This document shows, in pieces, positions 1 through 45,586 of a DNA stretch of 45,586 nucleotides (the first letter of the stretch is position 1; each line of letters begins with the position of its first letter). Position numbers and translations under genes: made by a program. The DNA lies in IMG/VR virus record IMGVR_UViG_3300042997_001997, positions 1-45,586 of that record; one strand, 5' to 3'. The notes beneath the pieces were generated by a model. The model searched no databases. It was not told the DNA's origin and saw nothing but the letters and a program-made list of their open reading frames with translations. This DNA is from a virus. Its lineage: Duplodnaviria; Caudoviricetes.

Positions 1-1
1 A

Positions 2-79
2 AACGAAAACATTTCTAAAAAGAATAAGTTTCCCGATGATAAAAAACTAAGACAGTTTTATCAAGAATATATTAAATAA
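2..79 (+). CDS. 3' end of a truncated CDS (...NENISKKNKFPDDKKLRQFYQEYIK*)
   Basis: Open frame from window edge to TAA at 77-79, followed by a terminator; ENxSKxNK resembles HNH C-termini but is too short to call. Confidence 0.5.
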   Translation, partial: NENISKKNKFPDDKKLRQFYQEYIK

Positions 80-84
80 TTTAC

Positions 85-110
85 AAACCCTCCCACTCGG
101 AGGGTTTTTT
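85..110 (+). terminator. Rho-independent terminator
   Basis: AAACCCTCC-cactc-GGAGGGTTT hairpin followed by a T run. Confidence 0.8.
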
Positions 111-114
111 ATTG

Positions 115-122
115 TATTTATA
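115..122 (+). promoter_or_regulatory. TATTTAT(A) putative phage late promoter (representative copy)
   Basis: Motif recurs on the coding strand shortly upstream of more than 20 start codons in the window. Confidence 0.7.
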
Positions 123-126
123 TAAC

Positions 127-444
127 ATGGGACAAAGATTTATTCTTACAGAACAAGAGAGAAAACAAATTCGTGGGTTATATGAACAAGGACAACCAAC
201 TAATGTACAATTTATGGCAACGGGAACAAAATTTTGTTTCTACGGTAACTGTAGAGTGGATATTAGGGTAATTAATAAGACAACAAGCCAAATACTTGTA
301 AGTAAGGGTTTTGAAGGTAAAGACGTAACACAAGTTTACTCTCAGGTTACTAAAGCCATTCAAGACGATTTAACATCCAAAAATATAACGGGTGTTATCC
401 TTCCAACAATAGAACAACTTCAAGACACAAGTCCAAAGAAATAG
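127..444 (+). CDS. Hypothetical protein with leader MGQRFILTEQERKQIRGLYEQ; putative virion-internal protein
   Basis: ATG at 127 follows TATTTATA and is preferred over TTG at 112. Confidence 0.8.
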   Translation: MGQRFILTEQERKQIRGLYEQGQPTNVQFMATGTKFCFYGNCRVDIRVINKTTSQILVSKGFEGKDVTQVYSQVTKAIQDDLTSKNITGVILPTIEQLQDTSPKK

Positions 445-463
445 TTTTAAATATTTATACTCT

Positions 464-1288
464 ATGAAACAAACCTTAAACGAACAGATAGGTAGAATTA
501 AATCAATGATGAATTTAATTACAGAACAATCGAGCATTATCATATCAATAACGGGAGAACAACCATATTCGACAGATCCAAAAAAGAATATTACAAATTG
601 GGATGATGTTCATGGTTACTTAGGTTCCGTAAAAATGGATGATGATTTAGAACAAAGGGTGGGGGATAAACTAAAGCAAGGTAACTATAGAGTTGTTTCG
701 GTTACCGCCGAATCATATGTTGATGGTGATAAAGTAATCACTGACGGAGAAGCAACATTACAAGTCGATAATAACAATCCCGACATTGCATTTACAACAA
801 GAGGTTCTATAGGTGAAAATTATGTGGCTCGTCATGATGCGCAAGTAAGTGGTTTGATTGATAGGTTATCAAAGTATTATAAAGGTGATGCGAGAAAAAT
901 CTCAACCATAGTAGTTCCAGTTTCAGGAACAACAATTGCGTATAAGCAATCATTCTTTGCGGTTTCAAAAAATTCTCAAACCAATACGCCACAACAAGAG
1001 CAAAGCGTTACAATTAAGGGAATCGATTTAGATGATTTAAGAGCCAAAATATCCGCTTCAACTAAAAATATATCTATTGACGTTTCATCTATTAAAATTG
1101 ACGCTCCTAATTTCTCAGTTAGTTACAAACCAGGAAGTGAGCAAATAAAGACTATGTCATTTATATGGGACGATAGAGGTGATTTAGAAAGAAGATTCGA
1201 AGGTATTCAAGCAAAAAATCCAACAATGGAAAAAATAGAAAACGGAACAATACAAAATATCCAATGGGCGTTATCTATCATTCGTTAA
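464..1288 (+). CDS. Hypothetical protein with leader MKQTLNEQIGRIKSMMNLITEQ
   Basis: 274-aa ORF, TATTTATA at 452-459. Confidence 0.85.
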   Translation: MKQTLNEQIGRIKSMMNLITEQSSIIISITGEQPYSTDPKKNITNWDDVHGYLGSVKMDDDLEQRVGDKLKQGNYRVVSVTAESYVDGDKVITDGEATLQVDNNNPDIAFTTRGSIGENYVARHDAQVSGLIDRLSKYYKGDARKISTIVVPVSGTTIAYKQSFFAVSKNSQTNTPQQEQSVTIKGIDLDDLRAKISASTKNISIDVSSIKIDAPNFSVSYKPGSEQIKTMSFIWDDRGDLERRFEGIQAKNPTMEKIENGTIQNIQWALSIIR

Positions 1289-1308
1289 ACAAGTATATTT
1301 ATTAACAC

Positions 1309-2484
1309 ATGAGGTTAATCATATCCGAATCACAATTAAAAAGAATTATAGCGGAGCAGTCCACACCAACACTTACGCCGTCAAATCTTCAACCTACAAC
1401 AAATGTAGCATCGGGTACAATAAATCCAACAGATGGTCCTTCCCAAGGGAACATTCACGACTTTATGGCGGCTCTTGCAATCGGCACAGCATTTATACCT
1501 GTTGCGGGAATTTTTATTTCAGCAACAATCGGTATGGCGGACGCAGCGTTGTACTATAATGAAGGAGATAAAAAAACAGCAGGACTTGTGGGTGGACTTT
1601 CTATGTTACCATTTGTGGGTAAGATAGTCGCAAAAATACCAGGTATTAAAGAATTGGGTATTAAGGGAATGGCAGCGTTGGCGGGTAAGTTGGGTATTGG
1701 TGCTAAAAATTTAACAAAAGCGGAAGCAGAAATTGCGCAAGCCATTAGTAATAATTCGGTTATAATTCAAAATGAATTAACTAAACTCGCCCCAAAGTTA
1801 AAAAGTATAGTTAATGAAGTGATAGCCTCAAAAGCCCCTTATGTTCAAAAATATGGTGAGAGAGCATATAACGATTTATTAAAAAAATATCTATTTGGTG
1901 GTGTTGATAAAAAAGGATTTGTTAATACATTAAAGGGTGTTAAAAATCCTACCATAAAAATTAAACCTGTATTAGGCGGTGGTTCAGATCACAGGGTGTT
2001 TCAATCAGCAACAAACCCTAATGTTGTATTTAAAGCTGAAGTAAGAGCTGGTGAAGTTAATCTATGGTATGATACATTTAAAAAATATCCGAATATATTT
2101 GCAAAACCTTTAAAAATAGTAAAAGTAAAAGGTTATGATGGTGCACTTTTAAATGCTGTCGCAATTGAAAAATTAAATGTGACACCATTTTATACACTAT
2201 GGGATGATTTAACTAAAGTGGGTGGAAAACTTAAAAATATAAGAATAAATGATGGTGACAGAGGGTTAGAAGAGGTTCTAAAAAATCTTGGGAATGTCAC
2301 AAATAAACAAAAATGGAACGACATTATGGTCTTAGCAAAAAAGGAATATCCCAATTTGGTTCAAAAGATAGATGAATTAAACAACATGATTAATAAATTA
2401 TATAAAATAACTCCGAAACCAGATATTAGACAATTCAATCTTGGTTATGACGAGAATGGTGTATTAAAAGCTTTGGATATATAA
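1309..2484 (+). CDS. Leader + hydrophobic pre-toxin-like module + C-terminal protein-kinase-like domain
   Basis: LGGGSDHRVF Gly loop, VVFK lysine, DIRQFN catalytic loop, terminal ALDI; Gly/Ala-rich hydrophobic segment at about aa 50-130. Confidence 0.65.
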   Translation: MRLIISESQLKRIIAEQSTPTLTPSNLQPTTNVASGTINPTDGPSQGNIHDFMAALAIGTAFIPVAGIFISATIGMADAALYYNEGDKKTAGLVGGLSMLPFVGKIVAKIPGIKELGIKGMAALAGKLGIGAKNLTKAEAEIAQAISNNSVIIQNELTKLAPKLKSIVNEVIASKAPYVQKYGERAYNDLLKKYLFGGVDKKGFVNTLKGVKNPTIKIKPVLGGGSDHRVFQSATNPNVVFKAEVRAGEVNLWYDTFKKYPNIFAKPLKIVKVKGYDGALLNAVAIEKLNVTPFYTLWDDLTKVGGKLKNIRINDGDRGLEEVLKNLGNVTNKQKWNDIMVLAKKEYPNLVQKIDELNNMINKLYKITPKPDIRQFNLGYDENGVLKALDI

Positions 2485-2491
2485 AGATACC

Positions 2492-2573
2492 CAGGGTTTG
2501 AAGACCCTGCTTAGGACCGGGACTAGTTACATAGTACCGTTGGGACATGAATTCGCTACTCATGTCCCTTTTT
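2492..2573 (+). ncRNA. Three-hairpin intergenic RNA element ending in a terminator-like stem
   Basis: CAGGGT/ACCCTG, CGG-ACTA/TAGT-CCG and GGGACATGA/TCATGTCCC stems followed by TTTTT. Confidence 0.45.
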
Positions 2574-2591
2574 GATATATTTATATAGTAT

Positions 2592-3302
2592 ATGAAATTC
2601 AGTGATATTTTAATTTTAGAAGAAACTAACATAAACCCTAAGAATTTAAAATTCGGCGATAGGGGTGATGATGTTAAGAAATTACAACAATTATTAATGG
2701 ATAAGGGGCTTCTTAAGACTACGTCTATGAAACCCACAGGATACTTCGGTAAATTGACAAGAGCCGCATTAGATAAAGCTAAGGGCGTAAAGAATACATC
2801 TGTAGTATCTAAGCAAGTTACATCTAAACAAGTTGAACCAAAGAAAGCTGAAACGCAACGTAATACCGTTGTATTGGTTGGTGGTTTAAACTATCGTTCT
2901 GGTGATAAATCAACATCTGAGCAAGCGTCCATGTTAAGTAACGCAATCGGTATGTCGGTTAAAGGATTTGATTATAATGCCGCTGATGGTACTATATTAG
3001 CTTTTATGAAAGCAAACCAAGGCGCCCCAATATTCTTATTTAGCGCAGGATGTAATAAAGCATTGATGCTTAGTAAATCGGAGTATGTTGATAAATCATC
3101 ATTATTCATTATTGAACCATACGCTACCAGTGCAAATGTAAGAGCAATTGTTAGTGGTGCAGTAAATAATGGAGTTCCTGCAAGTCACGTGTTTGTGGGT
3201 GGAAATTCATCAAGAGGTTTGGGTGCGGTTAGTGGAGCATCTAAATCTAATGCAAAATCTCATTGGGACGCGATTGCATCCGTTGGGAAGATGGTTATGT
3301 AA
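2592..3302 (+). CDS. PG-binding domain protein with possible alpha/beta-hydrolase-like C-terminal domain
   Basis: LKFGDRGDDVKKLQQLL...TGYFGKLTRAAL (PG_binding_1 pattern); LFSAG elbow-like motif; late His in SHWD; leader MKFSDILILEE. Confidence 0.7.
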   Translation: MKFSDILILEETNINPKNLKFGDRGDDVKKLQQLLMDKGLLKTTSMKPTGYFGKLTRAALDKAKGVKNTSVVSKQVTSKQVEPKKAETQRNTVVLVGGLNYRSGDKSTSEQASMLSNAIGMSVKGFDYNAADGTILAFMKANQGAPIFLFSAGCNKALMLSKSEYVDKSSLFIIEPYATSANVRAIVSGAVNNGVPASHVFVGGNSSRGLGAVSGASKSNAKSHWDAIASVGKMVM

Positions 3303-3331
3303 AACAAACAATTAACAAATATTTATATAGT

Positions 3332-3868
3332 ATGTACAAGAATTTTAATTTAACAGACAAAGAGAGACAGCAAATTATGGAACAACATAAGTCTCACGGT
3401 TACAAAAAACCATTGAATGAAAACAGTCAACAAGCTATGGCTATGTTGCAACAAGAAACCCAAACATTTAATCAAGAGGTTGATGAAGATTTAACACCAG
3501 AAGAATATAAGGAAGTAATGTGTTCTGATCCTAATCAAATTGAAATGCCACAAAATCTTGATGATGCACAAAAACAAAAGGCTGAAGAATTTAAAATGGC
3601 AGCAAGCAAAGCGACGCGTGAACAATTGAAGGAAGCAAAACAACAAATAAAAGCTTTAAAGAATCAACAACAACAAAACGAACAAGGGGTACCTGCATTG
3701 GTAACCATATTAGGTGTTAGCATGAATCCTGGTGTTGCAATTGCGCTTGGTTTGGTTCTATTTGTGGTTGTATTATCATTTTTAGGTAGAATGTTTAGAA
3801 CAAAAAGAACAACATATTTCTGTGATGGTACAAGATCTCGCGGACTTTTTGGGCTTCTAAGATGGTAA
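3332..3868 (+). CDS. Leader-bearing protein with C-terminal transmembrane helix
   Basis: Start reassigned to ATG 3332 after TATTTATA (3320-3327); VAIALGLVLFVVVLSFLG TM segment. Confidence 0.8.
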   Translation: MYKNFNLTDKERQQIMEQHKSHGYKKPLNENSQQAMAMLQQETQTFNQEVDEDLTPEEYKEVMCSDPNQIEMPQNLDDAQKQKAEEFKMAASKATREQLKEAKQQIKALKNQQQQNEQGVPALVTILGVSMNPGVAIALGLVLFVVVLSFLGRMFRTKRTTYFCDGTRSRGLFGLLRW

Positions 3869-3911
3869 TTGATAAAATGTAGATATTTATAGATACAAAA
3901 AATAAATTAAC

Positions 3912-4202
3912 ATGGAAGAAACAAACAATTTACCGATTAACGGAACCGGAACGGTTTATCACACATCTGATTGTGGAGAGCCGCAAGTAAAAGCATACAC
4001 CGATGGTGGTGCTACATTAGTATCAGATGATTGCGGTGCTTGTAGCGATGTTCACCCTGATTTGGTTACAATAATGTTTGAAGTGCTAACAGCAGGAAGA
4101 GAACGCGTTGAACCATTATATGGTTTTAACGTTCATTATTGGACAATTGAGGAATTGCACCAAGCATACAAAGCAAAAACAGGTAACGACTTTATCGCAT
4201 AA
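3912..4202 (+). CDS. Hypothetical protein
   Basis: 96-aa ORF between TATTTATA (3884) and a terminator. Confidence 0.75.
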   Translation: MEETNNLPINGTGTVYHTSDCGEPQVKAYTDGGATLVSDDCGACSDVHPDLVTIMFEVLTAGRERVEPLYGFNVHYWTIEELHQAYKAKTGNDFIA

Positions 4203-4233
4203 AAAAAAGCCCTTCATTTAGAAGGGTTTTTTT
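4201..4233. terminator. Bidirectional terminator
   Basis: A-run + GCCCTTC-attta-GAAGGGT + T-run between convergent genes. Confidence 0.8.
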
Positions 4234-4234
4234 A

Positions 4235-5338
4235 TTATATGTTTAATCCAAAGATTTTATTTTTATTATCAGGACTTAGTCTTTCATATTCCTGTTTTTG
4301 TAATTCACTTCTATCATCATTTACATTTTTTGGTGAAATAACCGGTGCAAATGGTATTGCGTTTAAGTTCACTTTATTAGAATAATCGACAACTATATCC
4401 ATACTTCTTACACCCTTCTTTGATAAGTATTGTCTATAATACTGCACAAAATCGTCTATCCTATCAACCAAATCAATACAACCAATTGAACCTGCAAATG
4501 CACCGCCATGTAAGAAGAAGCCGCCTCTACCAAATGTTTCAGTTCCACCTTTCTTTGTAATTGGTAATCTATAATTTCCCCATGCACATTGATCTTGTAT
4601 TGTTCCACTATTAAAATTGTGATTGTCACCTATTTTTTCAAATTCATCTTTCACCATTTTCCCAATTTGCTCCCATGTCTTGTTTCCAGCTAATTTAAGC
4701 GCATTGCCGTTGGTTCTCGCCTGTATTGAACTAATTGTATAGTTACCTTGCGGTATTGGTCCATTATCTTTCATCCTCATGAATTCAATTTTAGTTAACG
4801 TAGTTGCTAATTGTTTTTGATAAGGGGTTAACGTATTCCATAGTTGTCTACCGCTCCATGCATTCCATTGTCTTAATATTCTACCGTTTTCCACCCAACT
4901 AAATGTTTTACCATTAAAAACAAGGTATGCGAGCGAACTTGTTTTTTCTTTTGTTGTATTTGGTACAACTGGTGTTGTTGGTTTTACAACAACTGTGTTA
5001 AAATTTAACGCTTTTTTTGTTAAAGGTCCAATTGTATTCGTTTCCCCTGATATTTTATTCTTCTCTTGAAATTTTGCTAATGCTAATTTTGTTCCTTTTC
5101 CAAAATCACCATCAATTCCGTTGTTTACGTTTGTATACTTTGTTAACATTGGTGCAAACTCTGTTTTGCTAAGTGCTGTTTGTAATTTTTTAACATCGTC
5201 TTTCGACATTGGTGTTGAGCTAGGTTTGGTGCTACCACTACCACTACCATCAACGGGTAATGATTCCACATCTTCATTTAATACACCTGATACAATTTTC
5301 TTTAATTGCGCTTCTGTGATTTTATAAACTTTCTTCAT
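4235..5338 (-). CDS. Leader + PG-binding domain + Tlde1/DUF2778-like L,D-transpeptidase-fold domain
   Basis: IDGDFGKGTKLALAKFQ; GPIPQGNY; RGGFFLHGG...GSIGCI catalytic His/Cys motif. Confidence 0.8.
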   Translation of the reverse strand: MKKVYKITEAQLKKIVSGVLNEDVESLPVDGSGSGSTKPSSTPMSKDDVKKLQTALSKTEFAPMLTKYTNVNNGIDGDFGKGTKLALAKFQEKNKISGETNTIGPLTKKALNFNTVVVKPTTPVVPNTTKEKTSSLAYLVFNGKTFSWVENGRILRQWNAWSGRQLWNTLTPYQKQLATTLTKIEFMRMKDNGPIPQGNYTISSIQARTNGNALKLAGNKTWEQIGKMVKDEFEKIGDNHNFNSGTIQDQCAWGNYRLPITKKGGTETFGRGGFFLHGGAFAGSIGCIDLVDRIDDFVQYYRQYLSKKGVRSMDIVVDYSNKVNLNAIPFAPVISPKNVNDDRSELQKQEYERLSPDNKNKIFGLNI

Positions 5339-5369
5339 ATAACGACTTGTCTATATAAATATGTAAAAA

Positions 5370-5882
5370 TTACCTTTTAACATATACTAAACTGCCATTT
5401 TTAACCATATCGATTATTTTTTTATTGGTTTCTTCCGGTGTGGCAAAACATCCCCACGAATATTTGGTTTTCATTAATCTGTTTGAATGGAATATGATTG
5501 CACGTATTTCAGCGTTGTTATTAGTCGATTCTAAGCCCTTTACTATCATTGAGTACCCGAAACGTCCGACATATGTTCCTTTCGTCTGATAAGCCCCTGG
5601 TGATGATTTTTTGGTATTCACAACATTGCTGTAATCTGTTGCAAATGTTAACCCGCTATTTCTTGCGTGAGCCACTATGGATCGTAGAACAATGATTGAT
5701 TTTTTCATATCTACCACGAATAACCTGACATCATCTATGGGTTTGGTATAATCTATAATAACCACATAATGCTTGTTGGGGGTGTTGTGTGCCATTTGCT
5801 TTTGTTTGGCTAAATCTATAATGGCTTTATCCTCATTGATAATCAGTGAGTTAAACATCATTAATAACATCAGTTTAAACAT
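5370..5882 (-). CDS. L,D-transpeptidase catalytic-domain protein (YkuD_2-like)
   Basis: VIIDYTKP...RLFVVDM, VAHARNSG, SSPGAYQT, NNAEIRAIIFH...SWGCF; hydrophobic N-terminus. Confidence 0.85.
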   Translation of the reverse strand: MFKLMLLMMFNSLIINEDKAIIDLAKQKQMAHNTPNKHYVVIIDYTKPIDDVRLFVVDMKKSIIVLRSIVAHARNSGLTFATDYSNVVNTKKSSPGAYQTKGTYVGRFGYSMIVKGLESTNNNAEIRAIIFHSNRLMKTKYSWGCFATPEETNKKIIDMVKNGSLVYVKR

Positions 5883-5899
5883 ATACTATAATTTGAATA

Positions 5900-5907
5900 C
5901 AAAGATA
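5900..5907 (-). promoter_or_regulatory. Bacteroidota-type -7 promoter element (TATCTTTG)
   Basis: Matches TAnnTTTG about 18 nt upstream of the ATG at 5882. Confidence 0.6.
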
Positions 5908-6028
5908 TGGGAAATAATTAATAATACAAAAAAAATTTATGCTCCGATACCCCCGTTCGCACTCCGACCGCCTCGTTCGCGGTTTTTTATGTCTCTCTTT
6001 AAATTGGCGCATTATTATAAAAGAGTTA

Positions 6029-6036
6029 TATCTTTG
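6029..6036 (+). promoter_or_regulatory. Bacteroidota-type -7 promoter element (TATCTTTG)
   Basis: TAnnTTTG upstream of ATG 6055. Confidence 0.6.
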
Positions 6037-6054
6037 CAATCTAAAAATAACATT

Positions 6055-6162
6055 ATGCCAGTAGTTAGAGGAACCCGTTATTCGTATCGCACAAAGAGTG
6101 GTGGGATTGTTACCAGAACCCGTAAACCACATGTTCGGAAATCACCCAAAAAAAGAAGGTAA
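6055..6162 (+). CDS. 35-aa highly basic peptide MPVVRGTRYSYRTKSGGIVTRTRKPHVRKSPKKRR
   Basis: ATG after -7 element and A-rich leader; only this 3' part of the listed 5773 ORF is plausible. Confidence 0.6.
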   Translation: MPVVRGTRYSYRTKSGGIVTRTRKPHVRKSPKKRR

Positions 6163-6203
6163 TAAATGGTTTTGCCCTGATATTTATTTAAAAATAAAAA
6201 TAG

Positions 6204-8627
6204 ATGTCACAAGCTTCACGTAATCACATTAAAATAGGATCTTCAGATAAAAATTCAATATTCGACGGAACATTTAGTTACGGGGCAAGCGGTGGCGATG
6301 ATTATGGTCCAAGTTCAATTACGGGTTTTTATAATGGTGTACCAATTCCTGTGGGTGGTTATGTTATATATGTAAACAACAATGGTGTAATAACAGCACA
6401 TGCGCCGAAAAACGATGCTGAATGTTTATTTTATCTAAACCAATATGGTGCAAATGCAAATAACATATCCGATGCTCTTTCATGGGCAAGTTCGGAATTA
6501 AATTTGGATGTTCGTTCAAACGAATATCAGGTAAATGAATTAAGCGGCGGTGTTACGCCAACCCCAACACCAACTATTACACCAACAATATCTGTTACAC
6601 CAACGGTTACCGGTACACCAACTCAAACGCCGACGAATACATCGACTCCAACTAATACACCAACTGCAACAGTCACACCAACTCCAACATCTAGTGAAAT
6701 AATTCCTGATACACCTACACCAACACCTACCAATACTACAACACCAACACCAACACCAACTACCACATCAACTTATTATTACTATTATTTATTAAATTGT
6801 AATTTAGTTGATAACAAATATGGTAGAAGTATAAACCCTTCATTAAGTGGTGATACATTTAATATTAGTGGTAATACTTGTTATTCAATCGTAGGTAATG
6901 ACCCTGGACCTTATTATGATTATGATTTGGATATTGCAACTTTAGTTACAGATTGTACAGATGTGTCATGTGACGGACCAACACCAACACCAACTAATAC
7001 TCCAACAGAAACACCTACAAATACACCAACGGTAACTCCTACGCAAACGCCAACAGAAACACCTACGAATACACCAACTCCAACTCCAACTGATTCGAGT
7101 TCAATAACTACATACACAATTTCAGGATGTACTAATCTAAATGTTTTAGTTGTCGATTTAGGACCAGGATTTATAGTTCTTGGAGATGTAAACTATTACA
7201 CATTCACAGGAGCAACACCAAGTGGGTGTTATTCAGTCATTGGTAAGATAAATGCTCCGATAGACGACGCGTTTACCACATCATTTGGAACTGGTGGATG
7301 TAATGATTGTGAGAGTACTTATATAACTCCAACCCCAACTCCTACGAATACCGAAACTCCTACTCCTACTCCTACAGAAACTGAAGTATTAACACCAACT
7401 CCTACGAATACCGAAACTCCTACTCCTACTCCTACAGAAACTGAAGTATTAACACCAACACCAACTCCGACAGCAACAAGTACACCAACTCCAACTCCGA
7501 CAGCAACAAGTACACCTACACCTACACCTACACCTACAATTGATTTAAGTGCAGTAACAACTTATACAATTTCGGGATGTACTAGTTCAAATACACTTAT
7601 TGCAAATTTAATAAGTTCAAACTTAGCGCCGGGTGATACTTTCTTTTTAGAATTTACAGGTGCAACTTTAAGCGAGTGTTATACTATTGTTAATAAAATT
7701 GATGCAACACCTGATGACGGAAGTTTTCCAATTACGTTCTACCCTAATTGTGTTGATTGTATCAATGCAACAACTACAACTCCTACACCAACACCAACCG
7801 TTACATCAAGTGAAACTCCTACTCCGACACCTACTAATACAACAACACCTACCGAAACCCCAACTAACACACCAACATCTACTCCAACGGAGACGCCGAC
7901 TAATACGCCTACCCCAACTAACACACCAATTCCAGATTTAGTTACAAACGGTTTAGTTATTCAATTAGATGCTTATGATAGTACAAGTTATTCTGGCGGA
8001 ACAACTGTTTTTGATATTACAAGTGGATATAACCATACATTAACAGGTGCGAATTACGTAGTTCTTAACGGTATTAAATGTTTTGATTGTACAACAGGAA
8101 CTAATAGAGTTGTTGTGAATGGAACGGGTCCTACATTACCAACAAGTGGATATACATATATTACTTGGGCAAGAATGTTAACAAGTAATACTGCATTTAG
8201 AACATTACTTTATACAAACTCACCAAAATACACACCAATTACTATCCCTAATGGGACAAACACATTAGGATATTGGGATTCCGAGTTTAGAAATTCGGGA
8301 TATGATGTTTCATCTGAAGGTGGTATTTGGGTTCAATTTGCAGTGGTTGGAACTAACTCATCTCAAACATTCTACATAAATGGTTCACAAGTGGGAAGTA
8401 CAATTGCTTTCGGTGCCGGTGGAACAACACATTGGGGATGGGGTAATAATGATTTAACAGGTCAACCTTGGGGACACGTTGCCAATATGTATTTCTACAA
8501 TAGACAATTATCTCTTTCTGAAATCACACAACAATATAATTTCTTGGCACCAAGATTTGTGGAACAAACACCAACTCCAACACCTACAGTTACACCAACA
8601 ATCACACCTACCAATACATTATACTAA
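6204..8627 (+). CDS. Thr-Pro-rich (mucin-like) multidomain protein with C-terminal LamG/ConA-like domain; putative virion fibre or decoration protein
   Basis: Five PT/TP tracts, three Cys-containing modules, [12 protein letters not shown]...FYING...[15 protein letters not shown] pattern; TATTTAT at 6181. Confidence 0.8.
7335..7516 (+). repeat. Intragenic tandem duplications (60 bp x2, then 30 bp x2)
   Basis: 7341-7399 equals 7401-7459; CCAACTCCGACAGCAACAAGTACACC at 7461 and 7491. Confidence 0.9.
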
Positions 8628-8649
8628 ACATAAATAAAAACAAAAAAAT

Positions 8650-8763
8650 ATGGGAACAGCAGCTCCAAAACCACGTGCTATGAGAAGTAGACGTTCAGGA
8701 ATTAAAAAATTAGAAATAGTAAAAAAGAATTTAGAAATTCTTAAAAAACTTAAGGGTAATTAA
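8650..8763 (+). CDS. 37-aa basic peptide MGTAAPKPRAMRSRRSGIKKLEIVKKNLEILKKLKGN (not in ORF track)
   Basis: ATG after A-rich leader; exactly fills the gap, stop overlaps the convergent gene's stop. Confidence 0.65.
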   Translation: MGTAAPKPRAMRSRRSGIKKLEIVKKNLEILKKLKGN

Positions 8764-9605
8764 ATATTAAACCAATTATCTCTAACGTTTTTTTGTTTTT
8801 GAACTGGTTCACTTGGTAAATCTGAACCATTCCAATCAGCTTGAGTGCTTTTGTCGGTAAGATTAAATTCACTTAAGAATGATGCGTCCTTTTTGAGTTG
8901 TTCATACTTTTGTTCGTCAATGTTACTATATGATATACTTCTACCAAATGATCTTTGTATCTTATGTTTTTGTAATATTGGATTTGTGGACTTAAAGAAT
9001 TCACCATGAACCTGCTGATACTTTCCACTTTTAGATAAATTCTGATAAAGATTACCAATTAATTTTGCTTCTTTTTTATATGTTTGATAAGTCATTACAG
9101 ATAACATCTTTTCACGTTGTTTATCTGTTGATATTATTGTAAAAACTAATTCTAAACCTTGTTTAATTACTTCTTGTGATAATTCAAAGTTGGAAGAGTC
9201 TCCTCTGACTGTAACATTAAAACCATAGTCTAACGAATTAATTCGTCGCATTTCTTGTTGAAATAATGGACCATGCTGTTCTTTAAATCGTCCGTTTTGT
9301 AACCAATAAACATGTATCATTTCATGCGCTAAAACATCCTTAAAAAATTTATAGGGGATTTTAAGGAATTGGGACATGCTAAGGGAAACTATTTTAATTT
9401 CCCCACTTATTCTGTTTCTAGTTGCTTTAACAACTCCGTGTGCAACTTTTCTTGTGTTCCATAACATAGTTACAGGTTGTAACTTATTGTCAAACAATAA
9501 CTTATTTAATTTAGAATACTCTTGCTGTAAATCAATTTCATTAAAATCGACTATCTCATCATCCGTATGTTCTCTAATTTCATTTAAAATTGACATCAAC
9601 TTCAT
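8760..9605 (-). CDS. SprT-like zinc metalloprotease with leader MKLMSILNE
   Basis: YSKLNKLLFDNKL, VLAHEMIH, HGPLFQQEMRRIN. Confidence 0.85.
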   Translation of the reverse strand: MKLMSILNEIREHTDDEIVDFNEIDLQQEYSKLNKLLFDNKLQPVTMLWNTRKVAHGVVKATRNRISGEIKIVSLSMSQFLKIPYKFFKDVLAHEMIHVYWLQNGRFKEQHGPLFQQEMRRINSLDYGFNVTVRGDSSNFELSQEVIKQGLELVFTIISTDKQREKMLSVMTYQTYKKEAKLIGNLYQNLSKSGKYQQVHGEFFKSTNPILQKHKIQRSFGRSISYSNIDEQKYEQLKKDASFLSEFNLTDKSTQADWNGSDLPSEPVQKQKNVRDNWFNI

Positions 9606-9673
9606 AAAAATAAATATAAAAATTTTTGGATTTATCTTAAAAATTAGTATTTTTACATTCTAAAACATATTAT

Positions 9674-9940
9674 ATGACAGTAGATATTCAAATTCAGTAT
9701 CGCGAGTTAGTTGAAAAAAGATGTGTCGATTACAATTGGCATCTAAATGTACACGTTAAAGATGTGATGGTTTCAATGTTAATGACAAGAGATAAAATTT
9801 GGCAGGGAGGCGATTTCACTCAAGCAGTAATTGCAAATAACCTTGGTGAAGCAGTAAGACGCGCAGATAGTGATATGGCGGTTCATCTTAGACATATGGT
9901 TATAGCTCGAGATAATTTCTTTTTAGGACAGGAATGGTAA
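9674..9940 (+). CDS. Hypothetical protein
   Basis: 88-aa ORF containing GGDFTQAVIANNLGEAVRRAD. Confidence 0.75.
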   Translation: MTVDIQIQYRELVEKRCVDYNWHLNVHVKDVMVSMLMTRDKIWQGGDFTQAVIANNLGEAVRRADSDMAVHLRHMVIARDNFFLGQEW

Positions 9941-9964
9941 GGGATTTTGTAATATTTATATATT

Positions 9965-11209
9965 ATGAAAATACGCTTAACAGAATCGCAAATTAATTAC
10001 CTTGTTGAAAATATCAAAGATATTGATGAGGATTTGTTTTTGAAAAAAGACCCAGAAAATAAGAAATTAGTTATTTTTTCCGATTTAGATGGCGGTAATG
10101 AGACATTCAAACTTAAAGAAAAATTCAAAGAATTAGGTTTTACGTGGGATGCTTTAACCAAAAATTGGGTTGGTGATTATGATAAATTAGAAGCTATTAA
10201 TGACTTAATAAAAAAACACAATAAGACAAGAGAAGTTGTTGAAGACATTGAAAATCTTATTGAATTTGTAAGACAAGAAAATATAGATCCAACATCTAAA
10301 GAACTTATCGTTAAGAATTTAATGCAGTATGTTGATGATTTGGCTAATGCAACCGATGCTGCAGCTATGGATGCTGCGATAAGAAATTATCTAACCTTTT
10401 ATAGTAGATTCCACAATTATAGTTTTAATAATAGTATTATGATTATGATACAAAGACCTACAGCTACAAAAGTGGCAAGTAAAGGTGATTGGGCAAAAAG
10501 AAGTAGGGGATTAAAAAAGGGGGCAAAAGCAATTTGGATTTGGCGTCCTAATATGATTAAAGCAGCGCCTCCGGGAACTAAATGGACTGAAGAAAAACCA
10601 AAACCAGATCAAGATTATGGTGATATCGATCAAGCAATTAAACAAGGTGATGTTAAAAAACTTAGTGGCTTTGCGTTGGCTGCGGTTTACGATATTGCAG
10701 ATACGTTTGCGTTTAATGAAAAGGGAGATGTACCTGAACAACCTAAATGGTTTTCGGATAATGAACCAAGCGAAATTGCAGAAGATTTAATTAAAAGAGT
10801 AAAATTCTTTAGTGAGGAACTTGGTATTAAAATAACTAAAGATACCGCTAAAGGTGGTGAAAAAGGTTATAGTGCAGGCGGACATATAAATTTATCTTCG
10901 GACGTCGCAGGTGTTGCTGAAGCGTCAACATTAGTCCATGAAATGGCACACGAATTATTGCATTGGAAGAAAAAATCTCCGTTTTATACTAATGATGAAC
11001 AGTCTAACTCTCGTGAAATGAAGGAGTTACAAGCGGAGTCAGTATCATATGTAGTTTTAAAACACTATAATTTACCCGTAGCACATCACCCAACATATTT
11101 AGCATTATGGAAAGCAAATAGTGAAAAGATTAGAAAAAACATGGATATCATTACTAAATGTGCCAAATACATCATCGAGGGCATTGACAACGCAAAATTA
11201 GAAAATTAA
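9965..11209 (+). CDS. ArdC-like ssDNA-binding domain + zincin metallopeptidase, with virion-type leader
   Basis: FHNYSFNNSIMIMIQRPTATKVA...W...KKGAKAIWIW, VYDIADT, TLVHEMAHELLH, ELQAESVSYVV. Confidence 0.85.
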   Translation: MKIRLTESQINYLVENIKDIDEDLFLKKDPENKKLVIFSDLDGGNETFKLKEKFKELGFTWDALTKNWVGDYDKLEAINDLIKKHNKTREVVEDIENLIEFVRQENIDPTSKELIVKNLMQYVDDLANATDAAAMDAAIRNYLTFYSRFHNYSFNNSIMIMIQRPTATKVASKGDWAKRSRGLKKGAKAIWIWRPNMIKAAPPGTKWTEEKPKPDQDYGDIDQAIKQGDVKKLSGFALAAVYDIADTFAFNEKGDVPEQPKWFSDNEPSEIAEDLIKRVKFFSEELGIKITKDTAKGGEKGYSAGGHINLSSDVAGVAEASTLVHEMAHELLHWKKKSPFYTNDEQSNSREMKELQAESVSYVVLKHYNLPVAHHPTYLALWKANSEKIRKNMDIITKCAKYIIEGIDNAKLEN

Positions 11210-11241
11210 TATATTTTTTGTTTTTTCCCGTATTTTTAGCA

Positions 11242-11249
11242 TATCTTTG
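11242..11249 (+). promoter_or_regulatory. Bacteroidota-type -7 promoter element
   Basis: TATCTTTG 15 nt upstream of ATG 11265. Confidence 0.6.
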
Positions 11250-11264
11250 TGAAAATTTACAAAT

Positions 11265-12047
11265 ATGGTATATGTTAAAAAAGTGTGGAAAGAATTTAGT
11301 GTCAAGGAGTTAACCAATATAGCTAAAGGTTGTTCCTCTAAAGAAGAATTCAGAACAAAGTACAAAGAACAATATTTTTATTGTCTAAAAAAGAAATTAG
11401 ATAAAGAGATTCTTTCGTTGATTCCTCATAAGAAAAAGTGGACAAAGGAGACGTTAATTCAAGACGCTAAGAAGTATGACAAGATATCTGATTGGATGAC
11501 TGGAAATATATCTGCGTACAATACAGCATTAAAAACTGAATATTATGAAGAATGTATTTCACATATGGAAAGAGGAGTTTTTGGACCTGTTAAAAAATGG
11601 GACTATAATAAAATAAAAAAAATATATTCCAAATACGATAACATTAAAGATTTAAGAACAAATGACGCTACAGCATACAATAGCGCTATTAGATATGGGT
11701 ATCATAAAGAATTAGCTAAAAATATGGAACGCGGGTGGCAGAGGTTAAATTTAAAATGGACATTTGAAAATGTCAAAAAAGAAGCGTTAAAATACAATTC
11801 AATTAAAGAATTGCAAATCAAATCATCATCAGCATATAATACTGCAATTAGAAAAAAATGGTTGTTGGATATTATAGGACATATGAATGGTGGTAATACC
11901 AAATGGACGTTAGAGAAACTCGTTGAGGTTTTATCAAAACATCCACAAAATAAATGGTATAAAATTAAAGAGTGTCAAACAGCGTTTGTTTACATTAAAA
12001 GACATAAAATAAAAGACAAGGTATTGGAGCTTTTGGATAAGAAATAG
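11265..12047 (+). CDS. Basic repeat protein (about five ~50-aa KWT...AYNxA repeats), probable DNA binder
   Basis: KKWTKE, KKWDYN, LKWTFE, TKWTLE repeats with SAYNTA/TAYNSA. Confidence 0.75.
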   Translation: MVYVKKVWKEFSVKELTNIAKGCSSKEEFRTKYKEQYFYCLKKKLDKEILSLIPHKKKWTKETLIQDAKKYDKISDWMTGNISAYNTALKTEYYEECISHMERGVFGPVKKWDYNKIKKIYSKYDNIKDLRTNDATAYNSAIRYGYHKELAKNMERGWQRLNLKWTFENVKKEALKYNSIKELQIKSSSAYNTAIRKKWLLDIIGHMNGGNTKWTLEKLVEVLSKHPQNKWYKIKECQTAFVYIKRHKIKDKVLELLDKK

Positions 12048-12070
12048 GATAAATTACGATTGCTTGCGGA

Positions 12071-12097
12071 AGCCCCTTGTTTTACAAGGGGTTTTTT
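12071..12097 (+). terminator. Rho-independent terminator
   Basis: CCCCTTGT-ttt-ACAAGGGG followed by a T run. Confidence 0.85.
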
Positions 12098-12133
12098 GTT
12101 GTATTGGTATATTTATATAGGTAAAACAATACA

Positions 12134-12562
12134 ATGGGAAAAAAAATTAAGATAACCGAAAATCAATTAAAAAAATTGGTTGAGAATAAAAACAAGAAAG
12201 CTATTCAAGAAAATGATGGTGGTAGTGAAACAAACTACATGTTTTTTTCTAATTTGGAGCAATTACATAGACAAACAAAATTGTTAATGGAACTAGATCC
12301 AAATAAGGTTAATGAAACACTTAATAATGGACATGATTGGGCTGATGATCATGTAACGGTTGCAAAAGAAAACCTAAGTCAAGTGTTTGATTTTATGATG
12401 AACGAATTTAAAGGTTCTGGTGAAGAAGAGCAAGATCCATTCTATGACAGAGAAGAAGAAATCAATTACGGTACTGAAGAAGATGAGGTGGAACCAAAAG
12501 ACAACGGAATTATGAACGAATCAGTTCAAAAGATTAAAAATCAATTTAAAAGATTTTTTTAA
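12134..12562 (+). CDS. Acidic hypothetical protein with leader MGKKIKITENQLKKLVE and C-terminal IMNESVQKIK motif
   Basis: 142-aa ORF, TATTTATA at 12110. Confidence 0.85.
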   Translation: MGKKIKITENQLKKLVENKNKKAIQENDGGSETNYMFFSNLEQLHRQTKLLMELDPNKVNETLNNGHDWADDHVTVAKENLSQVFDFMMNEFKGSGEEEQDPFYDREEEINYGTEEDEVEPKDNGIMNESVQKIKNQFKRFF

Positions 12563-12565
12563 TAT

Positions 12566-12591
12566 AAACCCTCCAACTCGGAGGGTTTTTT
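12566..12591 (+). terminator. Rho-independent terminator, near-copy of 85-110
   Basis: AAACCCTCC-aactc-GGAGGGTTT followed by T. Confidence 0.8.
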
Positions 12592-12607
12592 GTGATATTT
12601 ATTTAAT

Positions 12608-12946
12608 ATGAAGATTAAAGTAACGGAAGCGCAGTTCAAATTAATTAACGAAGAAAAGGAAATGGACGAAAGAAGTAGAAGTTTAGCTTTCTCAAGAAGA
12701 AAAAGACTCTATCCTGAACCTGCGAGAAGATATGTTCCTAACAGATTTAGATATGAAGATAGGATTGAGGAGGGTGACAAACCTCTAAACGACAAACAGG
12801 TGAAAAGCATCGAGGATTTAAATAAAGACGCTAAATTCTTAACTTGTGATAATTGTAGGAAGAAATTTACTCAAGTCACCTATAAAAAGAAGAAATCTTT
12901 ACCCATCTGCCCTTGGTGCGGTACTCACAACAACAAATATAAATAA
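12608..12946 (+). CDS. Leader-bearing protein with C-terminal Zn ribbon
   Basis: MKIKVTEAQFKLINEE; CDNC...CPWC. Confidence 0.8.
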   Translation: MKIKVTEAQFKLINEEKEMDERSRSLAFSRRKRLYPEPARRYVPNRFRYEDRIEEGDKPLNDKQVKSIEDLNKDAKFLTCDNCRKKFTQVTYKKKKSLPICPWCGTHNNKYK

Positions 12947-13003
12947 AATATTTTTTGTTTGTTTTAAAAAATATACATATCTTTGTGGTATAAATTTAAA
13001 ATT

Positions 13004-13225
13004 ATGAAAAAATTACTATTATTTATTTTGTTTGGAGCATTGTCCAATCTTGCATTTTCACAATCTTTTTCAAAAAAGAAACACACCAATAAAAAAGTTA
13101 CTAACCCTACATCACCGAAGAAATATTCGGAATACTATGTGGTTAAATCAAAAGATGGAAAAAAAATCGATACGGTTGAGATTGTTATTGGACAACCAAA
13201 ATTAGTTAAACCTAAACATAACTAA
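13004..13225 (+). CDS. Small exported protein
   Basis: MKKLLLFILFGALSNLAFS|Q signal peptide; TATCTTTG at 12978-12985. Confidence 0.7.
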   Translation: MKKLLLFILFGALSNLAFSQSFSKKKHTNKKVTNPTSPKKYSEYYVVKSKDGKKIDTVEIVIGQPKLVKPKHN

Positions 13226-14358
13226 GTACCCGATTGGTATTCTCTTTTATTTTGTTGTAATGTTGGTGATGGGTTTGTTACCTGCCCTCCTCTTATCATG
13301 TTTAATAAAAAATCTAATCTCTCACCCAGATCTTTTGTTGCCATCACAACTTTACTATCAATTGTAGGTAATAGTTGTGATGCGCTATTTTTAAGATATG
13401 TTGATACATATAATTTAAAATTATTTATATATCCCGATTTTAATTTTCCCAATAATACATTTACTTCATTATTTAATTCAGTGATTTTTGCCACCTTCAC
13501 GGGATTTGTGCCATTACCGGCTTTATCTTCAATTTCTTGTAATGAAATAATTTTATTTGCTATTGGTGTAAAATCAATATCTAAATTTTCTCTTGTGACA
13601 AAACCTTTAACCTTAGCCATTACAGGTAAAATTGTGTCCTTTTGAGCTTCATCTACAAATTTACCGCGTCCTGATAACATGTTTTGTGCCATATTATTTA
13701 ATAAATCTATCATAGATTTATTACCTTTTTTAGAATATTCGGCGAACGTTGTTTTTTCAGGATTTTTAAGGGATAGTTGTGACAATAAAAAATAAATTGT
13801 ATTTATTGTTGGTTGCGTATTATACGCAGCATTAACGTTTAAATTAACGCTTTCACTGTTTCTTTTTGTTTGAAACCCAATTGTCGCCACGCCACCTTTA
13901 CCTTTCATTTGATCCATTAACCTTTTAATGGCTAATAAACCATTGTGTGAAGCTGCAACCCATAAACCTGAAACGAAATTAAATGTCTTTGTGCCTTTAG
14001 TTTCTAATGCCACCCCCGCCTTACCAGGAGCCTGATATACCTCAATATAATCAAAGTAACCACCCATATCACCATCGTCTTTAGGATCGTTAGTTACTGG
14101 CGTGTATGGTGTAAAAATTGATAAAAATGTTTTTGGATCTTTGGTGCTTTGCTCAATCACTTTACTAATTTGTGCAACATAGAATTTAGTTTCATTTTGA
14201 GCACCGTTTGGTAAACCGAACGAACTACTTAACATTGCGTGCGTTATTTTACTGGCATCGGTTTCAGCCACGAATTCGTTTACCGTTGCACCTTGTTCGT
14301 TAATAAAATTATTGATGACACTTTTTACTTGTGATTCTGTTAATATTATTTTCTTCAT
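13222..14358 (-). CDS. Hypothetical protein with leader MKKIILTESQVKSVINNFINEQ
   Basis: 378-aa ORF; TATTTATA on minus strand at 14364-14371. Confidence 0.85.
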   Translation of the reverse strand: MKKIILTESQVKSVINNFINEQGATVNEFVAETDASKITHAMLSSSFGLPNGAQNETKFYVAQISKVIEQSTKDPKTFLSIFTPYTPVTNDPKDDGDMGGYFDYIEVYQAPGKAGVALETKGTKTFNFVSGLWVAASHNGLLAIKRLMDQMKGKGGVATIGFQTKRNSESVNLNVNAAYNTQPTINTIYFLLSQLSLKNPEKTTFAEYSKKGNKSMIDLLNNMAQNMLSGRGKFVDEAQKDTILPVMAKVKGFVTRENLDIDFTPIANKIISLQEIEDKAGNGTNPVKVAKITELNNEVNVLLGKLKSGYINNFKLYVSTYLKNSASQLLPTIDSKVVMATKDLGERLDFLLNMIRGGQVTNPSPTLQQNKREYQSGT

Positions 14359-14410
14359 ATTAATATAAATACTTTGAAAGTTAAGATATATTTATTATAA
14401 AAGAAATACT

Positions 14411-15253
14411 ATGCTATTAAAAATTGGTTCAGAAGGACAAGACGTTATTAAATTACAAAATAAATTAGGTGTTGAACCAATTGGAAAGTTCGGTCCTAAG
14501 ACTGAAGCGGCAGTTAAAGCTTGGCAATCAGCTAATGGAATTACTGCTGATGGTATAGTTGGAGATGGTACTTGGGGTAAGATGTTTGCGGAGAACGTTG
14601 TTAGTGCACCTACATTAATTACAGAGCCCGCGCCAATTAAGAGTGTTGGTGGCTTAAAGTTAGAGAAGTTAAAGGGACATATTCCTGATACTGTAATTGC
14701 ACAAATACCAGATACCGCAGCTAAATTTGAAATTAACACCCCTTTAAGGTTAGCACACTTCTTAGCACAATGCGGACACGAAAGTGGCGGATTTAGGCTT
14801 ACAAAGGAGAATTTGAACTATTCTGCTAAAGGATTGAATGGCACATTCAAGAAATATTTTCCAACATTAGAGTCTGCAGTACCATACGAAAGAAAACCGG
14901 AGAAAATTGCTAATAAAGTATATGGTAATAGAATGGGTAATGGTTCAGAATCTTCTGGTGAGGGTGCAAAATTTTGTGGTCGTGGATATATCCAATTAAC
15001 AGGTAAAGATAACTACACAGCATTTGGTAAATCAATAAATGAGGACATGACAGCAAATCCCGATAAAGTAGCATCAAGCTATGCATTATTATCTGCTGCT
15101 TGGTTTTTCTCAAAAAACGGATTAAATAAAATGGCTGATGAAGGATCTAGTGATTTAGTTGTAACAAAGATTACTAAAAGAGTAAATGGTGGGACAATAG
15201 GATTACCTGATAGAATTAAACACTTTAAAGAATATTATTCTTTATTATCTTAA
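14411..15253 (+). CDS. Endolysin: PG-binding domain + GH19 (chitinase/lysozyme-like) domain
   Basis: LKIGSEGQDV...ADGIVG; LAHFLAQCGHESGGF, ENLNYSA, GRGYIQLTGKDNY, ITKRVNGG. Confidence 0.93.
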   Translation: MLLKIGSEGQDVIKLQNKLGVEPIGKFGPKTEAAVKAWQSANGITADGIVGDGTWGKMFAENVVSAPTLITEPAPIKSVGGLKLEKLKGHIPDTVIAQIPDTAAKFEINTPLRLAHFLAQCGHESGGFRLTKENLNYSAKGLNGTFKKYFPTLESAVPYERKPEKIANKVYGNRMGNGSESSGEGAKFCGRGYIQLTGKDNYTAFGKSINEDMTANPDKVASSYALLSAAWFFSKNGLNKMADEGSSDLVVTKITKRVNGGTIGLPDRIKHFKEYYSLLS

Positions 15254-15615
15254 TAGATTGCTTTTGGATCTGATTTAATACCAAATCCACGCTTTAATTT
15301 TTCACCTAACCAATCTAAAATTGGTTTATTACTTGAAATTTTTTCTTTCCAAAGATTGAACTCTTTAGGGTATTTTTTGTACATGATATCAATACAATCC
15401 ATCATATGTCCTGTTTGATCGCAACCAATCATCTTTTGATATTTTTTAATTCTATCAGTTAAATCAACTCCCTTTATACCTTTTTGATTTAAAAATTCTA
15501 AAGAACCTTTATCTATTGCAACTTTTTGATCGAAAGCAAAATCGCCTGGACCTTCGTTTAATTGATGATTAATAATTTTTTTAATCTGATTTTCTGTGAA
15601 TATGTATTTTTTCAT
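15250..15615 (-). CDS. Hypothetical protein with leader MKKYIFTENQIKKIINHQLNEG
   Basis: 121-aa ORF coupled to the upstream gene. Confidence 0.8.
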   Translation of the reverse strand: MKKYIFTENQIKKIINHQLNEGPGDFAFDQKVAIDKGSLEFLNQKGIKGVDLTDRIKKYQKMIGCDQTGHMMDCIDIMYKKYPKEFNLWKEKISSNKPILDWLGEKLKRGFGIKSDPKAIY

Positions 15616-15616
15616 A

Positions 15617-15919
15617 CTATTTTGTTCTTATCGTTGTTTTTTTATGTAATGTATCATTTTCTTTAGTAAGATATTCTACCTTAACAGATAAAGCGGCTAC
15701 TTCCCTTGTTAATGTTAACACCATTGAACGTAGTTCATCTTTTTCTCTTGCTGCCGATTCTAACAGCCCTTCTAATTTAGAAATCCTATCTTTACAATCG
15801 TGGCGAATGAAATCTTCATCTCTTTCTTTGTGTAGTGCTCGTTTTTCGTAAAATCTCCAAGCTCCCGTACCACCTAAAACCGTCAATGCGGTTATCATTA
15901 CAGTATAAACATTTTCCAT
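15617..15919 (-). CDS. N-terminal TM + coiled-coil protein (holin/antiholin-like candidate)
   Basis: VMITALTVLGGTGAW then a heptad region; near the endolysin; TATTTAT upstream. Confidence 0.6.
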   Translation of the reverse strand: MENVYTVMITALTVLGGTGAWRFYEKRALHKERDEDFIRHDCKDRISKLEGLLESAAREKDELRSMVLTLTREVAALSVKVEYLTKENDTLHKKTTIRTK

Positions 15920-16097
15920 ATTGTAATAAATAGTGTAACACGAAATAAAAATTTAACTTTATTTAATCCCATTGGCATAAAAACCCAAATTAATTTTTAT
16001 CTGACAAATCGACACTCTATTTTTGGGTACTTTTTCAATCTATAACTTATTTATATTTGTTGTCGGGGGACAAAATAAATTCATTAAATTAATATAC

Positions 16098-16124
16098 GGG
16101 AGATTTCACAAACTCCCCTTTTTT
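16098..16124 (+). terminator. Terminator-like hairpin
   Basis: GGGAG...CTCCC followed by a T run. Confidence 0.5.
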
Positions 16125-16142
16125 ATGTATATTAAGTAATAT

Positions 16143-16694
16143 ATGAGTAAGATAATTAACTTTTTTGGTGGACCTGGAATAGGTAAATCCACGCAAGCAT
16201 CAGGTTTATTTACTGAGATGAAAAAACACCACATGAGTGTTGAATATACGTATGAGTTTCCAAAAGAGGTTGCTTGGGAGGGAAACGTGTCTCAATTAAA
16301 AGATCAGTTCTTTATCACCGCAAATCAACATAGAAATATTAGTCGTCTTTATGGTAAAGTAGATTATATAATTGTTGATTCACCAATAGTATTGGGTTGT
16401 TTTTACGAACAACGATATGGTGAGGGATACCCCGCATCGCATTACTCAATGTCAGGTTTAAGTAATTTTCTTTGGTCTTTATTTAAAAGATACGACAACA
16501 TAAACATATTATTAAAAAGAAATGATGAAACATATGATACAAATGGTAGACTACAGGGTTTACAAGAGGCTCAGGAGATTGATTTGGACATTAAACAAAC
16601 ATTGGATGTTAATAGCATACATTATAGCGAATTTTGTGTTAATAACAACACTGCTTTGGAGATTTACAACTATTTAATAGAAAACAATTTATGA
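16143..16694 (+). CDS. P-loop nucleotide kinase (AAA_28/NadR-like)
   Basis: INFFGGPGIGKST Walker A, YIIVDSP, lid-like GRLQ. Confidence 0.85.
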   Translation: MSKIINFFGGPGIGKSTQASGLFTEMKKHHMSVEYTYEFPKEVAWEGNVSQLKDQFFITANQHRNISRLYGKVDYIIVDSPIVLGCFYEQRYGEGYPASHYSMSGLSNFLWSLFKRYDNINILLKRNDETYDTNGRLQGLQEAQEIDLDIKQTLDVNSIHYSEFCVNNNTALEIYNYLIENNL

Positions 16695-17332
16695 GGAAAG
16701 GTTTATTATTGATTAGTTCTATTTTATTTACTATTGTATTATTCGGGCAAGATGTTGTAGTATTAAAACACACAAATTACACGTCGCATTATTCAAAATC
16801 GAAGAAATATCCTGTGATGGTTGAGTGGTGGGTTACAAGAGCCAAGGTTGGTTGTCCAACTCCAATGGCGAGAAAAGATAATTTTAAACCAGATCCATTG
16901 TTACCAAAAGAAACAAATTTGGGTGCTGATTATGTGGGAAGTGGAACTGATAGAGGGCACATGATGCCAGCAGCAGAGAATCTTTGTCAGACAGCTGAAA
17001 TACAAAATGAATCTTTTTATTATTCAAATATGGCAGCTCAATATCATAGTTTAAATGCTGGTGATTGGAAGTCTGTTGAAACGATGGAAAGGGAGTGGGC
17101 TAAAAAGGACGATTCAGTTCACGTGTGGTGCGGTAATATAGGTGTAGCTAAAACAATTGGTGTTGGTAAGGTGGCTGTTCCAAAGCAATGTTGGAAAGTA
17201 TTATACTTTGTAAAAACTAAAGAATGGATGGCGTTTCTTTTTGATAACAATACATCTAAACCAGATGGGATACACAATAATTTAGTTGAACTTGCTGATA
17301 TTGAAAAACTAATAAATTTTAAATTTAAGTAA
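16691..17332 (+). CDS. Exported DNA/RNA non-specific endonuclease (NucA/EndA family)
   Basis: DRGHMMPA, SFYYSNMAAQ...LNAGDW...E, VPKQCWKV; signal peptide followed by Gln. Confidence 0.9.
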   Translation: MRKGLLLISSILFTIVLFGQDVVVLKHTNYTSHYSKSKKYPVMVEWWVTRAKVGCPTPMARKDNFKPDPLLPKETNLGADYVGSGTDRGHMMPAAENLCQTAEIQNESFYYSNMAAQYHSLNAGDWKSVETMEREWAKKDDSVHVWCGNIGVAKTIGVGKVAVPKQCWKVLYFVKTKEWMAFLFDNNTSKPDGIHNNLVELADIEKLINFKFK

Positions 17333-17541
17333 TGATAACAAAAGAATTAGTTAATTATCAAGATAAATTATATTATATCTATAAAAAAATGAAACCACAT
17401 CAAATCAAAGATGGTTACATTAATGACATACGAGAACACTTTAGGTGTGATGTTGTTGTTAAAAATAGAATAAATAATGATGATACGCTTCTTTTCTTAA
17501 GGGAGATATCTGAAGTGGAAATTGTTAAAGATATAAACTAA
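17332..17541 (+). CDS. Hypothetical protein
   Basis: 69-aa ORF coupled to the nuclease (TAATG). Confidence 0.7.
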   Translation: MITKELVNYQDKLYYIYKKMKPHQIKDGYINDIREHFRCDVVVKNRINNDDTLLFLREISEVEIVKDIN

Positions 17542-17934
17542 TTACATATTTTTTTTAATATGTCTAATACACGGTTTAGTGTATTTTGTTTCATTTCTCT
17601 TTGCTTGTCGTTCTAATGGATTTTGGGAATAATATAGTGTTTTCTCATATTCCCTATATTTCGTTCGTATTTGTAAGTAATGAGTGTATTCGTGTATAAC
17701 CGTTGCAACAATATCGTGAATTGTTTTGTTGTTTGGTAAATAAATTACAATCTCATTTCTATAAAAACAATAATTACCATATATATCAAAATTACCTGAT
17801 TTCCTATTTCTTTCGCTAACTCTAAATTTTAATTTACGTCTTTTTCTATCACAAAGTCCAAAGTACTCCTTACACCACTTTAAAGCCATTTCGGCGTAGT
17901 AAGTCTTCGATCCTATGTCGATAGTTCTAGCCAT
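17542..17934 (-). CDS. Small zincin-like metallopeptidase
   Basis: TVIHEYTHYLQ...NPLERQA. Confidence 0.75.
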   Translation of the reverse strand: MARTIDIGSKTYYAEMALKWCKEYFGLCDRKRRKLKFRVSERNRKSGNFDIYGNYCFYRNEIVIYLPNNKTIHDIVATVIHEYTHYLQIRTKYREYEKTLYYSQNPLERQAKRNETKYTKPCIRHIKKNM

Positions 17935-18286
17935 TTGTCGGTTTTTCGGTTTTAATAACTCTTGTTTGTCTTTTTATTGTTTTAGTAAATTCGCTAACAG
18001 CCTCAAAATTGTTAAAAATGTCATTTAATATTGCTGCAAACTCATAATTTTCTATTTCTTCGTTCTTTTTCCACAATACGGTTATAAAAACCTTCATCTC
18101 CGTATCGGTTAACTTTGCACGGATAGCTAAAGATTTTTTCATCAATTTGAAAACAGTGTATAAAACGCCCATTTTCTTATCTTGGGTTAGTTTGAAATAA
18201 TTTTCTACAGATATGTTAGATAAGATGGAATTTGTCACATTATCCAAAAATGAAATAAAAGAGGGATGGTTAACGTTTACTTTCAT
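17927..18286 (-). CDS. Hypothetical protein with UVR-like motif
   Basis: ENYEFAAILND; TATTTAT upstream. Confidence 0.7.
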   Translation of the reverse strand: MKVNVNHPSFISFLDNVTNSILSNISVENYFKLTQDKKMGVLYTVFKLMKKSLAIRAKLTDTEMKVFITVLWKKNEEIENYEFAAILNDIFNNFEAVSEFTKTIKRQTRVIKTEKPTNG

Positions 18287-18331
18287 ATACCTTTCGTTTT
18301 AAATAAATACTCTTAATAAAGTTCTAAAATT

Positions 18332-18367
18332 AAAAAGGGGATAAGTTTTTTATTTCTTAACCCCTTT
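18332..18367 (-). terminator. Terminator after the 18389-18748 gene
   Basis: AAAGGGG...CCCCTTT inverted repeat. Confidence 0.55.
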
Positions 18368-18388
18368 GTTTTTTATTTGTTTTTTGGG

Positions 18389-18748
18389 TTATTTACCCCA
18401 TTTTCCGTTTCTTACCAATTGTGCGATTACCGAATACACCGATAAGTCTTGGTAGGTGTCTTCCACAGCCTCACCTACGTTATCCTGTGTGCCCAAAACG
18501 ACAAGTTGTTTAATTCTCTGTATCTTGTCATTCATTCGGAAAAATAACCCCATTTGGGATAATTTTCTGTCTTCTTCCTTTGATAAGTCCCTACCTAAGG
18601 AAATGTTATCGGGTCCATAATTTGACTGCTTTTTACAGAAAGTCTCGTATTGATCCCTCATTATTCTTTTAAACTCCCTAGTCATTTCAGGGTACTTTTC
18701 TTCAATTTCCTTAATAACAGGATTGATTTGTTGTTTATCTTCTGACAT
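18389..18748 (-). CDS. DUF1599 / nucleotide-modification-associated (MazG-like) protein
   Basis: KKQSNYG, RMNDKIQRI, EDTYQDLSVY pattern. Confidence 0.75.
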   Translation of the reverse strand: MSEDKQQINPVIKEIEEKYPEMTREFKRIMRDQYETFCKKQSNYGPDNISLGRDLSKEEDRKLSQMGLFFRMNDKIQRIKQLVVLGTQDNVGEAVEDTYQDLSVYSVIAQLVRNGKWGK

Positions 18749-18821
18749 ATATTTGCTATTTATTATAATATAATGAAAAATAAGAGTAATATCAAATATT
18801 TATATAAAAATATATCGAGAC

Positions 18822-19088
18822 ATGGACGTTAAAAAATTAGAAGAAACCGGCAAAGGGAATAATTTTGGTAGTGATAAACCAAAACATAAGCAATTTATTA
18901 AAATGTTAACTTTTAGAGTAGTTCCTGCTTATTATCAGGAAATCGAAAAAGTGGCTAAGAACAAAGGTGAAACGGTGTCTAAATTAATTAGAAGTTACAT
19001 CAAACAGGGTATGTTAAGAGATAAAGAAATTAGTAATCAACAAGGTAGTGAATTTGAGATTGAGCCTTCAAAACCAAATATTAAATAG
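18822..19088 (+). CDS. Ribbon-helix-helix DNA-binding protein
   Basis: MLTFRV...IEKVAKNKGETVSKLIRSYI. Confidence 0.7.
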   Translation: MDVKKLEETGKGNNFGSDKPKHKQFIKMLTFRVVPAYYQEIEKVAKNKGETVSKLIRSYIKQGMLRDKEISNQQGSEFEIEPSKPNIK

Positions 19089-19089
19089 A

Positions 19090-19419
19090 ATGGTGAACGA
19101 AAATCAAGTAAACGACGTATTACAAAGAATTTTAACAGAAGAGGTGTCTAAGGTATCTAGACAAGAGTTTAGTAAAGTCCAATTTAAAATTGATGAATTA
19201 GAAAATTCATTAAGTGAAACAATGAAGGAACTTAGAAAACTAAACGAATCGATACCATCTGGTTTAATGGGTTTAACGAAAAACAGAATTAGTGGGATTT
19301 ACAATAATTTGAATGACTCTCAAAAATTAATTAAAGTCCTCAAAGATAAAGTTAAAAACTACAAACGTAGTTTATACGCACAATCAATAGACGAAAAGAA
19401 AAAAAATGATAAAATTTAG
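19090..19419 (+). CDS. Coiled-coil protein with leader-like MVNENQVNDVLQRILTEE
   Basis: ATG 19090 just after the previous stop. Confidence 0.75.
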   Translation: MVNENQVNDVLQRILTEEVSKVSRQEFSKVQFKIDELENSLSETMKELRKLNESIPSGLMGLTKNRISGIYNNLNDSQKLIKVLKDKVKNYKRSLYAQSIDEKKKNDKI

Positions 19420-19822
19420 TGATATTTTATTGGAGTCTACTCAAAAAATAACATGCAATCATTGTGGTTGGGGGTGGGAGAAATCTAAAGGTGGTAAAGA
19501 TGTCAATGTTTGTCATAAATGTGGACATGACAATACACCTAAATCTTTTGATGAGTTCGCCGAAACAAGAATGAAGGGTGCGGATAAAATAGCCACAAAC
19601 GCAAAAAAGAAAGGTGGTTTAGCGATGTTGACGTATCACCATTTTAATGTTAAGGCACCATATTATAAAGCGGCTGCTGAAGGAAAATTCGACATTAAAA
19701 AAACAAAGAAAGAATTTAACGAATGTGTTAAACAATTAACAGACGATATGGAACAAATTGCATTTCAAAAGTTAGTAGGGCGCATCGAAGTTTTGGGTGA
19801 ATTAATTATTAAACATAGATAA
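19406..19822 (+). CDS. Leader + Zn-ribbon protein
   Basis: MIKFSDILLES; CNHC...CHKC. Confidence 0.8.
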   Translation: MIKFSDILLESTQKITCNHCGWGWEKSKGGKDVNVCHKCGHDNTPKSFDEFAETRMKGADKIATNAKKKGGLAMLTYHHFNVKAPYYKAAAEGKFDIKKTKKEFNECVKQLTDDMEQIAFQKLVGRIEVLGELIIKHR

Positions 19823-20277
19823 TGAAAAAAGATTTAAACGAGGAAATAAATAAAATGAGAACCATGATGGGACTCAACGAACAAAAATTCTTAACCAAGG
19901 TAAAGACGGCAGCGCAAAATCTTGGTAGTAAAATACAAACTGGTGTAAACCAAGTAGCTCAAAAAATAGCGGATAAAACTAAACCACAACCCCAACAACA
20001 AACTACTCAACAACCAATAGCTAAAACAATGGAAGAAGTGCGTAATGAATGGAGTAAAATTAATAGTGATATGAGCAATATGAAAGGATTTGGTTATTCT
20101 AAATCTAAAGACGAACATATTGTTAGAGAAATGGGACAAATGAATGGTAGAATTGCTATAATGAAAAAAATGGGTAAAACTGATGTTACAATTAGCGCAA
20201 GTCCTATTGACGAAAAACTATATAAAGATAAAGATGGTACTTTTCATTATTTGGTAATTATGGAATTAAATGATTAA
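19822..20277 (+). CDS. Hypothetical protein with leader MKKDLNEEINKMRTMMGLNEQ
   Basis: 151-aa coupled ORF. Confidence 0.8.
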   Translation: MKKDLNEEINKMRTMMGLNEQKFLTKVKTAAQNLGSKIQTGVNQVAQKIADKTKPQPQQQTTQQPIAKTMEEVRNEWSKINSDMSNMKGFGYSKSKDEHIVREMGQMNGRIAIMKKMGKTDVTISASPIDEKLYKDKDGTFHYLVIMELND

Positions 20278-20630
20278 TTAAAATCATCATCTTTTAATGC
20301 TTTTTTTCCTTTTTTTGTTAAAAAGAATGTTTCTTCAGTTGTATTATCTTCATAAGATCCAACTAACCCCTTATCTTTCAATTCATATAAGATACTTCCA
20401 GCGATTAATTCTTTTAAAATCACCTCAAATTCGGATTCGGTAAATAAAAGAACGTTACCGATTTCATCTTCTTCCAATTCCCCGTTTATAAATTTTTCTG
20501 TTAATTTATCACATAAATATTCTTTAGCAAAATCTAAAGATTCAATCTCGTAATCATTAAAAAAATCAATTAAAGATTCGATAATATCGTTAGTTTTTTC
20601 AATAACTATAGGTTGGTATATTTTATTCAT
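20274..20630 (-). CDS. Acidic hypothetical protein, winged-helix-like C-terminus
   Basis: LYELKDKGLV...FFLTKKGK. Confidence 0.7.
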   Translation of the reverse strand: MNKIYQPIVIEKTNDIIESLIDFFNDYEIESLDFAKEYLCDKLTEKFINGELEEDEIGNVLLFTESEFEVILKELIAGSILYELKDKGLVGSYEDNTTEETFFLTKKGKKALKDDDFN

Positions 20631-20737
20631 TATATGTGTTTTATATTATAAATAATAAGAAAAAAGTTCAGTAAAAAAAAATTATGGGTTGGTAATGTGC
20701 ATAACTTTCCTTATATTAATCTAATAAAATATACTAA

Positions 20738-21988
20738 ATGGGAAACGGAAAAATCTTCATTCAAATTGCATCTTATAGAGATCCGCAGTTAATTCCAACA
20801 ATTAAAGATTGTATCAAAAATGCTAAAAAACCTGAAAAATTGGTTTTTTCAATTGCTTGGCAACATTCATCGGAAGATGTGTGGGATAATTTAGACGAGT
20901 TTAAAGACGATAAGAGATTTAAAATTGTGGATATTAATTATTCAGAATCTAAAGGAGCTTGTTGGGCAAGAAACCAATTACAGCAAAATTATAGCGGAGA
21001 AGAATACACACTTCAATTGGATTCGCATCATAGATTTATTGAAAATTGGGATGAGGAGTTAATTTTAATGTATAAACAATTGGTTAAGAAGGGACATAAA
21101 AAACCACTATTAACAGGTTACGTATCATCATTTGATCCTGATAATGATCCAGGGGCAAGAACTCAACAACCTTGGAAAATGAATTTTGATAGATTTATTC
21201 CTGAGGGTGCTGTATTCTTTTTACCTGCAACAATTGATGATTATAAAGAAAGAACTGAACCGATTCCTGCGAGATTTTACTCAGCGCATTTTGCGTTTAG
21301 TACTGGAAAATTTGCACAAGAAGTTCCACATGATCCTGAATATTATTTTCATGGGGAAGAAATATCAATTGCTGTAAGAGCGTATACACATGGTTATGAT
21401 TTATTTCACCCACATAAAGTAATTGTTTGGCATGAATACACTCGTAAGGGTAGAAAAAAACAATGGGACGATGATAAACAATGGGTAAGTAAGAACGTAC
21501 ATTGTCATAGTCGTAATCGTAAACTATTTGGAATGGATGGTGAAGTAAAAGATGTTGACTTTGGAATATATGATTTTGGAAAAGAAAGGACGTTAGAAGA
21601 TTATGAGAGATACGCAGGTTTATCATTTAAAAAAAGAGCAATTCAGCAATACACTTTGGATAATAAATTAGCACCAAATCCACCATTATTTGGTGAAGAT
21701 TTTGAAAAGTCATTTTTATCTATTTTTAAACATTGTATTGACATTGGTTTTGATAAAGTTCCTGAAACAGATTATGAATTTTGGGTAGTCGCATTTCACA
21801 ATGAAAAAGACGAAACATTATTTAGGAAAGACGCGGACTCAAATGAAATCAAACAAATTAAATCTGACATTGATGGATACGGTAAAATTTGGAGAGAATT
21901 TCAAACAGAAACTAAACCAAAATATTGGGTTGTGTGGCCATATAGCACATCTAAAGGATGGTGTGAAAGATTAACAGGAGATTTATAA
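20738..21988 (+). CDS. GT60-like (Skp1/polypeptide alpha-GlcNAc transferase, 'GlcNAc' family) glycosyltransferase
   Basis: IFIQIASYRDP, SKGACWAR, LQLDSHHRF..NWD, SAHFAF, FHGEE, RAYTHGYDLF. Confidence 0.85.
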   Translation: MGNGKIFIQIASYRDPQLIPTIKDCIKNAKKPEKLVFSIAWQHSSEDVWDNLDEFKDDKRFKIVDINYSESKGACWARNQLQQNYSGEEYTLQLDSHHRFIENWDEELILMYKQLVKKGHKKPLLTGYVSSFDPDNDPGARTQQPWKMNFDRFIPEGAVFFLPATIDDYKERTEPIPARFYSAHFAFSTGKFAQEVPHDPEYYFHGEEISIAVRAYTHGYDLFHPHKVIVWHEYTRKGRKKQWDDDKQWVSKNVHCHSRNRKLFGMDGEVKDVDFGIYDFGKERTLEDYERYAGLSFKKRAIQQYTLDNKLAPNPPLFGEDFEKSFLSIFKHCIDIGFDKVPETDYEFWVVAFHNEKDETLFRKDADSNEIKQIKSDIDGYGKIWREFQTETKPKYWVVWPYSTSKGWCERLTGDL

Positions 21989-21989
21989 T

Positions 21990-22550
21990 ATGAAAAGTTT
22001 ATTTGAAAATATTAGTAATGAAATTTTAGACGCTATAGATATGTCTATGTTTGAATTCATAAAAAATGATGAGTATCAAAAATACTATACTGATAAATCG
22101 TCAAAAGAACATTATAGATTATTAACATACCTATCTAATCAATTTAATAATGAAGTTTTTTTAGATATCGGGACACTTAAAGGGTGCTCAGCATTAGCGC
22201 TTTCTACAAATCAAACAAATAACGTACATTCTTTTAATTTGGCTGAACAGAGGGAATTATCGGAAGGGATAAACAATATTGAATTTTATATTGATGACAT
22301 TATTAATGGGAAATATGATAGTTTGATTTTAAAATCTAAATTGATTTTATTAGACACATTTCACGACGGTTCGTTTGAACTAATGTTTTATAATTATATT
22401 AAGAATTTAGGATATGTGGGAACACTTATTTTAGATGACATATATTTAAATAATGATATGATAAATTTTTGGAATCAAATTAATGATGACAAAATCGATG
22501 CAACAAATATCGGACACTCAACAGGCACAGGAGTTGTGTTTTTAAAATAA
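21990..22550 (+). CDS. Class I SAM-dependent methyltransferase
   Basis: FLDIGTLKGCSA, LLDTFHDG, LILDDI. Confidence 0.8.
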   Translation: MKSLFENISNEILDAIDMSMFEFIKNDEYQKYYTDKSSKEHYRLLTYLSNQFNNEVFLDIGTLKGCSALALSTNQTNNVHSFNLAEQRELSEGINNIEFYIDDIINGKYDSLILKSKLILLDTFHDGSFELMFYNYIKNLGYVGTLILDDIYLNNDMINFWNQINDDKIDATNIGHSTGTGVVFLK

Positions 22551-22555
22551 AACCT

Positions 22556-23188
22556 ATGATAGAAAAATGGGGTTATAATGGCACGAAGAACTTAATTGGT
22601 TCGGTAAAAGAATTGATAACAAACAATAATTACAATTCAGTTGACGTTGGCGCAAGCGCTCAGCCATGGACATACCCAGAGTGTAAAACTTTTATTGATA
22701 CTGTGTCTCCAAGTATTGGGGATGTAAATTTTATTAAAGTAAATTTAGAGGACGAAGATTCAAGAAACGAATTTTTAAAATATATAGAACAAAACGGTAA
22801 GTTTGACTTTTCGGTTTGTTCACACACAATTGAAGATATTTTTAACCCAATAGATGCTATTAAATTTTTAACGAAAATATCTAAAAGAGGATACCTTTCC
22901 ATACCTTCAAAATATAACGAATTTAAAAAATTATTTAACAACAATTACAGAGGTAACGCACACCATAAGCAATTTTTTGATGTTATAGATAATAAATTAA
23001 TTATATATCCAAAGTTTTCATTTATTGAGAACGACGAGAGAAGTGAGAAATTAATTGGACAATATAAAGGTGATGAACTGACAATTTTTTGGGAGGATAG
23101 TATTGATTTTGAGATATTTGGTAACGGAACTCCGTTTAATGGTGATAACGATTTAATACATAATTTCTACAACCAACTATTAGATTAA
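22556..23188 (+). CDS. Class I SAM-dependent methyltransferase-like protein
   Basis: VDVGAS, FDFSVCSHTIEDIFNP. Confidence 0.75.
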   Translation: MIEKWGYNGTKNLIGSVKELITNNNYNSVDVGASAQPWTYPECKTFIDTVSPSIGDVNFIKVNLEDEDSRNEFLKYIEQNGKFDFSVCSHTIEDIFNPIDAIKFLTKISKRGYLSIPSKYNEFKKLFNNNYRGNAHHKQFFDVIDNKLIIYPKFSFIENDERSEKLIGQYKGDELTIFWEDSIDFEIFGNGTPFNGDNDLIHNFYNQLLD

Positions 23189-23889
23189 TGAAAAAAACTG
23201 CCGTTGTTACCGTACTTTTTGACTACCCAGAACATTTTATACCTGTATTTCAAAATAAACTATTAAACGATATTAACCCGAATGATTATTATGTTGTTAG
23301 ATACATGAGTAAGGATGAAGGTATTGCGGATGAAAGTTATTATTATAAATTCACATACTTTAGGATAAGAAAGTTTATTAAATTTATAGAAGAAAAGATA
23401 TTAAATAACTACGATTATTTCATTCTACTTGACGCTACTGATGTTGCATATGTTGGTGGTATTAGTAACATTGATTCGATTATGACGGAATATAATTGTG
23501 ATATACTTTTTGGTGCGGAAAGAAATTTATGGCCTAATACAGAATATAGTCATTTACATGATAAGAAAAATATTACCACACCTTATAAATTTTTAAATGC
23601 GGGTGTTTTTTGTGCTAAACCCGAATCGTATGTTAAACACATTTACAATATATTAGAAAGAAAATTATTCGGTTTATGTGATCAAGGTAATTGGCAAATT
23701 GAATATTTGTTAAATGAAAACATTGAATTGGATTATAAAAATAAATTAACGTTAAATACTTATTTGGGTAAAGAGGATTTTGCATTGGAAGATAGTAAAA
23801 TAAAATTCTTAACTAATGAACCGATTTTTGTTCACGATAATGGTGGTTATAATGACGAGACAATTAAAATAGTAGATTATTTCAAATGA
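23188..23889 (+). CDS. PLOD/LH3-type GT-A glycosyltransferase domain protein
   Basis: LLDATDV, ILFGAERNLWP, YKFLNAGVF, DQG, PIFVHDNG. Confidence 0.75.
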   Translation: MKKTAVVTVLFDYPEHFIPVFQNKLLNDINPNDYYVVRYMSKDEGIADESYYYKFTYFRIRKFIKFIEEKILNNYDYFILLDATDVAYVGGISNIDSIMTEYNCDILFGAERNLWPNTEYSHLHDKKNITTPYKFLNAGVFCAKPESYVKHIYNILERKLFGLCDQGNWQIEYLLNENIELDYKNKLTLNTYLGKEDFALEDSKIKFLTNEPIFVHDNGGYNDETIKIVDYFK

Positions 23890-24869
23890 GAACAGTAAGA
23901 ATTACAAGACAGGGATTACCAAACCACGGACAGCATAGTTGGATAAATTATTTTAAATTTATATTGTCAAAAAAATATAATGTTATTGTTGATCCAATAA
24001 ACCCCGATGTTATCATACACAGTGATTTAAACTGTAATGAAACTCAAATAGACACATATACTGGACAATTACCAAGTCAATTTAATCAAAGCGATAGGAA
24101 TAAGAAATTTATTTACATATCTGGTGAAGTCGCTGATTTTATGTCACCAATTAACGCAAATGAAAATCAATGGGCTTTAGGATATAATAAAATCGAACAC
24201 CCAAGGTACTTAAGACAACCTTCAGGGGTATTGGATGTGTGGACATTATTTGATGAATCAAGATTAGTTGATAGTCCATTAAATTGGTTAACCGATAAAC
24301 GAGACTTTGAGGTTATATCAAAAAGAAATATTGGCTTCTGTTCAATAACACAAGCATCAAATAATGACTTTAGAGGCGTCATTTTTGACAAATTATCGGA
24401 ATATAAGGAAGTAAGTTCATCTGGACCTTGGAGACAAAATTTACAGGGTAATAATACGTTAAACAAGTATCAATGGATGAACCCATTATACAATGGAAGA
24501 ATTGACGGTTTAACCTACAGAGAAAAAATTGACTTATTTAAAAAATATAAGTTCAATATGGCAATTCACTATACAAATACGGACTACATTTTACAAGAGA
24601 AAATATACCATGCTTTCTTTAGTGGAGCAATACCGATTTTTTATGGTAATCAATATATTTTAGAAGAGGGGTTTAATCCAGAAAGTTTTATAAACTTACA
24701 CGATTATACCGAATTGGGTGAATTTTTAGAATTGGTTAAACGTATCGATACTGATGATATGCTGTATAAAAAATACATCGATGCTCCAATTTTTGTTGAC
24801 AATAAATTACCGGATTACTATGACTTTGAGTATACTCTTAGTTTTTTAGAAAAAATTATAGAAGCATAA
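23886..24869 (+). CDS. GT10 (alpha-1,3/4-fucosyltransferase-like) glycosyltransferase
   Basis: YISGE, KIDLFKKYKFNMAI...DYILQEKIYHAFFSGAIPIFYG, FNPESFIN. Confidence 0.8.
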   Translation: MRTVRITRQGLPNHGQHSWINYFKFILSKKYNVIVDPINPDVIIHSDLNCNETQIDTYTGQLPSQFNQSDRNKKFIYISGEVADFMSPINANENQWALGYNKIEHPRYLRQPSGVLDVWTLFDESRLVDSPLNWLTDKRDFEVISKRNIGFCSITQASNNDFRGVIFDKLSEYKEVSSSGPWRQNLQGNNTLNKYQWMNPLYNGRIDGLTYREKIDLFKKYKFNMAIHYTNTDYILQEKIYHAFFSGAIPIFYGNQYILEEGFNPESFINLHDYTELGEFLELVKRIDTDDMLYKKYIDAPIFVDNKLPDYYDFEYTLSFLEKIIEA

Positions 24870-25582
24870 TGAAATATATATTTACAACATTAGCCGTAGG
24901 TGAATCATATCTTAGTAACGCATCAAAATGTTATACTGAGTATAGTGAAAAGTGCTCAGCGGACTTTAACATCACAACAAATGAAAAATGTGAGGTTGGC
25001 TCAAAAGTTAATTTAGATTTAATTAAATTAGACAAATATCATGATAATGGTGTTGGTTTTACTTTTTTTTTAAATTTAAAAGTATTATCTTTAAAATATT
25101 GTTTGGATAAGGGGTATGATTATATTATATATAATGATGCTGATTGGAGAATGACAGACAATTTTAGTGAGGATAAATTGTTTAATTTATTTGATAGAAT
25201 GGAACAAAACAATTTAGATTTCGTTTTTGAAAGACCCGCACTAATTGGTGGACACAAGGCTGATATGAGCAATTGTTTTTTTGATAGGAAATTAAAAGAC
25301 TATCACGTTTTTGAACATACAAAATGGGACAATGCTCACGTTGTTAATGAACAATTTATGGTATTTAAAAATACGTGGAAATTTAGATATTTTGTTAGAA
25401 GATGGGAAGAATTTCTATGGTATTCAATACATAATGATATAAGAAATTATCCCGATGGATTTGACATTGGGGTATCAGCTTTAGAAGCTGAAATGAAATG
25501 GGATTGGAATTTGTTTAGGGAATGTGTGCCAAACAGTTTTGAGTTTCATGATAAGGCGGGAAATTTACACGTAAGATTTTAA
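24869..25582 (+). CDS. Putative GT-A glycosyltransferase
   Basis: FTTLAVGESY start, YDYIIYNDAD DxD motif, operon context. Confidence 0.6.
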   Translation: MKYIFTTLAVGESYLSNASKCYTEYSEKCSADFNITTNEKCEVGSKVNLDLIKLDKYHDNGVGFTFFLNLKVLSLKYCLDKGYDYIIYNDADWRMTDNFSEDKLFNLFDRMEQNNLDFVFERPALIGGHKADMSNCFFDRKLKDYHVFEHTKWDNAHVVNEQFMVFKNTWKFRYFVRRWEEFLWYSIHNDIRNYPDGFDIGVSALEAEMKWDWNLFRECVPNSFEFHDKAGNLHVRF

Positions 25583-25584
25583 AT

Positions 25585-26214
25585 ATGAATATACAAGAAA
25601 ATATAACTAGGTTTACTGATTTAGAAAACAATGACAGTTTATCTGCATTTATGAACCACACAGCGCAGCAATCGCATTTTGCATATGAGGTTTTTTATAA
25701 CTTCATAAAAGAAACTAAACCAAAAAGAATTTTGGAGATTGGTACAGCCCTTGGAGGTTTTACTGAATTTCTTTTCATCATTATAAATGAATTGGAATTG
25801 GACACTAAAATTATATCATATGATATTTCTGAAAGACCATGGTATAGTCAAATGATAGATAAAGGTATCGATATTAGAGTTGAAAATATTTTTTCATACG
25901 ATTGGGATAGTGTAAAACCCGAGGTTGAGGAATTTATTAAAGATGATGGAACTACAATTGTTTTATGTGATGGTGGTTGGAAAATCGGTGAATTTAATTT
26001 ACTATCGCAGTATATCAAATCAGGGGATTTTATTTTAGCACATGACTACGCAGAAAATAATGTTGTATTTGAAGAAAAGATTAAAAATAAAATTTGGAAT
26101 TGGCATGAAATCCAAGACTCCGATATTAGCGAAGCTTGTCAAAAAAATAACATAGAACTATATCAAAAAGATGTTTTCGAGGGAGCTGCGTGGACGTGCA
26201 GAGTAAAAAAATAA
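25585..26214 (+). CDS. Class I SAM methyltransferase (CmcI/Methyltransf_24-like)
   Basis: PKRILEIGTALGG, VLCDGG, GDFILAHD. Confidence 0.8.
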   Translation: MNIQENITRFTDLENNDSLSAFMNHTAQQSHFAYEVFYNFIKETKPKRILEIGTALGGFTEFLFIIINELELDTKIISYDISERPWYSQMIDKGIDIRVENIFSYDWDSVKPEVEEFIKDDGTTIVLCDGGWKIGEFNLLSQYIKSGDFILAHDYAENNVVFEEKIKNKIWNWHEIQDSDISEACQKNNIELYQKDVFEGAAWTCRVKK

Positions 26215-26221
26215 TTTTATT

Positions 26222-27898
26222 ATGTCTAATATTACTATTGTTACAGGTATTTGGGATATTAAGAGAAGTGAACTTTCAGAAGGGTGGAGTCGATCATTTG
26301 AACACTATTTAAATCATTTATCTAACTTAATGAAGGTTGAGGATAATATGATAATTTATATTGAGGAACAATATAAAAGTTTTGTTGAAGAAAGGAGAAA
26401 GAGTGAGAATACGTTGATAATTGTCAGAGAACTTGAATGGTTTAAATCTAACGAAATAATTTATAATAAAATTCAATCTATTAGAACAAATCCCGATTGG
26501 TATAACCAAGTCGGTTGGTTAGCTGAAAGTACGCAGGCAAAGTTAGAAATGTATAACCCAATTGTAATGTCTAAAATGTTTCTATTAAATGACGCATCAA
26601 TTATGGATCCATTTAATTCCACTAACTTAATTTGGGTTGATGGTGGATTGACAAATACGGTACATCAAGGATATTTTTGGCACGATAAAGTAATCGATAA
26701 TTTAGAAAAGTATTTAAATAAATTTTCATTTGTTTGTTTTCCGTATGATGGTAAAATTGAAATACATGGGTTTAAATATGAAGATATTTGTAGATATGCC
26801 GAAGATGATGTTAACAAAGTCGCAAGAGGTGGCATATTCGGTGGTCCAAAACATTTAATTTCACAAATAAATCAAATTTACTATAACTTACTAAATGAAA
26901 CCCTTTCAAATAATTTGATGGGGACTGAAGAAAGTTTGTTTACAATAATGACATATAAACATCCTGAGTTAATACAATATTTTGAAATTGGAATGGATGG
27001 TTTATTGGGTACTTTTTTTGAAAACCTGAAAAACAACACGTTGGTTGTTAAGCAAGAAAAGGCAGATACTATTAAAATTAACCCACATAGTAGAGATAAT
27101 GTTGCGTTGTATGTGTTGACATATAACTCACCAAATCAATTTGAAAAGCTTTGTTTATCTTTTGAAACATATGATAATAACTTCTTAGATAAACCTAAAA
27201 AATATCTATTAAATAATTCAATAGATAGATCAACGGACTTGGCATATGCTGAACTTTGTGATAGATATGGTTTTGAAGAGATTAAAAAAGATAACATAGG
27301 TATTTGTGGTGGGAGACAATTTATTGCGGAACATTCGGATGAAAATGGTTTTGATTATCATTTCTTTTTTGAAGACGATATGTTTTTTTATATGGGACCT
27401 GATGAATTTTGTAGAAATGGATTCAGAAGAAAGATAAAAGATTTTTATAACATCGTGATGGATATTGTGTGGAATGAAAATTTTGATTACCTTAAATGGA
27501 ATTTCAGTGAGTTTTTTGGCGACAACACAAAACAATGGGCTTGGCATAACGTGCCTGCGGGAGTTAGAGCAAGTTTATTTCCTGAAAAACCCGTTAAAAT
27601 AACTTCAGATCATAACATGGCGCCATTTCTAAAATTCAAAAACATTAAATCATATAAATCTGTTCCTTATGCAACTGGTGAAATTTATTATTGCAACTGG
27701 CCTCAAGTAGTGTCAAGGGAAGGTAATAGAAAAATGTTCTTAGAAACAAAATGGGCTCATCCTTTTGAGCAAACTTGGATGTCTTTTATTTATCAAGAAA
27801 CGATAAAGGGTAATATTAACCCGTCAATACTTTTGGCAACACCAACAGAACATGATAGATTTGAATTCTATCCAGGTAGTGAAAGAAGAGAAAATTAA
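26222..27898 (+). CDS. HtrL/YibB-like glycosyltransferase fused to a second GT-A domain
   Basis: TIVTGIWDIKR, SKMFLL, WVDGG, RGGIFGG, MGTEE; C-terminal half YVLTYN...FFEDD. Confidence 0.75.
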   Translation: MSNITIVTGIWDIKRSELSEGWSRSFEHYLNHLSNLMKVEDNMIIYIEEQYKSFVEERRKSENTLIIVRELEWFKSNEIIYNKIQSIRTNPDWYNQVGWLAESTQAKLEMYNPIVMSKMFLLNDASIMDPFNSTNLIWVDGGLTNTVHQGYFWHDKVIDNLEKYLNKFSFVCFPYDGKIEIHGFKYEDICRYAEDDVNKVARGGIFGGPKHLISQINQIYYNLLNETLSNNLMGTEESLFTIMTYKHPELIQYFEIGMDGLLGTFFENLKNNTLVVKQEKADTIKINPHSRDNVALYVLTYNSPNQFEKLCLSFETYDNNFLDKPKKYLLNNSIDRSTDLAYAELCDRYGFEEIKKDNIGICGGRQFIAEHSDENGFDYHFFFEDDMFFYMGPDEFCRNGFRRKIKDFYNIVMDIVWNENFDYLKWNFSEFFGDNTKQWAWHNVPAGVRASLFPEKPVKITSDHNMAPFLKFKNIKSYKSVPYATGEIYYCNWPQVVSREGNRKMFLETKWAHPFEQTWMSFIYQETIKGNINPSILLATPTEHDRFEFYPGSERREN

Positions 27899-27949
27899 TA
27901 TATTTATTACTATACCATAAAAGTCTAAACAAACCACAGATGACAGACG

Positions 27950-28195
27950 GTGATAGTAAAACATATAAGAAATTTAAAAAAACGAGAAAATCGAATCCCG
28001 TTTCTAAAAGACATATTTTTAATGTTGGCTCTGTTCTTCAATCCTTTTGGGTTCGATGCCGTACAATATTCCCTAATATTACTGACAGGGAGTTTATGGA
28101 AAGCCAATTTCGTATTGTATTGTATTGCGGGATTCTTTTTTGGTTTATATATCTATTGTTCCAAATTATCACGTAAACAAAAAACCCCCTATTAG
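27950..28195 (+). CDS. Small two-TM membrane protein
   Basis: Two hydrophobic stretches; TATTTAT at 27901; start uncertain (GTG). Confidence 0.6.
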   Translation: MIVKHIRNLKKRENRIPFLKDIFLMLALFFNPFGFDAVQYSLILLTGSLWKANFVLYCIAGFFFGLYIYCSKLSRKQKTPY

Positions 28196-28335
28196 GAGGT
28201 TTTCTTTTTTTCTTCTTCGGGTTTTTTAAGTCCTTTTTTTAAATCGTCCTTTTTAATCAAGTCTGTTTTAATTGCATCTTTGTGTTGCTGTGAGATTTTC
28301 TTTTTTTCTTCTTGCGACATTTTAAATGTGCTCAT
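28192..28335 (-). CDS. 47-aa charged peptide MSTFKMSQEEKKKISQQHKDA... (not in ORF track)
   Basis: Starts 1 nt after the upstream stop and fills the gap; N-terminus resembles the FxLTExERxxI leader. Confidence 0.65.
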   Translation of the reverse strand: MSTFKMSQEEKKKISQQHKDAIKTDLIKKDDLKKGLKKPEEEKKKTS

Positions 28336-28336
28336 A

Positions 28337-28627
28337 TTAAATTGTTTTATTTTCCATTATTATTAACGATTCTTCTTTTTTAATTTTTAAAATTTCACAT
28401 TTTTCATATTCTTCCCTTTCTTCAAAAATATTAATAAGTTCGTCTAAAATCTCAATATACAATTGTAAATCATTGTCATAAGAAATTATCGTGCATGTAT
28501 TATTATAATCATTTAAAATTTCATTGTCAATAGCTGTCATAAAATTAAAAATCATAATTAATTCATCCTCATCATAATTATTTACACTTAACACCCTTGT
28601 AGCTTGCAGTAAAAAATTTAAATTCAT
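28337..28627 (-). CDS. Hypothetical protein with UVR-like motif
   Basis: FEEREEYEKCEIL; TATTTATA upstream. Confidence 0.7.
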   Translation of the reverse strand: MNLNFLLQATRVLSVNNYDEDELIMIFNFMTAIDNEILNDYNNTCTIISYDNDLQLYIEILDELINIFEEREEYEKCEILKIKKEESLIIMENKTI

Positions 28628-28642
28628 ATTATAAATACCAAA

Positions 28643-28966
28643 TTACTTCCTCTCTTTTATTATTTTATCGATTACTTTGAAACATTCATTAAAACCATCT
28701 ATTTCACATTCTTCTCTTGTTGGTTTTGAGCCTTGCCCGGGCCCCAATACAATACCGTTGTGTAGTGATATATTATAAACCCATTGGTTTTTCTTATACA
28801 TTTCTAAATTTAGATACACCCCCTCCTTATCAAAAAACTGATAAAGTTTTTTATTATCATAAAATTCAAGCGTATTGAGACTCAACACACCCACATTCGG
28901 AAACATAGTTTCCGCAAACCTTTTAAACCCATTAGGGTACAAATATTCTATTGTATACCAATCCAT
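28643..28966 (-). CDS. Hypothetical protein
   Basis: 107-aa ORF. Confidence 0.75.
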   Translation of the reverse strand: MDWYTIEYLYPNGFKRFAETMFPNVGVLSLNTLEFYDNKKLYQFFDKEGVYLNLEMYKKNQWVYNISLHNGIVLGPGQGSKPTREECEIDGFNECFKVIDKIIKERK

Positions 28967-29062
28967 TATATCTTAATTATATGAAAATTTTTAATTTTTT
29001 ATATCAATAAATTATGTTTTTTTTGATTTTGAATAAAACCTACATAATTATCATTGTTTATC

Positions 29063-29302
29063 ATGAATATACACGAATATTACTATAATGAAAATGGTAA
29101 AAATTTATACATTGAGTTTTCAACCAAAGAAGACGGAGATAGTTTTTATAGAATTTTAGAACTTGAATATCAAGATGTTATGTATTACTCACCTAATATT
29201 GTGGCTGAAGATGAGATAAATGAGGTGGATGTGGATTTTGTAATAGAGCTAATTGAGCAGTATTTATTAAACAACGATTTACCCGAAGAGTTAAGTCTGT
29301 GA
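29063..29302 (+). CDS. Acidic hypothetical protein
   Basis: ATG 29063 preferred over TTG 29054. Confidence 0.7.
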   Translation: MNIHEYYYNENGKNLYIEFSTKEDGDSFYRILELEYQDVMYYSPNIVAEDEINEVDVDFVIELIEQYLLNNDLPEELSL

Positions 29303-29325
29303 TATTTATATAAAAATGTATTTGA

Positions 29326-29694
29326 ATGGGATTTTTAAACGAAGATAAAAAGAAAAAATTAAAGGATTTTGTTCTGTTTGTGATACGCGAACTAAAAATA
29401 GAAAGTGCGCCCACTATTGCTATTCAAAATGGTAGAAAAGAGCTTAAAACAACCGCAAATTACGATTATAATAAAGAAAACAAGTTAATCAAGGTGAACG
29501 CTAAAAATAGGGCATTAGTGGACGTTATGAGGAGTGTGGCACATGAATTAGTTCATCATAAACAATATGAAGAAGGTAGACTGAAAACGCCACCACCCGA
29601 TATTGGAGGTGAAATTGAAGATGAAGCAAACGCCAAAGCGGGACAATACATTAAAATGTACGCAAAGAAAGACGAAACTATATACGAAGAATAG
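29326..29694 (+). CDS. Small zincin-like metallopeptidase
   Basis: RSVAHELVHHKQ...EDEANAKAG; TATTTATA at 29303. Confidence 0.8.
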   Translation: MGFLNEDKKKKLKDFVLFVIRELKIESAPTIAIQNGRKELKTTANYDYNKENKLIKVNAKNRALVDVMRSVAHELVHHKQYEEGRLKTPPPDIGGEIEDEANAKAGQYIKMYAKKDETIYEE

Positions 29695-29695
29695 T

Positions 29696-31021
29696 TTATT
29701 TGAAATATTTGACTTTTAAGCTTTTAGCATATGGATCATACTGAAAGAAGTCTTTTTCTACAAATTTGTTACCTTCTCTTATGAAAACGGTTTTATTTTT
29801 AATTTCATTGGTTGGACTTGTATATGGATCCATTCCAGTATCCGAATATGTAATATCTTTTTTTCCGTCGCCGTTAAAATCATAATAAATCAGCTTATTA
29901 CGATAATTACCTCTTTTTGTTCCTGAGGCGTATTCTATCCAACTAACATCTCTTTTAAAAGAACCATCTTTCTGTTGTATATAAGCATCTATTGCCCATT
30001 CTAAATGTGTTGTTGCACTAATATTTATAAAATCATTTAAACTATCTAAATTTATATCATCAACTATATAGTCAAACACATTCATTGTATTTGTTGATGT
30101 TGTAGGATAGGGTACGGTAATTTTATTAGTAAGTACATTTCCTTTACTATCATTTAAAAATAGTTGATTTTCAATATTGGTTCCAATCATAGCATCATTT
30201 ATACCATCCTTATTTATATCTTTTATTTTACAATAGAATGGTAAATCATTCCTTTCTGAAACTAAAAAGTTTTTATTGGTAAAATAGGGAAAAGTAGTGA
30301 TTCCCCAAAAAACATAGACTCTCGGGTTAGCCATAATTAATAAATCGGGAATTTTATCTCCATTTAAGTCTCCAACAGAACCATGTTCATAAACAACATT
30401 TTCATTTGGTAAAGGTGGTTGTAAAATTAATTCAGTTAAATCATAACCTCCTTTACCATCGCTTAAACAAATAGTAATAGGTTCAATTCTATTTTTTGGT
30501 GAGGATTCGTCTTGATGTCCAAAAATAACTAAATCAACACAACTATCGCTATTCAAATATATTGGTGATACTTTAGTAGGCGCACCAATAAAATTTGTTT
30601 TATTATTTATTAAATTCTTTTCATCAAACCTTAACGAATCTTTATTCCATATTAAAAAACTTAATCTAGATTTTTGCCCTCCAAATGCACTACCTGCATT
30701 AAAAACATCAATATAGCCGTCATTATTAAAATCGCCATTACAAATAGCTTGAGTCCATGCACAATATGCGTCACCTTGTGGAGGTGCGTAAACTTCAAAA
30801 TTTTTCTGAAATACACCAATCATTAAATCACTTAAAACGGGCGTATTTTCCCAATAATCAGTGCCTAATTGTCTAGCGTTAGCCGCCACTTTGTAACCTG
30901 AAAATGAATCAGTTGTTGTCTTATATGTACTACTTTCAATTTTGTTTGGTATCTCAATAAAATTAATTTCCTTCTTACAAGAAACCATAAAAACCAATAA
31001 AACAGGTAAAAACCACTTCAT
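29696..31021 (-). CDS. Lipoprotein with FG-GAP/VCBS repeats (beta-propeller)
   Basis: Lipobox MVSC followed by KKE; DFNNDGYID, DLNGDKIPD, DINKDGIND, DFNGDGKKD; TAATTTTG upstream. Confidence 0.85.
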   Translation of the reverse strand: MKWFLPVLLVFMVSCKKEINFIEIPNKIESSTYKTTTDSFSGYKVAANARQLGTDYWENTPVLSDLMIGVFQKNFEVYAPPQGDAYCAWTQAICNGDFNNDGYIDVFNAGSAFGGQKSRLSFLIWNKDSLRFDEKNLINNKTNFIGAPTKVSPIYLNSDSCVDLVIFGHQDESSPKNRIEPITICLSDGKGGYDLTELILQPPLPNENVVYEHGSVGDLNGDKIPDLLIMANPRVYVFWGITTFPYFTNKNFLVSERNDLPFYCKIKDINKDGINDAMIGTNIENQLFLNDSKGNVLTNKITVPYPTTSTNTMNVFDYIVDDINLDSLNDFINISATTHLEWAIDAYIQQKDGSFKRDVSWIEYASGTKRGNYRNKLIYYDFNGDGKKDITYSDTGMDPYTSPTNEIKNKTVFIREGNKFVEKDFFQYDPYAKSLKVKYFK

Positions 31022-31090
31022 ATCTTTATATTTGATACAAAATTAAGTATATTATTTGATATAACAAAAAATATTTAGATATTTATAAGC

Positions 31091-32704
31091 ATGAAGGTGG
31101 CTTTATCAGAAAAACAATTAAAATTAATCACATCAATGGTTGAGGTAGATGGTGACACGAGTGCAAGTTCTGGTGCCGATACCGCAAGTACTACAAGTAC
31201 CGCAAGTAGTTCACAATCAAGTGGTACTCAATCAAGTAAGGCGGGTTATCCTGCCGTGGATAAATGGGAAAGTGGTATCACAAGAGGACCTGCCAACCCT
31301 ATCGGCGTTGCAAAATGGTCTGACGTTGTTGGGGCTAAGTTAACAAGAGGACATGCTAATCCTTTAAAAGAACAAGAAATAGGAATGCAACCGGGTAGAA
31401 CAACTCAAATTGCACAAGCTTTAAATGCGCGCGAAATAGAAAGAAAAAGAGAAATTGACAAAAATTTCAATGAAAACTTTTTTATGATTGAAATGCCAAA
31501 AACATCGTTATCAAAGGCAAGTGATTTAATTTTACCCAAAAATTACGAGGGAATTAATACAACATATAATGTTTATGAACATCCACTTAATCCATATGCT
31601 TTTTTTAAAAGTTGGGTTGGAACCGAATATGAAGATTACATACCAGATCAAAGACAATTAGAAGAGATATTGCCAAATGGAACATTAAAAAGCTTTACAA
31701 TTGGTAATAAAAGATATGTTGCATATGTAAAACGATTTAGTGACAAACCATTATTATATGGATTTCATTGGTATTTTAATGAAGATGGTAAAGCATATAA
31801 TTCTAAGGATTACATTAGTAAAGAACAAGTTCCTGAAGAATTTCAGTTAGGAGAGGGGTGGTGGTCTGAATGGGGGCAATGGGTATTAACGGCAGGTTCA
31901 ATATTGGCAGCATGTTTAATTCCAGGCGCTCAAGGGTTGTTGATTTCAATTGGATTAGATTTAGTTGCAGCAGCCGATTTGTATGTCAATAAAAAAGATA
32001 ACGTTGGCGCCGGTATTTCTTTTATTTTAGCATTTGTTCCAGTAATTGGAAATGTTGCGCGTGTTGGTAAGGTGTCTACTAAAACAGCATCAAAATTAGC
32101 AAAAACATTCGCACCTTTAAAAACTGAAGAGGAGATATTAGAGGCAATGTCTAAACTACCTAAACAAGAACAATACATTGTACAACAAATATTAAAACAA
32201 GATCCAAAGACACTAAATAAAATGATTACTGATGTTATGTCAAGTAAAATAGCCACTAAACAACAGGCTTTAAGAGTTGCCACTCAAATTAATAAACTAG
32301 TGGAAAGCGGCGTAATTCCAAAAGCATCTGCGGCTGCATTTTATAAAACTTTAGGTTTTAAAAGATTTAGATTTGATTTAGGTGTAAGTGGTTTGATTAT
32401 AGGAGCAGGAGCGGGAGTTAGATATTATTTTAATAAAAAAGCAGAAGAAGCTGTTAATCAAGGTTTAAAGCCACCATCAGAAGATGTAGAAATAGCACAA
32501 TTGTGTGCAAAGGCTGATAAAATGAATAAAAGTGATTTTGAAAATAAAATAAAACCCCTTTTTGCTAAGTATGATAAATATGATACCGAAAATGAAGCTG
32601 ATTTAAACAAATTGAGAAAAATACAAAAAGCTGTATTAAACGCATATATTGCAAATCCAAAATCAGATTTAAATGCAATTGCCAACAATACTGATAAAAA
32701 CTAA
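31091..32704 (+). CDS. Leader-bearing protein with central hydrophobic pre-toxin-like module
   Basis: MKVALSEKQLKLI; internal PLKEQ; LIPGAQG...ADLYVNKKDNVGAGISFILAFVPVIG similar to gene 1309. Confidence 0.8.
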   Translation: MKVALSEKQLKLITSMVEVDGDTSASSGADTASTTSTASSSQSSGTQSSKAGYPAVDKWESGITRGPANPIGVAKWSDVVGAKLTRGHANPLKEQEIGMQPGRTTQIAQALNAREIERKREIDKNFNENFFMIEMPKTSLSKASDLILPKNYEGINTTYNVYEHPLNPYAFFKSWVGTEYEDYIPDQRQLEEILPNGTLKSFTIGNKRYVAYVKRFSDKPLLYGFHWYFNEDGKAYNSKDYISKEQVPEEFQLGEGWWSEWGQWVLTAGSILAACLIPGAQGLLISIGLDLVAAADLYVNKKDNVGAGISFILAFVPVIGNVARVGKVSTKTASKLAKTFAPLKTEEEILEAMSKLPKQEQYIVQQILKQDPKTLNKMITDVMSSKIATKQQALRVATQINKLVESGVIPKASAAAFYKTLGFKRFRFDLGVSGLIIGAGAGVRYYFNKKAEEAVNQGLKPPSEDVEIAQLCAKADKMNKSDFENKIKPLFAKYDKYDTENEADLNKLRKIQKAVLNAYIANPKSDLNAIANNTDKN

Positions 32705-32724
32705 AAAACAATATATTTATTAAA

Positions 32725-33741
32725 ATGAAAAAACAACTATTAGAAGAAATAAATAGAATGAAAGTTCTCGGTGGTATGATAAATGAGGCTGCTACACCAT
32801 CATCCATTATAGCCCAATTAGTTTCTAAATTTACAAAAACAGCTTTAGATGACACAATTTTAGCGGCATTTGAAGTGTTAGAAAGAAAGGGGGTTATTGC
32901 AATTGATAAAACCTCAAAGATGTTAACCAAAGTTGATTGGCAAAAATTAGCTGATGATGAGATGAAATTATTGTTTACCGCTCCTCCATTAAGAGCAGCT
33001 TTAGAAGAAGTAACAAAAAAGGCTGGTGTGGACATTACAAGTTCGGCTCAGAAAGTGGCTTTTAAAGGTGGTTTTAAAAAAATAGTTAAAGGTTATGATG
33101 ATGCAGCAGGTAGTTTAATATCGGGAGGAAGTTCAAAAATTACCCCTAACGCCGCAACAAATGTTGCAGGTAGTGTACCAAATTTTAATATTCCAAATTT
33201 AAATACAACAGCGTTAAATCAAGCTTGGAAAGTGGATGTTGCAGCTACAAGAGCCGCACTTAAAGCTCAGTTTCCTAAGGCTCCATCTAGAGATATTGAA
33301 ATAATGGTTCAAGGTTTGAGTAAAACAAAAGATCAAGCGACTTTTGATATTGCGATTAAAGATGCGGTAGAAAATTTTAAACCTACATATGCTAAAATTT
33401 TAGATAAGCCAGGAAAAAGAGAATTAATTAGAAAAAATTGGAATTTATTACCTTCTTGGGCTAAAACTGCTATAGGTTTATCGGCAACTGTTGTTGGTTA
33501 CAGAGCAATAAAGGCTGCGGGTATACCTATTGACAACTGGCTTGGTTGGTTGATTGGTGGTGCAAAAGAAGTTGGGGGTGATCAATATAATAGCGCTAAA
33601 GATGAGTTAAAAAAAGGTTTTAAAAAATCAAATGACGCTAATTCTTCAGGTATTAATCCAGCAAAAGATTCAATAATTGTACAACCAAATAATACCGAAG
33701 ATCCCTTAGGTCTTTTACAAAACAAAGGTGGTGGTAATTAA
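32725..33741 (+). CDS. Leader-bearing protein with late hydrophobic segment
   Basis: MKKQLLEEINRMKVLGGMINEA; TATTTAT at 32714. Confidence 0.8.
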   Translation: MKKQLLEEINRMKVLGGMINEAATPSSIIAQLVSKFTKTALDDTILAAFEVLERKGVIAIDKTSKMLTKVDWQKLADDEMKLLFTAPPLRAALEEVTKKAGVDITSSAQKVAFKGGFKKIVKGYDDAAGSLISGGSSKITPNAATNVAGSVPNFNIPNLNTTALNQAWKVDVAATRAALKAQFPKAPSRDIEIMVQGLSKTKDQATFDIAIKDAVENFKPTYAKILDKPGKRELIRKNWNLLPSWAKTAIGLSATVVGYRAIKAAGIPIDNWLGWLIGGAKEVGGDQYNSAKDELKKGFKKSNDANSSGINPAKDSIIVQPNNTEDPLGLLQNKGGGN

Positions 33742-33758
33742 AAAAAAATTTAAATAGA

Positions 33759-35621
33759 ATGACTAGACATGAATTTGCGGTTATAATTAGAAACAAATAT
33801 CCAGGAGAATTTAATGATGTGAAGGATGAAACTTTAGTTAATTCATATTTAGAAAAATATCCCCAATACAAAAGTCTCATAACAGATTCACCTGTAGTTA
33901 CTTTAACAAAAAAAGAATTTGTTAGCGAAATTAGAAAAAAATATCCAAGTTATAATAATATATCTGATGATGATTTGTTTAATGCAATTATTGCAAAATA
34001 TCCTGCATATAAAAAAATAATTTCAGATTTAACCGAACCAGTTATAACAACAGGTAATACAACAAACACAACAGGTAATACAACAAACACAACAGGTAAC
34101 ACAATAAACACTACGGGTAAGACAACAACTAACGTTGTGAATATAAAAACTGATGAAGTTGCAAATGGTAGTAAACTTGTTAAACGAGGAATGAGTGGTG
34201 ATATTGTTAGAGAAATACAAAAATTACTAATTAAACACGGATTTACAAATATTAGTAAATCGGGAGAAATTGATGGCATATATGGTTCAAGAACTAAACA
34301 AGCTGTTATTGATTTTCAACGTAAAAATGAAGCAAGTGATGATGGAATTGTGGGTAAAGAAACATGGGGTAAGTTAATTCAAGAACCAACGAGCGCTAAA
34401 GTGCCAGTAAAATTAGATACTAAAACAGGTTTACCTGATAATAGCTTTGGGTTACCTAAATTCAATCCTGATTTAAAAAGGTTTGAGAAATACAACGTAT
34501 CAACAGCACAACAAGATGCCGATTTAAAAAAACTCGGTTTAAAAGAAAATATGAAACTAACTGACATTATAACCGGAATAGTACAAGAACAAGGTACATT
34601 AACACCAAATCAAAGATTGGCAATAACTAAGGGATTTGGTCCAGTTTCAGCTGAGTATGCTGATAAATTAGTAAAGGATGGTAAATTAGCTGGTACGCCA
34701 CCTTCGGCAAAACTTCCAAGTGGAGTACCTTCAATGCCTTCATTAAAGGACGCATTAAACCCAACCAAATCTAATTTAGGGCCTGTAAGTAATAAACCAA
34801 CAGCAACAGCAACGGCACCATCTGTAAAACCCGCAGGAAAACTTCCAAGTGGGGTACCTTCAATGCCTTCAATGAAAGATATGTTAAACCCAACTAAATC
34901 TAATTTAGGACCGGTAACTAATAAACCAACAGCAGCGGCGCCTGCAGCAAAACCTACAGGAAAACTTCCAAGTGGTGTTCCATCGATGCCATCATTAAAA
35001 GATATGTTAAACCCAACTAAATCTAATTTAGGTCCAGTGGGTAATAAAGCAGCAGGAACAGCAGCAGGAACAGCAGCAGGAACAGCAGCAGGAACAGCAG
35101 CAGGAACAGCAGCAGGAACAGCAGCAGGAACAGCAGCAGCACCTGCGGTAAAACCACAACCAAATTCATTAACTGATGTTGCAAAAGGCGGTTATCTTCG
35201 TAGTGGTATGAAAGGTAATGTTGTAAGAGATATGCAAGTTTTAATTAATAGTTTAAATAACCCAGATATAAAAGTAGATCAAAGTGGAGTGTTTAATCAA
35301 GACACATTAAATGCGGTAATTAAATTACAAAAAATGTTAGGTGTTAAACCTAAAAATGGTAAATATGGTATATTTGGACCGATTACAATTAAAGCTATTA
35401 ACAATCGTAAAGCAAGTGGAGCCACTCAAACACCAAAATTAGATCCTAAAACAGGTTTACCAGATAATAGTTTAGGGTTATCTAAATTTGATACTGATGC
35501 GAGTAAATTTAGCAAATATGGTGTGTCAAAAGCACAACAAGATGCCGATTTACAAAAACTTGGTTTAAAAGAAGATATAATCAAAAAAATAGTTTCAAAA
35601 CATCTACATTCTAAGTTATAA
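33759..35621 (+). CDS. Modular protein: IRxKYP repeats, two PG-binding domains, internal repeats
   Basis: LVKRGMSGDIVREIQ...DGIYGSRT; LRSGMKGNVVRDMQ...GIFGPIT; duplicated KTGLPDNS...LGLKE block. Confidence 0.85.
   Translation: MTRHEFAVIIRNKYPGEFNDVKDETLVNSYLEKYPQYKSLITDSPVVTLTKKEFVSEIRKKYPSYNNISDDDLFNAIIAKYPAYKKIISDLTEPVITTGNTTNTTGNTTNTTGNTINTTGKTTTNVVNIKTDEVANGSKLVKRGMSGDIVREIQKLLIKHGFTNISKSGEIDGIYGSRTKQAVIDFQRKNEASDDGIVGKETWGKLIQEPTSAKVPVKLDTKTGLPDNSFGLPKFNPDLKRFEKYNVSTAQQDADLKKLGLKENMKLTDIITGIVQEQGTLTPNQRLAITKGFGPVSAEYADKLVKDGKLAGTPPSAKLPSGVPSMPSLKDALNPTKSNLGPVSNKPTATATAPSVKPAGKLPSGVPSMPSMKDMLNPTKSNLGPVTNKPTAAAPAAKPTGKLPSGVPSMPSLKDMLNPTKSNLGPVGNKAAGTAAGTAAGTAAGTAAGTAAGTAAGTAAAPAVKPQPNSLTDVAKGGYLRSGMKGNVVRDMQVLINSLNNPDIKVDQSGVFNQDTLNAVIKLQKMLGVKPKNGKYGIFGPITIKAINNRKASGATQTPKLDPKTGLPDNSLGLSKFDTDASKFSKYGVSKAQQDADLQKLGLKEDIIKKIVSKHLHSKL
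34047..34130 (+). repeat. 21-bp tandem repeat x4 (TTGNTTN), last copies degenerate
   Basis: ACAACAGGTAATACAACAAAC units. Confidence 0.85.
34709..35048 (+). repeat. Three ~125-bp imperfect repeats (KLPSGVPSMPSLKDxLNPTKSNLGPVxNK)
   Basis: Seen in both DNA and protein. Confidence 0.85.
35049..35132 (+). repeat. Perfect 12-bp tandem repeat x7 (AAGT)
   Basis: GCAGCAGGAACA units. Confidence 0.95.
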
Positions 35622-35635
35622 AGATATTTATATAC

Positions 35636-35730
35636 AGAGTTTGGCGGTTTGGTCGCCGTTGAATGATAAACTCTAAAACGAAAAGGAGGTATTCTAAATC
35701 TCGACATTGAGGCGCAAGCCTCTTTGTTGT
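35636..35730 (+). ncRNA. Candidate small late-expressed structured RNA
   Basis: TATTTATA at 35625-35632, AGAGTTT/AAACTCT and GGCG/CGCC stems, GAGGC-GCAA-GCCTC hairpin plus T-rich tail, no credible ORF. Confidence 0.5.
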
Positions 35731-35731
35731 T

Positions 35732-36394
35732 TTATGGAAGTTTCAAATTTATTCTACCTAATTTCCATCCTGTTGGGATTATCCCCATCATTTTTATTTT
35801 TTTATTTTTAATACCATTATTAATCCATTGAGAACCATATTGTGAATTTGATTCACCCGTACCTTGTCCTTTTTTTGATAATTTCATTTTTTCAATTGTT
35901 TCAGGTTTATGTTTTTTACCTTCCCAAGAATAATATTCTTGTATTGGTTTCATTTCACCCCTTTGATGTCTTTTTTTGTTTGATTCAGATATTTGTGTAG
36001 AACGTTTTTTTCTATATTCTTCGTCCGTTTTTAATCTTTTACTATGTTTTAATCCGGCCGCTTGGGAACATTTAAATTGATGTTTTTGATTGTTAAACCC
36101 ACCTGAACCACCGGGTTTCATATTATAACAATTAACATTGTGAACATATTCTTCGGTGACAATTTCCTTTTCTCTTTGAATTAAAATTTCTCTATTTTTA
36201 CACCATTCAATTATTTCAATTTTAAAATTTTCTTCACCATATTTTCTAATAGCATATCTTAAACTTTTACCACTACCTAAATAACCATCTTTTAAATTAC
36301 TTGTTGAATGCATACCTATATAAAACTTATCGTTAAGTAAATTCGTTGTTTTATAAATGAAGTGGTATTTTTTTAACTTGATTGAGTTCGACAT
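35732..36394 (-). mobile_element. Free-standing GIY-YIG homing endonuclease (Seg-like, NUMOD3-like motif)
   Basis: FIYKTTNLLNDKFYIG, YLGSG, KYGEENF, YNMKPGG, GKKHKPETIEKM, WINNG. Confidence 0.9.
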
Positions 36395-36419
36395 ACTAAT
36401 AAATATGTCGAAAACTCAA
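36382..36419 (-). promoter_or_regulatory. Hairpin sequestering the endonuclease ATG, overlapping a TATTTAT motif
   Basis: Sense strand TTGAGTT(TT)CGACATA-TTTATTAG-TATGTCGAACTCAA. Confidence 0.75.
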
Positions 36420-36429
36420 AAAAGTCTAA

Positions 36430-36827
36430 GGTGGAGATGACGGGAGTCGAACCCGTGTCCTGTTCGTCATACCATAAATGGACTACACGTTTATTCTATT
36501 ATTCATAACAGACAAATAGTAAGTTAATATCGGGAAACTTACAATACCGTTCCTGACTGGATTTTCAAGAGCCGCCAAGTTTGCTCCAACACTCTGAGGT
36601 GGTGTTACACCTTAAGGACTTCTGTTCCTAGGTTATATGTCCGCCGACCCGATTTGTAAGTGTGCGATTAAGCTACAGCCACAGTAGAAGTTGCGATTAA
36701 ACCGCAAGATTCCATAACGTTATAAACGTTGTCTTTTGTTTTTTATCACCATAGTTTTAAGTCATAGGTGACATCTGACTACGTGCCCACGTACCATACC
36801 AACGCCAGTCAAATCCAAAGCATCCCC
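36430..36827 (-). ncRNA. ssrA: tmRNA
   Basis: 5' GGGGATG...GGATTTGAC; 3' GGACACGGGTTCGACTCCCGTCATCTCCACC; G3-U acceptor pair; internal frame ending VAVA*. Confidence 0.95.
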
Positions 36828-36851
36828 AGTGTTGTATTAATAAAAATAGAT

Positions 36852-36882
36852 AAAAAAGGGTTAAAAAACTAATTTTAACCCG
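36852..36882 (-). terminator. Terminator after the 36910-37101 gene
   Basis: GGGTTAAAA/TTTTAACCC stem with T run on the minus strand. Confidence 0.7.
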
Positions 36883-36909
36883 TTATTATTTTATTATATC
36901 TGAAAAAAA

Positions 36910-37101
36910 TTACTTAGCTGTAGTTTTTTTTGCTTTAGGTGCAGTAGCTTTTTTAACTTTAGCCTTAACTTCAGCAACCTTTTCTTTTACAACTTTAACT
37001 TCAGCAACAACTTCAGTTTCAAGTTCTTTTAGTTCTACTGCCTTTTCAGCCATTGTTCCACTACTCAAAAGTTTTTTAATTAAATCGATAATTTTTTTCA
37101 T
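36910..37101 (-). CDS. Small Lys/Ala/Glu-rich protein with histone-H1-like tail
   Basis: KAKVKKATAPKAKKTTAK; TATTTAT at 37123-37129. Confidence 0.75.
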   Translation of the reverse strand: MKKIIDLIKKLLSSGTMAEKAVELKELETEVVAEVKVVKEKVAEVKAKVKKATAPKAKKTTAK

Positions 37102-37150
37102 AAAAGTTTTTTTTTAGTAATAATAAATATAAGAAAAATAGTTGAAATTA

Positions 37151-37831
37151 TCAAGCGGTGAGGGGTAAATGTTTTTCATATAATGCCTCAAAGAACAATT
37201 TGTTCTTTTCCCATTGCTTATTAGTCATACCTATTGATTTATGAGTAACCCCGAATTTTGTTGTTAAACCAATCTTAACACCTTCTAATAGGTTCTCAAC
37301 GCAAAAAGATATGTCATAAAAATGGAATCCTGTAAATTGTTCATCAAATTCCTTCTTTAAACGCCCTTTATGAACAATAAAGAATAAACCATCTACTATT
37401 ACCACATCTTTAAGAACATCGTTAAAAACCGCCTTAGAATAGTGATTAACGTGCCTTTTACCCTCATGTATATGTCCAACAACCCCAAACATATTTTCAC
37501 GGTTCTGCCACCACATGCCACTTGTTAATTTATCAGTTCCCGCAATACCAATAATTCCGTATTCAGGATGCTTTTCAAATAATTTGACAATCTTGGGTGT
37601 CATATTTGGTGTCTCCAAAATAAGATCATCATGCATAAAAACGACGATATCATTTTTAGCGTCTTTTAAACCTTTGTTATATATTTCAGTTAAAGAGGAT
37701 ACTCCGTCATTTTCGTAAAATAAAATTTCTGTTTTTGGATGTGAAAACATTCTTTCCACATGTTTAACGTAGGTATCTTCTATTTTTCTGGTGGAAATAA
37801 CCACACTTACTAATTCATTATTCTTCGACAT
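37151..37831 (-). CDS. GT2-like glycosyltransferase (Glyco_tranf_2_5-like)
   Basis: YNKGL, VFMHDD, GIIGIAG, VDGLF, FHFYDISFC. Confidence 0.85.
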   Translation of the reverse strand: MSKNNELVSVVISTRKIEDTYVKHVERMFSHPKTEILFYENDGVSSLTEIYNKGLKDAKNDIVVFMHDDLILETPNMTPKIVKLFEKHPEYGIIGIAGTDKLTSGMWWQNRENMFGVVGHIHEGKRHVNHYSKAVFNDVLKDVVIVDGLFFIVHKGRLKKEFDEQFTGFHFYDISFCVENLLEGVKIGLTTKFGVTHKSIGMTNKQWEKNKLFFEALYEKHLPLTA

Positions 37832-38567
37832 ATATTGCGTTTATTTTTCCGTAGATTTCAACTAAGTCAACAACGATTGGTTTATTTATTGGTTCGTATC
37901 TTTCATCGCAGGTTGATGCGTTAACATATAATGTGTCCTTAACATAAGCAGCACCATATGCCCCATGAATATGTCCAAACACATGTAATAATGGTTTAAT
38001 TCTATTTTCCACTTGATGCCTTAATAATTCACATCCAACATTTGACGGGCTTCTCCAATTATCAACAAAATCTCTAATTTCTTGTGGAGGTCCGTGTGTG
38101 ATTAACACGTCGGTGTCATCAGGAATCATATCCCATTTAGATTTAATTTCATCGCCCATTCTTGGTAAGTTAAAAGCCCAATCATAAAAATTAGGTTGCC
38201 AAGGGCTACCATAAAATTTAATTGGACGAGAAAACTCAGGTGTTTCAATTGTGATAAAATTATCCTCTAAATAAGTGACATCTGATTGCGATAAATTTTC
38301 AGGAGCCATTAAATTACGTAACCAATCGTAATCACCTTTATGGTGCGGTTGATTAACTCTTTCAAAACAAAAATCATGATTACCTGATATGAATATTTTA
38401 TTGTCCCATCCACCTAAGTTTTGGAACCAATGAATGAAATTAGCTACGTCTTTTTCACCTCCTTTATTTGAGATGTCACCTGAATGAATTAATATATCAC
38501 CTTTTGGTAACGGGTGTTCCATTAAATCATGTAAGCTATGTGTATCGGATATACAAACAATTCTCAT
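37818..38567 (-). CDS. Metallophosphoesterase (MPPED/239FB-like)
   Basis: ISDTH, HSGD, GNHD, LITHGPP, VFGHIH. Confidence 0.92.
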   Translation of the reverse strand: MRIVCISDTHSLHDLMEHPLPKGDILIHSGDISNKGGEKDVANFIHWFQNLGGWDNKIFISGNHDFCFERVNQPHHKGDYDWLRNLMAPENLSQSDVTYLEDNFITIETPEFSRPIKFYGSPWQPNFYDWAFNLPRMGDEIKSKWDMIPDDTDVLITHGPPQEIRDFVDNWRSPSNVGCELLRHQVENRIKPLLHVFGHIHGAYGAAYVKDTLYVNASTCDERYEPINKPIVVDLVEIYGKINAIYVEE

Positions 38568-38580
38568 AAAAAATAATTTA

Positions 38581-38610
38581 AAAAAAGGTTAGGTTTAATC
38601 CTAACCTTTA
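38581..38610 (-). terminator. Rho-independent terminator
   Basis: AAAGGTTAGG-attaaa-CCTAACCTTT followed by T run on the minus strand. Confidence 0.85.
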
Positions 38611-38659
38611 GAGGCCGTACGGTTTTGCGTACATTCGTCCACCACTTAGTTTTAATAAA

Positions 38660-38869
38660 CTAAGAAACTTTTTTAGATTTTTTCTTCTTTTCAATTGGAG
38701 TTTCATATGAACCACCCATATCATGGGCGACTTCTACGGATGGTATTTCTTTAACGCCTTTCCATTCGGTTTTACTTACATATTTCCATGTATTACCCGC
38801 CATTTGTGTGGCTTGTTTATCATCAACTCTAATGATGTTTCCTGTTTTTGTATTTTTTAAGCACTTCAT
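38660..38869 (-). CDS. Small basic hypothetical protein (MKCLKNTKTGNIIRV...)
   Basis: GGAGG 5 nt before ATG 38869; alternative start at 38881. Confidence 0.7.
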   Translation of the reverse strand: MKCLKNTKTGNIIRVDDKQATQMAGNTWKYVSKTEWKGVKEIPSVEVAHDMGGSYETPIEKKKKSKKVS

Positions 38870-38928
38870 AGTTTCCTCCATGTTTTAATTACTAAAATAT
38901 ACATTTTTATTTTGATAAAACAAAATAA

Positions 38929-39035
38929 TTATCACAGAGAATGTAGATTTTCACTAACTCGATTTAGCGGTCTCTATGATAACCAATGATGGATGAAAAA
39001 CATCTATTCTTCTTGCGGACTTCCACCGGAGTCCC
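38929..39035 (-). ncRNA. Candidate structured intergenic RNA
   Basis: 12-bp stem and inner 6-bp stem with G-U pairs only on the minus strand; GGACT/AGTCC hairpin. Confidence 0.4.
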
Positions 39036-39040
39036 ATATT

Positions 39041-39271
39041 TTATAAAAACTTACTATCTTGTCTTCTTCTTGCCTCTTCAGCTTCTCTATACCAACGAAT
39101 CCACGTTAACGAAACATCAATTGGTGCTAAAACCCACGCCATCATTATAACCATAATAGTGTCTAATTCAGGTGAACCTCCTGTTGGATCGTTTGAATAT
39201 CTTTGATTTAAATTTTTAAACAACTGATACAAACAATAAATAATACAAATAACATAATAACTTACAAACAT
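39041..39271 (-). CDS. Small two-TM membrane protein
   Basis: Two hydrophobic segments. Confidence 0.75.
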   Translation of the reverse strand: MFVSYYVICIIYCLYQLFKNLNQRYSNDPTGGSPELDTIMVIMMAWVLAPIDVSLTWIRWYREAEEARRRQDSKFL

Positions 39272-39276
39272 ATAAT

Positions 39277-40062
39277 TTAATTTTTATTTTCTACATTTTT
39301 AATGTGTTGGTATATTTTACCAACCCACCACTCTACTATTTCTTGATGTGGGTGTCCATCGTTTATTGTTGTGTCAAAATTAGGGTGATTATACATTGCA
39401 CTCATCCAATCACTTTGTTCGCTATAAAATGTATCATCATTTAATATTGACATTCTTATTTCATCTCTTAATAACGTAAAATCATTTCCTTCTGACGGGC
39501 TATAATGATTGATATTAGTTTGATGATCCTGCGGATAAAACGATTTGTTTATAGTTTTAATAGAATTAATCCCTTCAAACATTATAAAATCAATATTCTT
39601 ATTTTTTAAATAAGATTTTACACTAATCATTGCAATTATAGTTCTTAATGTGTTTTCCGCAAGATTAAACCACATATCACCAAAAAAAGGTTGGTTATTT
39701 TTTATAAAACTTAATGAATCATAATAACTTGTTTCTCTTTCAAAAATTTGATGTACGGAACTAAATGTTCCAATACCCAACGTATGGTATCTACTATTTT
39801 TTTCATCCCAATATTCTCTTCTGGTAACTTCACTCCATTGTATACCAATACAAGAATTGCTCATGTCATTGTTTTCACAATAATTTATAACATTTGTAAA
39901 AATGTTTGTGTTAGAACCGCCACCGCCTTTATTTACGTGTTTGCAATTTAATAATTTAGCAAGAGAAAACCCCCACGAGCCTTCATCACCTAAATTGTGT
40001 CCAGTTGTAAAAGAACAGCCAAATGTTATTAAATTATCGTATTTTTTATTTGTCTTAATCAT
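39277..40062 (-). CDS. SGNH/GDSL-like hydrolase-fold protein
   Basis: FGCSFT, GGSN, IQWS, DGHP. Confidence 0.75.
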   Translation of the reverse strand: MIKTNKKYDNLITFGCSFTTGHNLGDEGSWGFSLAKLLNCKHVNKGGGGSNTNIFTNVINYCENNDMSNSCIGIQWSEVTRREYWDEKNSRYHTLGIGTFSSVHQIFERETSYYDSLSFIKNNQPFFGDMWFNLAENTLRTIIAMISVKSYLKNKNIDFIMFEGINSIKTINKSFYPQDHQTNINHYSPSEGNDFTLLRDEIRMSILNDDTFYSEQSDWMSAMYNHPNFDTTINDGHPHQEIVEWWVGKIYQHIKNVENKN

Positions 40063-40778
40063 ATCAAACGTATTTGTTCATACTTTTTATTGAAATGTTT
40101 TTTTAAAAAATTCATGAACTCCATGTTCATATCATCACTCCAATGAGAATCGCCTTTCATTTCTTGTTCACCGTTAGTTCTGATGTGTATTTCTCCTCTA
40201 GTTTCCCACATCCCAATTAATTCAGTCATTTCTTCTCGATAAATGATAACACTACTATCATGTTTTTTATGATCCCAACAATGAACAATTTTTTTACATG
40301 GCGTCAATTTGTATAACGCTTCAATAACTTCAATATAATTTAAAATAGAAGCATCGCTACCATTAATTAATTCTTGAATTTCTAATTTATCATTAAAATA
40401 TTTAAAATCATATTGATTACTCCATATTTCCAAAGAATTAAATTCAGGGTTATAGGATTTACTCCCTTGAAAATAATCATTGAAATTTGTAATACCATGT
40501 CCAACGTATAACGCTCTTCTATCTTTTAATGGAAGCCTTGTTCTATTAAACACAGGTAAGAACACTACCAATAAATCATCAGGAGTTAAATGTGGAATAT
40601 GTTTTGTCCATATGTCTAAAGTTGATTGAGTATCTCTACTAGGACTACCTAAAAAATAAGGTGTGAATCCTTCATTATTCCAAAAATCTCTGATTGGTGA
40701 TTCCTCTCCCCAAAGAGGATAAACATTAAAAAAGTTTGTCACCCAACTGTCACCAATAAATAAAATTTTTTTATCCAT
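40059..40778 (-). CDS. SGNH/GDSL-like hydrolase-fold protein
   Basis: FIGDSW, GDSHWS. Confidence 0.7.
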   Translation of the reverse strand: MDKKILFIGDSWVTNFFNVYPLWGEESPIRDFWNNEGFTPYFLGSPSRDTQSTLDIWTKHIPHLTPDDLLVVFLPVFNRTRLPLKDRRALYVGHGITNFNDYFQGSKSYNPEFNSLEIWSNQYDFKYFNDKLEIQELINGSDASILNYIEVIEALYKLTPCKKIVHCWDHKKHDSSVIIYREEMTELIGMWETRGEIHIRTNGEQEMKGDSHWSDDMNMEFMNFLKKHFNKKYEQIRLI

Positions 40779-40788
40779 AATTTAAAAT

Positions 40789-41107
40789 AACGCTACCGTC
40801 TTTGAAAGTTTTTATTTAATCCTTATGCCTTACGGCTTGTTGTTATTTTACTCTCAAGTTTATCTAAACGCGAATCCAATACACGATAAACATCGTTCAT
40901 TGCATTTTCACGTTCTCTGTTTTGATTTTCAACCTCTCTTCCGAGACATTGTTGTACTTCCTCAATTTCTTTGTTAGTTCTATTAACCTTAACAAAGGCT
41001 ATTACAGCAACTACCGCAACCGCGATAACCACCACAATAGACATTCCTAAAATAAATGATAATATATCCATATGTTATTTCTCCTATATTCAAAGAACGG
41101 TAGCGTT
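40789..41107. repeat. 18/19-bp inverted repeat flanking the 40823-41071 gene
   Basis: AACGCTACCGTCTTTGAA (40789-40806) versus TTCAAAGAACGGTAGCGTT (41089-41107). Confidence 0.85.
40823..41071 (-). CDS. N-terminal TM + coiled-coil protein
   Basis: Hydrophobic aa 3-27; AGGAG upstream. Confidence 0.8.
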   Translation of the reverse strand: MDILSFILGMSIVVVIAVAVVAVIAFVKVNRTNKEIEEVQQCLGREVENQNRERENAMNDVYRVLDSRLDKLESKITTSRKA

Positions 41108-41109
41108 TG

Positions 41110-41194
41110 TACCTGAAGTGGGACTTGAACCCACACGAACATTTCTGTTCAACAGATTTTAAGTCTGTCATGTATACCATTTCATCACCCAGGT
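41110..41194 (-). tRNA. tRNA-Leu(TAA)
   Basis: ACAGA-CT-TAA-AA-TCTGT anticodon arm, long variable arm, GGTTCAAGTCC; CCA not encoded. Confidence 0.93.
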
Positions 41195-41242
41195 TTATAA
41201 TAAAATATAAATAAAAAAAATGAGATTAAAAAACCTATAAAC

Positions 41243-41274
41243 AAAAAAAGCCAAAGTTTTTGAGGCTTTGGCTT
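41243..41274 (-). terminator. Terminator downstream of the large ncRNA
   Basis: AAGCCAAAG/CTTTGGCTT stem with T run on the minus strand. Confidence 0.8.
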
Positions 41275-41320
41275 AATACGATTGATTCATTTTTTCAATA
41301 AAAAATAAATAAAAATAAAA

Positions 41321-42135
41321 CACTGAGAATACATGTTTTAGCAACCGACTTAGGAACATTATTTGTTTCTTTCCTTTTCCACAACCTTTTGAGTTGTACC
41401 GATCAATGACGGCTAATTAGATTAACCAATCCTTAAGTTGTCAAATACTCTTTTATTACTTATTACTCATCAAATCTGCCGACCTGACTCAGCCTTGCGG
41501 GCTTAGAGAACTTTCTTAAAAATCATATTGGGATTGAGTCCCCCTATGGCCAAGAACCACTCTTGACTGTGTAGTCATCTATCTTCAACAACTGACGAAC
41601 ACTTTTTCTTTTATTTTTTTAGTTTTCACCGATTGAAAGTAAAAGTTTGGTTTGTGAGGATATGGAAAGTAGTGGTTCGTCAACCAGCCAAGCCACCTTT
41701 TGAGCGACTCGATACTAAACTACTCTCTAAGACATCCCTGCCTTCATATTTTTGGTTTTCTTCAAAACTAAATCCTTGGTAGAATTTAATTAAGAACAAT
41801 AACAGCACCATCTGTTTTTTGTTATACCTTCCGTCTTGCGACGCTACGGTTTTAAGACAACCATTATATTGAACCACGCAATTGTATAGTCGGATAACCA
41901 CACTTCTCACAATAATTCTACGAGTTATTCTTATTGGTGTTCCCACCTCAACTAAACGACCTCACATCGCTTAGTCATCAAACCATTTCGCTACGGAGTT
42001 ACCCTCACTACTTCAGGTTCAACGATATCTCGCTTGTCTACTTAAGATCCATTGCTGAATCCGCAAATCCTGTCAACCAACAGGCTTCACTTTATCCCAC
42101 TTTCATGGTTTATTTTATTGACTATAGACCGCCAA
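41321..42135 (-). ncRNA. Large (~810 nt) structured ncRNA, GOLLD-like
   Basis: ORF-poor and GC-enriched with many stems and GNRA loops on the minus strand; own promoter and terminator; next to tRNAs; family inferred from size and context; ends approximate. Confidence 0.6.
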
Positions 42136-42144
42136 TATTTTTAA

Positions 42145-42180
42145 TTCAAAGAACTATTTTTGCTTTCTTTTACAAAGATA
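42145..42180 (-). promoter_or_regulatory. -7 promoter element (TATCTTTG) followed by boxA-like GTTCTTTGAA
   Basis: CAAAGATA at 42173-42180; TTCAAAGAAC at 42145-42154. Confidence 0.6.
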
Positions 42181-42232
42181 AGAAAAAGGTTTCAAATAAA
42201 AAAATTATTTATAAAAAAGTTTAAAAATAATT

Positions 42233-43438
42233 TTATGTAAGCGGTGTAATAGGCAAATCGTCTTTCTTTAAAAACAAATTTTCTATATGGTTAACCGAAC
42301 ATGTGTTGAAGCAATAAACCATTTTATCGTCATCGCTTTTAGCATTCTCCCATCTACTTGCAAAAACAACTTCTAAATAATCACTATCTAAAATTTCATT
42401 AAGAGAGTAATCGTTTAAACTGATTTTATTTAAACCGTAATTATTTATTTCTTTTCTAATTTGTAGTGTTTCTTTATTTTCAAAATTGCTATTATACATT
42501 GTACCAACAAAACAACACGGCATTACATTTCCTTTACAATCAACGTATATCTCCATACCAATTTTATGACATGATTTACAACTTACAGATTTACCTTTAA
42601 ATCTTTCAGGAAATTTAAAATCACTTAAATTGTTTTTTATAGTTTCGCCCCATTTCTTATCAATAGACTCTTTAGTTCGTTTATCTTTTGGTGGAAGCCA
42701 AATTTTATCTTCGCTAATCTCAAATTTTTTGATTGACTTATTTAATCTAAATTCTTCACTTGCAGGTTCTATTTTATAAATAAAATTACCCTCTTCATCA
42801 TAAACCATCATGTCTTGATAGGTATCTGGTTCATGTGTATCAAAACCAAAAGGTCTCTTTGGTGAAAAAGTTACCCCAATTGTTTTTGCTAACGCCTCGG
42901 CTTCAACTAATTGATGTTCATTATGTTTGAATATTAAAAAATCCCATAATCCTAATGCACCTGATTTAACGTATGATTTCATATTCTTCATAACGTTATC
43001 CCATTTTACATTTCTTCTATATATGTGATTAGTGTCTTCTAAGCCATCAACAGAAAAAACAACATATCTACTATTAACACAAGGTTCGGCAAGAAGAGTC
43101 CCCATTTTTTTCCAAAATGCAACATCTCTCATTGAGCCGTTTGTGTTAATTTGAATTTTTGCTTCCGAGTTTTTGGCAACGTATTCCACAATTTCATATG
43201 CATCTTTAGCCATCATAGGATCACCATTGGTACCGCAAAAAATCCAACTTTTACTTCTTTGTACAAAATCTAAAGGAAACCATTTTTTGAAGCTGTCTAA
43301 AGAAACGCTACCCAAATCTAATTCAGGGTTAACCCTTAAAGAATGGTTTACATACCTTGGGCAAAGCGGGCAAGCAGCGTTGCACCGATTAGAAAGTTCC
43401 ACATGGACTAAATGGGTGTTCTCATAGTTCCATACCAT
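42233..43438 (-). CDS. Radical SAM enzyme with SPASM/twitch domain
   Basis: CNAACPLC, GTNGDP, INTNG, FSVDG, YVDCKGNVMPCC, CFNTC. Confidence 0.9.
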   Translation of the reverse strand: MVWNYENTHLVHVELSNRCNAACPLCPRYVNHSLRVNPELDLGSVSLDSFKKWFPLDFVQRSKSWIFCGTNGDPMMAKDAYEIVEYVAKNSEAKIQINTNGSMRDVAFWKKMGTLLAEPCVNSRYVVFSVDGLEDTNHIYRRNVKWDNVMKNMKSYVKSGALGLWDFLIFKHNEHQLVEAEALAKTIGVTFSPKRPFGFDTHEPDTYQDMMVYDEEGNFIYKIEPASEEFRLNKSIKKFEISEDKIWLPPKDKRTKESIDKKWGETIKNNLSDFKFPERFKGKSVSCKSCHKIGMEIYVDCKGNVMPCCFVGTMYNSNFENKETLQIRKEINNYGLNKISLNDYSLNEILDSDYLEVVFASRWENAKSDDDKMVYCFNTCSVNHIENLFLKKDDLPITPLT

Positions 43439-43457
43439 AGGTAAGTAATTTTATTTG

Positions 43458-43543
43458 CGGAGAGAGTAGGATTCGAACCCACGGACCTGTTACAGTCTAC
43501 AGTTTTCAAGACTGTCGCGATAGACCAACTCTGCCATCTCTCC
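43458..43543 (-). tRNA. tRNA-Ser(TGA)
   Basis: GGAGAGA acceptor, ACAGT-CT-TGA-AA-ACTGT, long variable arm, GGTTCGAATCC. Confidence 0.95.
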
Positions 43544-43612
43544 AATTATTTATTGTTATTATTATAACAATTATATTCCAATACTTGAATACAATTTTTC
43601 AAAAAACTTTTG

Positions 43613-43685
43613 TGGACCAGATAGGGCTCGAACCTATAATCTTCACATTATGAGTGTGCTGCTTCAACCATTAAGCTACAAGTCC
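43613..43685 (-). tRNA. tRNA with CAT anticodon (Ile2 or elongator Met)
   Basis: CT-CAT-AA loop, GGTTCGAGCCC; G1-C72 pair and no GGG/CCC anticodon stem, so not an initiator. Confidence 0.88.
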
Positions 43686-43704
43686 TATTAGTCTTTTCCT
43701 TACC

Positions 43705-44038
43705 TCTTGATAACCACATTGCCATTCCGGTGTTACTGCCGGATGCTTACCACTTGCGTGGAGTGACTACCACATTAAAGTTTGATTCTAACTCACTTAA
43801 ATTGCTCCATCCGTGTCATGCACTGGTTAACAAAGTCCTCGTTGAGTTAGTCTCAAAAAGTTACAGGTTTTTCGTACCATCTATGTACATCATAACAGAC
43901 ATAATCTGCGGTTACATTTTCGTATCGGGTTAATTATTCCCAACTTATAGTAACTCTACCCTCACCACCCTACCTCGCGAGTCAGACGGATCTTTTGGGA
44001 TTCATAGACAGTGGGGTTACACCACCGTCGTCACCTGT
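43705..44038 (-). ncRNA. Structured non-coding block between tRNA-Thr and tRNA(CAT); possibly 2-3 RNAs
   Basis: Closing stems ACAGGT/ACCTGT, CTAACTCA/TGAGTTAG, TAGTCAC/GTGGTTA; GCAA tetraloop. Confidence 0.5.
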
Positions 44039-44040
44039 TG

Positions 44041-44113
44041 AGCCTCGTTACGGACTTGAACCGCAGACCTAATCATTACAAATGACTTGCTCTACCAACT
44101 GAGCTAACGAGGC
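44041..44113 (-). tRNA. tRNA-Thr(TGT)
   Basis: GCCTCGT/ACGAGGC acceptor, AGCTCAGTTGGTAGAGC D arm, TT-TGT-AA loop, GGTTCAAGTCC. Confidence 0.95.
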
Positions 44114-44117
44114 TTTT

Positions 44118-44207
44118 ATGGAAAACAGAAGATGGGGGTGTGGACATCTGTTTTTATGATTGGCGTTTCTCACTATTCGCTAGCCCCGTTAAATCCCAAT
44201 CAACCAT
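44118..44207 (-). ncRNA. Candidate structured RNA at the head of the tRNA operon
   Basis: ATGG/CCAT closing stem and two hairpins with complementary GGGG and CCCC loops. Confidence 0.45.
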
Positions 44208-44215
44208 TAGTCTTA

Positions 44216-44223
44216 CAAAGATA
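44216..44223 (-). promoter_or_regulatory. -7 promoter element of the tRNA operon
   Basis: TATCTTTG on the minus strand. Confidence 0.6.
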
Positions 44224-44394
44224 ATAAATATATATGAATATATGAAATTATAATAAAAAAATATTAGGCAACATTTAAATGTATAGGCAAATAGAAGTAT
44301 TTATAAACAGACAAAAAATAAATATACCTCTCTCTCAGGTATTACATATTAACCTTATATGTAGTTCCGAGTGAGCTTTAAAACTCGGAACATT

Positions 44395-45042
44395 ATGGAA
44401 AAATTAAGAACATTAACAAACGACATAGGTAATAAAATCTTTTTAGGTTTTTTATACTTAGCAATTACATGGACAATATTAGCCGTTTTATTCGGCATAT
44501 TCATGACATACTTGGAATTATCCGGTAAAAGGGAAATAACAAGAAATATTACGAACTGGATAGAATGGAGAATAGATGGCACATTCAAAAACTCACCTGA
44601 GAATATTTGGTACAACGCTGAGGATCATATTTGGGTTGAAAGTGTTACCAATGAGGTTAAGATGGGTAAATTGGCAGGTAACAGAAATTTAGCTTTCGGT
44701 GTAAAAAATACATTGGAGGAGTTTTTACAAGAAAAGGGTTATGATTTAACACCTTCAGCCCCATACAAATTAAAAGTCCAAATAATCTATTTGGATGTTC
44801 TAACCACAAAAAAGAACGTTTCGGTTTTTCATAAAAATGAAGAAGAAGTTGTCATTCGTATGAAAGGAACTTTATATAAGGATGGTAAGAAAGAAAAGGA
44901 AATAATGGTTGAAGAGTCATCTTCTGAAATATCAATGTCCACATTGATTGTAGATGAAGGTGGGCAATTTAATCAAACATCTTTGAGTAATGCTCTAAAA
45001 AAATCGGCGGATAAATTAATAACCAAATTATTTGATAAATAA
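44395..45042 (+). CDS. Membrane-anchored envelope protein (possible CsgG/LptE-like alpha/beta fold)
   Basis: N-terminal TM; GVKNTLEEFLQEKGYDL and C-terminal SNALKK helix; ATG 44395 preferred; fold call tentative. Confidence 0.65.
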   Translation: MEKLRTLTNDIGNKIFLGFLYLAITWTILAVLFGIFMTYLELSGKREITRNITNWIEWRIDGTFKNSPENIWYNAEDHIWVESVTNEVKMGKLAGNRNLAFGVKNTLEEFLQEKGYDLTPSAPYKLKVQIIYLDVLTTKKNVSVFHKNEEEVVIRMKGTLYKDGKKEKEIMVEESSSEISMSTLIVDEGGQFNQTSLSNALKKSADKLITKLFDK

Positions 45043-45044
45043 TC

Positions 45045-45586
45045 ATGAAAAAACTATTAACGCTACTTGGAATACTAGTAATATCCTTAGCAACAAATGC
45101 TCAATTAACAATTAATCAATCTGTAACTCCAACAACGGGATTAAAAGTCGGCGATACCATTTCAGTAAAATATACCGTTGCGAGAGGTACAACTACGCCA
45201 AGATATTTTTGGTTGAGGTATCAATTTAACAATAAGGCACTTGCATATGTTTCAACAACGTTCTCACAAGGAACATCAGTTCAAACATTCTACACAGGTT
45301 GGTCATCTTATAAGTTTACCGCAAGTACTGCAAATAGTATTACTGCTAAAGATTTATACGCACAATATCTAATATCTCCATGGGGTTACGCAGCCAACGC
45401 AGATTGGAATGTAGGACAATTAACTGTTCAAAGAACCGATGCATCAATCAACGGAGATCTTGCAACTCAAAAATATGTAATTAAAGATTTGGGAGCATAT
45501 ACCGACATCCACAAATTAGACTTATCATATTCAATTGACGCAACAAGTGCATACATTACACCAATTACGACTGACCCAGGTACAAT
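45045..45586 (+). CDS. Exported beta-rich protein, truncated at window end (cohesin-like N-terminal domain possible)
   Basis: MKKLLTLLGILVISLATNA|Q signal peptide, LKVGDTISVKY; frame open to window end. Confidence 0.75.
   Translation, partial: MKKLLTLLGILVISLATNAQLTINQSVTPTTGLKVGDTISVKYTVARGTTTPRYFWLRYQFNNKALAYVSTTFSQGTSVQTFYTGWSSYKFTASTANSITAKDLYAQYLISPWGYAANADWNVGQLTVQRTDASINGDLATQKYVIKDLGAYTDIHKLDLSYSIDATSAYITPITTDPGT

Follow-up and report, generated by a model that had tools for sequence, protein, structure and literature searches.

The window, that is, the whole stretch of DNA that was analysed (45,586 nucleotides), comes from a large lake phage and contains 60 genes; in 18 of these the product starts with a short, swappable peptide of one of four types (A to D). 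All 18 starts proposed in the initial annotation proved to be ATG-initiated ORFs with the N-termini described. Genes are named here by their start positions, and the glutamates that close hydrophobic-x-E motifs, the putative cleavage sites, are given in brackets.

Type A leaders were found on 1309..2484 (+) (E7, E16), followed by a hydrophobic segment and a C-terminal kinase-like domain that bears a type D leader in the relative G008; on 4235..5338 (-) (E9, E22), with PG_binding_1 and Tlde1 domains and a C-terminal part that is not the same in one contig from a close strain; on the ArdC-like protein of 9965..11209 (+) (E7, E15, E22); on 12134..12562 (+) (E9, E17, E26), which ends in a B-like helix and whose homologues, bearing different leaders, are encoded 2-4 kb away from the capsid gene in G001, G002 and G007; on the small zinc-ribbon-like protein of 12608..12946 (+) (E7, E15); on 13222..14358 (-) (E8, E21; 378 aa, no family); on 15250..15615 (-) (E8, E21), directly after the TATTTAT gene 15919; and on 31091..32704 (+) (E7, E18), where a small module is fused with a body that has hydrophobic segments. 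This module is a stand-alone gene (82-89 aa) in G001 and G008. An A-like leader (E4, E17) opens the conserved 109 aa protein of 19090..19419 (+), which follows the TATTTAT gene 18822. The type B leaders belong to 464..1288 (+) (E7, E21; 274 aa), 19822..20277 (+) (E7, E20) and 32725..33741 (+) (E7/E8, E21; 338 aa, no family). Type C is carried by 127..444 (+) (sites after E9 and E20; 105 aa, no family; TATTTAT at -12) and by 3332..3868 (+) (E17, E30), which has two hydrophobic segments and matches G001_33554 only within residues 1-30, the bodies being different; 28192..28335 (-) encodes a 47 aa lysine-rich peptide with a C-like start. Type D precedes the peptidoglycan-binding domain of 2592..3302 (+) (E10/E11), the SprT-like metalloprotease of 8760..9605 (-) (E9, E12) and 19406..19822 (+) (E10), which resembles D-tagged proteins of relatives and, by eye, gp082 of the Flavobacterium phage immuto. 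The PG-binding protein of 33759..35621 (+), absent from the earlier list, has by eye a D-like leader mid-chain. By eye, the C-terminus of this protein also has a helix of leader type following an LKE site.

The leaders are real. The consensus strings first written for them matched literally only 6/18 N-termini, and relaxed versions matched 18/18. The relaxed patterns of types A-C gave zero interior matches in 12,056 residues, although these patterns are circular. In a pattern-free test, 14 of the 60 N-termini resembled another N-terminus with a score beyond the 99th percentile of shuffles, against a mean of 0.66 (maximum 6) in shuffle controls and 0.74 for interior segments, and all 14 belong to the 18 proposed genes. 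The three type D genes and 19090 stayed under the 99th-percentile bar within the window, and the evidence for type D and for 28335 is weaker. No PHROG, Pfam or NCBIfam model matched the leaders; the type A profile also matches a late sigma factor. The bodies behind the leaders had been called unrelated, which was contradicted for 1309 and 31091 (common region, E 3e-4) and for 2592 and 5338 (PG_binding_1 in both).

The A, B and C leaders mostly have two sites bracketing a helix. The proposed Glu-type ending, counted as hydrophobic-x-E, was found in 17/18 leaders, 28335 having none in its first 45 residues. After A/B motifs, hydrophobic-x-E occurred in 98/105 non-redundant proteins, counted with leader patterns widened after the relatives' N-termini had been seen, compared with 152/347 late untagged genes, 44% of which have this short motif within 20 residues. 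The P3 residue is I/L/V/M and the median site lies at residue 10-21. Hydrophobic-x-D, -x-K and -x-Q were not enriched after these motifs; hydrophobic-x-N was also raised (50/105 versus 99/347). In the 19090 family, hydrophobic-x-E stands 2-4 residues before the body in all 30 anchored homologues (of 33). The capsid homologues have LINEAA in 120/120, and the capsid's LINE60 site lies 7 residues ahead of the gp23-aligned region; in T4 the cut lies 23 residues ahead, so the register is not conserved. T4 gp23 is cut at residue 65. The scaffolds hold 15-23 hydrophobic-x-E sites each.

The boundary was also followed in the ArdC-like family of 9965, where the body start could be located in 107/120 homologues. 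E directly precedes the body in 107/107 of these anchored homologues and completes a hydrophobic-x-E in 105/107. The leaders differ, the middle residue of the site varies, and the boundary Glu is kept even with the leader shortened to 5-8 residues. In 9965 itself, E22 is invariant across 68 aligned sequences. In the predicted structure the leader is a helix, E22 falls in a loop ahead of the first strand, and the folded body begins immediately after E22.

The claimed link to the TATTTAT element was borne out. This element lies within 60 nt upstream of 13/18 tagged genes versus 12/42 untagged genes (p=0.0035), and each of the remaining five comes directly after such a gene or chain. As also proposed, genes with TAnnTTTG, the Bacteroidota promoter consensus (PMC6847099), lack leaders (0/5 in the window). 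In the relatives, TATTTAT is present, or the preceding gene has it, for 72/85 high-scoring tagged genes versus 480/1497 others, and none of the 85 has TAnnTTTG; that promoter was found at 141 genes in four relatives. TATTTAT sits 11-13 nt 5' of the ATG in 72/116 tagged promoter-bearing genes, and 630/746 TATTTAT genes of the pooled set, scored with the widened patterns, are untagged. The endolysin of 14411..15253 (+) (PG_binding_1 and GH19), taken as a control, has TATTTAT and no leader. Likewise, 0/11 terminase, neck, tail, baseplate, fibre and endolysin genes of G007 are tagged, 6 of them having TATTTAT. A secretion signal was considered and rejected: the signal-peptide-like genes 5882, 13004 and 31021 are untagged and have TAnnTTTG. 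In a single RNA run, which consists of contigs only, 0.06 of the words were present.

Profiles trained on the window recovered these tags in four related phages with genomes of 270-335 kb. The held-out N-terminal counts were 15/14/12/15 for type A, 9/8/9/5 for C, 22/15/8/11 for D and 5/7/5/11 for B, with about 2 expected each; the enrichment of type B is weak in G007 and G001 (5 versus 2). The type B profile matched 199 clusters at 50% identity, and 80 bodies behind type B leaders fell into 40 families. Its counts for a second site (146/149) and for N-terminal position (142/149) are no independent evidence, since both the site and the Met form part of the profile. At identical leader residues, codon agreement did not exceed that predicted from codon usage (0.47-0.64 versus 0.52-0.60); the leaders are conserved as protein, not DNA. 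Leader-like motifs are also present at the C-terminus or in the interior of proteins.

The gp21-like protease that the initial annotation advised looking for was absent from the window, as were head genes generally in this 45.6 kb fragment; an S77 protease and a gp23-like capsid were found in 5/5 relatives tested. Among the complete relatives, G007 is the closest (mean identity 71% across 26 shared proteins) and has the protease, the capsid and a weak gp55-like sigma match. The best cultured capsid matches were Rhodothermus and Flavobacterium phages, and searches of annotated-phage proteins with 12134 and 9965 gave no close cultured relative. The TAnnTTTG promoters and the capsid kinship both point to a Bacteroidota host.

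Besides the ArdC-like, SprT-like, Tlde1, PG-binding and kinase-like cargo of the window, the relatives' tagged proteins include M23, Tae4 and NUDIX domains, with ART-PolyVal and Acb1 matches below the cut-off. Among 73 tagged representatives, 10 had any Pfam match and 63 had no Pfam family. Tagged genes turn over fast: a full-length homologue in the four relatives was found for 6/18 of them versus 31/42 untagged genes. Hydrophobic segments occur in 3/18 tagged proteins.

Several explanations could account for these leaders. It is conceivable, though unlikely, that the tags do target the prohead and that most tagged proteins are components of the core or scaffold type, as T4 gp67 and gp68 are, which are chopped up and leave the head instead of being injected. 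Several tagged proteins are indeed small, acidic or coiled-coil and conserved (12134, 19090), homologues of 12134 lie near the capsid gene as given above, and B-like helices terminate several head-region proteins. However, many of the bodies have enzyme or effector-like folds, and they change quickly among relatives and within a population. A rather less probable alternative is that the leaders are uncleaved amphipathic helices that oligomerise or bind a partner outside the head, such as a chaperone, the membrane or an assembly site, with Glu only part of the helix pattern. The predicted helicity, the high background of hydrophobic-x-E and the membrane-like segments of three proteins fit such a role. 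It does not readily explain why the enrichment is for Glu and not Asp, Lys or Gln, why the boundary Glu persists in the shortest leaders, or why tail and lysis genes have no tag.

The tight TATTTAT link and its frequent short distance from the ATG could also mean that the conserved unit is a DNA cassette of promoter plus start, serving gene capture by recombination or translation start, with a functionless peptide. This reading is already largely refuted because synonymous codons are saturated; most pooled TATTTAT genes are untagged and the motifs occur at C-termini and inside proteins, and we regard it as very improbable. Chance likeness of Lys/Ile/Glu-rich starts might be suspected in an AT-rich genome (32% GC), where the literal strings match so few leaders and type D stays under the bar inside the window. 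Because of the pattern-free test and the held-out enrichment in four genomes, chance is refuted for types A, B and C; with the many clusters matching the type B profile as well, it is hardly credible.

The initial annotation had read the leaders as a capsid-loading and prohead-protease system, and this is supported in part, by comparative evidence: the S77 protease and gp23-like capsid of the relatives, the late-promoter link, the tag-free tail genes, the boundary Glu, the swapping of leaders and the effector-like cargo. We therefore favour, as the probable explanation, T4-style capsid-targeting propeptides on fast-changing cargo in a T4-type jumbo phage of Bacteroidota. The tagged genes would be expressed late and their leaders would dock the new proteins onto the prohead, type B perhaps at the binding site of the scaffold tail; the S77 protease would then cut after hydrophobic-x-Glu and free the body, and the bodies would be packaged, part of them being injected at the next infection. 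From the sequence comparisons, cleavage of the leaders is likely, and loading of the tagged proteins into the head is nearly as likely. Injection of most of the cargo has about an even chance, and some tagged proteins may instead belong to the core and be destroyed without being injected. Counting against this explanation are the high background of the short motif, the shifted register of the capsid site, the modest likeness of type B to the scaffold tail in this clade, the weak type B enrichment in G007 and G001, the missing site of 28335, the type A match to the late sigma factor, the raised hydrophobic-x-N, the leader patterns widened after the fact, and the hydrophobic segments and large sizes of some tagged proteins.

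The concept of a targeting propeptide is already published for T4, where a capsid-targeting sequence (CTS) is described on IPI, IPII, IPIII and Alt and is removed by gp21 at L/I-x-E, as far as the cited sections go (PMC9026906, PMC3012670). Both systems put short propeptides at the N-termini of varied proteins of low conservation, and they share a Glu-type site, counter-defence cargo and, as found here in the window's relatives, a gp21/S77 protease with a gp23-type capsid. New here are the several tag classes, the scale, and the use at C-termini and between domains. There are at least four leader classes, 10-26 residues long and in many cases with the helix lying between two sites, one class resembling the scaffold tail; 18/60 genes in the window and 16-29 high-scoring genes per relative are tagged, compared with about four in T4. 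The bodies reach 500-750 aa and the 18 tagged proteins of the window 537 aa, whereas T4 internal proteins are given as 8-20 kDa in the sections cited. In the jumbo phages phiKZ and SPN3US, many inner head proteins are likewise trimmed after Glu, by gp175/gp245, the propeptide is inferred to target, and the ejection protein gp47 has a membrane segment, much as some tagged proteins here have membrane-like ones (PMC5694885, PMC10052503). According to the portions of those papers cited, the cut there follows A-x-E or S-x-E and the propeptides are mostly longer than 100 residues, neither of which was found for the short shared leaders here; the window's clade also differs in its gp23-type head. The architecture of 9965 and the ART-PolyVal-like cargo of a relative recall polyvalent proteins, whose ArdC-N and MPTase domains are proposed to enter the host with the DNA (PMC5512222); the cited part of that work describes no shared leader, and the domains here are mostly in separate tagged genes. 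These comparisons bear on T4 targeting-sequence docking and on the breadth of tag use among phages. Among the hundreds of unannotated genes of freshwater jumbo phages, which are abundant, the tag would mark those whose products are likely delivered by the virion, and it could help to load proteins into Bacteroidota phages.

A more tentative extension is a multi-address code, in which each leader class docks at its own prohead site, B copying the scaffold tail, and N-terminal, C-terminal and inter-domain tags let the head protease free the modules of polyproteins. If this were true, a virion-loaded, swappable arsenal of cell-wall enzymes, anti-restriction and anti-CBASS-like proteins and kinases would take up about 5-10% of the genes in a 300 kb genome, and undiscovered counter-defence proteins could be sought with the tags as sequence marker. 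In the window's clade, the likeness of type B leaders to the scaffold tail is modest. The 464 leader is the window's best match to the scaffold tail of 3/4 relatives, the scaffold C-termini rank only 4-7 among 375-428 for type B likeness, and in G001 and G008 untagged N-termini score equally well against the tail. A complex prediction for the G007 capsid with the 464 leader scored 0.00 twice and is uninformative either way. Several tag classes, one of them matching the scaffold tail, give a testable docking idea, with a cultured model in vB_FspM_immuto_2-6A (NC_055915, Immutovirus), a relative by capsid similarity. Literature searches, mostly of open journals, found no virion proteomics of immuto and no report of these leaders. 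Immuto has a genome of 160 kb, unlike the relatives, and a capsid about 40% identical over 58% of that of G001. Like the window's clade, it has leader-like starts, on genes annotated as hypothetical proteins, and one of them almost copies the phage's own scaffold tail: the N-terminus of gp083 was the top match to that tail among 200 ORFs (49, next 30).

All 18 leader-bearing starts listed in the initial annotation are present among the window ORFs. Its consensus strings for leader types A-D fit 6 of the 18 in their literal form, whereas a relaxed form fits all 18 in a test that is circular; the relaxed A-C patterns gave zero interior matches in window proteins. When residues 2-23 were compared without any pattern, 14 of 60 genes exceeded the 99th percentile of shuffled sequences, for which the mean count was 0.66 and the maximum 6. 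All 14 belong to the same list, while the three type D genes and the gene starting at 19090 stayed below this bar among the window N-termini.

Related IMG/VR contigs reach sizes up to 270-335 kb, and four relatives (G001, G002, G007 and G008) were analysed whole. The closest, G007, is syntenic with the window and contains full-length matches for 26 window proteins (mean identity 71%). Profiles trained on the window alone were run on the N-termini of G007, G008, G001 and G002, in that order. The matches numbered 15, 14, 12 and 15 for type A, 5, 7, 5 and 11 for type B, 9, 8, 9 and 5 for type C, and 22, 15, 8 and 11 for type D, versus about 2 expected in each case, and these lists contain clear false positives such as a late sigma factor. 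A search of 1.84 billion proteins with the type B profile matched 199 clusters (50% identity). Behind 150 listed matches, 80 bodies of at least 60 aa fell into 40 families, and 8 of 74 scanned matches had any Pfam match. Our results showed that the leaders are real. A fifth class, absent from the initial list, was also observed (G001 272752, G002 96963 and others). It consists of a helix MK-L--II---I-E followed by Q, and is exchanged with type A on the body of 12134. G002 (L042-L055) also contains dozens of scattered paralogous repeat proteins of 130-260 aa whose common N-terminal helix ends in Phe-Leu-Glu, possibly a further tag class or a mere paralogue family.

The leaders could be read as a mere expression cassette. 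Among type A leaders within one genome, codons for identical residues agreed at 0.47-0.64, versus 0.52-0.60 expected from codon usage. Leader motifs were also found as protein ends (G001 273481, window 12134) or between domains. Because codons are not conserved beyond usage and the motifs occur at such positions, this reading is disfavoured.

Nearly all leaders had been noted to end in [LIVY]-x-E; a hydrophobic-x-E site was found in 17 of 18 tagged window proteins, and 28335 has none. Most window A-C leaders have two sites, flanking the helix on either side. Within 20 residues after the A/B motif, hydrophobic-x-E was present in 98 of 105 non-redundant proteins versus 152 of 347 late untagged ones, as counted with patterns widened after the relatives' N-termini had been seen. 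No rise over the same untagged proteins was found for x-D, x-K or x-Q; hydrophobic-x-N was somewhat raised (50/105 versus 99/347), since N is the commonest middle residue. For the 9965 family, 375 homologues were found; of the 120 listed, 107 allowed the body start to be placed (13 were not anchored). In all 107, E immediately precedes the body, and hydrophobic-x-E does so in 105, with a variable middle residue. The leaders themselves vary: some are of type A, some of type D, some are other helices, and some have a length of 5-8 residues. E22 of 9965 does not vary across 68 sequences aligned independently, and in the structure model a low-confidence helix (7-17) is followed by a loop, with the first strand at 24. 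The same Glu-site boundary precedes the body in the 12134 and 19090 families. In any single family a conserved boundary Glu could be structural, but the fact that it recurs across unrelated families favours a putative protease site. The search for a gp21-like prohead protease succeeded in relatives (PF03420, together with PF07068 for the gp23-like capsid, in 5 of 5 searched) but not in the window, where head genes are absent. LINEAA, residues 57-62 of the capsid precursor, occurs in 120 of 120 homologues, 7 residues ahead of the segment aligned to T4 gp23; the T4 cut lies 23 residues ahead, so the registers differ.

The claimed link to TATTTAT was borne out. Among window genes, this motif lies upstream of 13 of 18 with a tag versus 12 of 42 without (p=0.0035). 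The remaining five tagged genes come directly after TATTTAT genes, in keeping with the noted coupling. In the four relatives, 72 of 85 high-scoring tagged genes have or follow TATTTAT, versus 480 of 1497 others. As also claimed, none of the 85 has TAnnTTTG. Equal abundance of the motifs in early and metabolic genes, which would have counted against the proposal, was not seen when judged by promoter classes. TATTTAT is likely the late promoter, because in relatives it is found upstream of terminase, portal, protease, scaffold and tail genes. None of 11 late G007 genes for non-head-interior proteins (terminase, adaptor, sheath, tube, hub, wedge, fibre, endolysin) is tagged; names came from a scan that covered 62 of the 94 proteins listed, except that the endolysin was named from likeness to window 14411. 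G007 also contains a weak gp55-like sigma match (E 9e-5). The N-terminus of this gp55-like late sigma factor (G007 133469, L143:13472-14170) scores 8.4 bits as type A, likely a false positive. TATTTAT-ATG spacing in pooled loci is bimodal (11-13 and 20-26 nt), with the short class in 72 of 116 tagged genes, which may indicate nearly leaderless mRNAs. TAnnTTTG is the Bacteroidetes -7 element (PMC6847099), and the cultured phages with the best capsid matches infect Rhodothermus and Flavobacterium; from these promoters and matches, the host is likely a member of Bacteroidota.

Of the putative cargo, 9965 is ArdC-like, with Pfam ArdcN on most homologues and three significant fold matches, all ArdC with low TM-scores; ArdC-like proteins have been proposed to travel together with DNA (PMC5512222). 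Pfam scans assigned 9605 as SprT-like, 5338 as PG-binding plus Tlde1, and 2592 as PG-binding. 1309 has a C-terminal kinase-like domain, which in G008 bears a leader of type D. Among the relatives' 93 non-redundant tagged proteins, 73 were scanned (20 were omitted as short, cut at stretch ends in two cases, or likely false positives), and 10 had Pfam matches, including M23 twice, Tae4 and NUDIX; ART-PolyVal and Acb1 matches were below their cut-offs. Hydrophobic segments were found in three tagged window proteins; the ejection protein gp47 of phage SPN3US also has one (PMC5694885). Among window genes, full-length homologues in any of the four relatives exist for 6 of 18 that are tagged, compared with 8 of 12 late ones without a tag and 23 of 30 of the rest; the tagged genes turn over fast. 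A single close-strain contig matches 4847-5819 and 3398-4237 with about 600 different letters between, so that 5338 retains its leader and its PG-binding part there and has another C-terminal part. The tagged Tlde1-domain gene (4235-5338, minus strand) adjoins a YkuD_2 L,D-transpeptidase-family gene with a host-type promoter (5370-5882, minus strand).

Scaffold tails bind capsid protein in other phages. With the window-trained B profile, the scaffold C-terminus ranked 4th to 7th among 375-428 C-termini in the four genomes, below other proteins with B-like terminal helices. When aligned directly, each scaffold tail had a type B leader as its best match in the window (464 in three cases, 19822 in one) at low scores of 25-36, which untagged N-termini equalled in G001 and G008. 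In the cultured Flavobacterium phage vB_FspM_immuto_2-6A, the start of gp083 was the top match to the scaffold tail (49 versus 30; 200 ORFs, 100 of 160 kb). We infer that type B leaders may dock where the scaffold tail binds.

By analogy, the leaders would work like the capsid targeting sequence (CTS) of T4, as a candidate member of such systems. TATTTAT genes would be transcribed by a late sigma factor, and the amphipathic leader, as in T4, would bind the growing prohead core or shell. The S77 protease would then cleave after hydrophobic-x-Glu, often on either side of the helix. Judging from cargo type, released bodies would remain with the DNA, and some might be ejected and then target the cell wall or host defences. 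Alternatively, small conserved tagged proteins may belong to the core and be destroyed. The principle of tag-based loading is already known, since the T4 CTS and SPN3US processing have been described: the former is a propeptide of 10-19 residues that suffices for packaging, is cleaved at L/I-x-E and is one that reviews present as a means of loading varied proteins (PMC9026906, PMC3012670), and SPN3US uses an A-x-E motif with long propeptides (PMC10052503, PMC5694885). These leader classes were not found in the accessible literature, including parts of PMC7824862, PMC13573597 and 10.64898/2026.10.24.761521, with subscription journals mostly not covered.

The 45,586-bp virus record has 32% GC. 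Besides tRNAs and a tmRNA it carries about 60 genes, which encode, among others, an endolysin and glycosyltransferases; domain and family annotation found no head, tail or replication genes among the window genes. A simple ORF script was used for gene calling, so some starts may be wrong. Near-identical DNA (at least half of words) occurs in 19 sequencing runs; the label is lake water for 18 of them, and one run may be the source. A glycosyltransferase/methyltransferase cluster (GlcNAc/GT60-like, GT10, HtrL-like) and a Thr/Pro-repeat protein containing a laminin G domain lie in the regions 20738-27898 and 6204-8627. Directly after the phage tmRNA (36429-36827, minus strand) comes a TATTTAT-bearing gene for a GIY-YIG homing endonuclease (region 35732-36827), and G007 85574 is a similar gene. 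No Rfam match was obtained for further long non-coding stretches near 41730-42230 and 43690-44040. Amid the tRNA genes lies a full-length GOLLD RNA (41320-41727, minus strand; 300 bits versus a cut-off of 150).
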